This document shows positions 1-64,000 of a stretch of DNA of 64,000 nucleotides, piece by piece. The DNA comes from Acidimicrobiia bacterium (lineage in GTDB: Bacteria; Actinomycetota; Acidimicrobiia; Spongiisociales; ZC4RG35): contig JACCTH010000021.1 of assembly GCA_013812505.1 (NCBI GenBank), forward strand, positions 24,104 to 88,103, written 5' to 3'. The notes beneath the pieces are model-generated. The model did not search any database. It was not told the DNA's origin and saw nothing but the letters and a program-made list of their open reading frames with translations. Position numbers and translations under genes: made by a program. Numbering within the stretch: position 1 is the stretch's first letter; the number at the start of each line of letters is the position of its first letter.

Positions 1-268
1 AAATTTCCAGACGATCAAAGTGGCGGTGTCTTACGAGAGCGACGACGGCGCCCACGTGGAATTTCCCCGCCAGCATCGGGTGCTGTACAACTGCCGTCCG
101 GTGTATGCGACGTTCGAAGGCTGGGGCGCGGACATCTCAGCTGCTCGCTCTTACGACGACCTCCCTGCCTCAGTCCAGAATTATCTGGGCTTCATCGCCG
201 ATGAGGCCAAGACTCCAATCGGCTGGGTGTCGGTCGGGCCCGAGCGCAGCCAGCTCGTCACGGTATGA
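1..268 (+). CDS. purA: Adenylosuccinate synthetase, C-terminal part (5' end outside window)
   Basis: Frame open from position 2 (NFQTIKVAVSYE). PVYATFEGW...LPASVQNYLGFI...VSVGPERSQ is the PurA C-terminus. The stop overlaps purD. Confidence 0.93.
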   Translation, partial: NFQTIKVAVSYESDDGAHVEFPRQHRVLYNCRPVYATFEGWGADISAARSYDDLPASVQNYLGFIADEAKTPIGWVSVGPERSQLVTV

Positions 269-1494
269 AGGTGCTGTTGTTGGGCGGAGGCGGTCGCGAG
301 CACGCCCTGGGCTGGAAGCTGAGCCAGAGCGACCGGCTGTCCCAGCTCATCTCCGCTCCCGGCAACCCGGGTCTCGGCCAGCTGGGCGAGACGTTGCCTA
401 GTGTTGATCCCACCGACGTCGCTGCGGTTACTCGTCTCGCCGTCGAGCGCGGGGTCGATCTGGTCGTGGTCGGGCCCGAGGCCCCCCTAGCCGCGGGAGT
501 CGTCGATTCGATCACGGCGGCCGGTGTGCCCGTTTGGGGACCGTCGCAACGGGCGGCGGCTCTCGAAACGTCGAAGGCTTTCGCCAAACAGGTCATGGAT
601 GAGGCCGGCGTACCGACCGCCTGCTGGCAGACATTCGACCAGGTCGATCCCGCCCTCGCCTACCTGCGCGCGCAGCAACCTCCATACGTGATCAAAGCCA
701 ACGGGCTGGCCGCAGGCAAAGGCGTGCTGGTGACAACGGATCAAGCGAAGGCTGAGGCGTGGGTATCGCGCTGCCTAGGCGGCGGCTTCGGCGAGCGACG
801 GATCGTCATCGAGGAGTTTCTCCGGGGTCCGGAATTGAGTGTCTTCGCCCTTTGTAGTGGCGACGAGGCCGTCGCCCTCGAACCGGCGCGCGATTTCAAA
901 CGACTGATGGATGGCGATAAGGGTCCCAACACTGGTGGCATGGGGTCCTACTCGCCGGTCACCGGCCTTCCCGGCGGGATCGCCGCGGGAGTGCTCGCCG
1001 ACGTGATCAAACCGGTGCTGAAGACCATGATGAACGACGAGCGGCCATACAACGGCTTTCTTTACGTCGGTCTGGTTCTCACCGAATCGGGGCCGGTAGT
1101 TCTCGAGTTCAACTGCCGGCTCGGAGATCCCGAGACACAGGTGCTGATGCCCCGCTTGGCAAGCGATTTGATCGATCTGATCGAGGCATCATTGGGAGGT
1201 CGCGTTGCTGCCCCGGAGTGGAACGACCTTGCCTGCCTCAACGTGGTTCTCGCCGCCCCCGGCTACCCCGAAGCGTCGATCGCCGGGGTGCGTATCCGGA
1301 TCGGTGATCTTCCGGATCGCTCTCTCGTTTTTCATGCCGGGACGGGCGAGGACCACAACGGTATCTTCGCTCGCGGTGGACGAGTGCTCAACGTCGTTGG
1401 AACCGGGTCCGGGCTGGCCGAGGCCCGCGCGAATGCCTATGCCGCGGTGAAGGCGATCGAGTTCCCCGGCGCGCTGTTTCGGAGGGATATCTAG
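265..1494 (+). CDS. purD: Phosphoribosylamine-glycine ligase
   Basis: MKVLLLGGGGREHAL, VVGPEAPL, KANGLAAGKGV, GPNTGGMG, EFNCRLGDPE, GGRVLNV motifs. Confidence 0.98.
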   Translation: MKVLLLGGGGREHALGWKLSQSDRLSQLISAPGNPGLGQLGETLPSVDPTDVAAVTRLAVERGVDLVVVGPEAPLAAGVVDSITAAGVPVWGPSQRAAALETSKAFAKQVMDEAGVPTACWQTFDQVDPALAYLRAQQPPYVIKANGLAAGKGVLVTTDQAKAEAWVSRCLGGGFGERRIVIEEFLRGPELSVFALCSGDEAVALEPARDFKRLMDGDKGPNTGGMGSYSPVTGLPGGIAAGVLADVIKPVLKTMMNDERPYNGFLYVGLVLTESGPVVLEFNCRLGDPETQVLMPRLASDLIDLIEASLGGRVAAPEWNDLACLNVVLAAPGYPEASIAGVRIRIGDLPDRSLVFHAGTGEDHNGIFARGGRVLNVVGTGSGLAEARANAYAAVKAIEFPGALFRRDI

Positions 1495-1503
1495 GTTGGG
1501 CAG

Positions 1504-1962
1504 GTGAAAGTTGCCATCGTCATGGGTTCGGGGTCTGACCGTCCGATCATGGAGAAGGCCGGCCAGATGCTCGACCGGTTCGGGATCGAATCCTCAACCC
1601 AGGTGCTCTCGGCCCACAAGACTCCCGATGAGGCGATTGCCTTCGCTGAAGGCGCCGCGGCCGAAGGTGTCCAAGTGATCATCGCCGGCGCCGGCAAGGC
1701 CGCTCATCTGGCCGGAGTCATGGCGGCCAAGTCGCTCCTCCCCGTGATCGGGGTTCCGCTCAGCGCCTCGCTCAACGGTCTCGACGCGTTGCTGTCGACG
1801 GTGCAAATGCCGACGGGCATCCCCGTCGCCACGGTGGCGGTTGATGGATCCACCAACGCGGCCCTATTGGCGGTAGCGATCTTGGCGGTTGGGAACGCAG
1901 AGTTGACGGAGAAACTGGCGAGCTACCGGTCCCAGCTCGCGGCCGACACCCTGGCCGGCTAA
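1504..1962 (+). CDS. purE: N5-CAIR mutase / AIR carboxylase
   Basis: [41 protein letters not shown] motifs. Confidence 0.96.
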
Positions 1963-3140
1963 GCCTTCGCGAGAGCTCCGGCCAATCCGCCGTTGTGCTC
2001 GATGACGACATCGTCGAGCTGCAACCACTCAGCCATCGTCTCTAGTTCCTCATTGATTCGAGGCGCCAGTCGCTCTGGATCCTGTCCTTTCTCGATGTGG
2101 GCGCCGCGCACTAACAATGCGGACGCCGCTCGATCGGCCTTGAGGTCAATCCGGCCAACGAGCTCCCCGTCGAAGAGGATGGGAAACACGTAATAGCCGA
2201 AGACCCGCTTCGGTTGGGGGGTGTAGATCTCGATCCGATAGTGAAAGTCGAAGAGCCGCTCGGTGCGCGGGCGGAACCAGACCACCGGATCGAACGGGCA
2301 AAGAAATGCCACGCCTTTGATGCTTCGTGGTATCGACGCGGACGGATCGAGGTAGACGTTGTCCTTCCAGCCCTCGACCCTGACTTCGATCGCCTCGCCA
2401 TCGGCCACCATCTCTTCGACGATCGTCCGGCACGGCGCGTTGGCCTGGCGGTAATAGTCGGTGAGATCGGCGAAGGTAGCTACTCCCAAGTGGCGCAGGG
2501 ACTTTCGCAAGAGCTCCCGGCGCTGTTCGGGCTCGGCAAGCGAACGGTTGAGAATCTCGGCTGGGAGAATCCGCTCAGTGAGGTCGTAAGTGCGTGCGAA
2601 GTTGATCCGGTTAGGAATTGTCACTTCGCCCTTGAAGAAGAGGTACTCCAACGCCGACTTGGCAAACGACCATTCCCACCATGGACCGAGCCCGGTTGCA
2701 TGATGCTTTTCGATGGCAGCCGGGCGAATCGCACCCTCGCTACGGATCCGGTTGCGAATCTCGTCCATGGCCCCAGGATGAACCTCCAGGTATCCGGTGA
2801 GCGAGCGGAACACCTCCCATGTCTCCATGCGATGTCGGAAGAGGGGCCAATCCTCAATCGGGATCAGGGCAGCCACGTGCGCCCAGTACTCGATCAGCTC
2901 CCGCTTCTCGCCCCACGCCAGCTGATCGAGCAGCTTCATCGGATAATTGCCGAGGCGCGCGAAGAACGGGAGATAGTGAGCGCGGGCCACGATGTTGACC
3001 GAGTCGATCTGTACTACGCCGACTCGGTCGATAACCCGTCTCATGTGGCGCAGCATGACCTTGCCAGTTGGGCGGGGGTCGGCGAATCCCTGGGCGGCGA
3101 GAGCGACACGACGCGCTTGTGAGATCGAAAGCGTGCGCAT
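1959..3140 (-). CDS. ycaQ: YcaQ/AlkZ-family (HTH_42) interstrand-crosslink DNA glycosylase
   Basis: QIDSVNIVARAHY (QxD motif), EYWAH, LCPFDPVVWFR, YRIEIYTP, RVFGYYVFPIL. Confidence 0.88.
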   Translation of the reverse strand: MRTLSISQARRVALAAQGFADPRPTGKVMLRHMRRVIDRVGVVQIDSVNIVARAHYLPFFARLGNYPMKLLDQLAWGEKRELIEYWAHVAALIPIEDWPLFRHRMETWEVFRSLTGYLEVHPGAMDEIRNRIRSEGAIRPAAIEKHHATGLGPWWEWSFAKSALEYLFFKGEVTIPNRINFARTYDLTERILPAEILNRSLAEPEQRRELLRKSLRHLGVATFADLTDYYRQANAPCRTIVEEMVADGEAIEVRVEGWKDNVYLDPSASIPRSIKGVAFLCPFDPVVWFRPRTERLFDFHYRIEIYTPQPKRVFGYYVFPILFDGELVGRIDLKADRAASALLVRGAHIEKGQDPERLAPRINEELETMAEWLQLDDVVIEHNGGLAGALAKA

Positions 3141-3170
3141 GGAACCGGCGAGGGTAGGTCGTGGGAAAGA

Positions 3171-4919
3171 TCAGAAGTTCGAGTTGGCGAAATCCTCACG
3201 GGTCAAGGGAAAGCAGAATTCAGACTCGAGGATCTGCAAAGGACAGCTAGCGCCTCCAACAGAAAGGACAAACGAGTCGACGCTCGGATCAGAGAACACG
3301 GTTCCAAAGAGCGAGGTAAAGAAGACCCCGGAACCATGCGATGTGGAGAGGTTGTTCACGTGCTCGAGGCCACCGATTTCCATGTCCAAGGTCCCGCCGT
3401 CGCGCGAGAGTGTGATGGATTCCATCACGCCGGGATATGGACGGAAGTCCCAGCCTTCGAACCCACTGAGCGCCTCTTCGTCGGTCGGTCCAGATGCCCA
3501 TTCTCGAAGAGCGTCCTCGGCTGTCAGCACACCTTCTCGAGGAAAGACCCAGCCGCCGAAGAACCCTGAACCAGCGCTCGTCAGCTGGCAAACAAAGAGC
3601 GGCCCTGGCGCGGAGTGAACTGCCAGCGCTGTGCGCAGGTCGACGCAAGCAGGGATCTCCCGTACTTCCTCGTCTGAAGTGCCCTGATCGAGCCCAACTT
3701 CGGCCCACAAAGGATGCCATGAGAGACCGCTATCCCAGGTAGCCCAGAGGCCATCGGTGGTGCGAAGCCAAGCGTCGGTGGTGTCGAATGCCAACAAGTC
3801 GAGAACGTCGGAATCCGGCCGCCCAGCGGTCCTGACCGATACAGTCGAGCCCTCGGTGAGGGTGGTGACGACGCCCGAGGTTGGCTGCCCGACAACCCAC
3901 CACCGAGCTTCGTCCAGGAAATCAGCCGACCAGGTGGTGGCATTGGTTTCTGGGTTTGCCGACGTATCAATCGCAGTTGCGAACTGCCAACTGGCAGCCC
4001 CGTCGGCTGACGTATAGACAACGACCGCATCCATAATCCCGTCGTTCAGGCCTACCGCAACGCGACCCTGATCTCCAAACATCTCGGGGAGTTGAAACTC
4101 GACCTTTGCGGAACCGGTCCATGGTGGCAGGGAGATCGCGATATCGCTCCAAGTCAATCCACCATCATTGGTCTGACTCACGCCCTGGGATTGGCTCAGC
4201 GGATCGGGAAAAACACCACCGCCCAACCAACCTCTGCCATCGGCGAGAAAGGAAATCTCGCCTGGGCGAGGCAACGAGTCATTCACGACCGCCCATGACT
4301 TTCCAGAGTCCGACGTCGAATGAAGCGAAGCGAACCCGGAGGCCGGCGGCACAAACACGGACAACCAGCCAACTTGTTCCTCGACGAAGTCGAGTTCAAT
4401 CGTGCTGCCGGCATGGTGAAGAGTGGAGAGATCCTCTGCCATCGTCATCCAGTTATCGCCGCCATCAGCTGACTTCAGGATCGCCGATCCCATTGCGGGG
4501 TTGTTCACCACGACAAAGATCGTTAGCTCACCCACAAGCTCAATATCTACAATGTTGTCCCAGGACACCGGGCCTAGCGGAGGGGTTATGTTTTGCCAGG
4601 TTTGCCCTCGGTCGTCGGTTCGAAACAGAGCAGGATGAAATTCCGCCATGAACCCGTCGACGGGCTCCTCCAGCAATGCTGCCGCTACGCCTATGCCGGA
4701 TGATCCAATTTCTGCGATTTCAAGCCGGACGTGAGCCGTTCTCACCGTGGATGGCGCAGGGAGGGTTGTGGATGTCGATGCATCGTGGGGTGTGGATGTC
4801 GATACGTCGATCGCTTGATCGACACTCCCGTCGGTGCTGCCCGCCGAGCACGACCCAAGCGCAACCACGAGGCCGAGAGTCGAGAACCGACGACCCCGGA
4901 TTGTGCTTCGAGGCAACAT
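3171..4919 (-). CDS. Lipoprotein with Asp-box (BNR) beta-propeller and C-terminal GerMN-like domain
   Basis: Lipobox ALGSC and Ser/Thr linker. Six Asp-boxes (TDDRGQTW, SADGGDNW, TSDSGKSW, TNDGGLTW, SADGAASW, TWDSGLSW). C-terminal ALREWASGPTDEE...TVFSDPSVDSF is GerMN-like. Confidence 0.65.
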   Translation of the reverse strand: MLPRSTIRGRRFSTLGLVVALGSCSAGSTDGSVDQAIDVSTSTPHDASTSTTLPAPSTVRTAHVRLEIAEIGSSGIGVAAALLEEPVDGFMAEFHPALFRTDDRGQTWQNITPPLGPVSWDNIVDIELVGELTIFVVVNNPAMGSAILKSADGGDNWMTMAEDLSTLHHAGSTIELDFVEEQVGWLSVFVPPASGFASLHSTSDSGKSWAVVNDSLPRPGEISFLADGRGWLGGGVFPDPLSQSQGVSQTNDGGLTWSDIAISLPPWTGSAKVEFQLPEMFGDQGRVAVGLNDGIMDAVVVYTSADGAASWQFATAIDTSANPETNATTWSADFLDEARWWVVGQPTSGVVTTLTEGSTVSVRTAGRPDSDVLDLLAFDTTDAWLRTTDGLWATWDSGLSWHPLWAEVGLDQGTSDEEVREIPACVDLRTALAVHSAPGPLFVCQLTSAGSGFFGGWVFPREGVLTAEDALREWASGPTDEEALSGFEGWDFRPYPGVMESITLSRDGGTLDMEIGGLEHVNNLSTSHGSGVFFTSLFGTVFSDPSVDSFVLSVGGASCPLQILESEFCFPLTREDFANSNF

Positions 4920-4974
4920 TGTCCCTAAGACGCAACTGCGGCCGCCCGAGTTCCCCTGGTTAGCCTGCCGCCCA

Positions 4975-6273
4975 GTGATAGGGCGCTACTCATTGCCGGA
5001 GATGGCTCGCCTATGGACCGACGAGCACAAGCTCGAGGTTTGGAAAGAGGTAGAGAGTGCCGCCCTGGAGGCATGGGTGAAGGCTGGAACCGTGCCCTCC
5101 GAGGCGCTTTTGGCGGTCCGTCGCGCCCCTACCCCGACGCCGGCCGAGGTCCTCGCCAGGGAAAAGATCACCGATCACGACCTGGCGGCGTTCGTCGATC
5201 TCCTGGCGGGGGCGAGTGGGGAGATGGGCCGCTGGGTCCATTTCGGGCTGACATCATCGGACGTCCTCGACACCGCGCTAGGCGTCGTCCTCGCGGAGGC
5301 CGGCGACTTACTGGCGGCCTCGGTAGCCGCAGTTTTCGAAACGGTACGGCGCCGGGCCCTGGAGGAAAAAGACACCGTCATCCTTGGCCGGACCCATGGC
5401 GTCTGGGCCGAACCGACGTCGTTGGGTCTCAAGCTGGCGAGCTGGGCATTTGAACTAAGCCGCGCCCACGAACGAATGGTGCGCGCGACCGCGGTCGCCG
5501 CGGTCGGCAAGATCTCCGGCGCCGTTGGCAGCTACGCGCATTCGCCTCCGGAGATCGAAGCCTTTGTCTGCCAACAGCTCGGTCTCGGGATTGAACCCGC
5601 CTCTACGCAAGTGACAGCTCGGGATCGACACGCGGAATTCCTTTTAGCTATCGCCCTGGTCGGCGCGAGCCTGGAACGGATGGCAACCGAGATCCGTCAC
5701 TTGCAGCGGTCCGAGGTAAGAGAGATGCGTGAACCCTTCAGCATGGGCCAAAAAGGGTCGTCGGCTATGCCCCATAAGCGCAATCCGATCGTGTCGGAGC
5801 GGATCGTTGGTATGTCTCGCTTGCTGCGCGGCTATGCCCAGGCTGGTTTGGAGAACGTCGCTCTCTGGCATGAGCGAGACATCAGCCACTCCTCCGCTGA
5901 GCGGGTGGCTTTGCCGGACGCGTGCCTTTTAGCCCACTACATGCTGGTGAAAATGGAACGTCTGGTCGACGGGCTCGTGATCGATCGTGAACGGATGCGA
6001 CGCAATCTCGAAAGCACCGGGGGGTTGGTCTATAGCCAAGCTGTCTTGCTGGCTCTGATCGAGGACGGACTGTCGCGCGATATCGCCTACCGGATCGTGC
6101 AGGAGAACGCCATGCGGACGTGGGAGGACAAAACGCCGCTGCTCGAATTGCTCTTGGTGGATCCCAGGGTCCAACTCGCCCCCGAAAGGTTGCGAGCTTG
6201 TTTCGACCCTGCCCTGCAGCACACCTCGATCATTTTTGATCGACTAGCCGACACCGTTCTTCGGGCTCGATGA
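4975..6273 (+). CDS. purB: Adenylosuccinate lyase (start moved to GTG 4975)
   Basis: (M)IGRYSLPEMARLW, HFGLTSSDVLDTA, GRTHG, GSSAMPHKRNP signature, LWHERDISHSSAER. Confidence 0.96.
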   Translation: MIGRYSLPEMARLWTDEHKLEVWKEVESAALEAWVKAGTVPSEALLAVRRAPTPTPAEVLAREKITDHDLAAFVDLLAGASGEMGRWVHFGLTSSDVLDTALGVVLAEAGDLLAASVAAVFETVRRRALEEKDTVILGRTHGVWAEPTSLGLKLASWAFELSRAHERMVRATAVAAVGKISGAVGSYAHSPPEIEAFVCQQLGLGIEPASTQVTARDRHAEFLLAIALVGASLERMATEIRHLQRSEVREMREPFSMGQKGSSAMPHKRNPIVSERIVGMSRLLRGYAQAGLENVALWHERDISHSSAERVALPDACLLAHYMLVKMERLVDGLVIDRERMRRNLESTGGLVYSQAVLLALIEDGLSRDIAYRIVQENAMRTWEDKTPLLELLLVDPRVQLAPERLRACFDPALQHTSIIFDRLADTVLRAR

Positions 6274-8420
6274 CCGAAACCTTCGGCGCCGCCAGCCATA
6301 ACGATCTCCTTCACCTCCTGGTGATGGTGGCTGTCCTCCTGGCCAGTGCCCGGCTGCTGGGGGAGGTGTTTTCCCGATTGAGACAGCCGACCGTGATCGG
6401 CGAGATCATGGCCGGAGTGATCCTCGGTCCGTCTGTGCTCGGTGCGCTCGCCCCCGGCTTGGCCGCCTGGACGCTTCCGCAAAACGCAACCCAAGGACAT
6501 TTGCTCGAGCTGGTGGGCTTGATCGGAGTCATGCTGTTGCTAGTGGTAATTGGGATCGAAACCGATCTCGTCCTGATCCGACGGAAGGCTCGCACCGCGA
6601 TCGGAGTCTCGGTCGGAGGGTTGATCCTCCCGCTGATCATGGGCCTTTTGTTGGGGCTCGTGTTCCCCGCCGATCTCCTGGCCGATCCCAATCAGCGGAC
6701 GGTCTTCGCTCTCTTCCTCGCCGCCGCCATGTCGATCACCGCCATTCCGGTCTTGGCCAAAGTTTTGATCGACCTGGGGATGATGCGCCGTGACATTGGC
6801 CAGACGATGCTGGCCGCGGCGATGGTCGACGACCTCGCCGGATGGACATTGTTAGGGATCATCACCTCGCTGGCGTCAGTCGGGCGTCTCGAAGCCGGTG
6901 CCGTGGCGATCTCGCTTTTGACTGTGGCTGGGTTTGTGGCTGTCACTGCTCTGGCCGGCCGGGTGCTCGTCACCCGGACGCTGGCGGTTGTGCAGGACCG
7001 GCTGACCAGCCGCGACCGCTTGCTCACAGTTGTGATCGTCTTGGCCTTTGCGTGGGCGGCGTTCTCACAATGGCTCGGGCTCGAGCCGGTGATCGGCGCC
7101 TTTGCCATCGGGATTCTGTTCGGTCAGATGCGACGCCTGCCGGCCAATGTCCCTCAGCGATTGGAATCGGTGGCGTTGGGAGTCTTCGGCCCCATCTTCT
7201 TCGCAATCGCGGGCCTCAAGGTAAACGTGCCGAATCTTGCGCAACCACGGCTGCTCGGGTTTACAGCCATCGTCATCTTGGTCGCGACGGTTTCGAAGGT
7301 GGTGGGCGCTTATGTAGGTGCTCGCTACCTCTCCGGGCAGAAGCCGTTGATCGCGCTGGCATACGGCGTTGGCATGAATGCTCGCGGCGCGGTCGGGTTC
7401 ATTATCGGCGCGGTTGGTCTCGCACTCGGATTGATCTCCCAAGACGTCTACTCGATGATCGTGGTGATGGCAGTGGTCACCTCGATCATGGCCCCCTTCG
7501 GCTTGCGGGCGATATTCCGCCGTATCGCGCCCGAGGGCCAGGAGCTTGTCCGCTTAGCGCGGGAGAGCGCTTCCGAAGGGACGTTGATCGCCGGAATCCG
7601 GCGGGTGCTGCTGCCGGTTCGTCCACGCCCGGGCACCTTTGGCGGCGCCACGGCGTTTGGAGGCGCGCAGGCGATTGAGGCCATCCTGCTCGGAAAGCTC
7701 GCTCGCCGGCACGGGCTGGCAGTGACGCTGTTCTCGGTGGGCTCCCGCCAGGCCTACGAATTCTTGGGAAGCATCGAGCATCTCTTTACCAGGGCGGAAG
7801 TGACCAAACGGGTGGTCGAGAGCGACAACGCCGTAACGGCTGTGATCAACGAGGCGCAACGCGACTACGACCTCGTAGTGTTGGGAGCGACCGAGATCGA
7901 CAGCACCGCCGAAGCCCTATTCGGCGGCATAGTGGACGAGGTTGTGCGACTGGCCCCGGTGCCGACGATGGTGGTGCGCGGCGGGAACATCACTGAGAGC
8001 TGGCGCCCGCGGCGGATTGTGGTTCCCACCGACGGAACCCCCAATTCGCGGAGAGCAGCCGAGTTGGCGTTCGCCGTCGCCGACCGCGATTCGGTCGTGA
8101 CGATCGTCCACGTGGTCACCCGCCATTCGTCGATCACGGGCAGCTTTCGAGATCGCGCCGCGGCGCGACACGAGATCGGCCACCAACTCACCGCCGACTT
8201 GCGCCAGCTGGGGGAATCGATCGGCATCGCTACCGAGACCGAGGTGAGGATGGGCCCCGAGCCAGAGGACGCCATCCTCGAAACGGCCCGCCGGACCCAA
8301 GCCGACCTCGTCATCCTGGGAACAGGCGTACGCGCCGCTTCCAGCCGCCTCTTCCTGGGCCCCCGCGTCGAGCGCATCCTCACCGCCTGCCCCTGCCCGG
8401 TCGTGGTATTGAACACCTAA
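6270..8420 (+). CDS. Cation:proton antiporter (CPA2/KefB-like) with two C-terminal universal stress protein domains
   Basis: About 12 TM helices with QPTVIGEIMAGVILGPS, SITAIPVLAKVL, AAMVDD, MNARG. USP-like DLVVLGA and RIVVPTDG...DLVILG...CPVVV. Confidence 0.9.
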   Translation: MTETFGAASHNDLLHLLVMVAVLLASARLLGEVFSRLRQPTVIGEIMAGVILGPSVLGALAPGLAAWTLPQNATQGHLLELVGLIGVMLLLVVIGIETDLVLIRRKARTAIGVSVGGLILPLIMGLLLGLVFPADLLADPNQRTVFALFLAAAMSITAIPVLAKVLIDLGMMRRDIGQTMLAAAMVDDLAGWTLLGIITSLASVGRLEAGAVAISLLTVAGFVAVTALAGRVLVTRTLAVVQDRLTSRDRLLTVVIVLAFAWAAFSQWLGLEPVIGAFAIGILFGQMRRLPANVPQRLESVALGVFGPIFFAIAGLKVNVPNLAQPRLLGFTAIVILVATVSKVVGAYVGARYLSGQKPLIALAYGVGMNARGAVGFIIGAVGLALGLISQDVYSMIVVMAVVTSIMAPFGLRAIFRRIAPEGQELVRLARESASEGTLIAGIRRVLLPVRPRPGTFGGATAFGGAQAIEAILLGKLARRHGLAVTLFSVGSRQAYEFLGSIEHLFTRAEVTKRVVESDNAVTAVINEAQRDYDLVVLGATEIDSTAEALFGGIVDEVVRLAPVPTMVVRGGNITESWRPRRIVVPTDGTPNSRRAAELAFAVADRDSVVTIVHVVTRHSSITGSFRDRAAARHEIGHQLTADLRQLGESIGIATETEVRMGPEPEDAILETARRTQADLVILGTGVRAASSRLFLGPRVERILTACPCPVVVLNT

Positions 8421-8422
8421 CT

Positions 8423-8472
8423 GCGAACCCTGGGTTCGCAGCGTTGTTGTACAACGACCCCAGCCCACAGAA
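8423..8472. repeat. Left inverted end of nuclease gene: hairpin A (GCGAACC-CTG-GGTTCGC) plus hairpin B (CGTTG-TTGTA-CAACG)
   Basis: 41/50 identical to the reverse complement of 9428-9477 by manual alignment. Confidence 0.85.
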
Positions 8473-8516
8473 TCGAACCCCTTCCAACGCGTCTCGATCT
8501 CTGGCACGGTTGCTCG

Positions 8517-9419
8517 ATGAAGATCGACTACGAGTTGGGTGAGCTCGCGACATCACAGGCGGGCTATCTCGGTCACGACCAGGCCGTGAGCCGTGGGCTT
8601 AGCGAAGGTGCCATCCGTTGGCGGGTGGAACAGAACATCTGGGCGCCGGCCGGACGCGGCCTCTATCGCGTCAACGGCATAACCGGCGATTATCGGGGCG
8701 TACTTCGGGGAGCCATGGCAATCCTGCCCGATCCGACCGTGTCACACGAGTCGGCGGCGGAAGCACATGACATGAAGTTCGTGCGAAGAGAACTGGCCGT
8801 CGTTACGGTTCATGCCGGCACCACCCACGAGTTCCCCGGCGTGAAGATCCATCGTTCGATCGATCTCTTTCCCGACCACCGGTCACTTGTCTCCGGCCTC
8901 AACACCACCACGCCAGCTCGAACACTTAATGACCTGGCAGCCGTGCTTCGTCCCGAGCACATGGCACGGGTCCTGGACGAAGAACTGGCCGCCAGTCCCG
9001 GCCTCATCGACGAAGTTCAGACGGTATTCGGAGAAGTGGCAAGGCGCGGACGGAACGGCTCGGGCCTCATGCGATCGCTGCTTGACGAACGGGTTGGTTC
9101 GAGTCTGATCAGTGCGACGAAACTGGAACGTGTCGGGATGAACGTCTTCGACGTTGGCGGACTCCCGCGGCCGGTGTTTCAGTACCCGGCGCCGTGGGAC
9201 CCATCTCGGCGGATCGACTTCGCGTGGCCGTTTTGTCGGGTCGGCTGCGAATGCGATAGCCGTCGTTGGCATACCCGAGTCAACGATTTTCAGAACGATC
9301 GCGCCCGCGACAATCTCGCCCTGAATCACAACTGGCGCATCTACCGGTTCACCTGGGAGGACTTTCGCTTACGCCCTGCGATGGTCGTTGCCCAACTGCA
9401 AGCGGCGCTCGCGGCATAA
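8517..9419 (+). CDS. AbiEi-like N-terminal domain / DUF559 (Vsr-like PD-(D/E)xK) nuclease-family protein
   Basis: N-terminal LATSQAGYL...GRGLYRV, SHESAA, TTPARTLNDLA. C-terminal RIDFAWP..VGCECDSRRWH..DRARDN..WRIYRFTWED. Confidence 0.82.
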   Translation: MKIDYELGELATSQAGYLGHDQAVSRGLSEGAIRWRVEQNIWAPAGRGLYRVNGITGDYRGVLRGAMAILPDPTVSHESAAEAHDMKFVRRELAVVTVHAGTTHEFPGVKIHRSIDLFPDHRSLVSGLNTTTPARTLNDLAAVLRPEHMARVLDEELAASPGLIDEVQTVFGEVARRGRNGSGLMRSLLDERVGSSLISATKLERVGMNVFDVGGLPRPVFQYPAPWDPSRRIDFAWPFCRVGCECDSRRWHTRVNDFQNDRARDNLALNHNWRIYRFTWEDFRLRPAMVVAQLQAALAA

Positions 9420-9427
9420 TTTCGTCG

Positions 9428-9477
9428 TTCTGTGGGCTGGAGTCGTTGTTGTACAACGACCCGAACCCTGGGTTTGC
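9428..9477. repeat. Right inverted end of nuclease gene: hairpin B plus hairpin A
   Basis: TTCTGTGGGCTGGAGTCGTTGTTGTACAACGACCCGAACCCTGGGTTTGC is the inverted counterpart of 8423-8472. Confidence 0.85.
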
Positions 9478-10358
9478 TAAATACCCACCAACCACGCCGC
9501 TCCGCGGACCCCAGACGAGTCGCCGTGGCGGTTCTTCAACAGCGGCGTTTGAACCCTCTCCGAGAACACATAACGGTCCCAGCGGGAGGGGGTTTGGGTG
9601 TAGATCTCGTCGACGTTGCTCATCCCGCCTCCGAGGACGATGGCGTCGGGGTCGAGCACGTTGATGATTGTCGCCAGCCCCCGGGCCAGGCGGTCGCAGT
9701 AATCGGCGAGGTGCGCTGACGCCTCGGGATCATCCCGGCGCGATGCTTCGACCACTTCTTTCGCCGACGCCGCTCCGGAGAGCGAGGCGAAGCCGGTCCC
9801 AGAAAGAAACGTTTCGATGCAGCCGTGAAGACCGCAGTAACACGACGGGCCGGGCAACTCATCTGGGCGCGGCCAAGGCAGGGGATTGTGGCCCCATTCA
9901 CCTGCCACCCCGTTGGGACCGTCAAGCGCTCGACGATCCACCACGACTCCGCCCCCAACCCCGGTGCCAATGATGACCCCGAAGATGACCCGATAGGACG
10001 CCCCCGCTCCGTCAGCCGCCTCCGACAAGGCAAAACAATCGGCGTCATTCCGCAAGACCACCTCGCGGCCCAGTGCGCGCTCGAGGTCGGCGTGGAGAGG
10101 CTTGCCGTTGAGGTAGACGGCGTTGGAGTTCCGCAGAGTTCCACCTGAGATCGACCCGGGAGTTCCGATCCCGATCGCCGCCGCGACCGGTCCGGCCTTT
10201 CCTTCCAGGTCCGTGACCAGTTTCCCGATTGCCCGCAACGTGGCTTCGTAGTCGCCTCGTGGAGTCTCGATCCGCAAACGAGCCGGCTCCGCGCCCAGAG
10301 GATCGAGCACCACCCCTTCGATCTTCGTTCCGCCGAGGTCGATTCCGATTCGATTCAT
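9477..10358 (-). CDS. ROK-family sugar kinase (fructokinase Mak-like), start at ATG 10358
   Basis: MNRIGIDLGGTKIE, NDADCFALSEA, IIGTGVGGG, GEWGH, CYCGLHGCIE, GDSSGVRGAAW. Confidence 0.92.
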   Translation of the reverse strand: MNRIGIDLGGTKIEGVVLDPLGAEPARLRIETPRGDYEATLRAIGKLVTDLEGKAGPVAAAIGIGTPGSISGGTLRNSNAVYLNGKPLHADLERALGREVVLRNDADCFALSEAADGAGASYRVIFGVIIGTGVGGGVVVDRRALDGPNGVAGEWGHNPLPWPRPDELPGPSCYCGLHGCIETFLSGTGFASLSGAASAKEVVEASRRDDPEASAHLADYCDRLARGLATIINVLDPDAIVLGGGMSNVDEIYTQTPSRWDRYVFSERVQTPLLKNRHGDSSGVRGAAWLVGI

Positions 10359-10368
10359 TTTGGCCGGT

Positions 10369-11502
10369 TCACCGGGCGGCCGCCGGATGAACCTCGGCCA
10401 GTAGTTGGTTGAAGTTGGTCGTCGGAGCAAGAACCAGTTCGCCCGCTCCTGTGCGAAAGTCGGTGACATTGATCGAAAACCGATTGACCTGGTCTCGACT
10501 GATCCCGCGATATGCCCAGGCGGTGGCGATCGCGTCGCCAAAAGACCAGCCACTGTCGACCCGCACCGCCCCGGCGACCGCTTCGAGCCGTGAAGAAAGC
10601 GACCCCAACGAACCAAAGTTGGCCAGGGCTTTGGCGAGTTGGAAAAGGATGTCCTGCTGGTGCCGCATCCGATTGAAGTCCGATGACGCCACGAGTTGCC
10701 ATTCACCGTTGATCAGCTCCTCGGTGTTTCTAGATCTCGCCCAAGCCAGTGTGGTGGCACCGTCTGCCCAGATACACCCTCCCGGGAGATCGAGCCCGGC
10801 GTTGATGTCACGGGCAGGATGTTCGGTGCAAATGCCGGTGCCGCCGAGAGCGTTTACCACCCCCGCAAAACCATCGAAACTGAGCCGGGCAACGTGGTCG
10901 ATCGGGATACCAGTGAAACCTTCGACCATCAGCGCGATGAGCTCGGTCCCCGAGGCAAAGTCCGTGCAGCCACCCAGTCCGGCGTTGATTCGACTCCAGC
11001 CCCCGGTGCAGGGATTCGCGACATAGAGGTCGCGAGGTAACGAAACGAGAATCGGGGCCGCTCCGTCGTTGGGTGCCAGCGCCAGAATGATCGTGTCCGC
11101 GCGGACGCCCGACTCGTCGCTGCCAACCCCGAGATAAGCATCGAACATCTCGTCGGGTAGCGGCCGGCCAGCCGCCGCCGGGTTGCTGTATCCCTGCTCG
11201 CGTACGACCACGTCGGCAGCGGTCAGCTCGTCGTCGATTGCCGAGTTGGCGAGCTCACTGGCCGCAAACTTCTCCAGGAGAATCCGCTCGGCCTCAGCCA
11301 GATCCGCAGCGGCATCGGCCACCTCGGCCGCATCCCGCTCAAGCATCGCGGTCGAGGCACGTTGGAGGTTGAACTCTTCTGTTGCCACTGCCTCGAATGT
11401 CAGCCAGATCTGGCTGAAGAAGTATCCGGTGGTTCCGAGGATGACCCCGCCGATCAGGATGACGGTGGCACGAATCGGATGTCGCAACACATAGCCAAGC
11501 AT
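10369..11502 (-). CDS. LytR-CpsA-Psr (LCP) family glycopolymer transferase
   Basis: N-terminal TM. GSDE..RADTIIL, SLPRDLYV, RINA, WARSR, SDFNRMRHQQ. GGAGG SD before ATG 11502. Confidence 0.88.
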   Translation of the reverse strand: MLGYVLRHPIRATVILIGGVILGTTGYFFSQIWLTFEAVATEEFNLQRASTAMLERDAAEVADAAADLAEAERILLEKFAASELANSAIDDELTAADVVVREQGYSNPAAAGRPLPDEMFDAYLGVGSDESGVRADTIILALAPNDGAAPILVSLPRDLYVANPCTGGWSRINAGLGGCTDFASGTELIALMVEGFTGIPIDHVARLSFDGFAGVVNALGGTGICTEHPARDINAGLDLPGGCIWADGATTLAWARSRNTEELINGEWQLVASSDFNRMRHQQDILFQLAKALANFGSLGSLSSRLEAVAGAVRVDSGWSFGDAIATAWAYRGISRDQVNRFSINVTDFRTGAGELVLAPTTNFNQLLAEVHPAAAR

Positions 11503-11562
11503 CAGGCCTCCGGGGGTGATCACGATGCTATTGCGCGAGCGCCGGCGAACGATGGCAGTCGA

Positions 11563-11958
11563 TTACTGAGCGATGAAGACGGTGCCCGTGAAATTGCCCA
11601 CGACTCGACCATCGTCACGTTCCACCAGCACTCGATAGGTGGCCAGCGTCCGGCCACGGTGGATCTCGGTTGCGGTAGCGGTCAACTCGTCACCTGGTTT
11701 GGAACCGGCCGTGAAGACCATGTGGGTGTCGATCGCAGAGGCGTCAGCCTCGTATGAATTCGAGTACAGTGAGAAAGCGCAATCGGCCACGATGAACACC
11801 GCGCCGCCATGCGTCGCCCCATGAAAATTGGTGTGGGTTTCGGTGACGGTCATCGCTACTTTCACGAAGTCATCGCCAACTTCGACCAGTCGAATCCCAA
11901 GGCTGTTCGCGAGCGGATCGGCTTGGAGACGAGCCGATACGCGATCGGCATCGATCAT
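11563..11958 (-). CDS. paaI: PaaI-type hot-dog thioesterase
   Basis: NFHGATHGGAVFIVADCAF motif; C-terminal VVGNFTGT. Confidence 0.78.
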   Translation of the reverse strand: MIDADRVSARLQADPLANSLGIRLVEVGDDFVKVAMTVTETHTNFHGATHGGAVFIVADCAFSLYSNSYEADASAIDTHMVFTAGSKPGDELTATATEIHRGRTLATYRVLVERDDGRVVGNFTGTVFIAQ

Positions 11959-12632
11959 CCCCGTTCGAGCCAGGCTCGGAAGAACGCCCGGGAGTTGGCA
12001 TCCAGGGCCGGATCGGCTTCTTCGAGCCGCGAGCTGTAGTCGTCGTAGTCGATCCCAGCCTGGCCGAGCACCGACCAGTCTTCTTTCCCCCAGCGCTTGG
12101 CCAAATCGGAGTCGGCATCGGGATGGAACTGCACCGCCAACGCCGAGCCGGCGCGGAACGCCTGCGGGTAGAGCTCGCTGTAAGCAAGCAACATCGAACC
12201 GGGTGGGTGGTCGAATGTGTCCTGATGCAGGCTGAAAACTCGGCTGCCAAGGGTCTTCATCACCGGGTCGGCGTCGCCATCCGCGGTCAGCTCCAGATCG
12301 ATCACATTGGCCTCCGGGCGCTCTGCCCGAAATGCCGACCCACCGAGGGCGGCGGCGAGGAGCTGGCTTCCGAGGCAGATGCCGAGGACCGGCACGTCCT
12401 TTTCGACCAATCCGGCCAGCCAGGTTTTCTCCGCCGCCATCCAGGCGTGGCGATCATCCTCGTACGCCCCCATCTCGCCCCCCAACGTCACGACCCGATC
12501 GAACGATTCGGCACCCGGGACTGGGTCGCCCCGATGAAGGTGAAACCTGACGGTTTCCGCGCCGACGCGATGGAGCTCGTCGTCGAGCCGTCCAGTGGTC
12601 TGCTCACAGTGATAGATCACACCTACCCGCAC
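11955..12632 (-). CDS. Type 1 glutamine amidotransferase (GuaA-like stand-alone)
   Basis: TLGGEMG, PVLGICLGSQLL, HQD, VQFHPD triad motifs. Start taken at GTG 12632. Confidence 0.85.
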   Translation of the reverse strand: MRVGVIYHCEQTTGRLDDELHRVGAETVRFHLHRGDPVPGAESFDRVVTLGGEMGAYEDDRHAWMAAEKTWLAGLVEKDVPVLGICLGSQLLAAALGGSAFRAERPEANVIDLELTADGDADPVMKTLGSRVFSLHQDTFDHPPGSMLLAYSELYPQAFRAGSALAVQFHPDADSDLAKRWGKEDWSVLGQAGIDYDDYSSRLEEADPALDANSRAFFRAWLERG

Positions 12633-12666
12633 GAAGGCAACGGTAACGGCCTTTAGGATCGCGACA

Positions 12667-13548
12667 GTGAGAAGGATCGGAGCCGGCAAGGTACGCGACA
12701 TCTATGACCTCGGCGACGACCGCCTCCTCCTCGTCGCCAGCGATCGGATCAGCGCCTACGACATTGTCCTCCCTGACCAGATCCCGGACAAGGGGCGAGT
12801 GCTCACGGCTATCTCCCGGTACTTCTTCGATCTGCTTGACACCCCCCATCACTATCTGAGCACCGACGTCTCGGAGTTTGGTCTCCCGGAATCTGACTGG
12901 CCCGCCGATCCCTCGTTCTTTGCCGGGCGATCGATGGTGGTGCGCAAAGCAGAAGTGGTTCCGGTCGAATGCGTCGTCAGGGGCTATCTCTATGGCTCTT
13001 CGTGGCGTGAGTATCAAGCCGGTGGGGGGCCGTCGACCGAGCAGCTTCCACCTGGCTTGCAACTGGCCGATCGCCTCGCGGAGCCAATCTTCACCCCGTC
13101 CACCAAGGCGACCGAGGGACACGACGAGAACCTCGACGAAGCCGGCGCTCGCAAATTGATCGGCGATGACCTGTACGAAGAGCTCAAAGCGCGTTCGCTC
13201 GAGATCTACCACAAGGCTGCCGAGCACTCTGCCGACCGTGGCGTGATCCTGGCCGACACCAAGTTCGAATTCGGCCACTTCGGCGGCGAGCTCATCCTCA
13301 TCGACGAAGTGCTCACTCCCGATTCCTCCCGCTATTGGCCACGCGACGAATGGAAGCCGGGCAGCGACGTTCCTTCGTTCGACAAGCAGTACGTCCGCGA
13401 TTGGCTCGATCAGGCCCAGTGGGACCATCATCCACCCGCCCCCCATCTCCCGCCGGAGGTGATCGAAGGCACCCGGGACCGATATATCGAAGCGCACGAT
13501 CGCATCACCGATTCGAAGTTCTCCGACTATCTCGCGGAGCATTCGTGA
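12667..13548 (+). CDS. purC: SAICAR synthetase
   Basis: GKVRDIY, SDRISAYD, ECVVRGY, FTPSTKA, DTKFEFG, DEVLTPDSSRYW, SFDKQYVRDWL. Confidence 0.98.
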   Translation: MRRIGAGKVRDIYDLGDDRLLLVASDRISAYDIVLPDQIPDKGRVLTAISRYFFDLLDTPHHYLSTDVSEFGLPESDWPADPSFFAGRSMVVRKAEVVPVECVVRGYLYGSSWREYQAGGGPSTEQLPPGLQLADRLAEPIFTPSTKATEGHDENLDEAGARKLIGDDLYEELKARSLEIYHKAAEHSADRGVILADTKFEFGHFGGELILIDEVLTPDSSRYWPRDEWKPGSDVPSFDKQYVRDWLDQAQWDHHPPAPHLPPEVIEGTRDRYIEAHDRITDSKFSDYLAEHS

Positions 13549-13787
13549 AGGTGACCGTCGCCATCACCAGGCGCCCGGAGATTGCTGATCCGCAGGGCAC
13601 CACGGTGCGGCGCGCCTTGCATGACCTCGGCTTTGCGGAGGTTGACACGGTCCGCTTCGATCGGCTGCTGACGCTTGAGGTTGACGGTTCCGATAGCGAG
13701 ACGATCCGCCAACGGGTGGAGGAGATGTGCGAGAGGCTGCTGGCTAATCCCGTTCTCGAAGACTTCGTGGTGGAGGTCGACCGCTGA
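13545..13787 (+). CDS. purS: FGAM synthase subunit PurS
   Basis: GTG overlapping the purC stop; IADPQGTTV...LLANPVLEDF. Confidence 0.95.
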   Translation: MKVTVAITRRPEIADPQGTTVRRALHDLGFAEVDTVRFDRLLTLEVDGSDSETIRQRVEEMCERLLANPVLEDFVVEVDR

Positions 13788-14428
13788 CCCGTGTCGCCAT
13801 CGCGGTCTTTCCGGGGACCAATTGCGAGCAGGACGTCGCCGAAGCCCTGACCAATTTGGGCGCCGCAACCGATCTCGTCTGGCACGCCGAATCGTCGCTT
13901 GCAGCCTTCGACGCGGTAGTGCTGCCCGGCGGTTTTGCCCATGGCGACTATCTCCGAACCGGTGCGATCGCGGCGCTGTCGCCGATCATGGCCGCGGTCG
14001 CCGGGATGGCACAGGCGGGGCGGCCAGTCCTGGGGATTTGCAATGGCTTTCAAGTCTTGTGCGAGGCCGGCCTGCTCCCCGGCGCCCTGATCGCCAATCG
14101 TGACCTTGCCTTCATCTGCCGTTCGATTGAGGTAGCGGTCGTTGACTCGGGTTCCATGTTGACGGCCGGGCTCGAACCCGGTGAGGTGCTGCGGTTGCCG
14201 CTCAATTCCTATGAGGGCAATTACGTCGACCCGAGCGAGATTGGCCGAGTGGTCCTCAGCTATCGCGAAGACCCCAACGGGTCACAGAACGCCGCCGCCG
14301 CGATCGCCAACGCCGCGGGCAACGTCGTTGGGATCATGCCCCACCCCGAGCGGGCCAGTGCCGAATGGCTGGGATCGGTCGACGGCAATCGCCTGCTCGA
14401 CTCATTCCTCAAAGCCGCCGCGGCATGA
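13784..14428 (+). CDS. purQ: FGAM synthase glutaminase subunit PurQ (CTG start)
   Basis: (L/M)[38 protein letters not shown]. The N-terminus extends upstream of the track's TTG to CTG 13784. Confidence 0.95.
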
Positions 14429-16614
14429 CGCTCGACCAGGAGGAGCTTTCGGAGGAGACGGCTCCAACTCTCCACGGCCAGCTCGGCCTCACCAATGATG
14501 AATATCAACGCATCGTCGGCATGCTCGACCGCGAGCCCCGGCCGGCGGAGCTGGCGATGTTCTCGGTTATGTGGTCCGAGCACTGTTCCTACAAGTCGTC
14601 GCGAGCGCATCTGGGTCGCTTTCCGACGGAAGCTCCTTGGGTGGTGGTCGGACCCGGCGAGAATGCCGGCGTCGTCGACATCGGCGACGGATGGCTTGTG
14701 GCCATACGGATCGAGAGTCACAACCATCCCTCCTTTGTGGAGCCCTTTCAGGGCGCCGCCACCGGGGTAGGGGGGATAATCCGGGACATCTTCACGATGG
14801 GGGCGCGGCCCATCGCCCTTTGGGACTCGCTCCGCTTTGGTCCCCAGGATCAACCCCACAATCGCTACCTGTTCCGGGGCGTGGTCAGTGGCATCGCCTC
14901 CTATGGGAACGCGGTTGGCGTTCCGACGGTGGGCGGCGAGGTGGCCTTCGCCGAGCACTACTCCTCCAATCCCCTCGTCAATGTCATGTGCCTGGGTCTC
15001 CTCCGCGCCGAGGATTTGGTGCTGGCTACGACCGGTCGTCCCGGCAACAGGGCGGTCTTGCTCGGAGCGGCTACCGGCCGCGATGGAATTGGCGGGGCTT
15101 CGGTGCTGGCCTCGGCTTCCTTTGACGAGGTCGCGGCCCGAAAGCGGCCCTCGGTGCAGGTGGGAGATCCCTTTCTCGAGAAGAAGCTGATCGAGGCATG
15201 CCTCGAGCTTTATGAGCGCGACCTCGTGATCGGGATCCAGGATCTCGGCGCCGGCGGGCTCTCCTGTGCGATCTCGGAGCCGACCTCGCGGGCTGGGACG
15301 GGGATCGACGTCGATCTCGATCGGGTGCACACCCGTGAATCCGGCATGACCGCTCCCGAGCTTTTGATGTCCGAATCGCAAGAACGCATGCTGGCGTTCG
15401 TCGAGCCTGCGCTGGTCGACGACGTGTTGGCGGTCGCAGCGAGATGGGAGATCGACGCGTCGGAGATCGGCACCGTTACCGAGAGCTCGGAAGTTCGGGT
15501 CGTCGCCGGCGGTGAACCCGTCGCCCAATTGCCCGCGACTGCGCTGACGCTCGACGCTCCCCGCTACGACCGGCCTCTCGGCGCGCCATCGTGGATGGAG
15601 GACCTCTGGTCGAACACCGTCCATTTCGTGCAGCCGCCCGACATCGCCGGCTCAGTCCTCCAGCTCCTGGCTGAGCCGGAGCTGGGCTCGAAAGCAAGGA
15701 TCTTTGAGCAATACGACCACATGCTTTTCCTCAACACCGTCGTCGGGCCGGGTCATGACGCCACGTTGCTCAGGGTCAAAGGCACTCAAAAGGGCCTCGC
15801 GGTGTCGACTGACGGGGACGGCCGGTTGTGCTACCTCGATCCGCTTCGAGGAGGTTCCCGCCTGGTTTGGGAAGCCGCGCTCAATGTGGCGTTGCTGGGG
15901 GCCGAGCCCATGGCCGTGGTCGACAATTTGAACTTTGGCAATCCGGAGAAGCCCGACGTCATGTGGCAGTTCCGAGAGGTGGTGGAAGGAATCGCCCAGG
16001 CTTGCGAATTCCTGGGCATTCCCGTTGTCGGGGGGAATGTCTCCTTCTACAACGAGACCTCGGGCCTCGACATCTACCCGACACCGGTGATCGGCATGCT
16101 GGGTTTGATCGAGGAACTGCTATTGCCGCCACCAAGGCTCGATCGAGCCGAAGAAGGGATGGCGATCTGGATCGTCGGCACTGACTGGGCCGTCAACCTG
16201 GCTGGATCAGTGTTTGAGAAGGTCACCTTCGGCCATGTCGGAGGGCGGCCATCGGCACCGGACCCGACCATGGGTCGGGCAGTGCTGGGTACGGCCCGAC
16301 GTCTCGCGGCCGCCGGAGCCCCCGTGTTGCACGACATCTCCTCGGGAGGGTTGGCCATCGCCCTCGCCGAGATCTGCATTGCCTCGGGAGTCGGTGCTGA
16401 CATCAGCTACAACGATTGGCGCCACCTCTTCTCGGAGGACCCCCATCGTTTCCTGGTGGTGGCGCCAGAGTCGGTGGAGGCGAACGACCTCGCTCAAGAC
16501 GAAGGTGCTCCGATCCAGCGACTGGGATCGATGGGGGGAGCTGAGCTCCGCCTCGGGCGCTTTACGCTCGACGTCGATGCGATGAGCGACGTCTTCAACT
16601 CGAACTTCGCATGA
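14425..16614 (+). CDS. purL: FGAM synthase subunit PurL
   Basis: [62 protein letters not shown]. Confidence 0.98.
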
Positions 16615-18371
16615 AGGGCCCGCTCGCCCGGCTTTGGCAATACGCGGGCCCGTATCGCTCGCGAGTGGTGAAGGCGACGACCTTCAGCGTTTTCAACAAG
16701 CTGGCCGACGTTCTCCCTGAGCTGGTGATTGGCGCCGCGGTCGACGTCGTGGTGCGTGGCGCCGATTCGCTGGTTGGTCGCGCCTTCGGGATTGCCGACC
16801 GGTTCGGTCAGTTGATGGTCCTGGCGGGGATCAACTTCGCGATTTGGCTGATCGAATCGATCACCGAGTACATCGCCTCGCTCGAATGGCGGAACCTGGC
16901 CCAAACCATCGAGCACGAGGTGCGCATGGATGCCTACCGCCATGTGCAAGAGCTCGAGCAGGCTTGGTTCGAGGACCGCTCGACCGGCGGCCTTCTCTCA
17001 ATCCTCAACGACGACGTCAACCAGTTGGAGCGATTCCTCGACATCGGCGCCTCGGATCTGATCCGAACCTTTGTCAATGTGGTGTTCGTCGGATTGGTCT
17101 TCTTCATCTCAGCTCCGCTCGTTGGGGTTGTCGCGTTCCTCCCGATCCCGCTGATCGTGTGGGGATCGATCCTCTACCAATCCCGGCTCTCGCCGCGCTA
17201 TCAAGCAGTCCGCGAGGCGGCCGGCGACCTGGGGGCGCTCTTGGCGAACAACCTCTCCGGCATCACCACGGTGCGCGCCTTCTCGGCCGAGGAACACGAG
17301 TCGGAGCGAGTGGCAGAAGCGTCGAACCGCTATCGATTTGCCAATCGTGACGCCATCCGCCTGTCGTCAGCCTTCGTCCCCATCATCCGGCTGGCCATCC
17401 TGGCGGGTTTCACTTTGACCTTGATCCTCGGTGGCCGGGCCACTCTCAACGGGACGATGGAAGTGGGCATCTTCTCGGTACTCGTCTATATGACCCAAAG
17501 GCTCCTATGGCCGTTGACCCGGCTGGGAGAGACGCTCGATCTCTACCAGCGGGCTATGGCCTCGACCCGCCGGCTGCTCGATCTTCTGGCGGTCAAGCCC
17601 ACGATCCTCGCCGGATCGAGGAGGCTTCCCGACGACACTCCGGGAGCGATCCGCTTCGAGGGCGTCTCCTTCGCCTATGCCGATTCCCGGCCTGTGCTCG
17701 AGGATCTTGAGCTCGACGTCCCGGCCGGGGAGACGCACGCGATCGTCGGCGCTACCGGGGCGGGTAAATCAACGTTGGTCAAACTGCTTCTCCGCCTCTA
17801 TGAGCCCATCCAGGGCCGAATCACTTTCGACGACGTCGATCTGCGCGACCTCACCTTCGAGTCACTTCGGGGAGCGATCGGTTACGTCGGCCAGGACGTG
17901 TTCCTATTTCAGGGCACGGTCTACGAGAACCTGGCCTATGGGAAACCGGGCGCTGCCGAAAGCGAGATCACCCTGGCAGCCGACCTCGCCGAAGCCAGTG
18001 AGTTCATCGACGACCTGCCCCACCGTTATGACACTGTGGTTGGCGAGCGCGGGCAGAAGCTCTCTGGCGGCCAGCGCCAGCGCTTGTCAATTGCTCGCGC
18101 CATCCTGAGGGAGCCGGCGGTGCTGGTGCTCGACGAAGCCACCTCGTCGGTCGACAACGAGACCGAGGCCGCGATCCAGCATTCGCTCGACATCGTCGGC
18201 AAAGACCGCACCGTCATCGTTATCGCCCACCGCCTTTCGACGGTGCGAAATGCCGACCGCATCCATGTCATCTCCAACGGACGGGTGACCGAGTCCGGCA
18301 CCCACGACGAGCTCGTCGCCCGCGACGGCCTTTATGCCGCGCTTTGGCGGGTCCAAACCGGCGAGCGTTAA
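16611..18371 (+). CDS. ABC exporter, fused permease/ATPase (MsbA-like)
   Basis: TM domain followed by [30 protein letters not shown]. Confidence 0.95.
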
Positions 18372-18435
18372 TCGTGGGTCGGGGCGCCCAAATGCACATG
18401 GCCGCAAACTTTCATGGGCCGGTAGATTGAGGCCG

Positions 18436-19242
18436 GTGAAGGGGTGGCAAGCGGGACTGATCCATTGGCGCGAGCCGAGGGCAATAAGAGCTCTGGCGGT
18501 CTTGGTTGCGGCGTCAATGGCATTCTTTGGCTCGACGGTTACTGCCGCGGCAACGGTCAACCCCTATGAATCTTCACGTATCGGCGTCGTGGGTTGCTCC
18601 AACACCGCCGACATTCTCAGCCGTTACGCAGGCAGCAGCGCCGTCGACAATGTTTGGTTTGACAACATCAATTACGGAGGCGGTCACCTCGCCGTCTGGG
18701 CCGACATCGAGGGCCAGGGGGCCTCGTATTGGACGAGTTTCCAAGACAATTTGGAAACCTACGGCGCCTCCTCGGTTTGGGTGCAAGTTTGTATCCGTGA
18801 CAACTGGACCTCAGCCAGCGGCATGACCGAAGAACAGCAGGCTTTGCTCACCACCGTGGTGGACCATATTCGGGAACTGACTTCGCCGACTATTGACATA
18901 TACGTTTCACCACTTAACAGCTACCTGATTCACAGTTGCGATCTCATCGGCCCCTACAGCGTGGACAACTCCATCGAGCTGGCCGATTGGGCGGCCAGCA
19001 CCGGCCTGGGGCTGCGCGGTCCCGATATCGGGCCGCTGACTCCCCAAATGTTGGCGCCCGACGGTTGTCATCCACGAGGAGAGGGAAGGACCCTGGGCGG
19101 CCAACAGATCGCCGCCTTCTTTGATCAGGTCGACACCGCGTCGGCACCTGGCTCTCCGGATGCCTACCTGTTGTGGCTACAGGGCGAGCTGGGGAACCGC
19201 TGGCTTTGCTCATCGACGTTGCGCGCCGCTGGCTTGCCTTAA
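18436..19242 (+). CDS. Secreted protein, probable SGNH-like hydrolase
   Basis: Signal peptide (IRALAVLVAASMAFFGSTVTAAA), VVGCSNT and DGCHP motifs. TAGATT -10 lies 7 nt before GTG 18436. Confidence 0.55.
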   Translation: MKGWQAGLIHWREPRAIRALAVLVAASMAFFGSTVTAAATVNPYESSRIGVVGCSNTADILSRYAGSSAVDNVWFDNINYGGGHLAVWADIEGQGASYWTSFQDNLETYGASSVWVQVCIRDNWTSASGMTEEQQALLTTVVDHIRELTSPTIDIYVSPLNSYLIHSCDLIGPYSVDNSIELADWAASTGLGLRGPDIGPLTPQMLAPDGCHPRGEGRTLGGQQIAAFFDQVDTASAPGSPDAYLLWLQGELGNRWLCSSTLRAAGLP

Positions 19243-19262
19243 CGCTTCCGTAGCATGGGGAA

Positions 19263-20714
19263 GTGAAAGTCGGCGAGGCGTGCGGGGTGTTCGGGGTATA
19301 CGCCCCGGGTCAGAATGCAGCTCAGCTTTGCTACTTCGGCCTCTTCGCCCTGCAGCATCGCGGCCAGGAGTCGGCGGGGATCGCCACCTCCGATGGCCAA
19401 ACCCTCACCGTTTACAAGGACCTCGGGCTTGTCGCGCAGGTGTTCTCGGATGCCTCGCTCCATGCTCTCGAGGGGCACGTCGGCATCGGTCATACCCGCT
19501 ACTCGACGACCGGTTCCAACCGTTGGGAGAATTCCCAGCCCGCCAACCGCCAGGTTGGTCAGATCTCGATCGCCCTCGGGCACAACGGCAACCTGACGAA
19601 CACGGCCGGTCTCAGTCAGCGGTATCCGGTGGAATCCGCCCACGGGACCTCCGACTCGGCGGTGATGCTCGCCGCCATTGCCGAAGGCGTCGATGAGCAC
19701 CGCAGCGATGACCGCGGCTTGGAAATAGCCCTGGCGTCGACATTGCCCAGCTTTGAAGGCGCGTTCTCCCTGGTCGTGATGGATCAGGGCCGCCTCTTCG
19801 GCGTCCGCGATCCGCATGGATTTCGGCCGCTGTGTCTTGGCCGTCTGCCAGAAACCGTCTCGGGCAAGTCCGGCTGGGTCCTTGCATCGGAGACGGCCGC
19901 GCTCGACATCATCGAGGCGTCGTTCGTGCGCGAGGTGTCTCCGGGAGAGATGGTGATCATTGACGCGACTGGCCTTCGGTCCCGCTTTCCGTTCCCTCTC
20001 ACCGATCCCAAGTTGTGTGTGTTCGAGTTCGTCTACTTCGCTCGTCCGGATTCAATCCTCAACGGACGCAACGTCCATGGGGCTCGCACCGAGATGGGAC
20101 GGACCTTGGCTCGGGAGCATCCGGTCGAGGCCGATGTCGTCGTGCCGGTGCCCGAGTCAGGCATACCGGCAGCGCAGGGATTTGCCTCGGTGTCGGCAAT
20201 TCCCTACGCCGACGGTTTGGTGAAGAACCGCTACATCGGCCGCACCTTCATCGAGCCCAACCAACTTCTCCGTGACCGCGGGGTGAAACTGAAACTCAAC
20301 CCCATAGCGGCGACTCTGGCCGGAAAGCGCGTCGTCTTGATCGACGATTCGATTGTGCGGGGATCTACTACGAGACAACTCGTGGCCCTGGTCCGCGAGG
20401 CCGGTGCCCGCGAGGTTCACCTCCGGATCAGCTCGCCGCCCTACCGCTGGCCCTGCTACTACGGGATGGATACCTCTGATCGGAGCACGCTAATTGCGGC
20501 CCGGCTCGACATCGACGAGGTCTGCCGGCACGTCGGCGCCGACTCCCTCGGATACCTGTCGCTCGAAGGGTTGCTGGCCGCCACCGGTTCTGACCCGCGC
20601 AGCTTCTGTCACGCCTGTCTGTCGGCCGAGTATCCAACGGACGTCGAAGGAGCCCAGGGGAAGTTCTGGTTGGAGGAGCCGATCATTCAACCCCTCAGCA
20701 GGCAGCCTGATTGA
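19263..20714 (+). CDS. purF: Amidophosphoribosyltransferase (Fe-S type)
   Basis: EACGVFG propeptide/Cys1, QHRGQE, GHTRYST, HNGNL, DDSIVRGST, PCYYG, CHAC. Confidence 0.98.
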   Translation: MKVGEACGVFGVYAPGQNAAQLCYFGLFALQHRGQESAGIATSDGQTLTVYKDLGLVAQVFSDASLHALEGHVGIGHTRYSTTGSNRWENSQPANRQVGQISIALGHNGNLTNTAGLSQRYPVESAHGTSDSAVMLAAIAEGVDEHRSDDRGLEIALASTLPSFEGAFSLVVMDQGRLFGVRDPHGFRPLCLGRLPETVSGKSGWVLASETAALDIIEASFVREVSPGEMVIIDATGLRSRFPFPLTDPKLCVFEFVYFARPDSILNGRNVHGARTEMGRTLAREHPVEADVVVPVPESGIPAAQGFASVSAIPYADGLVKNRYIGRTFIEPNQLLRDRGVKLKLNPIAATLAGKRVVLIDDSIVRGSTTRQLVALVREAGAREVHLRISSPPYRWPCYYGMDTSDRSTLIAARLDIDEVCRHVGADSLGYLSLEGLLAATGSDPRSFCHACLSAEYPTDVEGAQGKFWLEEPIIQPLSRQPD

Positions 20715-21679
20715 CCGACTATCGGCGAGCCGGAGTGGACCTCGCGGGCGCAGAACGTCATGTCAAGGCAATCGGCGCGGCCGTCACCTCTACCTGGGGG
20801 GCAGAAGTGGTCGGCGGCTTCGGGGGATTCGCGGCCGGAATCAGGATTCCGCCGGCATACCGTGATCCGATCCTTATGCTGACCACCGACGGCGTTGGGA
20901 CCAAGCTCGAATTAGCGCGCCAGGCAAATCGATGGGACGGCGTGGGATCCGACTTGGTGGCGATGGTGGTAGACGACCTCGCTGCCGTTGGGGCCCGACC
21001 CGTCGCGGTTGTCGATTACATGGCGGTGGGGCGACTCCATCCCGAGCGGGACACGGCCATCGTCGAGTCGATCGCCGCCGCTTGTCAAGAGGCGGAGGCG
21101 GCTCTGCTCGGAGGCGAAACCGCCGAACACCCGGGAGTTATGGAACCGGATCAGGTCGATCTTGCCGCCACTGCGCTGGGGGTCGTCGAGGACGGTGCTG
21201 CCCTCAGCGCTGACCGCGTCCGGATCGGGGACGTCATCGTCGGTTTGCGCTCCCCCAACTTGCGTTCGAACGGCTTTTCCCTCGTCCGTTCGATCGTCGC
21301 CGGTCGAAATCTCGACGACGACATTGACGGTCAATCTCTGGCCGACGCGTTGTTGAGCCCGTCGGTGATCTACTCGCCAGCCGTCCAGAATGTGCTGGCC
21401 AAATGTGAAATTCATGCCGCGGTCCACGTCACCGGGGGCGGGATCCCGGGCAACCTTCCCCGGAGCCTGCCGGCTGGCTCGAGCTACGAGCTTTCGCGAT
21501 GGGAGGTTCCGCCCATCTTCGGGCTCTTGGCGCAATGGGGCGAGATCAGCGACGACGTGATGGCCGCCGCTTTCAACCTCGGGATCGGCTTTTGCCTGAT
21601 TTGCCCGCCGAGTGAGGCCGACACCGTCGTCGACCTTGCCGGCCACGAGGCCCAGGTGATCGGCAAGGTCACCGGGTAG
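20711..21679 (+). CDS. purM: AIR synthase
   Basis: YRRAGVD, GGFAA, TDGVGTK, GGETAEHPG, SNGFSL, HVTGGG, FNLGIG. Confidence 0.97.
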   Translation: MTDYRRAGVDLAGAERHVKAIGAAVTSTWGAEVVGGFGGFAAGIRIPPAYRDPILMLTTDGVGTKLELARQANRWDGVGSDLVAMVVDDLAAVGARPVAVVDYMAVGRLHPERDTAIVESIAAACQEAEAALLGGETAEHPGVMEPDQVDLAATALGVVEDGAALSADRVRIGDVIVGLRSPNLRSNGFSLVRSIVAGRNLDDDIDGQSLADALLSPSVIYSPAVQNVLAKCEIHAAVHVTGGGIPGNLPRSLPAGSSYELSRWEVPPIFGLLAQWGEISDDVMAAAFNLGIGFCLICPPSEADTVVDLAGHEAQVIGKVTG

Positions 21680-21703
21680 CATCGGGCGACCAAAGGAGCC
21701 CCC

Positions 21704-22981
21704 CTGAGCGATCTCGTTTCCCGTCATCAATCACTCATCGCCCCGGTCCTCGGATTCGACACCGAAGTCGTCGCCGAACGGGCTGAGGGCATCTGGATTT
21801 ACACCGCTGACGGTCGGCGCTACGCCGACTTTGCATGCGGCACCGCGGTCGTGAACCTCGGTCACAATCATCCGGCGGTGGTGGCGGCGGCGCATCGTCA
21901 GATCGACCGCTTTCTGCACTCTGGCTGCATCTTCCGCTATGACACCATTGTCGAAGCGGCTTCGCGTCTCGCTCAGATCACTCCGCCGGCTATCGAAAAG
22001 TTTGGCTTTGCCAACTCGGGGGCCGAAGCCGTTGAGGCGGCGGTCAAGCTCACGAAGAAAGTGGTTGGCCGCCAGGGCTTGGTGGTTTTCCGCGGCGCCT
22101 TCCACGGCCGCACGATGGGATCGGTTACCTACACGACCTCCAACGCCAAATATCGCGATGGCTACCACCCGGTCCTTGGCTCGGTTTTTGTCGCTCCTTT
22201 TCCTCACCCGTTCCGCTGGGGGATGAGCGAGGAGCAGGCGGTCGAGTACTGCCTCTGGGAACTAAATCTGATGTTCAAGCACGAAGTCAGTCCTCAGAAC
22301 ATTGCCGCTTTTCTCATCGAGCCGGTGCAGGGTGAGGGCGGTTACTACCCGGCACCAGCCGCGTTTCTCGGCGAGCTGCGGCAGCTCGCCGACCAGTACG
22401 GAATCAAAGTCATCTATGACGAGGTCCAGTCCGGATTCGGCCGGACCGCCGAATGGTTCGCTTCCGACCACTACTCCGCCAAGCCCGACGTCATCGCCCT
22501 GGGCAAGGGAATTGCCAACGGCTTCCCGCTCTCGGCCTATGGCGCCTCAACCGAGATGGTCGACGCCTGGCCACGCGGGTCGCACGGCACCACTTTCGGC
22601 GGCAACCCGGTGGCGTGCGCGGCGGCGATCGCGGTCATGGACACGATGGGTGACTTGCTCCCGCACGCCCGCGAGCTCTCGGCCCGAGCGTTCGAACGAT
22701 GGGCCAAGATGGCCACCGAGCATCCCACCATCGGCGACGTGCGCGGGCTGGGCTTGATGATCGGAGTCGAGCTGGTCAGTGACCAGGAAACTCGCACTCC
22801 TGATCCGGAGGCGTTCAACCACCTGCAAAGGTTCTGTCTCGCCCACGACTTGATCATCATCGACTGTGGGCCCGACGGGAACGTGATTCGTTTCATCCCG
22901 TCGCTCGTCACAACTATTGAGGAGCTCGATTGGTCCCTTGACCTGATCGACGCCGGGCTCAGCGATTACGAGAGTCTTTGA
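21704..22981 (+). CDS. Class III PLP aminotransferase (GabT-like), CTG start
   Basis: AERAEGIWIYTADGRRYADF..NLGHNHP, NSGAEAVE, FHGRT, EPVQGEGG, DEVQSGFGRT, LGKGIANG, TFGGNP. AAAGGAG SD before CTG 21704. Confidence 0.9.
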   Translation: MSDLVSRHQSLIAPVLGFDTEVVAERAEGIWIYTADGRRYADFACGTAVVNLGHNHPAVVAAAHRQIDRFLHSGCIFRYDTIVEAASRLAQITPPAIEKFGFANSGAEAVEAAVKLTKKVVGRQGLVVFRGAFHGRTMGSVTYTTSNAKYRDGYHPVLGSVFVAPFPHPFRWGMSEEQAVEYCLWELNLMFKHEVSPQNIAAFLIEPVQGEGGYYPAPAAFLGELRQLADQYGIKVIYDEVQSGFGRTAEWFASDHYSAKPDVIALGKGIANGFPLSAYGASTEMVDAWPRGSHGTTFGGNPVACAAAIAVMDTMGDLLPHARELSARAFERWAKMATEHPTIGDVRGLGLMIGVELVSDQETRTPDPEAFNHLQRFCLAHDLIIIDCGPDGNVIRFIPSLVTTIEELDWSLDLIDAGLSDYESL

Positions 22982-23018
22982 GCCGGAACTGTCGCCAGCC
23001 GGTCAACGTCGAATCCGC

Positions 23019-23864
23019 ATGACAACTAAACATTCGCGATCGCTGTGGGCGCTCGCGATGATTTTTATGACCGCAGCTTGTGGCGGCGGAGGATCCGATG
23101 ACCTCAACCAAACTCTCAACCTCAACGAGGACCCCGAGTCGACGCTGCTGGTGGTCGAGAGCTCCGGCGGTTTCGTTCCCGTCGAATTCATCGTCGGCCA
23201 GGGACCGACCCTGGTCCTGCAGCGCGATGGCACCGTTATCGGACAGGGTCCGCAGATCGAGATCTACCCGGGACCGCTGCTCGCCAACTGGCAGGAGTCC
23301 CAACTCGACGACGAGACGATGCTCTTCGTGCTCGAGGAGCTCGACGCCATCGGCTTCGCCGAGATCGATCGGGTCGAGAACAACGACATCGTCAACGTCG
23401 CCGACGCACCGACCACCACGGTCACCTTTTACAACCAGGAAGGCGCTCACGAGTTCTCGGTCTATGCGCTCGGAATGGAGACCGAGGTGTCTGACGCCCG
23501 GGTGCCAATCCTCGCCAACCTGGTGCAAGAGCTTTATGACGCCACCTCGACCGGAAGCGGCCAGAGCTACGAGCCAGAAGCCATCCAGGTGGTGGCCACC
23601 GCGGGCGATGACCTCTTCGACGCCAACGATCCCACCGTCAATTTTGTCGACTGGCCGCTTCCCCAAGGTTTCGCCGACATGGCCGAGCTCGGGATCGAAG
23701 GCTGGCGTTGCGCCGCTTACGAAGGGGCCGAGGGCCAGGACCTCCTCGCCATCTTTGGCGAGGCGAACCAAAACACGTTCTTTACCGATGGCGACGTCAA
23801 CTATCGGCTGTTGGTCCGCCCGCTCTTCTCGGGCGAGGAGCCCTGCGCTCCCGTCAATTCTTAA
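23019..23864 (+). CDS. Acidic lipoprotein of unknown function
   Basis: Lipobox MTAAC followed by Gly linker; strongly coding-like codon usage. Confidence 0.75.
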   Translation: MTTKHSRSLWALAMIFMTAACGGGGSDDLNQTLNLNEDPESTLLVVESSGGFVPVEFIVGQGPTLVLQRDGTVIGQGPQIEIYPGPLLANWQESQLDDETMLFVLEELDAIGFAEIDRVENNDIVNVADAPTTTVTFYNQEGAHEFSVYALGMETEVSDARVPILANLVQELYDATSTGSGQSYEPEAIQVVATAGDDLFDANDPTVNFVDWPLPQGFADMAELGIEGWRCAAYEGAEGQDLLAIFGEANQNTFFTDGDVNYRLLVRPLFSGEEPCAPVNS

Positions 23865-23872
23865 GGCGATTT

Positions 23873-23956
23873 TGGTGGCTATACCACCACGCGAACCTAA
23901 GGTTTGCATGGTGGCTATACCACCACGCGAACCTAAGGTTCGTGTGGCGGTATAGC
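23873..23956. repeat. Tandem 36-nt two-hairpin repeat (2 units plus inverted partial) between convergent genes
   Basis: TGGTGGCTATACCACCACGCGAACCTAAGGTTTGCA (23873-23908), a near-identical copy at 23909-23944, then inverted TGGCGGTATAGC. Confidence 0.9.
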
Positions 23957-23957
23957 T

Positions 23958-24212
23958 CTAGACGCGGCCTCTGACCTGTCGGTAGATGAGGAGAGCGACG
24001 ATCGCGCCAATGATCGAGCCAATGAGGCCCGCCGCCGAGAACTCGTTGAACTCCCTGTCGGTGAATACGACCGCTAGCAAACCTCCGACGAAGCTGCCGA
24101 CGATCCCCAGAAGGATGGTCGGGAGGATGCCCATGGCATCCTTGCCCGGCACGAGCGCGCGGGCAAGAAACCCGGCGATCAGACCTACGACGATGAACGT
24201 GATGATTCCCAT
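23958..24212 (-). CDS. GlsB/YeaQ/YmgE (transglycosylase-associated) membrane protein
   Basis: IVVGLIAGFLARALVPG...LGIVGSFVGG...SIIGAIVAL; GAGGAGG SD. Confidence 0.9.
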   Translation of the reverse strand: MGIITFIVVGLIAGFLARALVPGKDAMGILPTILLGIVGSFVGGLLAVVFTDREFNEFSAAGLIGSIIGAIVALLIYRQVRGRV

Positions 24213-24242
24213 AATCCTCCTCGACGGAACCCGTGGACCGAA

Positions 24243-25337
24243 TCAAGATAGCGAATCGGCTCCTTCGATGACGTATGACTCGTCGTTCCAATAGATCTCG
24301 TCGTACTTCTCCATGACTTCCCGGGTGGCGTCGAGATACGTACCTGCTGCCATCGCCTCCGCCAAACGCTTCTCATCGATCTGCGCCACGTAGGTCGCGG
24401 CGTTCCACGCCGCTAGCACTGATGAAGTGCCGATGTTCTCGGCTTCAGCCGACGGCATGGTGTGGAGCGAGAAGCGAAAAATCGATTCCTCGTCAGAGAG
24501 CTCGGAAAACCGGAGATCCTCACCGGCCAATTGCCGGCGGGCCTCGGCGAGCACATCCCAGCGGCGATGAGGAAACGGGTTTTCGTCCGGCCAGACCGCC
24601 CGGATGATCTCGAGGCCGGGGTCATCTCCAGCGGCCTGGACTCCGATCAAACGGCCACCCGGTGCGAGGGCACGAGCTATCGGAGCGATAACGAGGCCGA
24701 CCTTGCGCTCGAGATCGGTCGCGGCGCGGTAAGCCTGAGAGGCGATCGCCAGATCGAACTCGATCGCCTTGCCCGGATCCGGTAGCAACGGTTCGAGCAG
24801 GAACTCGTGGTCAGCGCGAAAGAGAACGACGGCTGCGGGGTGGACATAGACGGGATTACCGGTTCGGGCATTGGTCCGGACCTCCCAGTCGTCGGCGAGG
24901 TCCGTGTAGAGCCCTTCGATCTGCTCGGCGAATTCGGCGCTGGTGTCCCCCGCCAGGGCAACCTGCCGCCACCTTCCTTCCGACCCGACCCGAAGACGGG
25001 TGGCATCGGGAAAACGCAGATTGGTAACCACGACGACCAACTCGGGATGCTCGAGAAATCGGTCCGGCAGACGCGCCAGCCCCTGGCGGACGTCTTCGAT
25101 CGAGATCTCCTTCGCCACCACGAGCCAGGGGATATAGATGAAGCGGCGATGCAAGCGTCGCATCACGTTGGTCAGCAAAGCCCCGTCCCCCATTCCGGCA
25201 TCGAAGATGCGCAGACCCGGCTGACCGATCTGGAGCGACTCCCCTACGGAGGCGACCCGATCCGCGACGACAGTCTTCTCGTCTGTGGCGTTGACAAACA
25301 TGTTGTAGGCGGCCCTGGTGTCGAAGAAGCGAGCCAT
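24243..25337 (-). CDS. Conserved hypothetical protein with class I SAM-methyltransferase-like fold
   Basis: LRIFDAGMGDG motif I-like, acidic KEISIED after the next strand, ALAPGGRLIG. Confidence 0.55.
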   Translation of the reverse strand: MARFFDTRAAYNMFVNATDEKTVVADRVASVGESLQIGQPGLRIFDAGMGDGALLTNVMRRLHRRFIYIPWLVVAKEISIEDVRQGLARLPDRFLEHPELVVVVTNLRFPDATRLRVGSEGRWRQVALAGDTSAEFAEQIEGLYTDLADDWEVRTNARTGNPVYVHPAAVVLFRADHEFLLEPLLPDPGKAIEFDLAIASQAYRAATDLERKVGLVIAPIARALAPGGRLIGVQAAGDDPGLEIIRAVWPDENPFPHRRWDVLAEARRQLAGEDLRFSELSDEESIFRFSLHTMPSAEAENIGTSSVLAAWNAATYVAQIDEKRLAEAMAAGTYLDATREVMEKYDEIYWNDESYVIEGADSLS

Positions 25338-26986
25338 CAGACGAGGGGAATTACGGTAAAACCGTCGGCGTTGACGGTCACCAAAACGGCGCGGCCGTCG
25401 GTGGCGTTGATCGCCGCCACGATCTCGGGAGCAACCTCAGGGCTCACGATCCCCACTCCGTCGGCACGGCGCAAGAACCTCATGCCCTCGATCATCGAAG
25501 GCAGAGGGCCCGGGTCGCTGGCGGCCACAGTCACGACTCTGTTGGAGGGATCACCCGATCGCGGCGCCGCCACCGAGGCGACCACATCCGGGGTCTTGGG
25601 GAGTTGCCGTCTCAGGTTGACAATGTGCCAGCAAACCGCGCCTGCCACCACGGTGATCGGAACCGCCCCCGACAGGGGCTCGGCCAGTTCCTCACCGCCC
25701 CCCGCCAGAACCGACCGCAGGAGCGTGAACAGCACAAAGATCAGGGCAACGGCGCCGGTGAACGCCGAACTGAAGAAGAGAACTAGCAAAGCCGCCCGGC
25801 GCGACGGGGATTGCGGCTCTCCGAGGCGGAGGGCCCGACCCCAATAGCGAACGGTCGTAGCTCCGGAAATGCCGAGGGCTACCAATGTCCCCAGCAAGGC
25901 GTTGCTGTAGTCGGACAGCACCTGCCCGGTCTCGAAGGTTCTCTGCAAGAGCAACGTGAGTAGAAAGGAGAAGCTGCCGGCAAGAATGGCGAGCGAGTAG
26001 GTGCCGAACACGTACTCGACGGCCCGAACTGTCTCGGTCCGTTCGGTGCCAAGAACAGCTCGATGATGCCAGTAGACGATCGCCCCGACGATGGCAGTAG
26101 ACGTTGCGGCTGGTAACGAGCGGAACTGACTGGCAGTTTCGCGGGCGCCAATGCCGACCACCCACTCCAGCACCCGGTAGACGACAACCCCGAATGCGTG
26201 GAGCGTCGTGAACCAGGCGACCACGGCCACGACCGCGGCATAGCCATTGCGAAATGAAGTCCTGCTGCCGGCAAATCCTCGAATCCAGAAGTGGGTGAAA
26301 TACACCACCCCGACCAGGAGCACCGAGAACCCCCAACGGAGGCCCTCGGAGAAATCACTCTCGCCGATCAGGATCGGTTGTTGTCCGATTGCCGTCTGGA
26401 AACTGATGGTGAGCAGGATTCCGACCCCAGACGCAGCCAATCCCAGGCCGGTGACCGAGCCCCAGAACTGTCGAATCTCGTCGAGCTCGAGGTCCGCGCC
26501 CCGCCACCGGACCATCAGCAACCACAACGCGGCGAAACAGATCAGATCCGCCAGCCACGACGGCTCGTACTGGTCAACCCCCAGCAACGAGGCGATCAGT
26601 CTGACCGCGCCGTAGGCAACCACCGACATCGCGACTGCGCCTGTCAGCGCGATATAGAGATTGCGGCCGGTGCTGGAACCAGTTCGCCGCTTTTCGAGCG
26701 CGATCCACACCGCGCCCCAGACCAAACCTGAAACAATGAGAGTTGACAGAGTCAACGCGATTTCGTTGACGTCGTCGAAGATCGCCGTGCCCCCTCGAGG
26801 AAGAATCGACTCCACGATCGAGGAGAAGGCCGAGGTGGCGACGATCGAGGCGACCACCAGGATCAGATAGGTGACGACCAACGCTGGGGAGTTAGTGCCC
26901 GGTTCGGTACGCCGCCGGGCAATCGCCACCATGGGAAGCGCGATCACCGCGGCGAGAACCGCGAGAAGGACTAGCACCAGCGACAT
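25337..26986 (-). CDS. Polytopic membrane protein (DUF5671-like repeats)
   Basis: Many TM helices with repeated R.LY / YWHHR-type motifs; translationally coupled to its neighbours. Confidence 0.65.
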   Translation of the reverse strand: MSLVLVLLAVLAAVIALPMVAIARRRTEPGTNSPALVVTYLILVVASIVATSAFSSIVESILPRGGTAIFDDVNEIALTLSTLIVSGLVWGAVWIALEKRRTGSSTGRNLYIALTGAVAMSVVAYGAVRLIASLLGVDQYEPSWLADLICFAALWLLMVRWRGADLELDEIRQFWGSVTGLGLAASGVGILLTISFQTAIGQQPILIGESDFSEGLRWGFSVLLVGVVYFTHFWIRGFAGSRTSFRNGYAAVVAVVAWFTTLHAFGVVVYRVLEWVVGIGARETASQFRSLPAATSTAIVGAIVYWHHRAVLGTERTETVRAVEYVFGTYSLAILAGSFSFLLTLLLQRTFETGQVLSDYSNALLGTLVALGISGATTVRYWGRALRLGEPQSPSRRAALLVLFFSSAFTGAVALIFVLFTLLRSVLAGGGEELAEPLSGAVPITVVAGAVCWHIVNLRRQLPKTPDVVASVAAPRSGDPSNRVVTVAASDPGPLPSMIEGMRFLRRADGVGIVSPEVAPEIVAAINATDGRAVLVTVNADGFTVIPLV

Positions 26987-27444
26987 CAGTTGAACCCGCA
27001 GAAGTAGGGATAGGACAGCCGATCGATTCTCAACGCCCCGCCCTCGTCGATCAGCGTGAACTCGAGCGTGGTTTCATACGTGGAGGGGTCGATCGGATCG
27101 ACATCCATCACCGTCGCCTCAAGTCGGACGAGGGTCTCGTCATCGAACTCGGTGACGTCGTCGACCACGACCCGACTCATCGCAGGCTGATCAATTGCCA
27201 GATCCGACGCGCTGCAGTCAGCCTGCGCACCGGAGGAAAGCAGCTGATGCGCGCTCTCAAATTGCTCCTCGTCAATCGCCACCAGGAAAGACTGAACGAC
27301 GCCTTCGGGACTGTCGGGGTCCAATTGTTGGATCGGCCGGAGGCTGTTCACGATCGCCGCCGCCACCACCGCGACAACCAGGATGCCGCCAACGATCAGC
27401 CCAAGACGCCTGCCGCCGGCGTTGGGAGAAGAGGTCTGGCTCAG
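26986..27444 (-). CDS. Small membrane-anchored protein (probable CTG start at 27444)
   Basis: RRLGLIVGGILVVAVVAAAIV TM, then DSPEGVVQSFL..A..LLS. The upstream part of the track ORF overlaps the epimerase out of frame. Confidence 0.65.
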   Translation of the reverse strand: MSQTSSPNAGGRRLGLIVGGILVVAVVAAAIVNSLRPIQQLDPDSPEGVVQSFLVAIDEEQFESAHQLLSSGAQADCSASDLAIDQPAMSRVVVDDVTEFDDETLVRLEATVMDVDPIDPSTYETTLEFTLIDEGGALRIDRLSYPYFCGFN

Positions 27445-28439
27445 GGCCGTGGACCTGTTCGGCTGAACGCGGCGAGCAGCTCGGCCTCCTCCGGGCGGCT
27501 CATCCCGGTCACCTTGGCGTCCGGGTGCTCCCGCAGCCAGGCGAGGGTGTCCCGGGCCGTGTCCTCGACCGGGCGACAGCGCAGCCCCGCGTCTGCGGGC
27601 AGCGTGGCGTCGTGGACCATCAGCCCGGCGTACTCCGGCAGCGGCAGCCACAACGGCGCCGACCGGTCGCCCGCCCACGGCTCCACCTTCTGGTCGGTGA
27701 GGAACTCCTGGTTTACCCAGACGAAGGTGGGTTCGGCGCCGATCCCCGTGGCGACGGCAGCCAGGAGCTCAGCACGGGTCTGCACCGGGCCGATCCCGTC
27801 GAAGACGCCGGTGGTGCGGGCCTCGGCGCAGTCGACGAGCCAGGTGGCAAGGTCACGGACGTCGACGACCTGGACCGCGTCGTTGGGCTCGCCGGGAGCC
27901 AGCACCTCTCCGCCGTCCGCGATCCGCGCTGCCCAGTAGGTAAACCGCCCGGTCGGGTCGCCGGGTCCCACGATCAGCCCCGGCCGGACCACGATCGACG
28001 ACGCTGCCCCCTCGGTCACAGCCTGTTCGCAGCCGACCTTCATCGCCCCGTAGACCTCCGACGCGGAGGCGGGATCCTCGTCCGTGACGATCGGGTCGTG
28101 CAAAGACAGGGTCTCCGGATTGCCGTTGGGCGTGGAGGTGTCCGCGTAGACGTTGATAGTCGATACGAACACCCAATGGGCCTCCGGAAACGCCGCCACC
28201 GCCGCCCGGACCCGCGACGGGTGCCTGGCCACGTCGACGACCGCATCGTACGATGCTCGGGCGAGCTCGACTGGCGGCTCGGCGCCATCGGACCGGTCCC
28301 ACGCGACAAACGCGGCGCCGGCAGGCACCGATCCGGACTCGCCACGACTGGCGCAGGTCACGTCGTGGCCGCGGCCTATCGCCTCCACGGCCACTGCCCG
28401 CGAGAGGAAGACAGTTCCGCCGAGCACGAGCAGTCGCAT
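27441..28439 (-). CDS. NAD-dependent epimerase/dehydratase family protein
   Basis: MRLLVLGGTVFLS, FVSTINVY, YGAMK, RPGLIVGPGD, DVRDLA. Confidence 0.92.
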   Translation of the reverse strand: MRLLVLGGTVFLSRAVAVEAIGRGHDVTCASRGESGSVPAGAAFVAWDRSDGAEPPVELARASYDAVVDVARHPSRVRAAVAAFPEAHWVFVSTINVYADTSTPNGNPETLSLHDPIVTDEDPASASEVYGAMKVGCEQAVTEGAASSIVVRPGLIVGPGDPTGRFTYWAARIADGGEVLAPGEPNDAVQVVDVRDLATWLVDCAEARTTGVFDGIGPVQTRAELLAAVATGIGAEPTFVWVNQEFLTDQKVEPWAGDRSAPLWLPLPEYAGLMVHDATLPADAGLRCRPVEDTARDTLAWLREHPDAKVTGMSRPEEAELLAAFSRTGPRP

Positions 28440-28472
28440 GCCCTGATCCTATGTCGAGGTACCTTGCCCCCC

Positions 28473-29132
28473 GTGCTGCCGGTTCTCGTGATCTTCGACT
28501 GCGACGGTGTGCTCGTCGACAGCGAACGCCTGAGCGTTGAATTGGAGGCTCGGCTTTTGAGTGAGCTCGGGTGGCCGATGACCGCCGAAGAGCTCGTTCT
28601 CCGCTGGATGGGAAGGACGGCGGCGTTCCAGCGCGAGGAAATCGCCGACAGGCTCGGCGCCTCTGCAGCCGCCTTGTTTGAGGAGCGCTCCTCGAACGAG
28701 GTCCGCGCCGCGTTCGAGACCAGCCTTCAGGCGGTGCCTGGGGTCATCGCCGTTCTCGATTATCTCGAAAGTCGCGGGGTCAAGACCTGTGTCGCCTCGA
28801 GCGGCACCCATCAGCGAATCCGGCTCACGCTTGGCCTCACCAACCTTGCTCATCGTTTCGAGGGTCGTATCTTCAGTGCAGCGGATGTCGCCGTGGGCAA
28901 ACCCGCCCCCGACTTGTTCTTGCATGCCGCCGAGAGCCTCGGAGTGGCGCCATCTCAGTGTGCGGTGGTCGAAGACAGCGTCTTCGGGGTCCAGGCCGGA
29001 GTCGCGGCGGGCATGACGGTTTACGGCTTCGGCGGTGGCCTCATCGACCGAACGCTCCTGGAGCAAGCCGGCGCGATTGGCTTTGACCAGATCACCGACT
29101 TGGTGCCCTGGCCGACTGGGTCAGATTCTTGA
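28473..29132 (+). CDS. HAD-IA family hydrolase
   Basis: IFDCDGVLVDSE, VASS, GKPAPD, VVEDS. Real start is near GTG 28473. Confidence 0.92.
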   Translation: MLPVLVIFDCDGVLVDSERLSVELEARLLSELGWPMTAEELVLRWMGRTAAFQREEIADRLGASAAALFEERSSNEVRAAFETSLQAVPGVIAVLDYLESRGVKTCVASSGTHQRIRLTLGLTNLAHRFEGRIFSAADVAVGKPAPDLFLHAAESLGVAPSQCAVVEDSVFGVQAGVAAGMTVYGFGGGLIDRTLLEQAGAIGFDQITDLVPWPTGSDS

Positions 29133-29708
29133 ACCAATGCCACGGGTGGCGAATTCGACCACCGCGTCCGCCAGCGCCGAGCGGCTGAGCGAACCCCCAG
29201 GTCGATACCAACGCTCGACGGCGTTGAGCATCGAGAGAATGAGGATGGCCGCGAGCTTGGGGTCGATTCCGGCTCGGAAGGAGCCATCCTTTCTTCCCGT
29301 CTCGAGCGCCGCTCGAAAGACTGTTTCGTAGTCATTCCGAGCCGCGACCACGCGTTGTCGGTGCGGTTCGTCGAGCGCGTCAGCTTCGAAGAGAAACGTC
29401 CGCGCTTCGTCGAGATGGTCGAGCACTACATCGTTGTGCCCGCGGACCAGGGATCTGAGCAGTTCGGCTCCATCCCCTCCGCGTGCCACCGCTTTGGCAG
29501 CACTCGCTTGGAAGAGTGCCGCTCCGATTTCAACGACTTCGACAAGCAGGTCTTCCTTGGACTCGATGTGGCTATAAAGCGAGGAGCCCAGCACCCCAAC
29601 CTCGCGGGCGAGATCGCGCATCGAGGTGCCGTGATAGCCCTGGGCCGCGAACAGCCGGCTGGCCGCCTTGACCACGTCTTCCCGAGTCCGCGAACGGGAG
29701 GCGGTCAT
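29121..29708 (-). CDS. TetR-family regulator (PaaR-like)
   Basis: HTH GYHGTSMRDLA...SLYSHIESKEDL, WYRPGG; last gene of the paa operon. Confidence 0.88.
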   Translation of the reverse strand: MTASRSRTREDVVKAASRLFAAQGYHGTSMRDLAREVGVLGSSLYSHIESKEDLLVEVVEIGAALFQASAAKAVARGGDGAELLRSLVRGHNDVVLDHLDEARTFLFEADALDEPHRQRVVAARNDYETVFRAALETGRKDGSFRAGIDPKLAAILILSMLNAVERWYRPGGSLSRSALADAVVEFATRGIGSRI

Positions 29709-30775
29709 ACGTCGAAGTCAACCTCGACGGCATCAGACAGCGGATGTGCCTGGCAGGTCAGGACATAGCCAGCCTGGACTTCGGCATCGACCAATGCCCA
29801 GTTCTTGTCCATCCGCACCTGCCCCTCGACGATGCGGGCCTTGCAGCTGGCGCACATCCCGCCCTTGCACGAGTAGGGCAACTCTGGACGCACCCGGAGC
29901 GCGGCGTCTAGAATCGAAGTTTCCGGACGCATGCGAGCTGAGGTTTCCCGTCCGTCGAGGGTGAAAGTAAGCCGCACGGTTCCTTTCTCATCATCCGGCT
30001 CAGGTGGAAGCGTGTTGAGGTCGAGCGGCCCGGCAAAGAAGAGCTCGTCATGGATCAGTTCCGTCGGGATTCCGCGGTCCTCCAACAGTCGCCGAGCTGC
30101 CACGACCACATCGAAGGGGCCGCAGAGAAACCATTCCTCGGGGCGGGCGGGGGCGATGACTCTTTCGAGTAGTTCGACCAGGCGTTCCTCGTCCAACCGT
30201 CCCGACAAGAGCGGAGTGATCGCTTGCTCACGGGTCAGCACATGGATGATTTGAAGGCGGTCCGGATATCGGTCCTTTAGCCCTTCGAGCTCATCGAGGA
30301 ACATGACGCTGTCGGCGCCGCGGTTGCCGAAGATCACCGAAAACCGGCAACCGGGCTCGGATTCGAGGAAGGTTGCCAACAAGGAAAGCACCGGGGTGAT
30401 ACCGCTCCCGACCGCGATGGCTCCGTAGTGCACGGGCCGGGGAATCGTGGTGAACTCTCCTACCGGTGCCATCACCTCCAGCTCGTCCCCGGTCGCCAGG
30501 CGGGAGGTGGCAAAGGTGGAGAAGGCGCCGCCCGGTAGCTGTTTGATCCCAATCCGCAACCGGCCCTGGTTGGCGTTGGAGCAGATCGAATAGCTCCGCC
30601 TCACGTCAACTCCATCGAGGTCGGTCTTGACCGTCACATGCTGGCCAGGCAGGTAAGAGAATTCCTCGGCGAGGTCCGCGGGAACGTCGAAGGTGACTGC
30701 CACCGCGTCGTCGGTCAGCCTCGCGATGGCAGCCACCCGCAAGCGGCGGAAATCGCGCGGTCGGGTCGTCGTCAA
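29705..30775 (-). CDS. paaE: Phenylacetyl-CoA epoxidase reductase subunit
   Basis: RRSYSI, GSGITP, LCGP, CKGGMCASC...LTCQ [2Fe-2S]. TTG start overlaps the paaD stop. Confidence 0.93.
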   Translation of the reverse strand: MTTTRPRDFRRLRVAAIARLTDDAVAVTFDVPADLAEEFSYLPGQHVTVKTDLDGVDVRRSYSICSNANQGRLRIGIKQLPGGAFSTFATSRLATGDELEVMAPVGEFTTIPRPVHYGAIAVGSGITPVLSLLATFLESEPGCRFSVIFGNRGADSVMFLDELEGLKDRYPDRLQIIHVLTREQAITPLLSGRLDEERLVELLERVIAPARPEEWFLCGPFDVVVAARRLLEDRGIPTELIHDELFFAGPLDLNTLPPEPDDEKGTVRLTFTLDGRETSARMRPETSILDAALRVRPELPYSCKGGMCASCKARIVEGQVRMDKNWALVDAEVQAGYVLTCQAHPLSDAVEVDFDV

Positions 30776-31233
30776 CGCAGCTCTTTGAAAAGATCGAAGG
30801 GCTCGCCACACGAACCGCAAACCATCAGCGCTTTGCAGGCCGTGGAACCGAACCGGCTCACCACGCGAGCCGGGCCGTCCGCGCAGCGAGGACACCCGAC
30901 GGAGTGGTCGGGTTGGGGAGGGGCGAAGCCGTGTTGCTGGAGAAGGTCTCGCGCTCGGGGGCTGAGATCGTCAGTGGTCCAGGCCGGCGCCCGGCTCAGC
31001 ACCACCTCGGGCTGATACCCATGGCTGTCGAGCATCGACTCGATGTCTTTCCTGATCGCGTCCATCGCCGGGCAACCGGAGTAGGTCGGCGTAATCGTCA
31101 CGCGGACCCGAGTACCCACGGTCTCGACTCCTCGCAGGATCCCCAGGTCGGCGATAGAAAGAAACGGCAGCTCTGGGTCCATCACCTGATCGAGGAGCTG
31201 GTGGGGTGACAGGGTGGTCGCGGTTGTCACCAT
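30772..31233 (-). CDS. paaD: Phenylacetyl-CoA epoxidase subunit D
   Basis: DPELP, TPTYSGCPA, WTTD, CPRC, FGSTACKA, CGEPF. Confidence 0.95.
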   Translation of the reverse strand: MVTTATTLSPHQLLDQVMDPELPFLSIADLGILRGVETVGTRVRVTITPTYSGCPAMDAIRKDIESMLDSHGYQPEVVLSRAPAWTTDDLSPRARDLLQQHGFAPPQPDHSVGCPRCADGPARVVSRFGSTACKALMVCGSCGEPFDLFKELR

Positions 31234-31919
31234 TGCACTCCCGGATAAGCCCGCGCCAGTGATTGCATCTTGGCCAGCAGATGGCCGAGGTGCTCGGTGT
31301 GCATACCGCGGCGACCGCCGCGACGAGGGAATGGGTCCTTCGGTAGCACCAGCCGAGATTCGTCGAGGACCGGAGTGAGCCGCTCGTCGAATCCGCGCCG
31401 GAGGTCCTGATGCTCGTCGAACATCTCATCCACATAGCGAGCCAGGGCGACGAGCCCCGATTGCATCCGCCGATTGCTCTCCTCGGTTCCCCGGCCGAGC
31501 CGCTCGGTCCAGGTGGCCGAGTGTTGCCAGTGGTAACGAGCCTCGAGCAATGCCTTGCTCGCCACGGCGGCGAGGACCTCGTCGGGCGAGCCGGCCAATT
31601 TCTCCCACAAGCCCACCTGGTAGGAGTCGAACAGGAGCTGGCGGGCAATCGTCTGTCCAAAATCGCCATTGGGTTGTTCGCAGATCAGGAGATTGGTGAG
31701 CTCCCGCTCGCTCCGAAACATGGCCAGGTCGTCCTCCGTTCGACCCTTTCCCTCCAGGTCGCCGAAATGGGTCAGAAGCGCGCGAGCTACTCCGAGATGA
31801 TCGAGGGCAATGTTGGCCACTGCGATATCGAGCTCAAGGTCCGGCGCCGCCGCCACCCATTCCGAGAGTCGCTGAGCAAGGATGAGGTTGTCGTCGGCGA
31901 AGCCGAGAACGTTCATCAC
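31227..31919 (-). CDS. paaC: Phenylacetyl-CoA epoxidase subunit C
   Basis: DDNLILAQRLSEW, NIALD, EQPNGDF, EARYH, HTEHLGHLL. Confidence 0.95.
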   Translation of the reverse strand: MMNVLGFADDNLILAQRLSEWVAAAPDLELDIAVANIALDHLGVARALLTHFGDLEGKGRTEDDLAMFRSERELTNLLICEQPNGDFGQTIARQLLFDSYQVGLWEKLAGSPDEVLAAVASKALLEARYHWQHSATWTERLGRGTEESNRRMQSGLVALARYVDEMFDEHQDLRRGFDERLTPVLDESRLVLPKDPFPRRGGRRGMHTEHLGHLLAKMQSLARAYPGVQW

Positions 31920-32257
31920 ATTTGGCCAACTTCGTCAGGGATGTCGTAGTGCGTCGCGTGGCGGTAGGGCTTCTCGATCGCTTCAAAGAACGCCGGGGCC
32001 TCGTCGGGATCGGACGCGACGATCTCGGTCGAGGCCACCACCCAGATGCTGACGCCTTCGACCCGGCGGGTGTAGACGTCGCGGGCAGCCAGCAAGGCCG
32101 AATCGGCGTCGGGGGCGTGGAGGCTTCCGGCGTGGACGTGAGCCAAGCCCCGCTTCTGACGGATGAACACTTCCCACAGCGGCCAGACTCCGTCGGTTTC
32201 GGTGCCGGTGACTTTGCTTTCCGCTTCGCCCGCAACTTGGGGAACCGAATAGGTCAC
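31916..32257 (-). CDS. paaB: Phenylacetyl-CoA epoxidase subunit B
   Basis: [36 protein letters not shown]. Confidence 0.96.
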
Positions 32258-33171
32258 GCCGAACCCGCCACGGCTGAGCTGACCGCGGCCGCTTGGCGGA
32301 CCCAGGCGCCGTCATCCCAAGCCTTCCGTTTGTGCTCGATCCGGTCGCGGTTCATGGGGCCATGACCCTTCACCACTGCCCAGAACTCATCCCAGTCGAT
32401 AGGGCCGAAGTCGTAATGTCCCCGCTCCTCGTTCCAGGCCAGATCGGGATCAGGGATCTGGAGACCCAAGTAGTCCGCTTGGGGAACCGTCATGTCGACG
32501 AACTGCTGACGAAGTTCGTCATTGGAGACCCGCTTGATCTTCCACTCCATCGACTGTTCGGTGTGAGTCGACTCGGAATCGTGCGGACCGAACATCATGA
32601 GCGACGGCCACCACCAACGGTCGAGAGAGTCTTGGGCCATTGCCTTTTGCTCAGCCGAGCCGTTGCAGAGGGTGAGCATGATCTCGTATCCCTGGCGCTG
32701 GTGGAAGGACTCCTCGAGGCAGATCTTCACCATTGCCCGGGCATAGGGGCCATATGAGCATCGCTTGAGCATCACCTGGTTGGTGATCGCGGCGCCGTCG
32801 ACCAGCCACCCGATGGCGCCCATGTCGGCCCACGACAGGGTTGGATAGTTGAAGATCGACGAGTACTTCTGCTTCCCCGAATGGAGCAGCTCCATCAGCT
32901 GATCACGGTTCACACCCAGGGTTTCCGCCGCCGAATAGAGGTAGAGACCATGGCCGGCCTCGTCCTGGACCTTGGCGATCAGAATCGCCTTCCGCCGGAG
33001 TGACGGCGCTCGGCTGATCCAATTGCCTTCCGGCTGCATCCCGATGATCTCGGAGTGGGCGTGTTGGGCAATCTGGCGGATCAGTGTTTGGCGGTACTCC
33101 TCCGGCATCCAGTCGGTCGACTCCACCTTCTCTTCTGCCTCAAGCAGGGCACGGAATTTCGCTTCACGCAT
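32254..33171 (-). CDS. paaA: Phenylacetyl-CoA epoxidase subunit A
   Basis: [39 protein letters not shown]. Confidence 0.98.
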
Positions 33172-33182
33172 CGCCGCATCCT

Positions 33183-33214
33183 ACCACCTAACGAACGATC
33201 GTTCGTTAGGTGGT
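33183..33214. promoter_or_regulatory. Perfect 32-bp palindrome, probable PaaR operator overlapping the paaA promoter
   Basis: ACCACCTAACGAACGA|TCGTTCGTTAGGTGGT abuts the TAGGAT -10 (33183-33178) 6 nt before the paaA ATG. Confidence 0.8.
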
Positions 33215-33242
33215 TGGATGCCGGTTTGGTGATAAAAACGAT

Positions 33243-34046
33243 CTATGTCCGGTGGTCGAGGAGTTGAGCCTGGTTGATGCGGCCCAGCGGGCCGTGTTCG
33301 TCGAAGACCAGGGTGTCGGCCATACCGATCCCGGTTTGATGCTGCCGGGCTACCGATCGCATCCCCACCCATTCGCCTACCGGCAAACGGTGGGCGTAAA
33401 GCGTGATGTCGGGATTGACAAAGATCCACTCGCGGGGGTTGATGCTTTGCGAGTTGCCGTTTGACAGATCGGCCAGCGTGGCCAGTAGTACGAACGGGCT
33501 CGGCTCCTCGCCGGCGATTACCGGCACTAAAAGCCGCATCCAGGAGAGACCGGGGCCCGGAATGGCGAAGCTTTGGTCGACGCTCCGAATCTCGACCGCG
33601 TCGTGATGAAAGCGTGCCACCCGTCCGCGGTCGCCGAAGCTCTCATTCCAGTCGAGGAGCGGCACTTCGTCCGGCGGTGGTGGTGCATTCCACTCGAGCG
33701 CCAGCGGCTGGAACGGCAATTCCGCGGTCCTGATCTTCAAGGCCGACACTCGTCCGACTTCAAGCCCCTCGGCATGGAGGAACGCGTCGACGACTTGGAT
33801 TCGCTTGCCATCCCGCCTCACCACGGTTTCCACCGTGAGCGGTGTGAGGGGCACGGCGCGAAACAAATCGACCGTGAAGCGAACAACCTGCATGGGAACC
33901 GCCGTCGGCACAGAATCGACGGCCCGCGCCAAGAGCCCTGACGGCGGGCTTCCGTGCTGGTGCTCGTCATCCCAACCACCGCGAGTTAGCTCCGTGGGCC
34001 GGAAGCGGTCGCCCTCAATCACGAACAGGGCGGAGCGTTCCTTCAT
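33243..34046 (-). CDS. Thioesterase-like (TesB/double hot-dog) protein
   Basis: RGGWD..QHGSPP, VRRDGKRIQVV, LADLSNG, FVNPDITL. Confidence 0.85.
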   Translation of the reverse strand: MKERSALFVIEGDRFRPTELTRGGWDDEHQHGSPPSGLLARAVDSVPTAVPMQVVRFTVDLFRAVPLTPLTVETVVRRDGKRIQVVDAFLHAEGLEVGRVSALKIRTAELPFQPLALEWNAPPPPDEVPLLDWNESFGDRGRVARFHHDAVEIRSVDQSFAIPGPGLSWMRLLVPVIAGEEPSPFVLLATLADLSNGNSQSINPREWIFVNPDITLYAHRLPVGEWVGMRSVARQHQTGIGMADTLVFDEHGPLGRINQAQLLDHRT

Positions 34047-34091
34047 GAGCCGGCGGACGGTAGCTCAACCCGGTACACCTAACCTGCTCGG

Positions 34092-34976
34092 GTGTTAAGC
34101 ATCAAGGGGCTGCGCAAGACCTACGGCGACGTCGTCGCGCTGGACGATTGCACCTTCCGCGCCGAGCCGGGGCGCATGCTGGGCTTTCTGGGACCGAACG
34201 GAGCCGGGAAAACCACTGCCATGCGAGCGGTCTTCGGACTCGTCGAGCAAGACGCCGGAACCATCACCTGGCGCGACGCGCCGATCGGGTTCGAGCAGCG
34301 ACAGCGCTTTGGCTACATGCCCGAAACCAGAGGTCTCTACCCGAAGATGCGAATTCACGACCAGCTTGTCTACCTCGGCCGGCTGCATGGCATGTCTGCG
34401 CGAGCTGCCGGTGACGAGGCCGAGGCCCTGTTGGCGACCTTCGGCCTCAGCGAGCGGACCCGTGACCCGCTCGAGAAGCTTTCGCACGGGAACCAACAAC
34501 GCGTTCAGCTCGCTGCAGCTTTGATCAACCGACCCGAGCTGCTGGTGCTCGACGAACCCTTCAGCGGTCTCGACCCCATCGGAGTTGAGACGATGGGCCA
34601 GGTGCTGCGCGAACGCGCCCGAGATGGCGCGGCAGTCGTTTTCTCCTCTCATCAACTCGACCTGGTCGAAGATCTCTGCGAGGACGTGGCGATCATCCGC
34701 CAGGGTTACATCGTTCGCCAGGGCGAGGTTGATCAGATCAAGGACGCGTCCCCGGTGCGCCATCTGGAACTAGAGCTCGCCGACGGCGACGTCCGCCAGC
34801 TCGGCGAGCTCAGCGACCGGGTAGTCGAACAAGTCGGCAATCGCTATCGGCTGATGGTTCCCGCTGACTTGGATATCCGACCGCTGATGAGTGGCGCCTT
34901 GGCGACTGGGCAGGTGCGTCGGTTCATCTATACGACGCCGTCACTCTCGGAGATCTTCCTAGAGGCGGTTGCGTGA
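34092..34976 (+). CDS. ABC-2 transporter ATP-binding protein (NatA/YhaQ-like)
   Basis: GPNGAGKTT, GYMPE.RGLYPKM, LSHGNQQR, LDEPFSGLDP, SSH. Confidence 0.95.
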   Translation: MLSIKGLRKTYGDVVALDDCTFRAEPGRMLGFLGPNGAGKTTAMRAVFGLVEQDAGTITWRDAPIGFEQRQRFGYMPETRGLYPKMRIHDQLVYLGRLHGMSARAAGDEAEALLATFGLSERTRDPLEKLSHGNQQRVQLAAALINRPELLVLDEPFSGLDPIGVETMGQVLRERARDGAAVVFSSHQLDLVEDLCEDVAIIRQGYIVRQGEVDQIKDASPVRHLELELADGDVRQLGELSDRVVEQVGNRYRLMVPADLDIRPLMSGALATGQVRRFIYTTPSLSEIFLEAVA

Positions 34977-36178
34977 CCGGTTGGAATGGCATGTGGCTCG
35001 TCACGAAACGCGAGATCCGCGAACGGGCCCGCACCAAAGGATTCTTGATCTCGTCAATCCTCACGGTGGTGTTGATCACCGCCGCGATTGTGCTCCCAAC
35101 CGTCGCTGGCGATGCTGCCGAGACTCATCGGATCGGAAGCCTCGGCGCGGGCAACGAGGCAATCGTCACCGCTGCCGCCGAGGTGGCCGCGGCAGAAGTC
35201 GCTGACCAGCCGGCGGAAGAGGCTGACGGCTTCGAAATATTCAACTTCTCGTCGCGAGAAGAGGCAGCGTTGGCTTTGCAGGCTGGCGAGGTGGAAGTGG
35301 TCCTTATCGATGGCGAAAGCGTCCTCGTCGCCACCGAGGGATTTGGCGGCACCCCGCTGGTCGGCACTCTGCAGCAAGCCGCCGGGGCTGTCCGTCTCCA
35401 AGAGCTGGTCGCCTCGAACGAGGAAGCGGCCTCGGTGATTGACGTCCTCTCAAGAGATCCGCTGGCCGTGACGACACTGGCTGGTGAGGACTCGGCGGCA
35501 GCCGAACGCGGCACCATCGCCTATGGCGGCCTCATCCTCATGTACATCGCCGTCCTCTCTTATGGGAACGCCGCTCTCACCGGCGTCACCGAAGAGAAGA
35601 ACAATCGAGTGGTCGAAGTCCTCCTTGCCACCTTGAAACCCTGGCAGCTGCTCGGTGGCAAGGTCCTCGGCATCGGGCTGCTCGGCCTGGCGCAGTTCGC
35701 CGCCACCGTCATCGTCGCCTTCGTCGCGTTGAGAGCCACCAACGCTCTCGAGCTACCTGACCTCGACGCTTCCATCGTCGGGGTTCTCGTGCTTTGGTTC
35801 GTGCTCGGGTTCTCGATCTTCTCGGTTCTTTATGCCGCGGCAGGCGCGCTGGCGAGCCGTCCCGAAGAGGCTCAGTCGGCCAGCCTGCCCATGACCATGA
35901 TCGCCGTGTTGGCCTTCTTCCTCAGCTTCGGGGTGTTGAGCAATCCCGATTCGACTCTCTCGCGTATTGTCACGTTCATCCCGTTCACGGCGCCGTTCGT
36001 CGTCCCGGTTCGCAACGCCCTTGGGGCTCTGACGCTGGTCGAGCATGTGCTGGCCGTGATAGTGACCGTGCTCGCGATCATCCTTCTTATCCGGGTCGCG
36101 GCCCGTATCTACTCGGGCGGATTGCTCAGCATCGGCCGGCGGGTGAAGCTGCGCGAAGCCTGGCGGGGGACGAATTGA
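34973..36178 (+). CDS. ABC-2 transporter permease
   Basis: KREIRER, EEKNNRVVEVLL, GKVLG, six TMs. Confidence 0.92.
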   Translation: MTGWNGMWLVTKREIRERARTKGFLISSILTVVLITAAIVLPTVAGDAAETHRIGSLGAGNEAIVTAAAEVAAAEVADQPAEEADGFEIFNFSSREEAALALQAGEVEVVLIDGESVLVATEGFGGTPLVGTLQQAAGAVRLQELVASNEEAASVIDVLSRDPLAVTTLAGEDSAAAERGTIAYGGLILMYIAVLSYGNAALTGVTEEKNNRVVEVLLATLKPWQLLGGKVLGIGLLGLAQFAATVIVAFVALRATNALELPDLDASIVGVLVLWFVLGFSIFSVLYAAAGALASRPEEAQSASLPMTMIAVLAFFLSFGVLSNPDSTLSRIVTFIPFTAPFVVPVRNALGALTLVEHVLAVIVTVLAIILLIRVAARIYSGGLLSIGRRVKLREAWRGTN

Positions 36179-36930
36179 TGGCGATCACCGTTGAGAAGAA
36201 GGATGGCGTCGCCAACCTTTGGCTGGACCGCCCGGAAAAGCTGAACGCGTTGTCGATCGACATGTGGACCGACCTTCCCCGCGCGGCCGCGGAACTGGCT
36301 AGCGACACTGAGGTGCGAGTCATCGTGGTGGCGGGACGTGGGCCCTGTCTAACGGCAGGAATCGACCTGGACATGCTTGCGGACCTCGCACCGGCGGGAG
36401 AGTCGGAAGCGGCGCGGCGGCTGGCGGTCATGCACCGGATCAAGGAACTTCAACACACCTTCACCTCGCTGGCTGACTGCCCCCAGCCGGTGATCGCGGC
36501 CATCCACGGCTACTGCCTGGGCGCCGGCATCGACCTGATCACCGCCTGCGACATCCGGTGGGCGAGCGCCGATGCGATCTTCTCGGTGCAGGAAACGCGG
36601 ATGGGTTTGGTCGCCGACGTCGGCACCATGCAGCGGCTGCCGCGCATCGTCAACCCCGGTGATGTCGCCGAGCTGGTTTACACCGGCGCCGATATCAACT
36701 CGACGCGGGCCCTCGAGATGCGCTTGGTGACCCGAGTGCTGCCCGATCAGCCCACTCTCTGGTCCGAGGTGATGGGCTTGGCCGGGATGATCGCCGACAA
36801 CTCGCCTCTGGTGGTGCAGGGAGCCAAGCGGGTGTTGCAAGCGGGCGAGGGCCGGTCGGTCGCCGAAGGGCTCGACTATATCGCGGTGTGGAACGCCGCC
36901 TTCGGAGAGTTTTCGCGCAGCAACCGATAG
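36178..36930 (+). CDS. Crotonase / enoyl-CoA hydratase family (ECH1-like), C-terminus apparently truncated
   Basis: LDRPEKLNAL, AGIDL, PVIAAIHGYCLGAGIDL, ADVGTMQRLP. Ends WNAAF-GEFSRSNR inside a hairpin. Confidence 0.88.
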   Translation: MAITVEKKDGVANLWLDRPEKLNALSIDMWTDLPRAAAELASDTEVRVIVVAGRGPCLTAGIDLDMLADLAPAGESEAARRLAVMHRIKELQHTFTSLADCPQPVIAAIHGYCLGAGIDLITACDIRWASADAIFSVQETRMGLVADVGTMQRLPRIVNPGDVAELVYTGADINSTRALEMRLVTRVLPDQPTLWSEVMGLAGMIADNSPLVVQGAKRVLQAGEGRSVAEGLDYIAVWNAAFGEFSRSNR

Positions 36931-36952
36931 GTTGCGTTTGCTGCGCGAGAAC
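36909..36952. repeat. Long hairpin (REP-like or bidirectional terminator) between convergent genes
   Basis: TCGCGCAGCAA (36913-36923) / TTGCTGCGCGA (36938-36948); internal GCAACC-GATA-GGTTGC. Confidence 0.7.
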
Positions 36953-36962
36953 GGTGGGGTGG

Positions 36963-37739
36963 TTACTCCTCGGGGCGCGGCGCCGGCTGGAGGATGTAGA
37001 AGAAAGCGCCGGTCGGATCCTGGAGATAGTGCATGATCCCGGCCATCGGCACGTCGATGACGCCGCTCATATCGGTCGCACCCAGCTCCACCGCCTTCTT
37101 GGCGGCCGCTTCGTGTTCGTCGACGGCGAAATAGACGTCCCAGTGCGCGGGCACTTCGGCCGGCCACATCTCTCCCATGTCCAAGCCACCGGCGCGCTTG
37201 TCCTGTCCAATGCCGCCCAGGTGGTACATGTTGCCCTCGCCCATGTCCATCGACTCCCACTCCCAACCAAAGACCTTCTCGTAGAAAGGACGAGCGGCGT
37301 CGAGGTCGCGCGTGGCGAGCTCGTTCCAGGCGAGCGACCCGTGGTCGCCATACATCTCCGCACCCTTGTGGGTCTTCGGCTCCCATAAACCGAACGCAGC
37401 ACCCGAGGGGTCGGCGAGAAAAGCCATCCTTCCGAACTCCATCACGTCCATCGGTTCCATGAACACCTGGCCGCCCGCTTCTTTGGCCGCCTTGGTCTTC
37501 TCGTCGGCGCTATCGACGAGCACGTACGAGCTCCACATGCTGGGCATGCCCTCGGCCATGGTCGCCCCGAGCCCGGCGACGGCTTTGCCGTCCTTGGTGA
37601 AGTTGGTGTAGTAGCCCCCATCCGGCAAAGGTCCGTCCTGGGCCTCCCATTCAAAGAGCTCGGAGTAAAACTTCTTGGCAGCTTCCTGGTCGGTCGAAGC
37701 CAGATCGACCCAGCCAAATGTGTCGCGAGGAATCGTCAT
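36963..37739 (-). CDS. VOC-family (glyoxalase/CFP32-like) two-domain protein
   Basis: WVDLASTD..AAKKFYSELF, DPSGAAF, WNELATRD, DPTGAF. GAGAGAGG SD before ATG 37739. Confidence 0.92.
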   Translation of the reverse strand: MTIPRDTFGWVDLASTDQEAAKKFYSELFEWEAQDGPLPDGGYYTNFTKDGKAVAGLGATMAEGMPSMWSSYVLVDSADEKTKAAKEAGGQVFMEPMDVMEFGRMAFLADPSGAAFGLWEPKTHKGAEMYGDHGSLAWNELATRDLDAARPFYEKVFGWEWESMDMGEGNMYHLGGIGQDKRAGGLDMGEMWPAEVPAHWDVYFAVDEHEAAAKKAVELGATDMSGVIDVPMAGIMHYLQDPTGAFFYILQPAPRPEE

Positions 37740-37853
37740 CCTCTCTCCTTTCGTCGCGGTTCCCGCCCTCTGGCGAGAGTACCGCGATTCGGCTCCATAC
37801 CGACCTGCCAGGCGCCCGAAATTGAGGAAAAGTGAGGCCAGTCGATTTCTAAC

Positions 37854-38399
37854 GTGCCCTGCGTGGAAAGGATCTCTGGTCTCGAACGGGCACGGGCGGA
37901 CCGCGCGGCCGATCGGTCGTGGGTCGCACGCGACCGACTCCACGGTGTGTTCGCCGCCAACCCAACTAGCCAGGAGGTGCTCGAACTCCTCGGCAGGGTC
38001 TCCTTCGAAATGGGAGACCTTCCTGAGGCGGGGCGCTATTGGTACTTGACCGAGACCGACAACGAGGAAGCGAGGCTTGCGAACGCGGCCTTCGAAAAAC
38101 GATTCGGATCCAACCCGCATGCCGTGGTGCATTCCATTCCGCTAAAGGCCCCGATTTCGGTCTATCCGCCTCTTGTTCAGGATCGTCTAGCAGCGCTTCG
38201 CGACGCCGTGTCGAGGGACAAAGCCGCCTCCGGATTTCTGTCATGGAGTGACAAGGGCGAGTGGTTGACAAGTGAAGCGAAACCGCGTCCCAAACCGCCG
38301 AAACCGCACGGAAAGGTCCCAAACGTTGTGGTTGGTGTGTTGGTCTCGTTTACAGTCGGGGTCTGGGTCATTGGAGTGGTAACCATCGTCCGCCTGTGA
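37854..38399 (+). CDS. Hypothetical protein (DUF6584-like) with C-terminal TM
   Basis: WVARDRLHG, MGDLPEAGRYWYL, C-terminal hydrophobic helix. Start uncertain. Confidence 0.65.
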   Translation: MPCVERISGLERARADRAADRSWVARDRLHGVFAANPTSQEVLELLGRVSFEMGDLPEAGRYWYLTETDNEEARLANAAFEKRFGSNPHAVVHSIPLKAPISVYPPLVQDRLAALRDAVSRDKAASGFLSWSDKGEWLTSEAKPRPKPPKPHGKVPNVVVGVLVSFTVGVWVIGVVTIVRL

Positions 38400-38405
38400 C
38401 GAGCC

Positions 38406-40112
38406 TCACCCCTTGAGCGCCTCGCTCACCAATCCGGGCAGCGACTGCCAGCGGGGTTTAGCGATGAAGCGAGTAAAACGCCGGGCTACTGCCGCGCCAT
38501 TCTTGGCGGTGATCCCCCACGGGGGCGGCGGGGAAAGATGGACCTCGCCCTGGCGCCAAGCCCGCAGCATCGGGAAGAATGGGCCGCGCGCTACGGACTT
38601 CTCGGGTCGGTCGAAGAAGAGCGCGTTATGGACGACCCCGACTCCGCTTCCCACTGCTCCCACCGAATGGCCGGGGAATGCGCCCCACGACGCCCGCGGC
38701 AAAAGGAAGTTCAACGCGGTCCAAGTGTTCACTGCCACCGCCCCATAACGCAGGTTGGCGATGGCGCCTTCGAAATGCGGGCCGTAGTCGTCTGCTGTCT
38801 GCGGGTGGATGATCAGGTTCGCACCCAACGACCCTTCCAACTGGTGGTTCGCCAGCTGCACCGCTGATTGGAGGAAATAGGCAGGGTCGTTGAAAGGGAG
38901 CCGCACCACCCCGAGAGCGGGGGTAAACCATTCAGTCTTGAAGGCGGACTCATCAGTGCCCGAGGTCAGGTTGGGCAGGATCGTCGTCGGCATCCCGCCC
39001 ACTGTCACTGCCCCCGGCCGATCGGCGACCTTACGTCGCCGTTCCTCCCCTCCTGGGTAATAGGGAAAGCGCGGTTCGAGTTCGTCGATGACTTCCCCGA
39101 TCGTTTCCACCAACTTGCCCGAACCGTCCCACCCCTCGGGGAGGACCAGGATCTGGGGAGCGATGCAGTTGTAACCGACGTTGATCAACTTGGCGGTGAC
39201 GATCTGTTCGGCTTGATACTTGAAATCCGCCGCGGTCCACGGCCCAGGCACAACGATGATCGGGCTGACGCCACCCAGCTCGCTAGTCACCGGCTTCTCG
39301 AGCCGAGGTTCGCCATTTGCTCGCCGGCGTTCCGATTCGTCGCCCGTTCCCCAGACGATCGCGTCGTGCGTGGCGCGGCTGCCGGTGAGATGGACCGTGT
39401 CGACCAGCTCGTGTTCGATGAGAGACGCGCCGATGTCCGAAGTGCCGTAGACGATGCGGAGACAACCAAGGTCGACGAACTCGACCAGGATCTCTTCGAT
39501 TAAAGGGCCGAGATAGTCGTTGATTGGGCTCAACTTCAGGATCACGACCTGGCTCTCGGCGATGAGCTTGTAGAGCGCGTCGAGGGCCGGGATCGAGCCG
39601 ACGTTGCCGGCGCCCATAACTGCGCAAACTCTTGGATTGGGCCTGATTCGATAGGCGGCAGCAGTATTCTGCGCCAGCGTGGCCGGGGTCACTTGGGGCT
39701 GCATCCAAACGTCGATCGAGTAACCGGAGAGAAGGATTGCGTCGTACCAGTCGAAGGGCAGGACCCGCACGATCGCCCGTCCGTCCCTGCCCGAGCGCAC
39801 CGAGCGTCTTGAGTAGGTGGCCCTACCGCCCGCCAGGCGGCGGAGAGATTCTGCGTAGGCCTGGGCGCCGGCGATGATCGAAAACGGACCCGAGAACCAT
39901 TCCTCGGCTGCCGCCGGGCTATCTGGTTCGAATTGCTTGGCGAGGGCAGCCGCGTCGATCCACCGCTCGGCCGCAAAATCCGTCCTTCGCACCACCGACT
40001 CAAGCAGCCGAATTCGCTCGGCGAGGGAACCCGCGGCCCAAAGTTGCTTGCGAGCGGTCAGCTCCGATAGGGCGCGGTCAACGTCGGTTGGGGAGGTTGC
40101 CAGCGCCGTCAT
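38406..40112 (-). CDS. Aldehyde dehydrogenase family protein
   Basis: GAGN, LTGS, SELGG, GYNCIAPQ (catalytic Cys), EWF. Confidence 0.9.
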   Translation of the reverse strand: MTALATSPTDVDRALSELTARKQLWAAGSLAERIRLLESVVRRTDFAAERWIDAAALAKQFEPDSPAAAEEWFSGPFSIIAGAQAYAESLRRLAGGRATYSRRSVRSGRDGRAIVRVLPFDWYDAILLSGYSIDVWMQPQVTPATLAQNTAAAYRIRPNPRVCAVMGAGNVGSIPALDALYKLIAESQVVILKLSPINDYLGPLIEEILVEFVDLGCLRIVYGTSDIGASLIEHELVDTVHLTGSRATHDAIVWGTGDESERRRANGEPRLEKPVTSELGGVSPIIVVPGPWTAADFKYQAEQIVTAKLINVGYNCIAPQILVLPEGWDGSGKLVETIGEVIDELEPRFPYYPGGEERRRKVADRPGAVTVGGMPTTILPNLTSGTDESAFKTEWFTPALGVVRLPFNDPAYFLQSAVQLANHQLEGSLGANLIIHPQTADDYGPHFEGAIANLRYGAVAVNTWTALNFLLPRASWGAFPGHSVGAVGSGVGVVHNALFFDRPEKSVARGPFFPMLRAWRQGEVHLSPPPPWGITAKNGAAVARRFTRFIAKPRWQSLPGLVSEALKG

Positions 40113-40153
40113 CGAGGGTGGAGGGTAGGGGTCGCCGCCCTTAGGGTGTCCCT

Positions 40154-41581
40154 GTGCCGGCCCGCTACATCCGCCTCGGTTCCGTGGTCAATTCGGCCAT
40201 TGCCTCCGCGCTCGACGATCTACGGGAAGCCCTCGAGATCGAAACCGACTTCCCACCGGCCGTTATCGAAGCGGCTGAGGCCGCGGCTTTGAGTCCTCGC
40301 CTGCCCGAAGTGGACCGGACCGACATTCCCTTTTGCACGATCGACCCACCCGAGTCGATGGATCTCGACCAGGCCCTCTATCTCGAGCGCCAGGACGACG
40401 ACGGCTACCGCGTCGTCTACGCCATCGCCGACGTCGCTGCCTTCGTAAAGGCCGACGGGCCGATCGACCTCGAAGCTCGCAGGCGGGGGCAGACGCTCTA
40501 TGGCCCCGACCAGAACGCCCGCTTGCACCCACCGCGGATCTCGGAGGATGCCGCGAGCTTGCTCCCGAATGAGGTCCGACCGGCGCTGCTCTGGGACATG
40601 ACCCTCCTCGCCGACGGGGAGGGGACCGAGGTTGCTGTCAGCAGGGGACTCGTGCGCAGCCGGGAGAAGCTGAGCTACCAAGCGGCCCAGAAACGGATCG
40701 ACGATGGCACCGCTTCGGAGTCGCTGAATTTGCTGAGGGAGGTGGGCAAGCTGCGGCAGGAGCGAGAAGCGCGTCTGGGGGGCATCAACCTCCCGCTTCC
40801 AGAGCAGGTCGTCGAGAAGGATTCGCATGGGTATCACCTCGAGCTCCGAGCGCCTCTCCCGGTCGAAGGCTGGAACGCCCAGATCTCGTTGATGGCTGGC
40901 CAAGCCGCCGCCGAGGTGATGCTGAAGGCCGAGGTGGGCGTGCTTCGAACTCTCCCGCGCGCCGGCCCGAAGAAGATTCAGCGGGTTCGCCTCATCGCCA
41001 AAGCCCTCGGCGTGAAGTGGGAGCGAACGACTTCATTCTCCGAGCTGGTGAGACAGCTCGACCCCACCGTGCCGGCCGAAGCAGCCCTGCTCAATTGCGC
41101 CGCCTCGCTCCTGCGGGGCTCGGGCTATGCAGTCTTCGATGACGAGGTGCCCACCAATGCCGGTCACGCCGGTGTGGGCGCCGAATACGCCCACACCACC
41201 GCACCGCTTCGCCGTTTGGTCGACCGTTATGTCGGCGAGGTCTGTGTGGCTTCCTCGCTCGGGTTGACGGTCCCGGATTGGGCCCATCGCGGTCTTCCTG
41301 AGCTACCCGAGATCATGGAGCGTACGACCCGCAAAGCCCAGCAATACGAGGCCGGGATCATCAGCACGCTGGAGGCGGCTGTGCTCGAACGACATCTAGG
41401 CCAGGTCTTTGACGCCGCGGTTGTCGAGCTGACCGAGACCGGAGGGGTGATCCAACTGGTGGATCCACCGGTGACCGCCCATTGCCGTGGGACTGACTTG
41501 CCGCTGGGGAAGGTCATCGGGGCGAAGCTGGTCTCGGCCGACATCGCCGCGCGCCAGGTCGGCTTCGTCGCCGCTTCCTGA
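40154..41581 (+). CDS. RNB-domain exoribonuclease (RNase II/R family)
   Basis: TIDPPESMDLDQAL, YAIADVA, HTTAPLRRLVD. Confidence 0.92.
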   Translation: MPARYIRLGSVVNSAIASALDDLREALEIETDFPPAVIEAAEAAALSPRLPEVDRTDIPFCTIDPPESMDLDQALYLERQDDDGYRVVYAIADVAAFVKADGPIDLEARRRGQTLYGPDQNARLHPPRISEDAASLLPNEVRPALLWDMTLLADGEGTEVAVSRGLVRSREKLSYQAAQKRIDDGTASESLNLLREVGKLRQEREARLGGINLPLPEQVVEKDSHGYHLELRAPLPVEGWNAQISLMAGQAAAEVMLKAEVGVLRTLPRAGPKKIQRVRLIAKALGVKWERTTSFSELVRQLDPTVPAEAALLNCAASLLRGSGYAVFDDEVPTNAGHAGVGAEYAHTTAPLRRLVDRYVGEVCVASSLGLTVPDWAHRGLPELPEIMERTTRKAQQYEAGIISTLEAAVLERHLGQVFDAAVVELTETGGVIQLVDPPVTAHCRGTDLPLGKVIGAKLVSADIAARQVGFVAAS

Positions 41582-41624
41582 GCCCAGGAACCGATCGGGG
41601 GGCGGCCGGAGTCCAACCGGCATC

Positions 41625-42047
41625 ATGAAACACCTATCAAAACTTGTGCGCGCCCTTTTCGTCCTTGCTGCTTGCGGGGGGACGTCCAGCCCGTCTACGA
41701 CGGCCGCCTCCGGCGATGACGGGTTGGCAAATCCCAACAACGGCGAGATGGCAATTCCCACCGGCGACGCCGTCAACCCGCAGCCGATCACCGAGGCCAC
41801 GGTGGTCAGCACCGACGGCAACGAAGTGCGCTTCGCGGTCTGGATGGGCCTCGAGCCCTGCGATGTCATCGACCGGGTTGAGGTCACTGAGACCGATGCC
41901 AGTGTCGACGTCGAGATCTTCCGCGGAACCGGCGACATCGCTGCCACCTGTGTGGCGATTGCCGTCGAACGGATCGTCGTGGCGGAGTTGGACGCCCCGC
42001 TTGGCGCCCGTGTCCTCATCCTTTCTGGAGTCGAACTCGCCGCCTGA
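41625..42047 (+). CDS. Small lipoprotein
   Basis: MKHLSKLVRALFVLAAC lipobox; GLEPC...ATCVAIA...LDAPLGAR. Confidence 0.75.
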   Translation: MKHLSKLVRALFVLAACGGTSSPSTTAASGDDGLANPNNGEMAIPTGDAVNPQPITEATVVSTDGNEVRFAVWMGLEPCDVIDRVEVTETDASVDVEIFRGTGDIAATCVAIAVERIVVAELDAPLGARVLILSGVELAA

Positions 42048-42066
42048 CCATCGGGCGTTTTCATCA

Positions 42067-42097
42067 GCTAGACCGGCACTTTTAGTGCCGGTCTAGC
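42067..42097. terminator. Perfect 14-bp stem hairpin between convergent genes
   Basis: GCTAGACCGGCACT-TTT-AGTGCCGGTCTAGC. Confidence 0.7.
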
Positions 42098-42118
42098 CGC
42101 GTAGAACGCCAGCGCGGG

Positions 42119-42763
42119 CTACAAGACGTTGGTTTCGGTTCGCCCGCGGCGTCCCAGATAGCCGTGCCAGAGGAGGCGGGCTGCCACCGCGCGATGGGGC
42201 TTCCAACGATTGCCGATGTCTTCGAGCTCCAACGGATTAGGAATGGCATCGAGGGATAGGGCTTCGGTGACCGCGACCTGCAGGGCCCGGTCGCCGATCG
42301 GCCAAATGTCGGGACGGCCTAGGCAAGCAAGGAGATAGACGTCGGCGGTCCAGCGTCCGATCCCCGGAATCGCCGTAAGCTCGCGCCGGACTTCGTCGTC
42401 ATCCTTTTGCGCAAGCCCTTCGAGTGGAAGACGGTGGTCGATGATCGCCCGAGCGAGCTCGCGGAGATAGCGATCCTTTTGCCGGGAGACTCCGTCGGCC
42501 CGCAGTTCCGCGGGCGAGGCCTCCAACAAGCGTTCCGGTTCCATCTCGCCGAGACGGTCCCGAATTCGGTGGTATGCCGCCGCGGCGGACGCCAACGACA
42601 CCTGCTGTTCAAGGATGAAAAGAACGAGACTCTGAAATCCGGCGGGGCGCTGCCAGAACGCGGGAAGCCCGAACTCTTTGACGATCCGTGCCAATGCCGG
42701 GTCCTGTTTGGCGAGGAGCCGGGCCGCACGGGCGAACCGTGCAGCGTCCAAGGACGAGCTCAT
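42119..42763 (-). CDS. DNA-3-methyladenine glycosylase II (AlkA/HhH-GPD family)
   Basis: ILEQQVSLASA, LTAIPGIGRWTA (HhH), DIWPIGD, WKPHR. Confidence 0.92.
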   Translation of the reverse strand: MSSSLDAARFARAARLLAKQDPALARIVKEFGLPAFWQRPAGFQSLVLFILEQQVSLASAAAAYHRIRDRLGEMEPERLLEASPAELRADGVSRQKDRYLRELARAIIDHRLPLEGLAQKDDDEVRRELTAIPGIGRWTADVYLLACLGRPDIWPIGDRALQVAVTEALSLDAIPNPLELEDIGNRWKPHRAVAARLLWHGYLGRRGRTETNVL

Positions 42764-43326
42764 TTTGTCGCGAAGCGCACAATCGGTCGCCCGCCGCGTC
42801 GAGCAACCTCCCGGAATCCGGCCTCCTCGAACATGGCCAGAGTCCCCGTGTACAGGCTGGCGCTGGTCGGGGAGGCGAGGCGCGAGGTGTCGATCGGGTA
42901 AGCCTCGATCACCTGGGCGCCATTACTGGCGGCGTAGTCGACTGCCGCCAATAGGAGTTCCTTGGCAACCCCCTGCTTCCGATGATGGCGGTCGATATAG
43001 AAGCAAGTGATCGACCACACCGGCTGGTCGTCGACCGGCCTCAACTTGGGCGACCGGTCGAGGCGCGGGTACTCGCTACGAGGAGCGACTGCTATCCAGC
43101 CGATGGGCTCGTTCCCCTCAAAGGCGAGGAGCCCCGGCTCTTCCCCGTGGTCGACGAGCGTCTTCAATTCCTGTCGATTGCCCTTGCCGTGGCCTTCCTC
43201 CCACTCCCGGCTGGTGACCCGCCACCACATACACCAGCAGCCGCTGTAAAAGCCGCAGTCACCTGCCAGCCGCTCGACGTCCTTCCATCGATTTGGGCTT
43301 GCTGCCTCGATTCGAAAGTCAGGCAG
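42760..43326 (-). CDS. GNAT acetyltransferase (N-terminus extends to CTG 43326)
   Basis: In-frame upstream PDFRIEAASPNRWKDVERL..GCWCMWWR; PIGWIAVAPR, WSITCFYI, EAYP, YTGT..MF..AGF. Confidence 0.85.
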   Translation of the reverse strand: MPDFRIEAASPNRWKDVERLAGDCGFYSGCWCMWWRVTSREWEEGHGKGNRQELKTLVDHGEEPGLLAFEGNEPIGWIAVAPRSEYPRLDRSPKLRPVDDQPVWSITCFYIDRHHRKQGVAKELLLAAVDYAASNGAQVIEAYPIDTSRLASPTSASLYTGTLAMFEEAGFREVARRGGRPIVRFATK

Positions 43327-43358
43327 AATCGTTCACTTCGGATGAGAGAGGAGGCTAG

Positions 43359-44729
43359 GTGAGCGATCGCAGTGAGTTGTTTCGCAGGGCGGCGGAGATC
43401 GCGGCCGCTTTTCGAGCGTCCGCGGCCGACCGCCCGGTTGGGCGTAGCCCGGACCTCCAGGGCTTGCGAGCCGGCTTGCATGTCGAGCTCCCCGAACGAC
43501 GCTCAGAACCGGTCGAGGTGCTTGAGGCGCTTGCCAAGGCTGCCGACCCTGGACTGGTCGCGACGGTCGGACCGCGCTATTTCGGCTTCGTCGTTGGTGG
43601 TGCGCTCGACGCGGCGACCGCGGCCGACATGGTCGCCGCGGGGTGGGATCAGAACGGCTTCAGTCCGGCGCTGTCACCGGCGGCGATGGTGGCCGAGGAA
43701 GCGGCGGGGACCTGGCTCAAGGAGCTGCTCGGGCTCCCTGCCACCGCGTCGGTCGGATTCGCCACTGGCACCCAGCAGGCCAACACGATTCTCCTCGCTG
43801 CCGCACGGCAACAGGTTCTCGCTGATAGGCGCTGGGATGTCGGAGAGAATGGTCTGCGGGGAGCGCCGCCGGTGCGCGTTCTAGCCGGGACCGAGAGGCA
43901 CGCGACCATCGACCGCTCTCTGCGACTTCTTGGCATCGGCACGACCGCGGTCGAGGAAGTACCCACCGACGGCAACGGGGCGGTGCAAGAAGCCGAGATG
44001 CTCGAGCGTCTGCGCTCGAACCCATCGGTAGCGACAATCGTCTGCCTGCAGGCAGGCAACGTCAACACCGGTGCCATCGACCCCATGCGCCGAATCTGCG
44101 AGGCAGCCAAAGCTGCGAAGACCTGGGTCCACGTCGACGGGGCTTTCGGGCTCTGGGCCGGCGCGAGCCCGCAACTCAAGCATCTCGTCGACGGCGTCGA
44201 GCTGGCCGATTCCTGGTCCTGCGACGGGCACAAGTGGTTGAACGTTCCTTACGACTCGGGCTATGCCTTTTGCGCTCATCCTCAGATTCACAGCAACGCG
44301 GTGGGCTACAACGCCGCCTACCTGGTCGGCGCCGGTGGGGCAACCCTGGGCGATCTCGTGCTCGACTCGTCACGGCGTGCCCGCGGGTTCTCCACCTGGG
44401 CCGCTATCCAAGAGCTCGGCCGCTTCGGCATTGCAGACATGATCGAGCGGTCGTGCGCTTTGGCCCGCCGGTTCGCTGCAACCCTGGGCGAGGGTGGGGC
44501 GGAAATTCACAACGAAGTGGTGCTCAATCAGGTGCTGGTTGGGTTTGGGAGTGACGCAAGGACCGAGGCCGTCATCAAGGGCGTGCAGGAGGAGGGCACC
44601 TGCTGGCTGGGGGGCACTACCTGGAGAGGGAAACGGCTCATCCGCATTTCGGTCTCGAATTGGTCGACCACCGAAGAGGATGTCGATCGCTCCGCGTCAG
44701 CGATCCTCCAAGTCGCTCGTACGCTCTGA
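43359..44729 (+). CDS. PLP-dependent decarboxylase (group II)
   Basis: PRYFGFV, AGNVNTGA, WVHVDGAFG, DGHKWLNVPY. Confidence 0.92.
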   Translation: MSDRSELFRRAAEIAAAFRASAADRPVGRSPDLQGLRAGLHVELPERRSEPVEVLEALAKAADPGLVATVGPRYFGFVVGGALDAATAADMVAAGWDQNGFSPALSPAAMVAEEAAGTWLKELLGLPATASVGFATGTQQANTILLAAARQQVLADRRWDVGENGLRGAPPVRVLAGTERHATIDRSLRLLGIGTTAVEEVPTDGNGAVQEAEMLERLRSNPSVATIVCLQAGNVNTGAIDPMRRICEAAKAAKTWVHVDGAFGLWAGASPQLKHLVDGVELADSWSCDGHKWLNVPYDSGYAFCAHPQIHSNAVGYNAAYLVGAGGATLGDLVLDSSRRARGFSTWAAIQELGRFGIADMIERSCALARRFAATLGEGGAEIHNEVVLNQVLVGFGSDARTEAVIKGVQEEGTCWLGGTTWRGKRLIRISVSNWSTTEEDVDRSASAILQVARTL

Positions 44730-44732
44730 CCC

Positions 44733-45524
44733 GTGCCTGAGGGAGATACGGTTCTCGTCGCCGCCCGACGTCTCCACGAGGCCCTGGCCGGCAAGGCCAT
44801 CAGGCGAAGCGACCTACGGATGCCAAGGATCGCAACCGCGGACCTTTCCGGGCAGACGGTCCTGGGGGTTGCCGCCCGCGGAAAACACATCTTGCTCCGA
44901 ACCGACGCCGGCCTCACCCTCCACACACATTTCACGATGGATGGGACATGGCACCTGTATCAACCGGGCGAGAAGTGGCGCGGTCCCGGCTTTCAGGTTC
45001 GGGCGGTGATCGAAACCACCGACGTCGTGGCGGTGGGCTTTCGACTGGGGATCTGCGAACTGATCCGCACCGCCGACGAAACGCAGCGACTCCGGCATCT
45101 GGGGCCGGACGTACTGGGCGGCGACTGGGATCGAAACGAGGCAATCCGAAGACTCGGCACCCATCCCGAGCGCGAGGCCGGAACCATGCTGATCGATCAA
45201 CGAGTGATGGCCGGGCCCGGCAACATCTACAAGTCGGAGGTCTGTTTCCTCGAAAGGCTCAATCCCTGGACTGCCTTGGGTGACGTGGCCGATCCCACGC
45301 GCCTCGTCGACCGGATGAAAGAGTTGATGGAGGCGAATCGGGAGGCCGGCCGGCAGATAACCACCGGCGACTCGCGGCCTGGTCATGAGCGTTGGGTGGC
45401 CGGTCGATGGCGTCTGGCCTGCCGTCGGTGTGGTTCCCAAATCCGCAAGGCGGACCAGGCAAGTTACGACTTCGAGCGCGTCACCTACTGGTGCCCGACG
45501 TGTCAGCCAGCGCCCCCGGCTTGA
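44733..45524 (+). CDS. nei: Fpg/Nei-family DNA glycosylase (endonuclease VIII-like)
   Basis: MPEGD, RGKH, HLGPD, DQRVMAGPGNIYKSE (H2TH), CRRCG...CPTCQ zinc finger. Confidence 0.9.
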   Translation: MPEGDTVLVAARRLHEALAGKAIRRSDLRMPRIATADLSGQTVLGVAARGKHILLRTDAGLTLHTHFTMDGTWHLYQPGEKWRGPGFQVRAVIETTDVVAVGFRLGICELIRTADETQRLRHLGPDVLGGDWDRNEAIRRLGTHPEREAGTMLIDQRVMAGPGNIYKSEVCFLERLNPWTALGDVADPTRLVDRMKELMEANREAGRQITTGDSRPGHERWVAGRWRLACRRCGSQIRKADQASYDFERVTYWCPTCQPAPPA

Positions 45525-46092
45525 GCCCAAGCTCGAACTCGGCGTAGCCGAGGATCCATTCGGTGACGGTGGCGCGGGCGATCGTCGAGCGATGGGCGAC
45601 GACTTGGAGCGAAAGCCCATCGAGCATCGAAAGAATCCGCCAGGCGGTGGCGTCGGGGTCGTCGCACTCGAAATCGCCGTTCTTGATCGTGGTCGCCAAG
45701 AGCTGCTGCCAAACGACGTTGAGCCGCTCCGAGGTGGCGCGTAAGGCGGGGCGACGGCTTGCCTCCGCCCACGCATCGAGCCAAAGCTGAAAGGCCCACT
45801 CGTTGTCAGCGATCGAATAGACGGCGAAGAACGCCCGCAGCCGACCAAGGGCAGTTTCTTCTGCGTGCATTGCTTGCTCGACTGCTTCGTAGTCCTCGCC
45901 CGCGGCCCGATCGAACGCGGCCGCCAGGACGTCGTCCATCGAGTCGAAGTAGTGGTGGATCAGCCCACTAGACGTTCCCATCTCGGCGGCGATGTCGCGC
46001 ACGGTCGTCGCCCCGAGTCCCTTCCGTATGGCCACTGAGAGCGCAGCGGAGACAATCGCCGCGCGACGCTCGCCGGGAGTCATCCGGGCCAC
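45481..46092 (-). CDS. TetR-family regulator (BetI-type C-terminus)
   Basis: TTVRDIAAEMGTSSGLIHHYF; WLDAW; LDGL. Confidence 0.9.
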   Translation of the reverse strand: MARMTPGERRAAIVSAALSVAIRKGLGATTVRDIAAEMGTSSGLIHHYFDSMDDVLAAAFDRAAGEDYEAVEQAMHAEETALGRLRAFFAVYSIADNEWAFQLWLDAWAEASRRPALRATSERLNVVWQQLLATTIKNGDFECDDPDATAWRILSMLDGLSLQVVAHRSTIARATVTEWILGYAEFELGLKPGALADTSGTSR

Positions 46093-46095
46093 GAT

Positions 46096-47268
46096 TCAGC
46101 CGACGATTCCCGTGCCCCGTTTGCGCAGCTGGTCAGCAATGATCGCCCGCTGCACCTCCGAGGCGCCTTCCCAAATCCGATCGACCCGCAACTCGCGCCA
46201 GAATCGCTCAGCAACATTCTCGCGCATGTATCCCCGACCTCCGAACACCTGCACTGCCCGGTCCGCGACGCGGTTAGCCATCTCCGAGGCGGTGAGCTTG
46301 GCCATCGAGGCATGGGCGTGGAGCAGCTTGACATCGGCTTTGTTGTCGACCTCATCGGCAGTCTGATAAGTCATCAGACGGGCACCCCAGAGCTCGGTGA
46401 GCGAGTCGGCCAGCATGAACGCGATCGCCTGATAATCGGCCAGCTTCTTCTCGCCAATAATCCTCTGCTCAGCGAAAGCAGTCATCTCGTCGATAAGGCG
46501 CTCGGCGGCTCCGCAGCAGCGGGCTGCGATCATCAGCCGTTCGAACCGGAACCACTCCCGGGCAAATGACATGCCGTCGCCTTCGGCTCCGATCAGGTTT
46601 GCGACCGGCACGCGCACGTCCTCGAAGGCCATCTCCCAGTGATGGTGGGCGTAGGTGTGGGTGTAGGCCGGAGTGCGAACGTGGCGGATCCCGGGAGTGT
46701 CCATGTCGACGAAGAAAAAGGCGTGTTCCCCCGCTCGGGGCCCCTCGGTCAGCACGCCTTGGAAGAACAAATAGTTGGCGAGGTTCGCCGACGTGACGTG
46801 CCATTTGACACCGTTGAGGACGTAGTGATCGCCGTCGCGGCGGGCTGTCGCCGTCAGCGCGGCGACATCGGAACCGGCATGCTCCTCGGTTATCGCATAG
46901 GCCTCGGTCAGCTCTCCGGCGATGGTCGGCATCACCCACCGCTCCATCTGAAAGGAAGTGGCCACCTCGGGGAGCCACGAAGGGGGAGTCGAGATGACCC
47001 AGCTCAACGCGTTGGTCACCCGGCCGGCCTGTTCCATGATCAGCACCTGCTGGCGTGTGGTGTATCCCGGTCCGCCGAGCTCGAGCGGCTGGTTGATCGC
47101 CAAGAACCCGAGCTCGCGGACGAGCTTCTCGTGCCGCGCTTGTACGTCGTCAGGGATCTCACCCTGGTTCATCTCGGCGTGGACCTCCCACGGGATCAGT
47201 TCCTCGTCGACGAACTGCCGTGCCCGAAGTTGGATTTCTCGATCAGCGGCCGAGAACTGGTAGCTCAA
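46096..47268 (-). CDS. Acyl-CoA dehydrogenase (TTG start at 47268)
   Basis: YAITEEHAGSD, LNGVKWHVT, AVQVFGGRGY, RIWEGASEVQR. Confidence 0.93.
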   Translation of the reverse strand: MSYQFSAADREIQLRARQFVDEELIPWEVHAEMNQGEIPDDVQARHEKLVRELGFLAINQPLELGGPGYTTRQQVLIMEQAGRVTNALSWVISTPPSWLPEVATSFQMERWVMPTIAGELTEAYAITEEHAGSDVAALTATARRDGDHYVLNGVKWHVTSANLANYLFFQGVLTEGPRAGEHAFFFVDMDTPGIRHVRTPAYTHTYAHHHWEMAFEDVRVPVANLIGAEGDGMSFAREWFRFERLMIAARCCGAAERLIDEMTAFAEQRIIGEKKLADYQAIAFMLADSLTELWGARLMTYQTADEVDNKADVKLLHAHASMAKLTASEMANRVADRAVQVFGGRGYMRENVAERFWRELRVDRIWEGASEVQRAIIADQLRKRGTGIVG

Positions 47269-48875
47269 ATGGCGCTGGCCCCGTTGGCCCGGTCCTTCAA
47301 GATCTGCTGGCTGGCGAGCTTGCCAGGAGCGCCCATCACGCAGCCTCCGGGATGGGTGCCGGAGCCGCACTGGTAGTAGCCGTCGATCGGGGTCCGGTAC
47401 TGATTCCAGCCCGGGGCCGGTCGGAAAAAGAACATCTGCGGGGCTAGGAACTCGCCGGCGAAGATGTTTCCTTCCGTCAAGCCGACGACTCGTTCGATGT
47501 CGAGCGGGGTCACCACCTCGCGGTGGAGGACCAGGTCGGAAAAGCCAGGGAAGAAGCCGTCGAGGGTGCGCTGGACGGTGTCACCCAGGTTCTGGCGTTC
47601 TGAATCCCAATCCGACTCCCGCAGGTGATACGACGCGTATTGGATGAAACAACTCATAACGTGCTTGCCGGGTGGCGCCATGTCGGGATCGATAGTCGAC
47701 TGGATGGCACAGTCGATATAGGGGCGGCTCGAGTACCAGCCGTACTTGGCTTCGTCATAGGCCCGCTCGAGGTAGTCCATCGACGGACCGATGTTGGTGA
47801 ACCCGCGGTACTGGTCGCCGCGGTCGCCAAGGGTTGGGAACCGGGGCAGGCCGTCGAGGGCGAAATTGACTTTGGCTGACGTGCCCTGGAAGCGGAAGCG
47901 CTCGATGTTCTCGACGAGATCGGAAGGAAGCTCGCGGGGGTCGACCAGCTGGAGGAAGGTACGCCGAGGGTCGAGGGCGCTTACCACGACATCGGCTGCG
48001 ATCTCTGTGCCGTCCTCGAGGGCAACCCCAGTCGCCTTGCCGTTGACGGTCATCACGGTGGTGACCGGGCTTTCGAGAATGATCTCGGCTCCGAAGGCCT
48101 GCGCGGCGCGAGCTAGCACCTGGGTGAATCCGCCGTTGCCGCCTTTGTGAAAGGCCCACGAGCCGAACACGCCATCGTGCTCACCGATGTTGTGATAAAG
48201 CAGCACCAATCCCGAGCCCTGCGATCGCGGCCCGACCTTGGTGCCGATGATCGACGACGAAGCCAGATATCCCTTCAGCAGCTCCGACTCGAAGTAGTCG
48301 TCGAGGAAATCGGCGGCGCTCCCGGTCAGCAGGCGAACCGCGTTGTGGAGCACTCGCGGTTCGAGGTCGCGCATTTGCTGGGCGAGGGCCGCCATCGCCA
48401 CGAGCTCTTCGGGGTCTTTCGAGAAAAGGTTGGGGGGGACGTTGTCGAGCAACGGCTTCATTGCCTGACATACCCGCGAGATGTCGTGCTCGTACTGGTC
48501 GTAGGCATCGGCGTCTTTCTTCGAAAGCCTCGACACTTCCTTTACGTTGAGGTCGTGGTCCTGGCCAAGCAGCAGGTAGTCGCCGTCCTCGCCGGGAGCA
48601 AAACTCGACGGCATCAAGAGCGGCATGAAACCGTGCTTGGTCAGCTCGAGCTCATGGATGATGTCGGGACGGAGCAGGCTCAGGGCATAGGAGAAAGTGG
48701 TGAACCAGAACCCAGGCTTGAGCTCCTCGGTGATGGCCGCCCCTCCCACCAGATGCCGACGTTCGACGATCAGCGTGCTGAGACCGGCTTTGGCGAGATA
48801 GGCCCCGTTGACCAGGCCGTTGTGACCGCCACCGACCACGATCGCGTCGTATTTCCTTTGGCTCGGTTGGCTCAT
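47265..48875 (-). CDS. Phytoene-dehydrogenase-like FAD oxidoreductase (PYROXD2-like)
   Basis: GGGHNGL, ERRHLVGGA, STIDPDMAPPGKH, TPLDIE, GNIF, CGSGTHPGG. Confidence 0.9.
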   Translation of the reverse strand: MSQPSQRKYDAIVVGGGHNGLVNGAYLAKAGLSTLIVERRHLVGGAAITEELKPGFWFTTFSYALSLLRPDIIHELELTKHGFMPLLMPSSFAPGEDGDYLLLGQDHDLNVKEVSRLSKKDADAYDQYEHDISRVCQAMKPLLDNVPPNLFSKDPEELVAMAALAQQMRDLEPRVLHNAVRLLTGSAADFLDDYFESELLKGYLASSSIIGTKVGPRSQGSGLVLLYHNIGEHDGVFGSWAFHKGGNGGFTQVLARAAQAFGAEIILESPVTTVMTVNGKATGVALEDGTEIAADVVVSALDPRRTFLQLVDPRELPSDLVENIERFRFQGTSAKVNFALDGLPRFPTLGDRGDQYRGFTNIGPSMDYLERAYDEAKYGWYSSRPYIDCAIQSTIDPDMAPPGKHVMSCFIQYASYHLRESDWDSERQNLGDTVQRTLDGFFPGFSDLVLHREVVTPLDIERVVGLTEGNIFAGEFLAPQMFFFRPAPGWNQYRTPIDGYYQCGSGTHPGGCVMGAPGKLASQQILKDRANGASAI

Positions 48876-50071
48876 CAAGCAGTCTTCCTCTGGGGGTTGT
48901 AGAGCGGGAGCCGCACCACCTCGGCGCCGACCCGTTCGTAGCGGTGATTGACGGTGACTTCGAGATCGACTCGGTTTCCGGGTTTCGCCAGTTCGGGCTT
49001 CACCCGGGCGATGGCTATGTGCCTTTGCAGGACCGGTGAGTACATGAAGCTCGTTGCGTAGCCGACTCGCTGGTAGTCGGCGTCATAGAGCATGAACTCC
49101 TCCGCCACCGGGACATGGTCCTTGGGGGGAACGAGCCCGGCGTTGTTGTACATCTGGTCATAGTCGAGCCAGTCGACCACCAGCCCGACGAGCTTCCAAC
49201 GCGAAGTCTGCTCGGCGAGCTCGTTGCGGATCGCCTTGCGGCCGATGAACGGACGGTCATCGTCGAGGTCGCGCAGCATCCATCCCAGGCCCAGCTCGAT
49301 CGGAGTTGACCGGTGTTCGTCGTTCCAGGCGAAACGGCTCGATTCGAAATCGGCGTCGAGGAGAAGCAGGCCGGCCTCGATACGCGCCATCAACAGGGCG
49401 ATCTGGCCGAAGGGAAGGATGCCGTGGCCCTCGCCGGCATCCATGATGCGGTCCCACACCGAGAGCGCATCCGCCGAATCGACCCACACCTCATACCCGA
49501 GATCACCCGTGAAGCCAGTTCGCGAGATGGTGACGGCGGCATCGCCGATCTTGGAGTCGACGACGTGGAAGTAGCGGATCGTTTCCATTTCTGGGGCGAG
49601 CGCGGCGATTACCTGACGGGAGCGAGGGCCCTGCACGGCCAGGGTGCCGAGCTGCTCGGTCACCTCTTCGATCTCGACTCGGCTGTAACCGATCAGGTTC
49701 TGGAAGTAGGAGAGGTTGGGTCGGGCAGAGGTGAGTAGAAACTGGTCGCCGGCGAGGCGAAGCACAACGCCGTCTTCGATCACGTAGCCGCTGTCGTCGC
49801 ACCAGATTGTGTAGTGGGCCTGGCCGGGAAGGCATTTTTGGATGTTGCGAGCGAGGACGCCGCTCAGGAACTTCTCAGCGTCGGTCCCGGTGATTCGATA
49901 CTTATAGAGAGGAGTGGAGTCAAAGACGCCGACCGCGTTACGGATGGCGAAGTACTCGAACTTCTCGGCCATCTGATACTTCTCGGCCACGAGGTATCCG
50001 GCCCAGTGGCTCCAAAGTCCGGTCTCGTTGGCTGACTGCACCCGGGGATGGAACGGGGTGGTCCGGAACAT
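48875..50071 (-). CDS. GcvT-family folate-binding aminomethyltransferase/demethylase
   Basis: MFRTTPFHPR, EYFAIRNAVGVFD, QGPRSR, SRTGFTGDLGYE, RIEAG, LPLYNP. Confidence 0.92.
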   Translation of the reverse strand: MFRTTPFHPRVQSANETGLWSHWAGYLVAEKYQMAEKFEYFAIRNAVGVFDSTPLYKYRITGTDAEKFLSGVLARNIQKCLPGQAHYTIWCDDSGYVIEDGVVLRLAGDQFLLTSARPNLSYFQNLIGYSRVEIEEVTEQLGTLAVQGPRSRQVIAALAPEMETIRYFHVVDSKIGDAAVTISRTGFTGDLGYEVWVDSADALSVWDRIMDAGEGHGILPFGQIALLMARIEAGLLLLDADFESSRFAWNDEHRSTPIELGLGWMLRDLDDDRPFIGRKAIRNELAEQTSRWKLVGLVVDWLDYDQMYNNAGLVPPKDHVPVAEEFMLYDADYQRVGYATSFMYSPVLQRHIAIARVKPELAKPGNRVDLEVTVNHRYERVGAEVVRLPLYNPQRKTA

Positions 50072-50113
50072 CGCCGCTACCCTAGCCCGTGTTGGACAAG
50101 TGCGCAACGGCCG

Positions 50114-50165
50114 TTTCTCCCCCCGGAGGGGGAAGTACCCGAGAGCAGCGAGGGGGTAGGGGGCG
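50114..50165. repeat. REP-like palindromic intergenic element (TCCCCC-CGGA-GGGGGA type)
   Basis: TTCTCCCCCCGGAGGGGGAAGTACCCGAGAGCAGCGAGGGGGTAGGGGG. Confidence 0.55.
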
Positions 50166-50170
50166 TTTTC

Positions 50171-51346
50171 TCAAACGCGAGAGCTTTGGGGCATCAACGG
50201 CGGACGGACCTGATCGCCTTGGTATGCCTGGGCGACCATGTTGAGGAACTGGTAGTTGGTGCTTTCCCAGGGGCTGAGTGGACCAGGGCGGAACCCGCGG
50301 TTGGCGGACCCCCGTTGCACTCCTTCGCAGGCGTTCCAGTCTTCGCGGTTGGTGATGTCCCAGAAGTCGACGGCGTAGGCGGGGTCGAATCCTTGTTGAG
50401 CGATCGACTCCGGAGCGAAGAGCCAGTCGCACTCGATGAAAGTCCGGCCGGGTGCGAGTGGCACCAAGCGATGGGTCATCACGTAGTCCGGATGCGGACT
50501 GATCAACAGGTTGGGGAAAAGGCCGAGGTAAAGCACCTCTCGCTCCCCTTCAGGTCGCAACCCGCGGAAGTTGATGCCTTGTGACTCGCCAGTAAGCGAC
50601 ATCGTGGCTGCGTGATCCTTCAAGAGCATGTTCCCCCCACACCAGAGACCGGTCGGAGCGATGTCCTCTCCCGAATCGGGTGGCGTCACCTGGCAAAGCT
50701 CGGGATGGATCGTGGTGCAGTGGTAGCACTCGTGGTAGTTCTCGGCGACGAGCTTCCAATTGGCCGCAATCTCATAGGAGTGGCGAGCCACGAGGACGAG
50801 CCGGCCAGGCTCGTAAGGAATAATGACCTCCTCGAGATTCCCGATCGTGGCGGACAAGGGCGCCGCATTGCCACTGAGATCGAGGAAAAGCCATCCCAGC
50901 CACTCGTCGACACGGAGACTCATGAGGGGCCAGGCCGACATGTCAAAGTCCGGGGCTTGAGTCAAGGTCGGAGCAGCTCGAAGGCTGCCATCGAGCCGAT
51001 AAGACCAAGAGTGATAGGGGCATCGAATCAGACGGACGTCGACAGCATCGCCGGCTTCAACCAACGGGTGCCCGCGATGCCGGCAAACGTTGGAGAACCC
51101 GCGCACGACCCCGTCGGCGTCCCGGGAGAGGAGGATGGTCTCCCTACCGACTTCCACCGCCCTCACCTGCATCGGACCGAGAAGATCCTCCTTGCGGCCG
51201 AGGCACACCCAGTGCCGGCCGAAGATTTCGTCGACTTCCCAATCGAACACGTCCTGTGACTGGTAGGCGGCCGCCGGCAGAGTCCGACTCTCTCCGAATG
51301 GCGCCAGAACATCAGCAACAGCTAACTGGTCGATAGGGGCGTGCAT
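50171..51346 (-). CDS. Rieske non-heme iron oxygenase alpha subunit (glycine-betaine/choline demethylase-like)
   Basis: CRHRG...CPYHSW Rieske site, NWKLVAENYHECYHC..IHP, FWDITNRED. Confidence 0.92.
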   Translation of the reverse strand: MHAPIDQLAVADVLAPFGESRTLPAAAYQSQDVFDWEVDEIFGRHWVCLGRKEDLLGPMQVRAVEVGRETILLSRDADGVVRGFSNVCRHRGHPLVEAGDAVDVRLIRCPYHSWSYRLDGSLRAAPTLTQAPDFDMSAWPLMSLRVDEWLGWLFLDLSGNAAPLSATIGNLEEVIIPYEPGRLVLVARHSYEIAANWKLVAENYHECYHCTTIHPELCQVTPPDSGEDIAPTGLWCGGNMLLKDHAATMSLTGESQGINFRGLRPEGEREVLYLGLFPNLLISPHPDYVMTHRLVPLAPGRTFIECDWLFAPESIAQQGFDPAYAVDFWDITNREDWNACEGVQRGSANRGFRPGPLSPWESTNYQFLNMVAQAYQGDQVRPPLMPQSSRV

Positions 51347-51363
51347 AGAAAGACCCTAGTTTG

Positions 51364-51381
51364 TTGAACCTCCGTTCAGTT
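51364..51381. promoter_or_regulatory. Putative TetR operator TGAAC-N4-GTTCA
   Basis: TTGAACCTCCGTTCAGTT; a near-identical site lies at 52263-52280. Confidence 0.55.
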
Positions 51382-51423
51382 TACCTGATACCCTTCTTGG
51401 CGGCCTACGACAAGGAGTGCCTC

Positions 51424-51540
51424 ATGGTGGCGTCGCATGCCACCCGTTCGATAATCGATCTCACGGAGACGAAGAATCTCGACCGGATCATCGCCTCCGA
51501 GACCGAGCGATTTCGCCAGCGAATGGCACGCTCGCCTGGG
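51424..51540 (+). pseudogene. 5' remnant of a gene (probably class III aminotransferase-like)
   Basis: AAGGAG SD and ATG 51424. MVASHATRSIIDLTETKNLDRIIASETERFRQRMARS then runs into antisense of the SBP gene. Confidence 0.5.
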
Positions 51541-52249
51541 CGGGGTTGGCCACACCGTTTCGCATCAAGGCCATATAGAGCGTCTCCCGATAGTCGTCGT
51601 AAAGCCCGGTGATTCCCTTGTACTTGGGGTTCCAGAACACGTCCCAGGGGTTCTCGAGGTCGAGAACGTCGGCGTCGTCGACCAAATCGGTCCTCCAACC
51701 GATGCCGGTCGGGTAGACCACATATGGAACGGTGTATTGCGACCCCTCGTCATAGAAAGGATCGGCGAGCTGTGGCCACACGTTCGCCAGGTTCGGTAAA
51801 TAGTCTTGGTTAAGGGGCTGAATCAATTTTCCTGCCACAACCTTGGGCACAGACTGCGCAGTTGGGAACCACACGTCGTAGCTGACCTCGCCCGAGAGGA
51901 GTTTCGCCAGAGCTTCCTCTTCGTTGAAAAACGTGGTTAGTGCGATTTCCACTCCCAGTGCTTCCTGGGCCGCGACCACCGTGTCGGGATTTATGTAGTC
52001 GGCCCAGTTGTAGAGCCGCAGCGGCCCCTCCTCAGGCGACATCCCCGACGCGATAGCGGTGTTGTCCTCAAACAGAGGCTGGCCAACCGGACTGGCCGGG
52101 GTGCCGATGGCGAGCTCAGTGGCGACAAAGTCGGCGCCGCCGCACGCCGCCAGGACGGCGGAGATCGTCGGAAGCGACACGCCCATAGCCATTGCCCGCC
52201 GGATGAATTGGCGGCGGGTGACGCCGTCGAGACGGCGAGGAGTTGTCAT
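51488..52249 (-). pseudogene. Truncated PotD/PotF-like polyamine ABC substrate-binding lipoprotein (Tat signal)
   Basis: TRRQFIRR, LAAC, LYNWADYI, PFYDEG..YTVPY..TGIGW, WDVFW. The C-terminal lobe is missing after NGVANP. Confidence 0.8.
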
Positions 52250-52262
52250 CTGATCCTCCCTA

Positions 52263-52280
52263 TTGAACGAGTGCTCAGTT
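52263..52280. promoter_or_regulatory. Putative TetR operator (second copy)
   Basis: TTGAACGAGTGCTCAGTT in the SBP/TetR divergent spacer. Confidence 0.5.
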
Positions 52281-52332
52281 GGAAAGATAACCATGAACGG
52301 CTCCGAATGGATGCGTCGATAGCATCCATTTC

Positions 52333-52944
52333 ATGGCCCGCCCAAGCATGACCGAGGAACGCCACCGCCAGATCCTCGAGGCGGCCGCCGCCGTGATCGC
52401 CGAGCGTGGAGTGTGCGACGCCCGGATCAGCGACATCGCCACCCGGATCGGGACGAGCCCGGCCCTGATCCTCTATTACTTCCCCGGCAAGGACGCGTTG
52501 CTGGCCGAGGCGCTCGCCTATCGCGACCAACAGTTCTTTGACAGCGTTGCCTCAGAGCTGACCGAGGCCGACAGCCCCAGCCGACGGCTCGAGGCGCTGA
52601 TCGAAGCGAGCTCTCCGCCCGACGAACCCCTCGAGCAAGACAGCGAGTGGCTCCTCTGGCTCGATGTCTGGACCCGTTCCCGGCATGACGACACGCTCGC
52701 CAAGACCCGGATGAGGATGGACAACCTCTTTCGGGCTGCAATCGAAGAGATCGTTTCTGACGGCATCGAGAAAGCGGACTTTCAGTCTGTCGCCGTGAAG
52801 GATTTCGCCATCAACCTCTCTGCATTGATCGACGGACTGGCGATCCAGGTCCTGTTGAAGGATCCGGCGGTCGACTCGGCCACCATGCGCCGGCTGTGCC
52901 TCGGCTTCGCTAGAACCCAGCTCGGCATGTCCATCAGGGTCTGA
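52333..52944 (+). CDS. TetR-family regulator (BetI-type C-terminus)
   Basis: ARISDIATRIGTSPALILYYFPGKDAL; LWLDVW; LIDGLAIQ. Confidence 0.92.
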   Translation: MARPSMTEERHRQILEAAAAVIAERGVCDARISDIATRIGTSPALILYYFPGKDALLAEALAYRDQQFFDSVASELTEADSPSRRLEALIEASSPPDEPLEQDSEWLLWLDVWTRSRHDDTLAKTRMRMDNLFRAAIEEIVSDGIEKADFQSVAVKDFAINLSALIDGLAIQVLLKDPAVDSATMRRLCLGFARTQLGMSIRV

Positions 52945-53017
52945 GAATGGGCAAAGTCTGAGGATGGGGCAAGGTCTGGAACATGGGCACGGTCTTAAGG
53001 ATGGGCAGGGTCTGACG
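52927..53017 (+). repeat. Five degenerate 17-20-nt tandem units (consensus ATGGGCAnGGTCTGAGG)
   Basis: Units start at 52927, 52947, 52964, 52983 and 53001. Confidence 0.75.
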
Positions 53018-55027
53018 TTGGGGGACCTCGCCCCTCTGCTCGAAGCGCGGTCGATTGCCGTGATCGGCGCCTCACCAAAGCTGGGCTCCGTTGGCCATCA
53101 GGTGTTGGTTCAGCTCGAGCGCGGCGGCTTCACCGGGTCGATCCTTGCCATCAATCCCAACTACCCGGACATGCTGCCAACCCTCGACCAGCCGGTCGAC
53201 CTTGCCGTCCTCGCGATTGCGAATCGTCACCTCGAATCACAAGTCGAGGTCGCGCTGGCCGCGGGCACCCGGAGCTTTCTGATCTTTGCGAGTTGCTACG
53301 GCATCGCGAGTAACGGCGATCCGCTGCAAGTGTGGCTCTCGCGGCGCTTGGAGGGCATACCCGTCTGCGGCGGCAACGGTATGGGATTTCTCAACTTGAC
53401 CCGTTCGGTGTGGGTATGCGGTTTCCATCAACCCCCCGATTTACAACGAGGCCGAGTGGCTTTCATCTCGCATTCGGGATCGCTGTTCTCGGCGATGTTG
53501 CACAACCACCGCCACCAGACGTTCAACCTCGTGGTGTCAGCGGGGAACGAGCTCACGCTTACCCAAGCCGACTATGCCAACTATGCCCTCGACCAGGAGG
53601 AAACGAGGGTGATCGCTATGTTCACCGAAGCGGTCCGTGACCGGGAAGCCCTGAGCCGGGTCTGGACGCGCGCCAACGACCGAGACGTCCCGGTCATCGT
53701 TTTGAAAACAGGTCGCAACGAAGCCGGCGCCGCGTCGGTGGCTACCCATTCGGCTGGTCTGGCAGGGGCTTATGCGCCGTTCGTCGCGTTTGCCAGTGCG
53801 CACGGGGTGCATCTGGTCGAAACGATGGACGAGATGATGGACACGATCGCGCTGTTCGACTCAAAGCACCGTCCGACGACTCGCGCCTTGGGCACGGTCC
53901 ACGATTCCGGTGGGGAGAAAACCCACCTGATCGATCTCGCCGGCGAGCTGGGAATCGAGTTGGCTGCCGTCGGACCACCGACGGCGGACCGCTTGCTTGC
54001 GGTGCTCGATGACGGTCTCGAGCCTGCCAATCCGGTCGATGCCTGGGGTACGGGCCGAGCCTCGCCGGAGGTTATGGGCGAGTGTCTCGGGGCCCTCGCC
54101 GATGACCCGGCGGTCGGGGCGGTCGCGTTCGCCGTCGACCTCACCACGGAGGAGCATTCCGCCACCGATTACGCCGACATCGCCCTCAAGGCGGCGGCAG
54201 CCACAGAGAAGCCGCTCTTCGTCCTTTCGCATTTGTCGAGCGCGGTCGACCCGGTGCAGGCCCGGACCCTGGCGAGGGCAGAGGTCCCATTGCTGCGCGG
54301 CACCGCGACCGGCTTGCGAGCTGTCGCGCACCTTCTTGATCATCGGCGAGTGACAAAGTCGGCACCTCCCGTGCCACCCGCAACGCTCGATCGTTGGCGA
54401 CTACGCCTCAGCCAGGGGATCCTCAACGATGTCGAGGCGCTCGAGCTCCTTTCGGACTTCGGCATCCCGATCGAGCGCCTCCATCGAGTGCCCAACATGT
54501 CCAAAGCCGTCGAGCTTGCGGGGAAAATCGGCTATCCGGTCGCGGTGAAGGCAGTCGGGCTGATCCACAAGACCGAGCACAACGGCGTCCGCACAAACCT
54601 TCGCAACGCCGAATCGCTGTCGGCGGCCTGGCGAGCATTGCGGACCCTCGAACTTCCCCTGGCGATTCAGCGCATGGTTCCGGGCGGGATCGAGATTGCC
54701 TTGGGAATGGTCAATGATCCTCAGGTCGGTCCGGTGATGCTCGTGGGCACTGGCGGCGTCCTCGTCGAATTGCTCCGCGACCGGGTGCTGATCGTGCCTC
54801 CGATCGATCACGCCGCCGCCAAAACAGCGTTGGGACAACTTATGGTCGGGCCGATACTGGCGGGGTATCGCGGTACGGACCCGCTGGCGACCGACGGCTT
54901 GGTCGAGGCGCTGGTTGCGTTCTCCGGCCTGGTCCACCACCTTGGTGACCAGTTGCAATCGGTCGATGTCAATCCGCTCGTCGTCCATTCCACCGGCCTG
55001 GCGGCAGTCGACGCTCTCGTTTTTTGA
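52964..55027 (+). CDS. NDP-forming acyl-CoA synthetase (acetate-CoA ligase family)
   Basis: SIAVIGAS, GGNGMG, ISHSG, VSAGNE, LKTGR..ATHS, NPVD, GYPVAVK, HKTE, DVNPL. True start may be TTG 53018. Confidence 0.9.
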   Translation: MGQGLEHGHGLKDGQGLTLGDLAPLLEARSIAVIGASPKLGSVGHQVLVQLERGGFTGSILAINPNYPDMLPTLDQPVDLAVLAIANRHLESQVEVALAAGTRSFLIFASCYGIASNGDPLQVWLSRRLEGIPVCGGNGMGFLNLTRSVWVCGFHQPPDLQRGRVAFISHSGSLFSAMLHNHRHQTFNLVVSAGNELTLTQADYANYALDQEETRVIAMFTEAVRDREALSRVWTRANDRDVPVIVLKTGRNEAGAASVATHSAGLAGAYAPFVAFASAHGVHLVETMDEMMDTIALFDSKHRPTTRALGTVHDSGGEKTHLIDLAGELGIELAAVGPPTADRLLAVLDDGLEPANPVDAWGTGRASPEVMGECLGALADDPAVGAVAFAVDLTTEEHSATDYADIALKAAAATEKPLFVLSHLSSAVDPVQARTLARAEVPLLRGTATGLRAVAHLLDHRRVTKSAPPVPPATLDRWRLRLSQGILNDVEALELLSDFGIPIERLHRVPNMSKAVELAGKIGYPVAVKAVGLIHKTEHNGVRTNLRNAESLSAAWRALRTLELPLAIQRMVPGGIEIALGMVNDPQVGPVMLVGTGGVLVELLRDRVLIVPPIDHAAAKTALGQLMVGPILAGYRGTDPLATDGLVEALVAFSGLVHHLGDQLQSVDVNPLVVHSTGLAAVDALVF

Positions 55028-55039
55028 TAGGTTCTCCGC

Positions 55040-55792
55040 ATGTGTTTTGACTACGACGCCACTCCACCTGTCATCGCCGGGGCCGCGACCGACCATCGCG
55101 ACCTCGTCTTGACCGCCGACGATGGCAACCTGTTCCTTGCTTTCGAAGCCTTTGCCAACCAAGGCGGCGCCACCGGGGTTGTCGTGTTGCCGGACGTGCG
55201 CGGGATCTTTCCGTTCTACACCCAACTCGCCGATCGTTTCGCCGAGCAGGGCCACGACGCATTGACGATCGACTACTTCGGCCGAACGGCTGGACGTGAG
55301 ACGAGGCGGGAGGATTTTCCCTTTCGGGACCATGTCGAGCAGACCACCTTTGAAGGCGTGCGTCTCGACGTTGCCGCCGCCGTTGCCCGGCTACGCGAAA
55401 CGTCCAAGGACCGGCGCATCTTCACCATCGGTTTCTGCTTCGGGGGCTCGAATTCGTGGCATCAAGCGGCCAACGGCCATGGACTGGCGGGCGCGATCGG
55501 TTTCTATGGAGTGCCTGGCCGCGCCTGGCCGGCCGGGGCGCCGACGTCCATCTCGGCCGCCGCCGAGATGACATGCCCGGTGCTCGCCCTCATCGGCGGC
55601 GACGACCAGTCGATCCCCCCGGAAATGGTGGATGAGTTCGATAAGGCGCTCACTGCGGCCAGAGTCGAGCACGAGATCAAAGTTTACGAAACCGCCCCTC
55701 ACTCGTTCTTCGACCGCAAGCAAGAGCAATTCCAGAGCGAGTCGGAGGATGCCTGGCGTCGGACCTTGGATTTCATCGCCAAGCACTCGTGA
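55040..55792 (+). CDS. Dienelactone hydrolase family protein
   Basis: PDVRG, GFCFGG nucleophile, GGDD, APHSF. Confidence 0.93.
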   Translation: MCFDYDATPPVIAGAATDHRDLVLTADDGNLFLAFEAFANQGGATGVVVLPDVRGIFPFYTQLADRFAEQGHDALTIDYFGRTAGRETRREDFPFRDHVEQTTFEGVRLDVAAAVARLRETSKDRRIFTIGFCFGGSNSWHQAANGHGLAGAIGFYGVPGRAWPAGAPTSISAAAEMTCPVLALIGGDDQSIPPEMVDEFDKALTAARVEHEIKVYETAPHSFFDRKQEQFQSESEDAWRRTLDFIAKHS

Positions 55793-56991
55793 CCACTTGG
55801 TCCAACTGGGTCGGCAACCAGTCCTTCGCTCCCCGACAAGTCGTAGCCACCGCAGACGAAGAGTCGGTGCAGGAGCAGGTGCGGGCGGCTGTCGCCGGCA
55901 GTTATCGGGTACGGACGTTTGGGACCGGGCACTCCTTCACTCCGATCGTTGAAACCGACGTCTTGCTCGACACGACAGCATTGCGCGGCATTGTCGAGAT
56001 CGATGAACCGGCACGGCGGGTGCGGGCGCTGCCCAAGACGACCATCGGCGATTTTGGCAAGCCGCTCTGGGAAAGAGGGCTGGCGCTCGCCAACCAGGGC
56101 GACATCGACACTCAGTCGATCGCGGGCGCCGTCGCCACCGCCACCCACGGTTCGGGCCGCCGCCTCCCCAACCTCTCGGCCACGGTCACCGGTGCCCGGC
56201 TAGTCGACGGCACCGGGGAGATCGTGGTGATCGATGCCTCTCATCCCGACCTGCCAGCACTGCAAGCGTCGATCGGGCTCATGGGCATCATGACCGAGCT
56301 CGAGATCGAGGTCGTTCCTGCCTACGAGCTCGCCGCCCGTACCGACGTCCTACCTTTTGCCGAGATGCTCGAGACCTTTGCCGACGACATCGATCGATAC
56401 CGTCATTACGGCTTCTTCTGGATGCCGACCGATGCTTCGGCGGAGCTCTACAACTTGAGTGGCGCCGGCGCCGACGATTGTGTGCTCAAGCGCTATTTAG
56501 AAGTCGCCCCGGGAACTGATCCCGCCGACCTTCCCGAACACCATCGTCTCGGACCCGCCTTCGAGATTTATCCGATGGTGTACGACCCCAACTTTCATGA
56601 AGTGGAGTACTTCCTCCCTCTCGATCAAGCCCGGGCGATTCTGTCGGAGATGCGCCAGCTGATGTTCGAGTGGTTACCGCTCAGTGTTTATCCGTTGGAG
56701 ATCCGGGTGGTCGCCGCTGACGAGGCCTGGATAAGCCCTAACTACCAAAGGGAGAACCTGGTCGTGTCAATCTCGGGAGAGCCGGGGACCGACTATTGGA
56801 CGTACCTGCACGCGTGCGACCAGTTGTTTGCGGAGTTCGCCGGTCGACCTCACTGGGGGAAGATTCACTTCATGACGGCGTCTCGGCTGGCTGGGCTCTT
56901 TCCCCGCTACGACGAATTCGTCCAAACCCGGAAACGATTCGACCCGAAGGGTGTCTTTCTGAACGATCACACCCAAGCCCTGTTCGCTTAG
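55789..56991 (+). CDS. FAD-linked oxidase (aldonolactone/alditol oxidase, ALO family)
   Basis: WSNWVGNQ, GTGHSF, NQGDI..QSIAGA.ATATHG, GRPHWGK, DPKGVFLN. Confidence 0.92.
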   Translation: MTTWSNWVGNQSFAPRQVVATADEESVQEQVRAAVAGSYRVRTFGTGHSFTPIVETDVLLDTTALRGIVEIDEPARRVRALPKTTIGDFGKPLWERGLALANQGDIDTQSIAGAVATATHGSGRRLPNLSATVTGARLVDGTGEIVVIDASHPDLPALQASIGLMGIMTELEIEVVPAYELAARTDVLPFAEMLETFADDIDRYRHYGFFWMPTDASAELYNLSGAGADDCVLKRYLEVAPGTDPADLPEHHRLGPAFEIYPMVYDPNFHEVEYFLPLDQARAILSEMRQLMFEWLPLSVYPLEIRVVAADEAWISPNYQRENLVVSISGEPGTDYWTYLHACDQLFAEFAGRPHWGKIHFMTASRLAGLFPRYDEFVQTRKRFDPKGVFLNDHTQALFA

Positions 56992-57002
56992 GGTCCCGGT
57001 TC

Positions 57003-57794
57003 ATGAAGATTCGTGTCGGAGCCCAGCTCCATCCCCAGCAAGGCGACTACGAGGCACTGCGGAGGGCGGTGACCGCGAGCGAGGAGCTCGGGTACGACAT
57101 CGTCTACAACTGGGACCACTTCTTTCCGCTTTACGGCGACCGCGACGGCAAACACTTCGAGTGTTGGACGACGCTCGCCGCATGGGCTGAACAGACCGAG
57201 ACGATCGAGATTGGCCCCCTGGTCGCCTGCAACAGTTATCGCAACCCCAACCTGGTCGCCGACATGGCGCGGACCATCGACCATATCTCCGGGGGACGTT
57301 TCGTCCTCGGCCTCGGGGGAGGCTGGAAGAAACGCGATTACGACGAGTACGGCTACGAGTTCGGCACCGCTGCTACCCGCCTCCGATCGCTCGGGAAGAA
57401 CATGCCGATCATTGAGGAGCGGCTCGGGAAGCTCAACCCCGCTCCCGTCCGCAGAATGCCAATCCTCATCGCTGGAACCGGCCCGACAATCACCCTGCCG
57501 ATCGTCGCCCGCCATGCCGACCGCTGGCACGGCGCCTTTCCGAGCCATGCCGAGGATATGGAGGATCCCATCGCTGTCCTCAAAGGGCATTGCGAAAAAA
57601 TCGGCCGCGACCCCGGCGAAATCATGTGGTCCGTTGGCGTTCAACCCGAGGAGCTCGATCCGTTTCTCGCCAAAGAAGCCTCCACCCTGGTTGAGATGGG
57701 GGTAACGGAATTCACGCTTGGCTTCAACGGACCCCGCTGGGACGTTGGCAGGGGTCGAGATCTACTCGCCTGGCGCGACGACCTCAACGCCTAA
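57003..57794 (+). CDS. LLM-class F420-dependent oxidoreductase
   Basis: WDHFFPL, FECWTTL, YRNPNLVADMARTIDHISGGRF.LG.G.GW. Confidence 0.92.
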   Translation: MKIRVGAQLHPQQGDYEALRRAVTASEELGYDIVYNWDHFFPLYGDRDGKHFECWTTLAAWAEQTETIEIGPLVACNSYRNPNLVADMARTIDHISGGRFVLGLGGGWKKRDYDEYGYEFGTAATRLRSLGKNMPIIEERLGKLNPAPVRRMPILIAGTGPTITLPIVARHADRWHGAFPSHAEDMEDPIAVLKGHCEKIGRDPGEIMWSVGVQPEELDPFLAKEASTLVEMGVTEFTLGFNGPRWDVGRGRDLLAWRDDLNA

Positions 57795-57863
57795 GCATAT
57801 TTCTCCCCCAAAGGACTATCGCTTTACCTGGACCTGACCTGCGCAAACTCCTCGCGTACGCGT

Positions 57864-57968
57864 GATTTGTCCTGTGGCGAACGCTCAAAACCAAATCTGT
57901 CCTGTAGCGAACGGTACTCGTTCGCTACAGGACGAATTTCCCAACAAGCGTTCCTGTGGCGACAAATC
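57864..57968. repeat. Nested palindromic REP-like cluster
   Basis: Direct units at 57865/57895 (30-nt period); perfect 15-bp stem at 57899-57933; outer inverted arms at 57864-57885 / 57947-57968. Confidence 0.85.
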
Positions 57969-58068
57969 CGTCTGTCCATCGCAGGGAAGGGAGTGGCGTA
58001 TCCAGCCCACTCGAATAGGAACAACCTTGGTCCCCGAATCTGTCGGGCCTGGCGCGTACGATCCGGCC

Positions 58069-58554
58069 ATGGACTTACCGATCGATGTTGTCCGCAGCCG
58101 TCGTAGGAAGCGCACCATCGCCGCCTATGTCGCCGACGGTCGAGTTCGGGTGATGCTGCCGGACGGACTGCCGGCCGACCAAGAGGCCAAACTGGTGAAG
58201 GAGATGGCGGCCAAGGCGATCCGCCGCTTTACGTCTACCCAGGTCGACCTGGCGGCTCGGGCTGGCTCGCTCGCCCATCGCTATGACCTGCCGAGCCCCG
58301 AATCGATCGAATGGTCCGACCGCCAGCTGACTCGTTGGGGGTCATGTTCGACCGATTCTCGGCGGATACGCATCTCCCGACGGCTCGCCACCATGCCGCG
58401 TTGGGTCCTCGACTGGGTGATCATCCATGAGCTCGCCCATCTGGTGTTCGCGAATCATGGCCCGGGTTTCCAAGCCTTGGTTGCTCGCTATGAGCTTGGT
58501 GAGCGCGCCGAGGGCTATCTGATCGCCAAAGCCGAGGAGCGAACTAAACCTTAG
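58069..58554 (+). CDS. YgjP/M48-like metallo-hydrolase (DUF45)
   Basis: RSRRRKRT, RWGSCS, VIIHELAHL..NHGPGF. ATG at 58069. Confidence 0.9.
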   Translation: MDLPIDVVRSRRRKRTIAAYVADGRVRVMLPDGLPADQEAKLVKEMAAKAIRRFTSTQVDLAARAGSLAHRYDLPSPESIEWSDRQLTRWGSCSTDSRRIRISRRLATMPRWVLDWVIIHELAHLVFANHGPGFQALVARYELGERAEGYLIAKAEERTKP

Positions 58555-58596
58555 GTTCCAGGGGTGGTCTGGCCACCACCAGAATCTTTAGGTTTG
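58545..58596. repeat. Degenerate A-B-A two-hairpin repeat between convergent genes
   Basis: Reverse complement contains GGTGGCCAGACCACCCCTGGAACCTAAGGTTT, similar to GGTGGCTATACCACCACGCGAACCTAAGGTTT at 23874. Confidence 0.7.
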
Positions 58597-58598
58597 AG

Positions 58599-59087
58599 CT
58601 AGGGGCAGCGGGCTACGCTGGGGTTCCAGTCCATGAAGGTTCCGCTGGGGTTGGCCTTCCAGATCCAGGCATGCAGCACCCACACTCCGAGAGCCGCGTT
58701 CAGGTGGAATGGCCGTCCGAAGAGGACCGGCGGATTCAACGGGTCGACGAAGTCTCCGGGGACGATGTACTCGACCGCCACGAGAGTGAGTTGACCACTG
58801 CGCCCCACCTCGTAGACGAGGGACTCGGGCTGCAGGGCCGAGACGCCGGCGTCGAGAAGGCTCAGATTGACGTAATGCTGGCCCATGCCTCCGGCCTCTG
58901 AGTCGAAGCATTCGAGGAATGCCTCGTAGCCCTGACTCTCAGCTGCGGCCACGTCGCGGTAGGGCGCGGTGGCATCTTTCAACTCGCGGAGGCCGGGCTC
59001 GTTGCGCGCTGCCGATGCCATCAAAGCCGTACCAACGAGAGACAGCGTGAGCAGGAGGCCGATGGCAACCTTCCCCCGCCGCGTCAC
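58599..59087 (-). CDS. Small secreted protein with GMGQHY / PESLVYE / VAVEY / LHAW motifs
   Basis: GGAGG SD, signal peptide RRGKVAIGLLLTLSLVGTALMASAA, conserved-looking His/Met motifs and a terminal Cys. Confidence 0.7.
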   Translation of the reverse strand: MTRRGKVAIGLLLTLSLVGTALMASAARNEPGLRELKDATAPYRDVAAAESQGYEAFLECFDSEAGGMGQHYVNLSLLDAGVSALQPESLVYEVGRSGQLTLVAVEYIVPGDFVDPLNPPVLFGRPFHLNAALGVWVLHAWIWKANPSGTFMDWNPSVARCP

Positions 59088-59246
59088 CAAGACCCTCCAA
59101 CGTAGAAGTTGCAAAAGGTCTTTTCGACCTTCTTGCTTCGCATAGCTTCCTCCGATCTGGGCCAGCGGTTCCGGCCCCAACAAAACGTATGGAATAGGTG
59201 ACTTCCCCACATCGGGCGCCTTCCCTATGCCAGCGAGTGATCGTCC

Positions 59247-61781
59247 CTATTTTTGGATCAGGCCCAATTGGCCAGCCCGAGCTATTGCTTTGGCTCTGGT
59301 GGAAGCTCCAATTTTTCCCATCACCGCCGCCACGTGATGCTCGGCGGTCTTCTTGCTGATGAAGAGTCGCTCGGCGATGTCGCCGTTGTCGAGACCGTCA
59401 CACATCAATCGGAGAACCTCTAATTGTCGAGGCGTCAAACCGAGCGGATTCGCCCGTGTTTCTGATCGCGGGCCCCGAGGAATCTTCTCAACTCCCCGTT
59501 CGCGGAGACGGGCCCGAAGCCAAGCCGACGCCGGTTTCGCTTCAAGTTCGTCGACGATCGAAAGAGCCCGCAGCATCGCCACCTCGTCGCCGTCGGCCAA
59601 AGCGAGGGCTTCTTCGTAGGGGCACCCGATTGTCCGCCAAGCCGCGGCTGCTCCAGCCCAGTCGCCCGACATGTGGAGGGCAAAAGGCTCGGCCGCATGG
59701 TCTTGGGCCGTGGCGCCCGCCTTCCACATCCAAAAACCCACCTCGCCCCGCGCCCACGGGCTGTCGGCGCCGACAGCCTTGCCAAAAACCCAGCCGAGAA
59801 TCTCGGGAATCTCCCTGCTCCTGCCTTCGAGCCAGGCGAGCTCGGCCAAACCGCAGAGAGGAGGCCAGAGGTGCTGCATCTCTCCGCCCTTCCCGATCTC
59901 GAGCGCTTGCTCGAGTGTCGCACGTCCTCTGGAATCGCCCCGACGAACTCGAACCCGGCCAAGGGAACCGAGAGCAGTCACCGGCCCGATCGGTCCCCCG
60001 CCAGGTCTCCCAGCCATGACCTGCTCGGCGAAAACGACCGCCTCATGCCACCTGCCTTGCTCGAATGCGATGCGGGCGAGCCAAGCGCGGTCGTAGGCCA
60101 CCGAATAGTCCTGGTCGTGGTTGAGACCCAGAACGACCGCTTCTTCTAGGGCCGCCACGGCTTCTTCATACAAGCGCGCCTCCCCGCCGCCCGAGCCGAG
60201 CTGCAAGAGCGCGGTCTGGATCAGATGCACGTCTCCACGCTCTTCGCCCATCCGACGCGCCCGCTTGAGCAGCCGGACTCCTTCGACCGGCTCCCCGGTG
60301 ACAATCTCGACACAGCCCAAATTGATCAGACATGAGGCAACGTGAGGCTCGGAACCGAGCTCTTCGCTCAGCATCGACAGCCAAGCCGACATGGAGAGAG
60401 CCTGGGCGAGGTCGAGGCTCGATCCCGTCGGCTCGAGCAAGGCTTTGTCTTCATCGGCGCTGATCCGGGCTGCACTGGGCATAAACACCGTCCATTGCGC
60501 GCCGGCAAGCTGGATCAACGCCCGCGCCAAAGCCACACTGTCTCCGGCCAGTCGATAGTGCCTCGCCGCGAGGAGGGTCTGCTCGAGAGCTTCGCCCTGA
60601 CGATCGAGAATCCGATAACTGCGACCCAACTCCAATCGAACTTCGGCCACGGCCGCGGGGTCGAGATGCTGCGGATGGGTTAGCACCAGCTCCCAGAACT
60701 CAGCCGCTTCGCGATACGCGCCCCGGCGAAGAGCTTCCCGCGCTGCCGCTGGCGCGAACTCGGCAACGCGTGGCCCATCCTCGGCACGGCCAGCGTGATG
60801 GGTCAGCCGGGAAACGTCAACCGATCCTTGCTCGACGAGCAGTCCGATCATTCGCCGATGCATCTCCAGGCGACGGGCTCCGGGAATCGCATCTTCGACG
60901 GCGGCCCGGGCGAGCTCGTGCCGGAAGCGCAGCCTCTCACTGGTCCCGAGCAAAACACCGGCAGTAGTGGCTTCGTCGACATCTGCGGTCTCGACTTCGG
61001 CCAGCGCTTTGGCAAAGTCGATCTCCAACTCTCTCGGGGCAATCGAGACGGCTTCGACAATTCGGCGCGGACCTTCGCCCAGACGGCGAACTCGCGCCAG
61101 CACCGCGTCCTGAACCGAGGTCGGGAGATGGTCGCCAGCGGCCAAGACCTCGGTGACGAAGAATGCGTTCCCGTCGGTCTGCGAGTGCAACTTGGCAGCC
61201 TCATCCGCCGGATACTGACTCAGCACTTGCATCGCGGCGACGCTCAGCGGAGGAACCGCGAGGCGCCAAGTCGAACCTTTGCTGGCGAGCTCGCCCAGCA
61301 CGCTGCGCAGTGGATGATGCGGGCCGACTTCGTCATCCCGGTAGGTACAAACTGCCATTGACTTGGTTTGTTCGATCCGACGACCCAGGAAACGAAGAAA
61401 GTCGAGGGTCCCGTCGTCGGCCCAATGAACATCTTCGATTACGAGCACAATCGGGCGCGAGGTCACGCGCAGCCGGTCAAGGAATCCGGCGAAGAGAGCA
61501 AAGCGATCCTGCTCCGACCCGGCCAAGTGACCGAGCCCAGAATGAGGATCGGCGAGGACGTCGAGCAACGGGCTAAGTGGTCTTGGAGTCGTGAGGGGAT
61601 CGCAGGCTCCCCAGAGAACAAGCGCCTTCGGCCCCACGCGTTTCTCAAATTCACGCACCACCGAGGTCTTTCCCGCTCCGGCCTCGCCAGTGAGGAGGAC
61701 CAACACCCCTTGCCCGGAGGCCGCGGTTGTTACCCCTTGCGCAAGCTGGTCGAGCAGCGAATCGCGTTCAAGCAGAGCCAT
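59247..61781 (-). CDS. LuxR-family STAND ATPase regulator (AAA_16, TPR-like, HTH)
   Basis: LLERD, GEAGAGKT, IEDVHWAD, GNAFFV, FRHEL; C-terminal LTPRQLEVL...IAERLFISKKTAEHHV. Confidence 0.93.
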   Translation of the reverse strand: MALLERDSLLDQLAQGVTTAASGQGVLVLLTGEAGAGKTSVVREFEKRVGPKALVLWGACDPLTTPRPLSPLLDVLADPHSGLGHLAGSEQDRFALFAGFLDRLRVTSRPIVLVIEDVHWADDGTLDFLRFLGRRIEQTKSMAVCTYRDDEVGPHHPLRSVLGELASKGSTWRLAVPPLSVAAMQVLSQYPADEAAKLHSQTDGNAFFVTEVLAAGDHLPTSVQDAVLARVRRLGEGPRRIVEAVSIAPRELEIDFAKALAEVETADVDEATTAGVLLGTSERLRFRHELARAAVEDAIPGARRLEMHRRMIGLLVEQGSVDVSRLTHHAGRAEDGPRVAEFAPAAAREALRRGAYREAAEFWELVLTHPQHLDPAAVAEVRLELGRSYRILDRQGEALEQTLLAARHYRLAGDSVALARALIQLAGAQWTVFMPSAARISADEDKALLEPTGSSLDLAQALSMSAWLSMLSEELGSEPHVASCLINLGCVEIVTGEPVEGVRLLKRARRMGEERGDVHLIQTALLQLGSGGGEARLYEEAVAALEEAVVLGLNHDQDYSVAYDRAWLARIAFEQGRWHEAVVFAEQVMAGRPGGGPIGPVTALGSLGRVRVRRGDSRGRATLEQALEIGKGGEMQHLWPPLCGLAELAWLEGRSREIPEILGWVFGKAVGADSPWARGEVGFWMWKAGATAQDHAAEPFALHMSGDWAGAAAAWRTIGCPYEEALALADGDEVAMLRALSIVDELEAKPASAWLRARLRERGVEKIPRGPRSETRANPLGLTPRQLEVLRLMCDGLDNGDIAERLFISKKTAEHHVAAVMGKIGASTRAKAIARAGQLGLIQK

Positions 61782-62709
61782 TTAGGCAAGCTTTGTGCAG
61801 CATGGCGAGGAAGGCGGTTCGGTCCACATCGGTAGTGATTCTCGCCTTCTGGTCGCTGCCGCTTTGATCTGACCAATCGATCTCGTCTCTCCCTCGGTCG
61901 GTCCCGACTAGGACGTCGAGATGATGCTCCTCGAACCGGGCGATGTCAGGTTCGATCGCCACTGCCATCGCAATCGGGTCGGGGAGGTCGAAACCGGCCA
62001 AACCCGACTGCTCCCTGGCGTAAACATCGACCTTGGCTTGGATATCCACACAGAACCTCCCCAAGGGACCGACCTCGGCCAGCTCCTTTGCCTCGGCAGG
62101 TCCGAAGGCGGCGAAGCGGACCGACATGTCCCAGCCAACCATCGTGATCGGCATTGCCGAGCGAACGACGACGCGAGCCGCCTCGGGGTCGGCCCAGAAG
62201 TTGTACTCGGCGGTAGCGGTGATGTTGCCTGTGCCCGAGCCGGCACCCCCCATCACAAAACAATGTCTAACTAATTGGGCGATGCGTGGCTCAATGGCCA
62301 AAGCCGCGGCCACATTGGTGAGCGGGCCAAGGGCGACAAGGGTCATCTCCCTGGGGGTTCCAACAATGGTTTCGATCATCACCTCGACCGCATCCCCCGC
62401 GGCGGGCGCCCGACCGTGGAGAGGTAGTCCGATGTCGCCCATCCCGTCCTCGCCGTGGACGAATTGGGCGGTGACCAGGGGCCGGACCAGAGGCGCTGCG
62501 CGGCCCGCGAAGACCGGCACCGCCGACCGGCAAAGGTCACGGGTGTAGAGCGCATTTTGAACCGCGTTGTCGAGAGGCACGTTTCCTGCCACCACGGTGA
62601 TTACCTCGACAGTGATCGATGGTTCGCGGAGCGCCAGCACCAAGGCCACCGCATCATCGGAGGCGGTGTCAGTGTCGATCAGAAAGCGCTGGGTCGGGAG
62701 GCCATCCAT
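61768..62709 (-). CDS. Inosine-uridine preferring nucleoside hydrolase family protein
   Basis: DTDTASDDA, VAGN, HGEDG, LGPLTN, MGG, AEYNFWADPEAA, PDP. Confidence 0.93.
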   Translation of the reverse strand: MDGLPTQRFLIDTDTASDDAVALVLALREPSITVEVITVVAGNVPLDNAVQNALYTRDLCRSAVPVFAGRAAPLVRPLVTAQFVHGEDGMGDIGLPLHGRAPAAGDAVEVMIETIVGTPREMTLVALGPLTNVAAALAIEPRIAQLVRHCFVMGGAGSGTGNITATAEYNFWADPEAARVVVRSAMPITMVGWDMSVRFAAFGPAEAKELAEVGPLGRFCVDIQAKVDVYAREQSGLAGFDLPDPIAMAVAIEPDIARFEEHHLDVLVGTDRGRDEIDWSDQSGSDQKARITTDVDRTAFLAMLHKACLNGSA

Positions 62710-63521
62710 TCGGCTGTACGCGTAGGCCATTGAATTAGATCCGTCAAGCGCTCAATCGCGCTCAGGGACGCCGGTCTGTCGGCGGCTTCGATCCGGACTT
62801 GGGGACCAGATTTGACGAATCTATTGCCGGCCAGGATCGGAGGCAACGCCAAACGACTCGGGTCGACTCCTGTGAGCGAGCGACCGAGCGCCGACACCCC
62901 GACCTCCAAGGGAGCTTCCGTGAGCTTTTCGTAGCTGACGATCACTCGTTGTGATCGTGGATGGGTCAAGTAGATCAGCCACGATTGCAGGCTCACCAAG
63001 AGCAAGTACAGGTTGAAGGAAACTGCACCCTTGTCGCCCGTTCGCCGGAACGAGTGGGCCACCGAACTGGGCCGCCTGACCAGATAGACCAACCGCACTC
63101 TCCGTCTTCCCAGGAGCCGCCGCAGGGTCTGGGCCCGCCGGGGATAGTGCGAACTGTCAACCACAGTCGTACATCTGCTAACGCCGGCCACCGCCTCCAA
63201 AACCCCCAGCGTCAAAGCTTCATATCCGACGCGGAGTCGTCCGTGTGCAGCGCCGCGCCCAATTCCGGCCGGGTGCTCAAAGAGCCGCTTATAGAAACGG
63301 GCTGCAGGCGCCGGCTCACCGACCCTAGCGCGAACGGTTTCCCAGAACTCCTGGCTGTGCTCGATCGAACTGAGGCCATCCCGCTCAGGCCAATCGCAGA
63401 GCTCGCCCGCATAGAACACGTTCTCGGCCTGGCCGATGAGAACGCCGAGCAGAGTGCTCCCCGAGCGGGCGGCGCCCATGATGTACACGACTTGAGGCCC
63501 ACTCGCCTCCGACCGACTCAG
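62679..63521 (-). CDS. Sulfotransferase family protein (probable CTG start at 63521)
   Basis: PQVVYIMGAARSGSTLL PAPS loop, GEL, VVDSS, LVRRPSSVAHS, SYEKL. Confidence 0.85.
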   Translation of the reverse strand: MSRSEASGPQVVYIMGAARSGSTLLGVLIGQAENVFYAGELCDWPERDGLSSIEHSQEFWETVRARVGEPAPAARFYKRLFEHPAGIGRGAAHGRLRVGYEALTLGVLEAVAGVSRCTTVVDSSHYPRRAQTLRRLLGRRRVRLVYLVRRPSSVAHSFRRTGDKGAVSFNLYLLLVSLQSWLIYLTHPRSQRVIVSYEKLTEAPLEVGVSALGRSLTGVDPSRLALPPILAGNRFVKSGPQVRIEAADRPASLSAIERLTDLIQWPTRTAEWMASRPSAF

Positions 63522-64000
63522 AGGCGATCAAAGACACTGACCCGCGCGGCCGTGTCTCGCTCACCGGATTCCAACGTGTCCACAACGATGGTGAGCCCAT
63601 CATCGGCCCCGACCTTGTGCCGGCCCTTCCGGTTCCCCTGCCGCAGGCGATTCGAGATCGGAGTGATAATCAACAATGACAGGACCAGGGCAACGACGCC
63701 GGCCAACGCGGTGCGCTGCAAGCGGGGCGTGTCGTCGACAAAAGCGTTCACCTCTCGGCTGGTGATCAGGTTTTCGACGTTATTGACCGTACGGTAGTCG
63801 AACTCGGCCCGGTCGTAGTTAATGGTGGCTTGCTGCCAGGCCGTTTGGGCGAGCTGCAGATCGGTGGACAGTTGTTGGTGCGTGAGCATCGCTTCGCCGA
63901 GCCGAGGCAGCTCCGCTTCAATCTGATCGCGTTCCGCTTCCAGTTGGGCCAGGTAGGACTCACCGTAGAGCAGCGCTTCTCCGGTGGTGATCTGTTGGTT
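63518..64000 (-). CDS. C-terminal part of a coiled-coil membrane protein (polysaccharide co-polymerase-like); 5' end outside window
   Basis: Frame is open to the window end; coiled-coil followed by TM (TALAGVVALVLSLLII); sits upstream of the sulfotransferase. Confidence 0.55.
   Translation of the reverse strand, partial: NQQITTGEALLYGESYLAQLEAERDQIEAELPRLGEAMLTHQQLSTDLQLAQTAWQQATINYDRAEFDYRTVNNVENLITSREVNAFVDDTPRLQRTALAGVVALVLSLLIITPISNRLRQGNRKGRHKVGADDGLTIVVDTLESGERDTAARVSVFDRL

Follow-up and report, generated by a model that had tools for sequence, protein, structure and literature searches.

Why should a single nuclease gene lie between two inverted copies of a short repeat? The question is raised by the genome of a soil bacterium (G000; 2.82 Mb, 115 contigs, 93% complete), in which two-hairpin repeats sit 3' of genes throughout. 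The window is the whole stretch of 64,000 nucleotides that was analysed. An earlier note on it described five cores AACC-N3-GGTT (hairpin A), each with a partner hairpin (B). Our analysis found all five A cores (centres 8431, 9469, 23899, 23935 and 58552) and all five B hairpins (8449, 9451, 23881, 23917 and 58570), and an nhmmer search returned exactly the same four loci. A further module at +36 (A*), the inverted bracketing of one gene and the stop codons inside units had been overlooked. The features of the window are as follows.

8422..8474, plus strand: family-1 unit that brackets the nuclease gene on its left (nhmmer/sequence)
8423-8439, centre 8431: A palindrome GCGAACCCTGGGTTCGC in that unit
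8442-8456, centre 8449: B hairpin in that unit
8462-8472, centre 8467: A* AGCCCACAGAA in that unit
8517..9419, plus strand: gene P0001 (P1), predicted AbiEi-like plus Vsr/EDxHD-like nuclease, 300 aa
9425..9477, minus strand: inverted family-1 unit that brackets the gene on its right (centres: A* 9433, B 9451, A 9469)
23855..23956, minus strand: family-2 array with a 36-nt period; plus-strand order A*'-B-A-B-A-(partial B)
58544..58596, plus strand: family-2-like unit (A-B-A'); A' is degenerate and has 1 nt inserted

Modular units at the 3' ends of genes

The repeats form two modular families with units of about 50 nt that read A - B - A*, the module centres being 18 nt apart. A is a palindrome (AACCCWGGGTT or AACCTWAGGTT, by family) whose sequence never varies, and as a whole it is a perfect palindrome of 17 bp. 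At +18 lies the B hairpin, of conserved structure and variable sequence, and at +36 lies A*, a half-degenerate copy of A. Stem position k=5 of B was Watson-Crick paired in 44/57 units with three pair types (shuffled mean 15.8, maximum 27), and position k=6 in 55/57 with two pair types. B is held as a structure, with pairing kept across varied sequences.

Genome-wide, AACC-N3-GGTT was found at 151 sites, while 33 were expected from base composition, and 115-116 of the 151 had CTG, CAG, TAA or TTA at the centre (about 2 expected). The 18-nt spacing proposed by the earlier note proved to be enriched across the genome in a pattern search: a hairpin of at least 5 perfect pairs with a loop of 3-7 nt was centred exactly 18 nt from 71/116 four-centre cores and from 0/35 sites with other centres. 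The other offsets between 12 and 30 nt gave at most one hairpin each, and random positions passed the same test in 45/5000 cases. Exact A cores no more than 120 nt apart were always spaced by 36 nt (15/15 neighbour pairs). The nhmmer census yielded 108 merged loci, with 57 full family-1 units (55 free of indels) and 36 full family-2 units, the second family forming both A-B-A units and tandem arrays of 36-nt period. Being short, palindromic, mostly extragenic and present at so many loci, the repeats of G000 have the traits of REP-type sequences. Most units were singlets rather than inverted doublets; the doublets were one head-to-head pair and one geneless tail-to-tail pair of 62 nt (C25:2245-2359).

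Each window locus occupies the gap between two convergent stop codons. The left bracket begins 2 nt past the stop codon (8418-8420) of ORF 6270-8420 and the right bracket adjoins the stop codon (9477-9479) of ORF 9477-10706 on the minus strand, with P0001 as the sole ORF in the 1,056 bp separating these two stops. The stop codon of ORF 23019-23864 (23862-23864) falls inside A* of the family-2 array, and the opposing stop is probably 23958-23960, as judged from conservation in relatives. The unit at 58544-58596 fills the gap between the convergent stops TAG 58552-58554, which falls within its A core, and 58599-58601.

The position at gene 3' ends, which the earlier note had read correctly, might suggest that the repeats serve the host there, as 3'-end RNA structures, U-less terminators or sites for nucleoid proteins, and have spread for that reason. 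The nuclease would then be nearby through AbiEi-like autoregulation on a unit, or convergent gaps would simply be the only ones tolerated. We regard this explanation as unlikely, though several observations fit it: 0/93 units lay between divergent genes, in promoter-bearing gaps, where the background share of gene pairs is 20%, many units fill the whole gap between convergent stops, and B is conserved as structure. However, none of the 93 units had at least 4 T within 14 nt past A* in the A-to-A* direction, only 8/93 had a T-run in the opposite direction, and no Rfam family matched the window. An intrinsic terminator, a G+C-rich hairpin followed by a U-run, was rejected on these same counts. 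A T-run just before A was seen in 10/57 family-1 units; in the examples inspected it was part of an ordinary terminator that immediately precedes the unit.

The bracketed nuclease and its pairing with the repeats

The AF2 model of P0001 (mean pLDDT 89.3) predicted an AbiEi-like DNA-binding N-terminal part and a C-terminal nuclease domain resembling Vsr and I-Bth0305I. In Foldseek searches the N-terminal part matched the AbiEi structure 6y8q (E 1e-5), and the C-terminal part matched the catalytic domain of I-Bth0305I (3r3p, TM 0.78-0.79 on target) as well as Vsr (1cw0/1vsr); by sequence, the match of the catalytic domain to I-Bth0305I was weak (E 0.04). PADLOC assigned the N-terminal 170-200 residues to an AbiEi profile (E 6e-20). 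The Pfam scores were 24.9 bits for AbiEi_4, slightly below the 25-bit cut-off, and 31.6 bits for MTES_1575, below the cut-off of 38.2 bits. Residues D234, E245, D247 and H252 were invariant across 25 sequences. The dN/dS ratios against the orthologues in G009, the closest relative, were 0.13 for P1 and 0.12 for P3, and argue that the nuclease genes are kept under purifying selection.

Three known arrangements of such domains were considered and rejected. For very-short-patch repair by Vsr with a Dcm-type methylase, no C5 cytosine methyltransferase (PF00145) was found in G000 by a search that was positive in 9 control genomes, and CCWGG was not depleted (ratios 1.05-1.07). The N-terminal part matches AbiEi profiles and 6y8q, as in the AbiEi antitoxin of the type IV AbiE system and in Rv2827c. 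However, an AbiE toxin-antitoxin operon would need an adjacent AbiEii nucleotidyltransferase gene, and the cassette holds a single ORF between its units, at which the convergent neighbour genes end; a nuclease domain is fused instead, and the inverted repeats are dispersed genome-wide. As for an intron or intein homing gene, the ORF stands by itself between convergent genes, and in five published relatives it has kept this locus.

All seven paralogues in G000, each single-copy and no more than 67% identical to the others, had a dispersed repeat on one or both sides (7 to 39 hits by blastn-short), against 16/200 control gene flanks. Three are bracketed by full units, and the remaining four carry other dispersed repeats.

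P1 (8517-9419): bracketed by family 1, B type a
Broken paralogue on contig C96: bracketed by family 1, B type c
Paralogue on contig C103: bracketed by family 2

Wherever two full units stood about 1 kb apart with A* inward, the enclosed gene was always this nuclease (3 cassettes). Besides these, the tail-to-tail pairs comprised the 62-nt doublet without a gene and one pair that encloses ordinary genes over 2.3 kb.

The pairing extends beyond G000. Among homologue loci drawn from 30 related genomes, 27/49 evaluable ones had a flank-flank match of at least 30 bits, against 1/200 control genes; the link is one of position and of co-variation among related genomes, which are not mutually independent. 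In the nuclease tree, a clade of 29 leaves has the A core CCCWGGG, save for one leaf with CCCSGGG; CCTWAGG, CCTAATG or CCTTCGG is found in the 12-leaf sister clade, and more distant clades carry other hairpins. By this comparison the nuclease clades track the type of A core across the order. The earlier note had proposed, from the conserved geometry and variable B, protein-recognised elements with sub-families, each possibly matched to a different AbiEi/DUF559-type paralogue. The comparison of flanks bore out the tie between sub-families and paralogues, but it is the invariant A core (CCCWGGG versus CCTWAGG or CCTAATG), and not B, that separates the nuclease clades.

B follows the nuclease at a finer scale. 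Type a, the commonest in G000 (25/57 family-1 units), is the type on both flanks of P1. Type e, found in 10/24 units of G009, is on both flanks of the P1 orthologue there. In G003, G007, G002 and G008 the dominant B type is that flanking the paralogue at G003:C92 and G007:C92. Within a genome, as far as these sequences tell, the prevailing B type is also the one found next to the resident nuclease. Types b and c comprise 14 units each in G000; type b has no partner gene in the assembly, and the partner of type c is the broken gene on C96. The two P1 orthologues, with B types a and e, share 84% protein identity.

AbiEi binds inverted repeats near its own gene and represses its own promoter, and the AbiEi-like N-terminal part of P0001 would suit a host role of that kind. 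However, an operator accounts for the upstream copy and not for the downstream inverted one, and it also leaves unexplained why each nuclease clade across the order has its own repeat family and why the B types of solo units follow the B beside the resident nuclease.

Turnover of units at conserved sites

The nuclease genes were not seen to move among the relatives compared. P1 is at the same locus with the same neighbours in G009, G007, G002, G003 and G008, and in the unpublished G004. The units behaved differently when 14 orthologous sites were compared between G000 and G009. Five of the eight family-1 sites were common to both genomes and three were filled in G000 only. At four of the five shared sites the B type differed while A and A* were retained; at the fifth, a stem CCGTG/CACGG had become CCGCG/CGCGG. 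One of the G000-only sites is a clean 51-nt insertion at AACC^CGAGC with no target duplication, a target defined by this single clean empty site. One site can even hold different families in sister genomes: that of unit 58544-58596 has a family-1 unit in G009 and is empty in G005 and G010. Since B differs between orthologous nucleases and is swapped in place at solo sites, it appears to behave as a structural module marking lineage and not as a specificity determinant.

Family 2 was static, with all six shared G000/G009 sites unchanged although its nuclease, P3, is intact, which would be in keeping with a host function. On the other side, G005, G010 and G008 lack the array at 23855-23956 and have no unit at all in the orthologous gap between the convergent genes. 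In four independent metagenomes contigs break at the repeats, and none of the joints listed (15 of 93) skipped the cassette.

The units could also be MITE-like and derive from a conventional insertion sequence; its transposase gene would be absent from the assembly, and the link to the nuclease would be secondary. Insertion sequences often fail to assemble, the G000 assembly is fragmented, and the units are short, with terminal palindromes and insertion polymorphism. Still, we judge this explanation highly improbable. No transposase-sized gene bounded by units was found in G000, nor was a Y1 transposase/RAYT (PF01797, the family scanned) in this 93% complete assembly, the control search being positive in 6/14 genomes, E. 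coli included. Furthermore, the single clean insertion lacks a target duplication, most copies are single, one-ended units, although the cassette has inverted ends, and the pairing with the nuclease holds in the 30 related genomes.

A third alternative reverses the causality: the repeats would be independent REP-like landing sites, and a homing gene would cut a tail-to-tail doublet and be copied into the break. The catalytic domain matches a true homing endonuclease, the gene is always between two inverted units with A* inward, and a geneless tail-to-tail doublet does exist at C25. We nevertheless consider it rather doubtful. Each paralogue is single-copy, and at least five published genomes of the genus have it at a conserved locus; no two near-identical nuclease copies were seen at different loci, and candidate target doublets are rare (one in G000). 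It also provides no agent for the spread of solo units or the replacement of B, no RAYT having been found.

A candidate nuclease-driven copying system

The best reading of these results, which we favour with moderate confidence, is a homing-like, nuclease-driven system of copying and conversion, analogous to REP/RAYT. It draws on the architecture, families, pairing, order-wide conservation, site turnover and invariant catalytic residues described above, and on the modelled fold. The units would, on balance, be two related families of REP-like modular elements that are the cognate DNA of AbiEi-Vsr/EDxHD nucleases. Each paralogue would sit between two copies of its own repeat and be inherited at a fixed locus. 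The protein would recognise the invariant palindrome A, probably as a dimer, and cut in or beside the unit, and host recombination or repair would mend the break with another copy of the family as template. Every copying step would have to fall to host repair, because a Vsr-type nuclease cannot rejoin DNA. Such repair may overwrite the B hairpin in place, so that the family stays homogeneous within each genome, and may occasionally seed a new unit at an A-like sequence 3' of a gene. Several observations count against this reading. The nuclease genes stay at their loci, none of the metagenome joints listed skips the cassette, family 2 is static although P3 is intact, and the 14 type-b units have no partner gene in the assembly. 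In addition, the type-c units look no more decayed than those of type a, despite their broken partner gene (6.21 versus 5.48 of 7 B pairs formed; exact A* in 11/14 versus 22/25 units).

In the account of Bertels and Rainey, REP/REPIN sequences are extragenic palindromes, short and repeated tens of times, with each group lying next to its own enzyme gene, and the RAYT genes are single-copy, distinct within a genome and largely vertically inherited, repeats and enzymes diversifying together (Bertels and Rainey 2011, PMC3116915). On that description our system is similar, with tens of short palindromic repeats whose groups each flank their own single-copy enzyme gene, partner genes that are distinct within the genome and inherited at a stable locus, and apparent co-diversification. 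It is different in that the enzyme has an AbiEi-like part plus a Vsr-like fold and is not a Y1/HUH tyrosine transposase, and in that the units are mostly singlets of three phased modules and not inverted REP doublets (REPINs). The copying chemistry must differ from that of RAYT, because a Vsr-type nuclease cannot do strand transfer.

Compared with EDxHD homing endonucleases, the model likewise has a Vsr-fold catalytic domain with a separate DNA-binding part. I-Bth0305I is described as a homodimer that has a footprint of about 60 bp and its highest specificity at a 14-bp pseudopalindrome (Taylor et al. 2011, PMC3239194), and by analogy these reported preferences would fit a 17-bp palindrome in a unit of about 51 nt. 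However, the domain order is reversed, with the nuclease here C-terminal to the AbiEi-like part, the gene lies outside any intron or intein at a fixed locus, and the presumed sites are dispersed repeats and not one allele of a host gene.

Correia/NEMIS and ERIC are examples of small dispersed bacterial repeats. Like these and MITEs, our units are short and structured, lie between genes and differ in presence from one relative to the next. Unlike all of them, they have a dedicated nuclease gene that they bracket, and unlike MITEs, most copies are not two-ended, no target was duplicated (one case) and no transposase was found (Y1 searched).

A more specific version, which would make this a new class of bacterial partnership between repeats and an enzyme, can be put forward only tentatively: after a cut at the fixed palindrome, very-short-patch, template-directed conversion by host repair would act as a drive on dozens of loci simultaneously, and each paralogue would have a private repeat population. 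If it is true, the symmetric difference between CCCWGGG and CCTWAGG would be a readable recognition code for the enzyme family. We found no description of this nuclease-plus-hairpin arrangement in the literature. Few unexplained features of bacterial genomes are as common as REP-like repeats, and RAYTs are, to our knowledge, the sole enzyme class tied to them. G000, with its seven paralogues, offers a clean case of a second enzyme class, unrelated to RAYTs, that is paired with such repeats. Each of the parts A, B and A* lends itself to a separate test. The two closely related palindromes give a simple entry at the bench, and sequence-specific nucleases whose specificity can be swapped are attractive in practice. 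If the in-place hairpin replacement observed between sister species is driven by the nuclease, short DNA would have a new means of spreading that needs no transposase, and the very large family of DUF559/AbiEi-fused proteins of Actinobacteria and other phyla would gain a function.

Anatomy and genome-wide census of the hairpin units

Every A core and B hairpin pointed out in the earlier note, five of each kind, was present at the position it named. The loci in the window were delimited as follows:

8422-8474, family-1 unit, left bracket of the P0001 gene
9425-9477, family-1 unit, inverted, right bracket of the P0001 gene
23855-23956, tandem array
58544-58596, A-B-A' element

Families 1 and 2 are each built of three modules on an 18-nt grid: the palindrome A, the hairpin B and A*, a half-degenerate copy of A. 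In family 1, A is GCGAACCCWGGGTTCG and A* is AGCCCACAGAA; for family 2 the modules read AACCTWAGGTT (A), TGGTGGCATAGCCACCA (B) and CGCCTTAAGAA (A*), the last also occurring as a variant with a GGTT end. A* can be aligned with A at every base; its left half is retained, but the right half shows the same change in both families. In family 2, A* is often missing, which gives A-B-A or (A-B)n arrays. When the 57 full family-1 units were read individually, their B hairpins fell into types a (25), b (14), c (14), d (3) and e (1). The sequence of A showed no variation; that of B was variable with its pairing kept. In B at k=5, 44 of 57 pairs were Watson-Crick and comprised three pair types (shuffled mean 15.8, maximum 27), and at k=6 this was true of 55 of 57, a covariation that represents few independent events because the B subtypes are few lineages. 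The fixed geometry with a variable B that had been described earlier was thus borne out.

The source genome assembly (G000) comprises 2.82 Mb in 115 contigs with 62.6% G+C, and the window corresponds to positions 24104-88103 of its contig C84. AACC-N3-GGTT was found there at 151 sites, against 33 expected from base composition, and the centres CTG, CAG, TAA and TTA alone accounted for 115-116 of them, with about 2 expected. A perfect-stem hairpin was centred at exactly 18 nt from 71 of 116 four-centre cores, compared with 0 of the 35 remaining AACC-N3-GGTT sites and 45 of 5000 random positions, and every other offset from 12 to 30 nt was seen at most once, indicating that the 18-nt A-B spacing reported for the window is enriched across the whole genome. 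Exact A cores separated by 120 nt or less were spaced 36 nt apart in 15 of 15 cases. A profile search of G000 yielded 108 merged loci; full units numbered 57 in family 1, 55 of them indel-free, and 36 in family 2.

The two family cores differ by one base per strand: the inner C of CCWGG in family 1 (AACCCWGGGTT) is replaced by T in family 2 (AACCTWAGGTT). Deamination at a Dcm-type site would be expected to cause such a change, and the associated enzyme is Vsr-like. Dcm/Vsr repair was nevertheless dropped as a mechanism, since no C5 methylase was found in G000 and CCWGG was not depleted, and the relation between the two cores remains a formal coincidence.

All loci in the window occupy the gap between convergent stop codons, in agreement with the earlier statement that the copies sit at gene 3' ends. 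Two stop codons fall inside units, that at 23862-23864 within A* and that at 58552-58554 within an A core; the stop at 23958-23960 was inferred from conservation among relatives. Strands throughout G000 were called by GC phase (379 test pieces: 206 right, 11 wrong, 162 uncalled). By these calls, 0 of 93 units were found between divergent genes, an arrangement seen in 20% of adjacent gene pairs. Where a call was made, a gene 3' end faced the A side of the unit 44 times out of 54 and the A* side 29 times out of 43; a strict orientation of the unit relative to the upstream gene was unsupported. Units contain no stop codons in the A-to-A* direction, so that open frames pass through them and stop-to-stop ORF counts of context are unreliable. 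A U-run followed 0 of 93 units in the A-to-A* direction and 8 of 93 in the opposite one; the units are not canonical terminators. A known RNA family was also rejected as their identity, the window having no Rfam match at gathering scores. Where the local GC skew was clear, the A-to-A* direction lay on the C-rich strand in 30 units and on the G-rich strand in 13, with 50 of 93 units uncalled and gene orientation a possible confounder. A separate dispersed repeat, a 78-nt long-hairpin element, lies at 57890-57967; G000 contains about 10 more copies, and there are many in G009, the closest relative. It has only a weak 17-nt match (E 0.003) to the sequence upstream of the C14 nuclease paralogue, and a link between the two is suggestive at best.

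Nuclease genes bracketed by inverted units

The two family-1 units of the window, at 8422-8474 and 9425-9477, stand in inverted orientation, A* ends inward, and a single ORF lies between them (8517-9419; P0001, 300 aa; hereafter P1). In Pfam, only near-threshold matches were obtained for P0001 (AbiEi_4, 24.9 vs 25 bits; MTES_1575, 31.6 vs 38.2 bits), and no NCBIfam family was found, while residues 6-168 matched PADLOC AbiEi (E 6e-20). The AlphaFold2 model, with 25 homologues, had a mean pLDDT of 89.3. In Foldseek searches, its N-terminal two thirds matched the AbiEi antitoxin 6y8q (E 1e-5) and Rv2827c, and the last 100 residues matched the catalytic domain of I-Bth0305I (3r3p; TM 0.78-0.79 on target) and also Vsr. 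The I-Bth0305I-type domain was also found, weakly, by a profile search of PDB sequences (E 0.04). Furthermore, D234, E245, D247 and H252 were invariant in the P0001 alignment, and dN/dS against the G009 orthologues was 0.13 for P1 and 0.12 for the family-2 paralogue. The fold matches, the invariant residues and the low dN/dS together indicate that the gene product is a maintained nuclease with a DNA-binding part, and that this nuclease is probably active. Between G000 and G009 (locus L002), dS was 0.82 for the P1 gene and 0.33 and 0.50 for its two neighbours. It was 0.19 for the family-2 nuclease, and the faster-diverging P1 is the gene whose repeats show B replacement, in a comparison of two genes only.

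A tblastn search with P0001 identified seven loci in G000.

Table. P0001 gene and its paralogues in G000, with identity to P0001 and bracketing repeats
P1, window gene; family 1, B type a
Broken paralogue on contig C96, 67% identity; family 1, B type c
Paralogue on contig C103 at 30880-31758, 40% identity; family 2
Four remoter paralogues; flanked by other repeats

All seven had a flank segment with 7-39 further matches in G000, compared with 16 of 200 random gene flanks. Full units lying about 1 kb apart with A* inward formed three pairs, each of them a cassette that enclosed the nuclease and no other gene. Further tail-to-tail pairs were a 62-nt geneless doublet on contig C25 and a 2.3-kb pair enclosing ordinary genes. 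In the C25 doublet (2245-2359), two family-1 units stand 10 nt apart with B types b and a-like; its layout is that of a cassette lacking the gene, and it may be either a vacant landing site or what a deletion left behind.

Pairing and turnover in related genomes

The exact family-1 A motif was abundant in nine of the ten other genomes of the genus. Beyond the genus it was rare, occurring in 7 of 30 genomes with 1-10 matches each, and the reversed-pattern control gave 0 matches in every genome. Homologues of P0001 were present in 34 of 41 genomes. Our flank survey covered 51 homologue loci, three of them from unpublished genomes (G001, G004, G027). Of the 49 loci that could be evaluated, 27 had an upstream flank that matched the downstream one with a score of at least 30 bits, vs 1 of 200 control genes; the 27 is an undercount, since automatic start codons were sometimes placed too far upstream. 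In the protein tree, the P1 clade (29 leaves) was associated with cores CCCWGGG (CCCSGGG in one leaf), its 12-leaf sister clade, which includes the C103 paralogue, with CCTWAGG, CCTAATG or CCTTCGG, and the remoter nuclease clades with unrelated hairpins. Core labels on the tree were checked by eye, and four regex labels in the sister clade proved to be chance matches. The earlier note had proposed that sub-families differing in B are each matched to a nuclease paralogue. Position and co-variation support the matching; however, it is A, not B, that separates the enzyme clades.

P1 has the same two neighbouring genes in five relatives (G009, G007, G002, G003 and G008), and is therefore inherited in place. 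In G000, the dominant B type a (25 of 57 units) also brackets P1, and in G009 the dominant type e (10 of 24) also brackets the P1 orthologue. In G003, G007, G002 and G008, the dominant B type was that of the flanks of another paralogue (G003:C92, G007:C92).

Turnover was compared between G000 and G009 at 14 orthologous sites with flanks 81-98% identical. Five of eight family-1 sites were shared, and in four of these five the B type differed, with A, A* and length retained; at the fifth, the stem was altered on both sides, from CCGTG/CACGG to CCGCG/CGCGG. The other three of the eight were occupied in G000 alone. One of them is a clean 51-nt insertion, from the GCG of A through the end of A*, into the target AACC^CGAGC without target duplication; the remaining two have unrelated 35- and 40-nt sequences instead in G009. 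All six family-2 sites were shared and alike. Among further relatives, G005, G010 and G008 lacked the array at 23855-23956 in the corresponding convergent gap. At site 58544, the family-2-like element of G000 has a family-1 unit as its counterpart in G009, and neither G005 nor G010 has any there; C1:24494 carries family 2 in three genomes (G000, G009 and G010), with family 1 in its place in G005; and C103:19239 showed four different states in four genomes. In metagenome contigs from four independent studies, the cassette was nearly unchanged and contigs broke at the repeats; joints skipping a unit or the cassette were not seen among 15 of the 93 joints.

In G005, G009 and G010, other short repeats occupied these same gaps at gene ends (loci L100, L103, L135-L140, L147 and L148), among them strings of GTCTTC-like words and a family of hairpins whose ends read CCATTCTTGCGTA...TACGCAAGAATGG; such gaps are thus shared landing places for several repeat kinds. 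At G009:C156 (L024, orthologous to window 23855), an extra minus-strand gene of about 1.2 kb, absent from G000, lies between the upstream gene and the G009 family-2 array. At C86:77563-78200, G000 has about 545 nt immediately adjoining a family-2 unit, on its A* side, that are missing at the same G009 site, and at C51:32253-32696, 443 nt of G000, with no relation to the repeats, are cleanly absent in G009.

Proposed mechanism and relation to known systems

The invariant palindrome A resembles a protein recognition site, and the B hairpin looks like a purely structural requirement. The reader domain of P0001 is of a type known from a repeat-binding antitoxin, and its catalytic domain is of the homing-endonuclease type. 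I-Bth0305I, the EDxHD prototype, is described as homodimeric, with a preference for a 14-bp pseudopalindrome and a footprint of about 60 bp (PMC3239194). Because A is invariant, B appears structural and the enzyme joins these two domains, we propose that the nuclease would cut units of its own family and that host repair would then copy sequence from another unit. Both cutting and repair copying are steps that we infer. They would account for the replacement of B in place, for the uniformity of B within a genome following the gene-side copy, and for the occasional appearance of new units behind genes where the sequence is A-like. However, several observations speak against this mechanism: the nuclease genes stay in place, family 2 shows no turnover despite an intact nuclease, B types b and c are still present, with no extra decay, although neither has an intact partner gene, and the insertion target is known from one case. 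The nearly unchanged cassette in the metagenome contigs counts against it as well, and the relatives are non-independent samples. Decay of the type-c units after loss of their partner was rejected, as these units, whose partner gene is broken, looked no more decayed than those of type a.

There is a close likeness to the REP/REPIN-RAYT system, where distinct repeat groups each adjoin a distinct single-copy enzyme gene and the enzyme phylogeny follows the species (PMC3116915). Here, too, each repeat group adjoins its own single-copy enzyme gene. It is different in that the RAYT enzyme is absent and doublets are rare; RAYT was rejected as the agent, there being no Y1_Tnp match in G000. In the literature as far as it was accessible to us, no published description of a pairing between this kind of nuclease and hairpin repeats was found. 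Our results confirm and extend the original observation. The hairpin repeats and their nuclease belong to the repeat-plus-partner-enzyme kind, with a mechanism that we infer.
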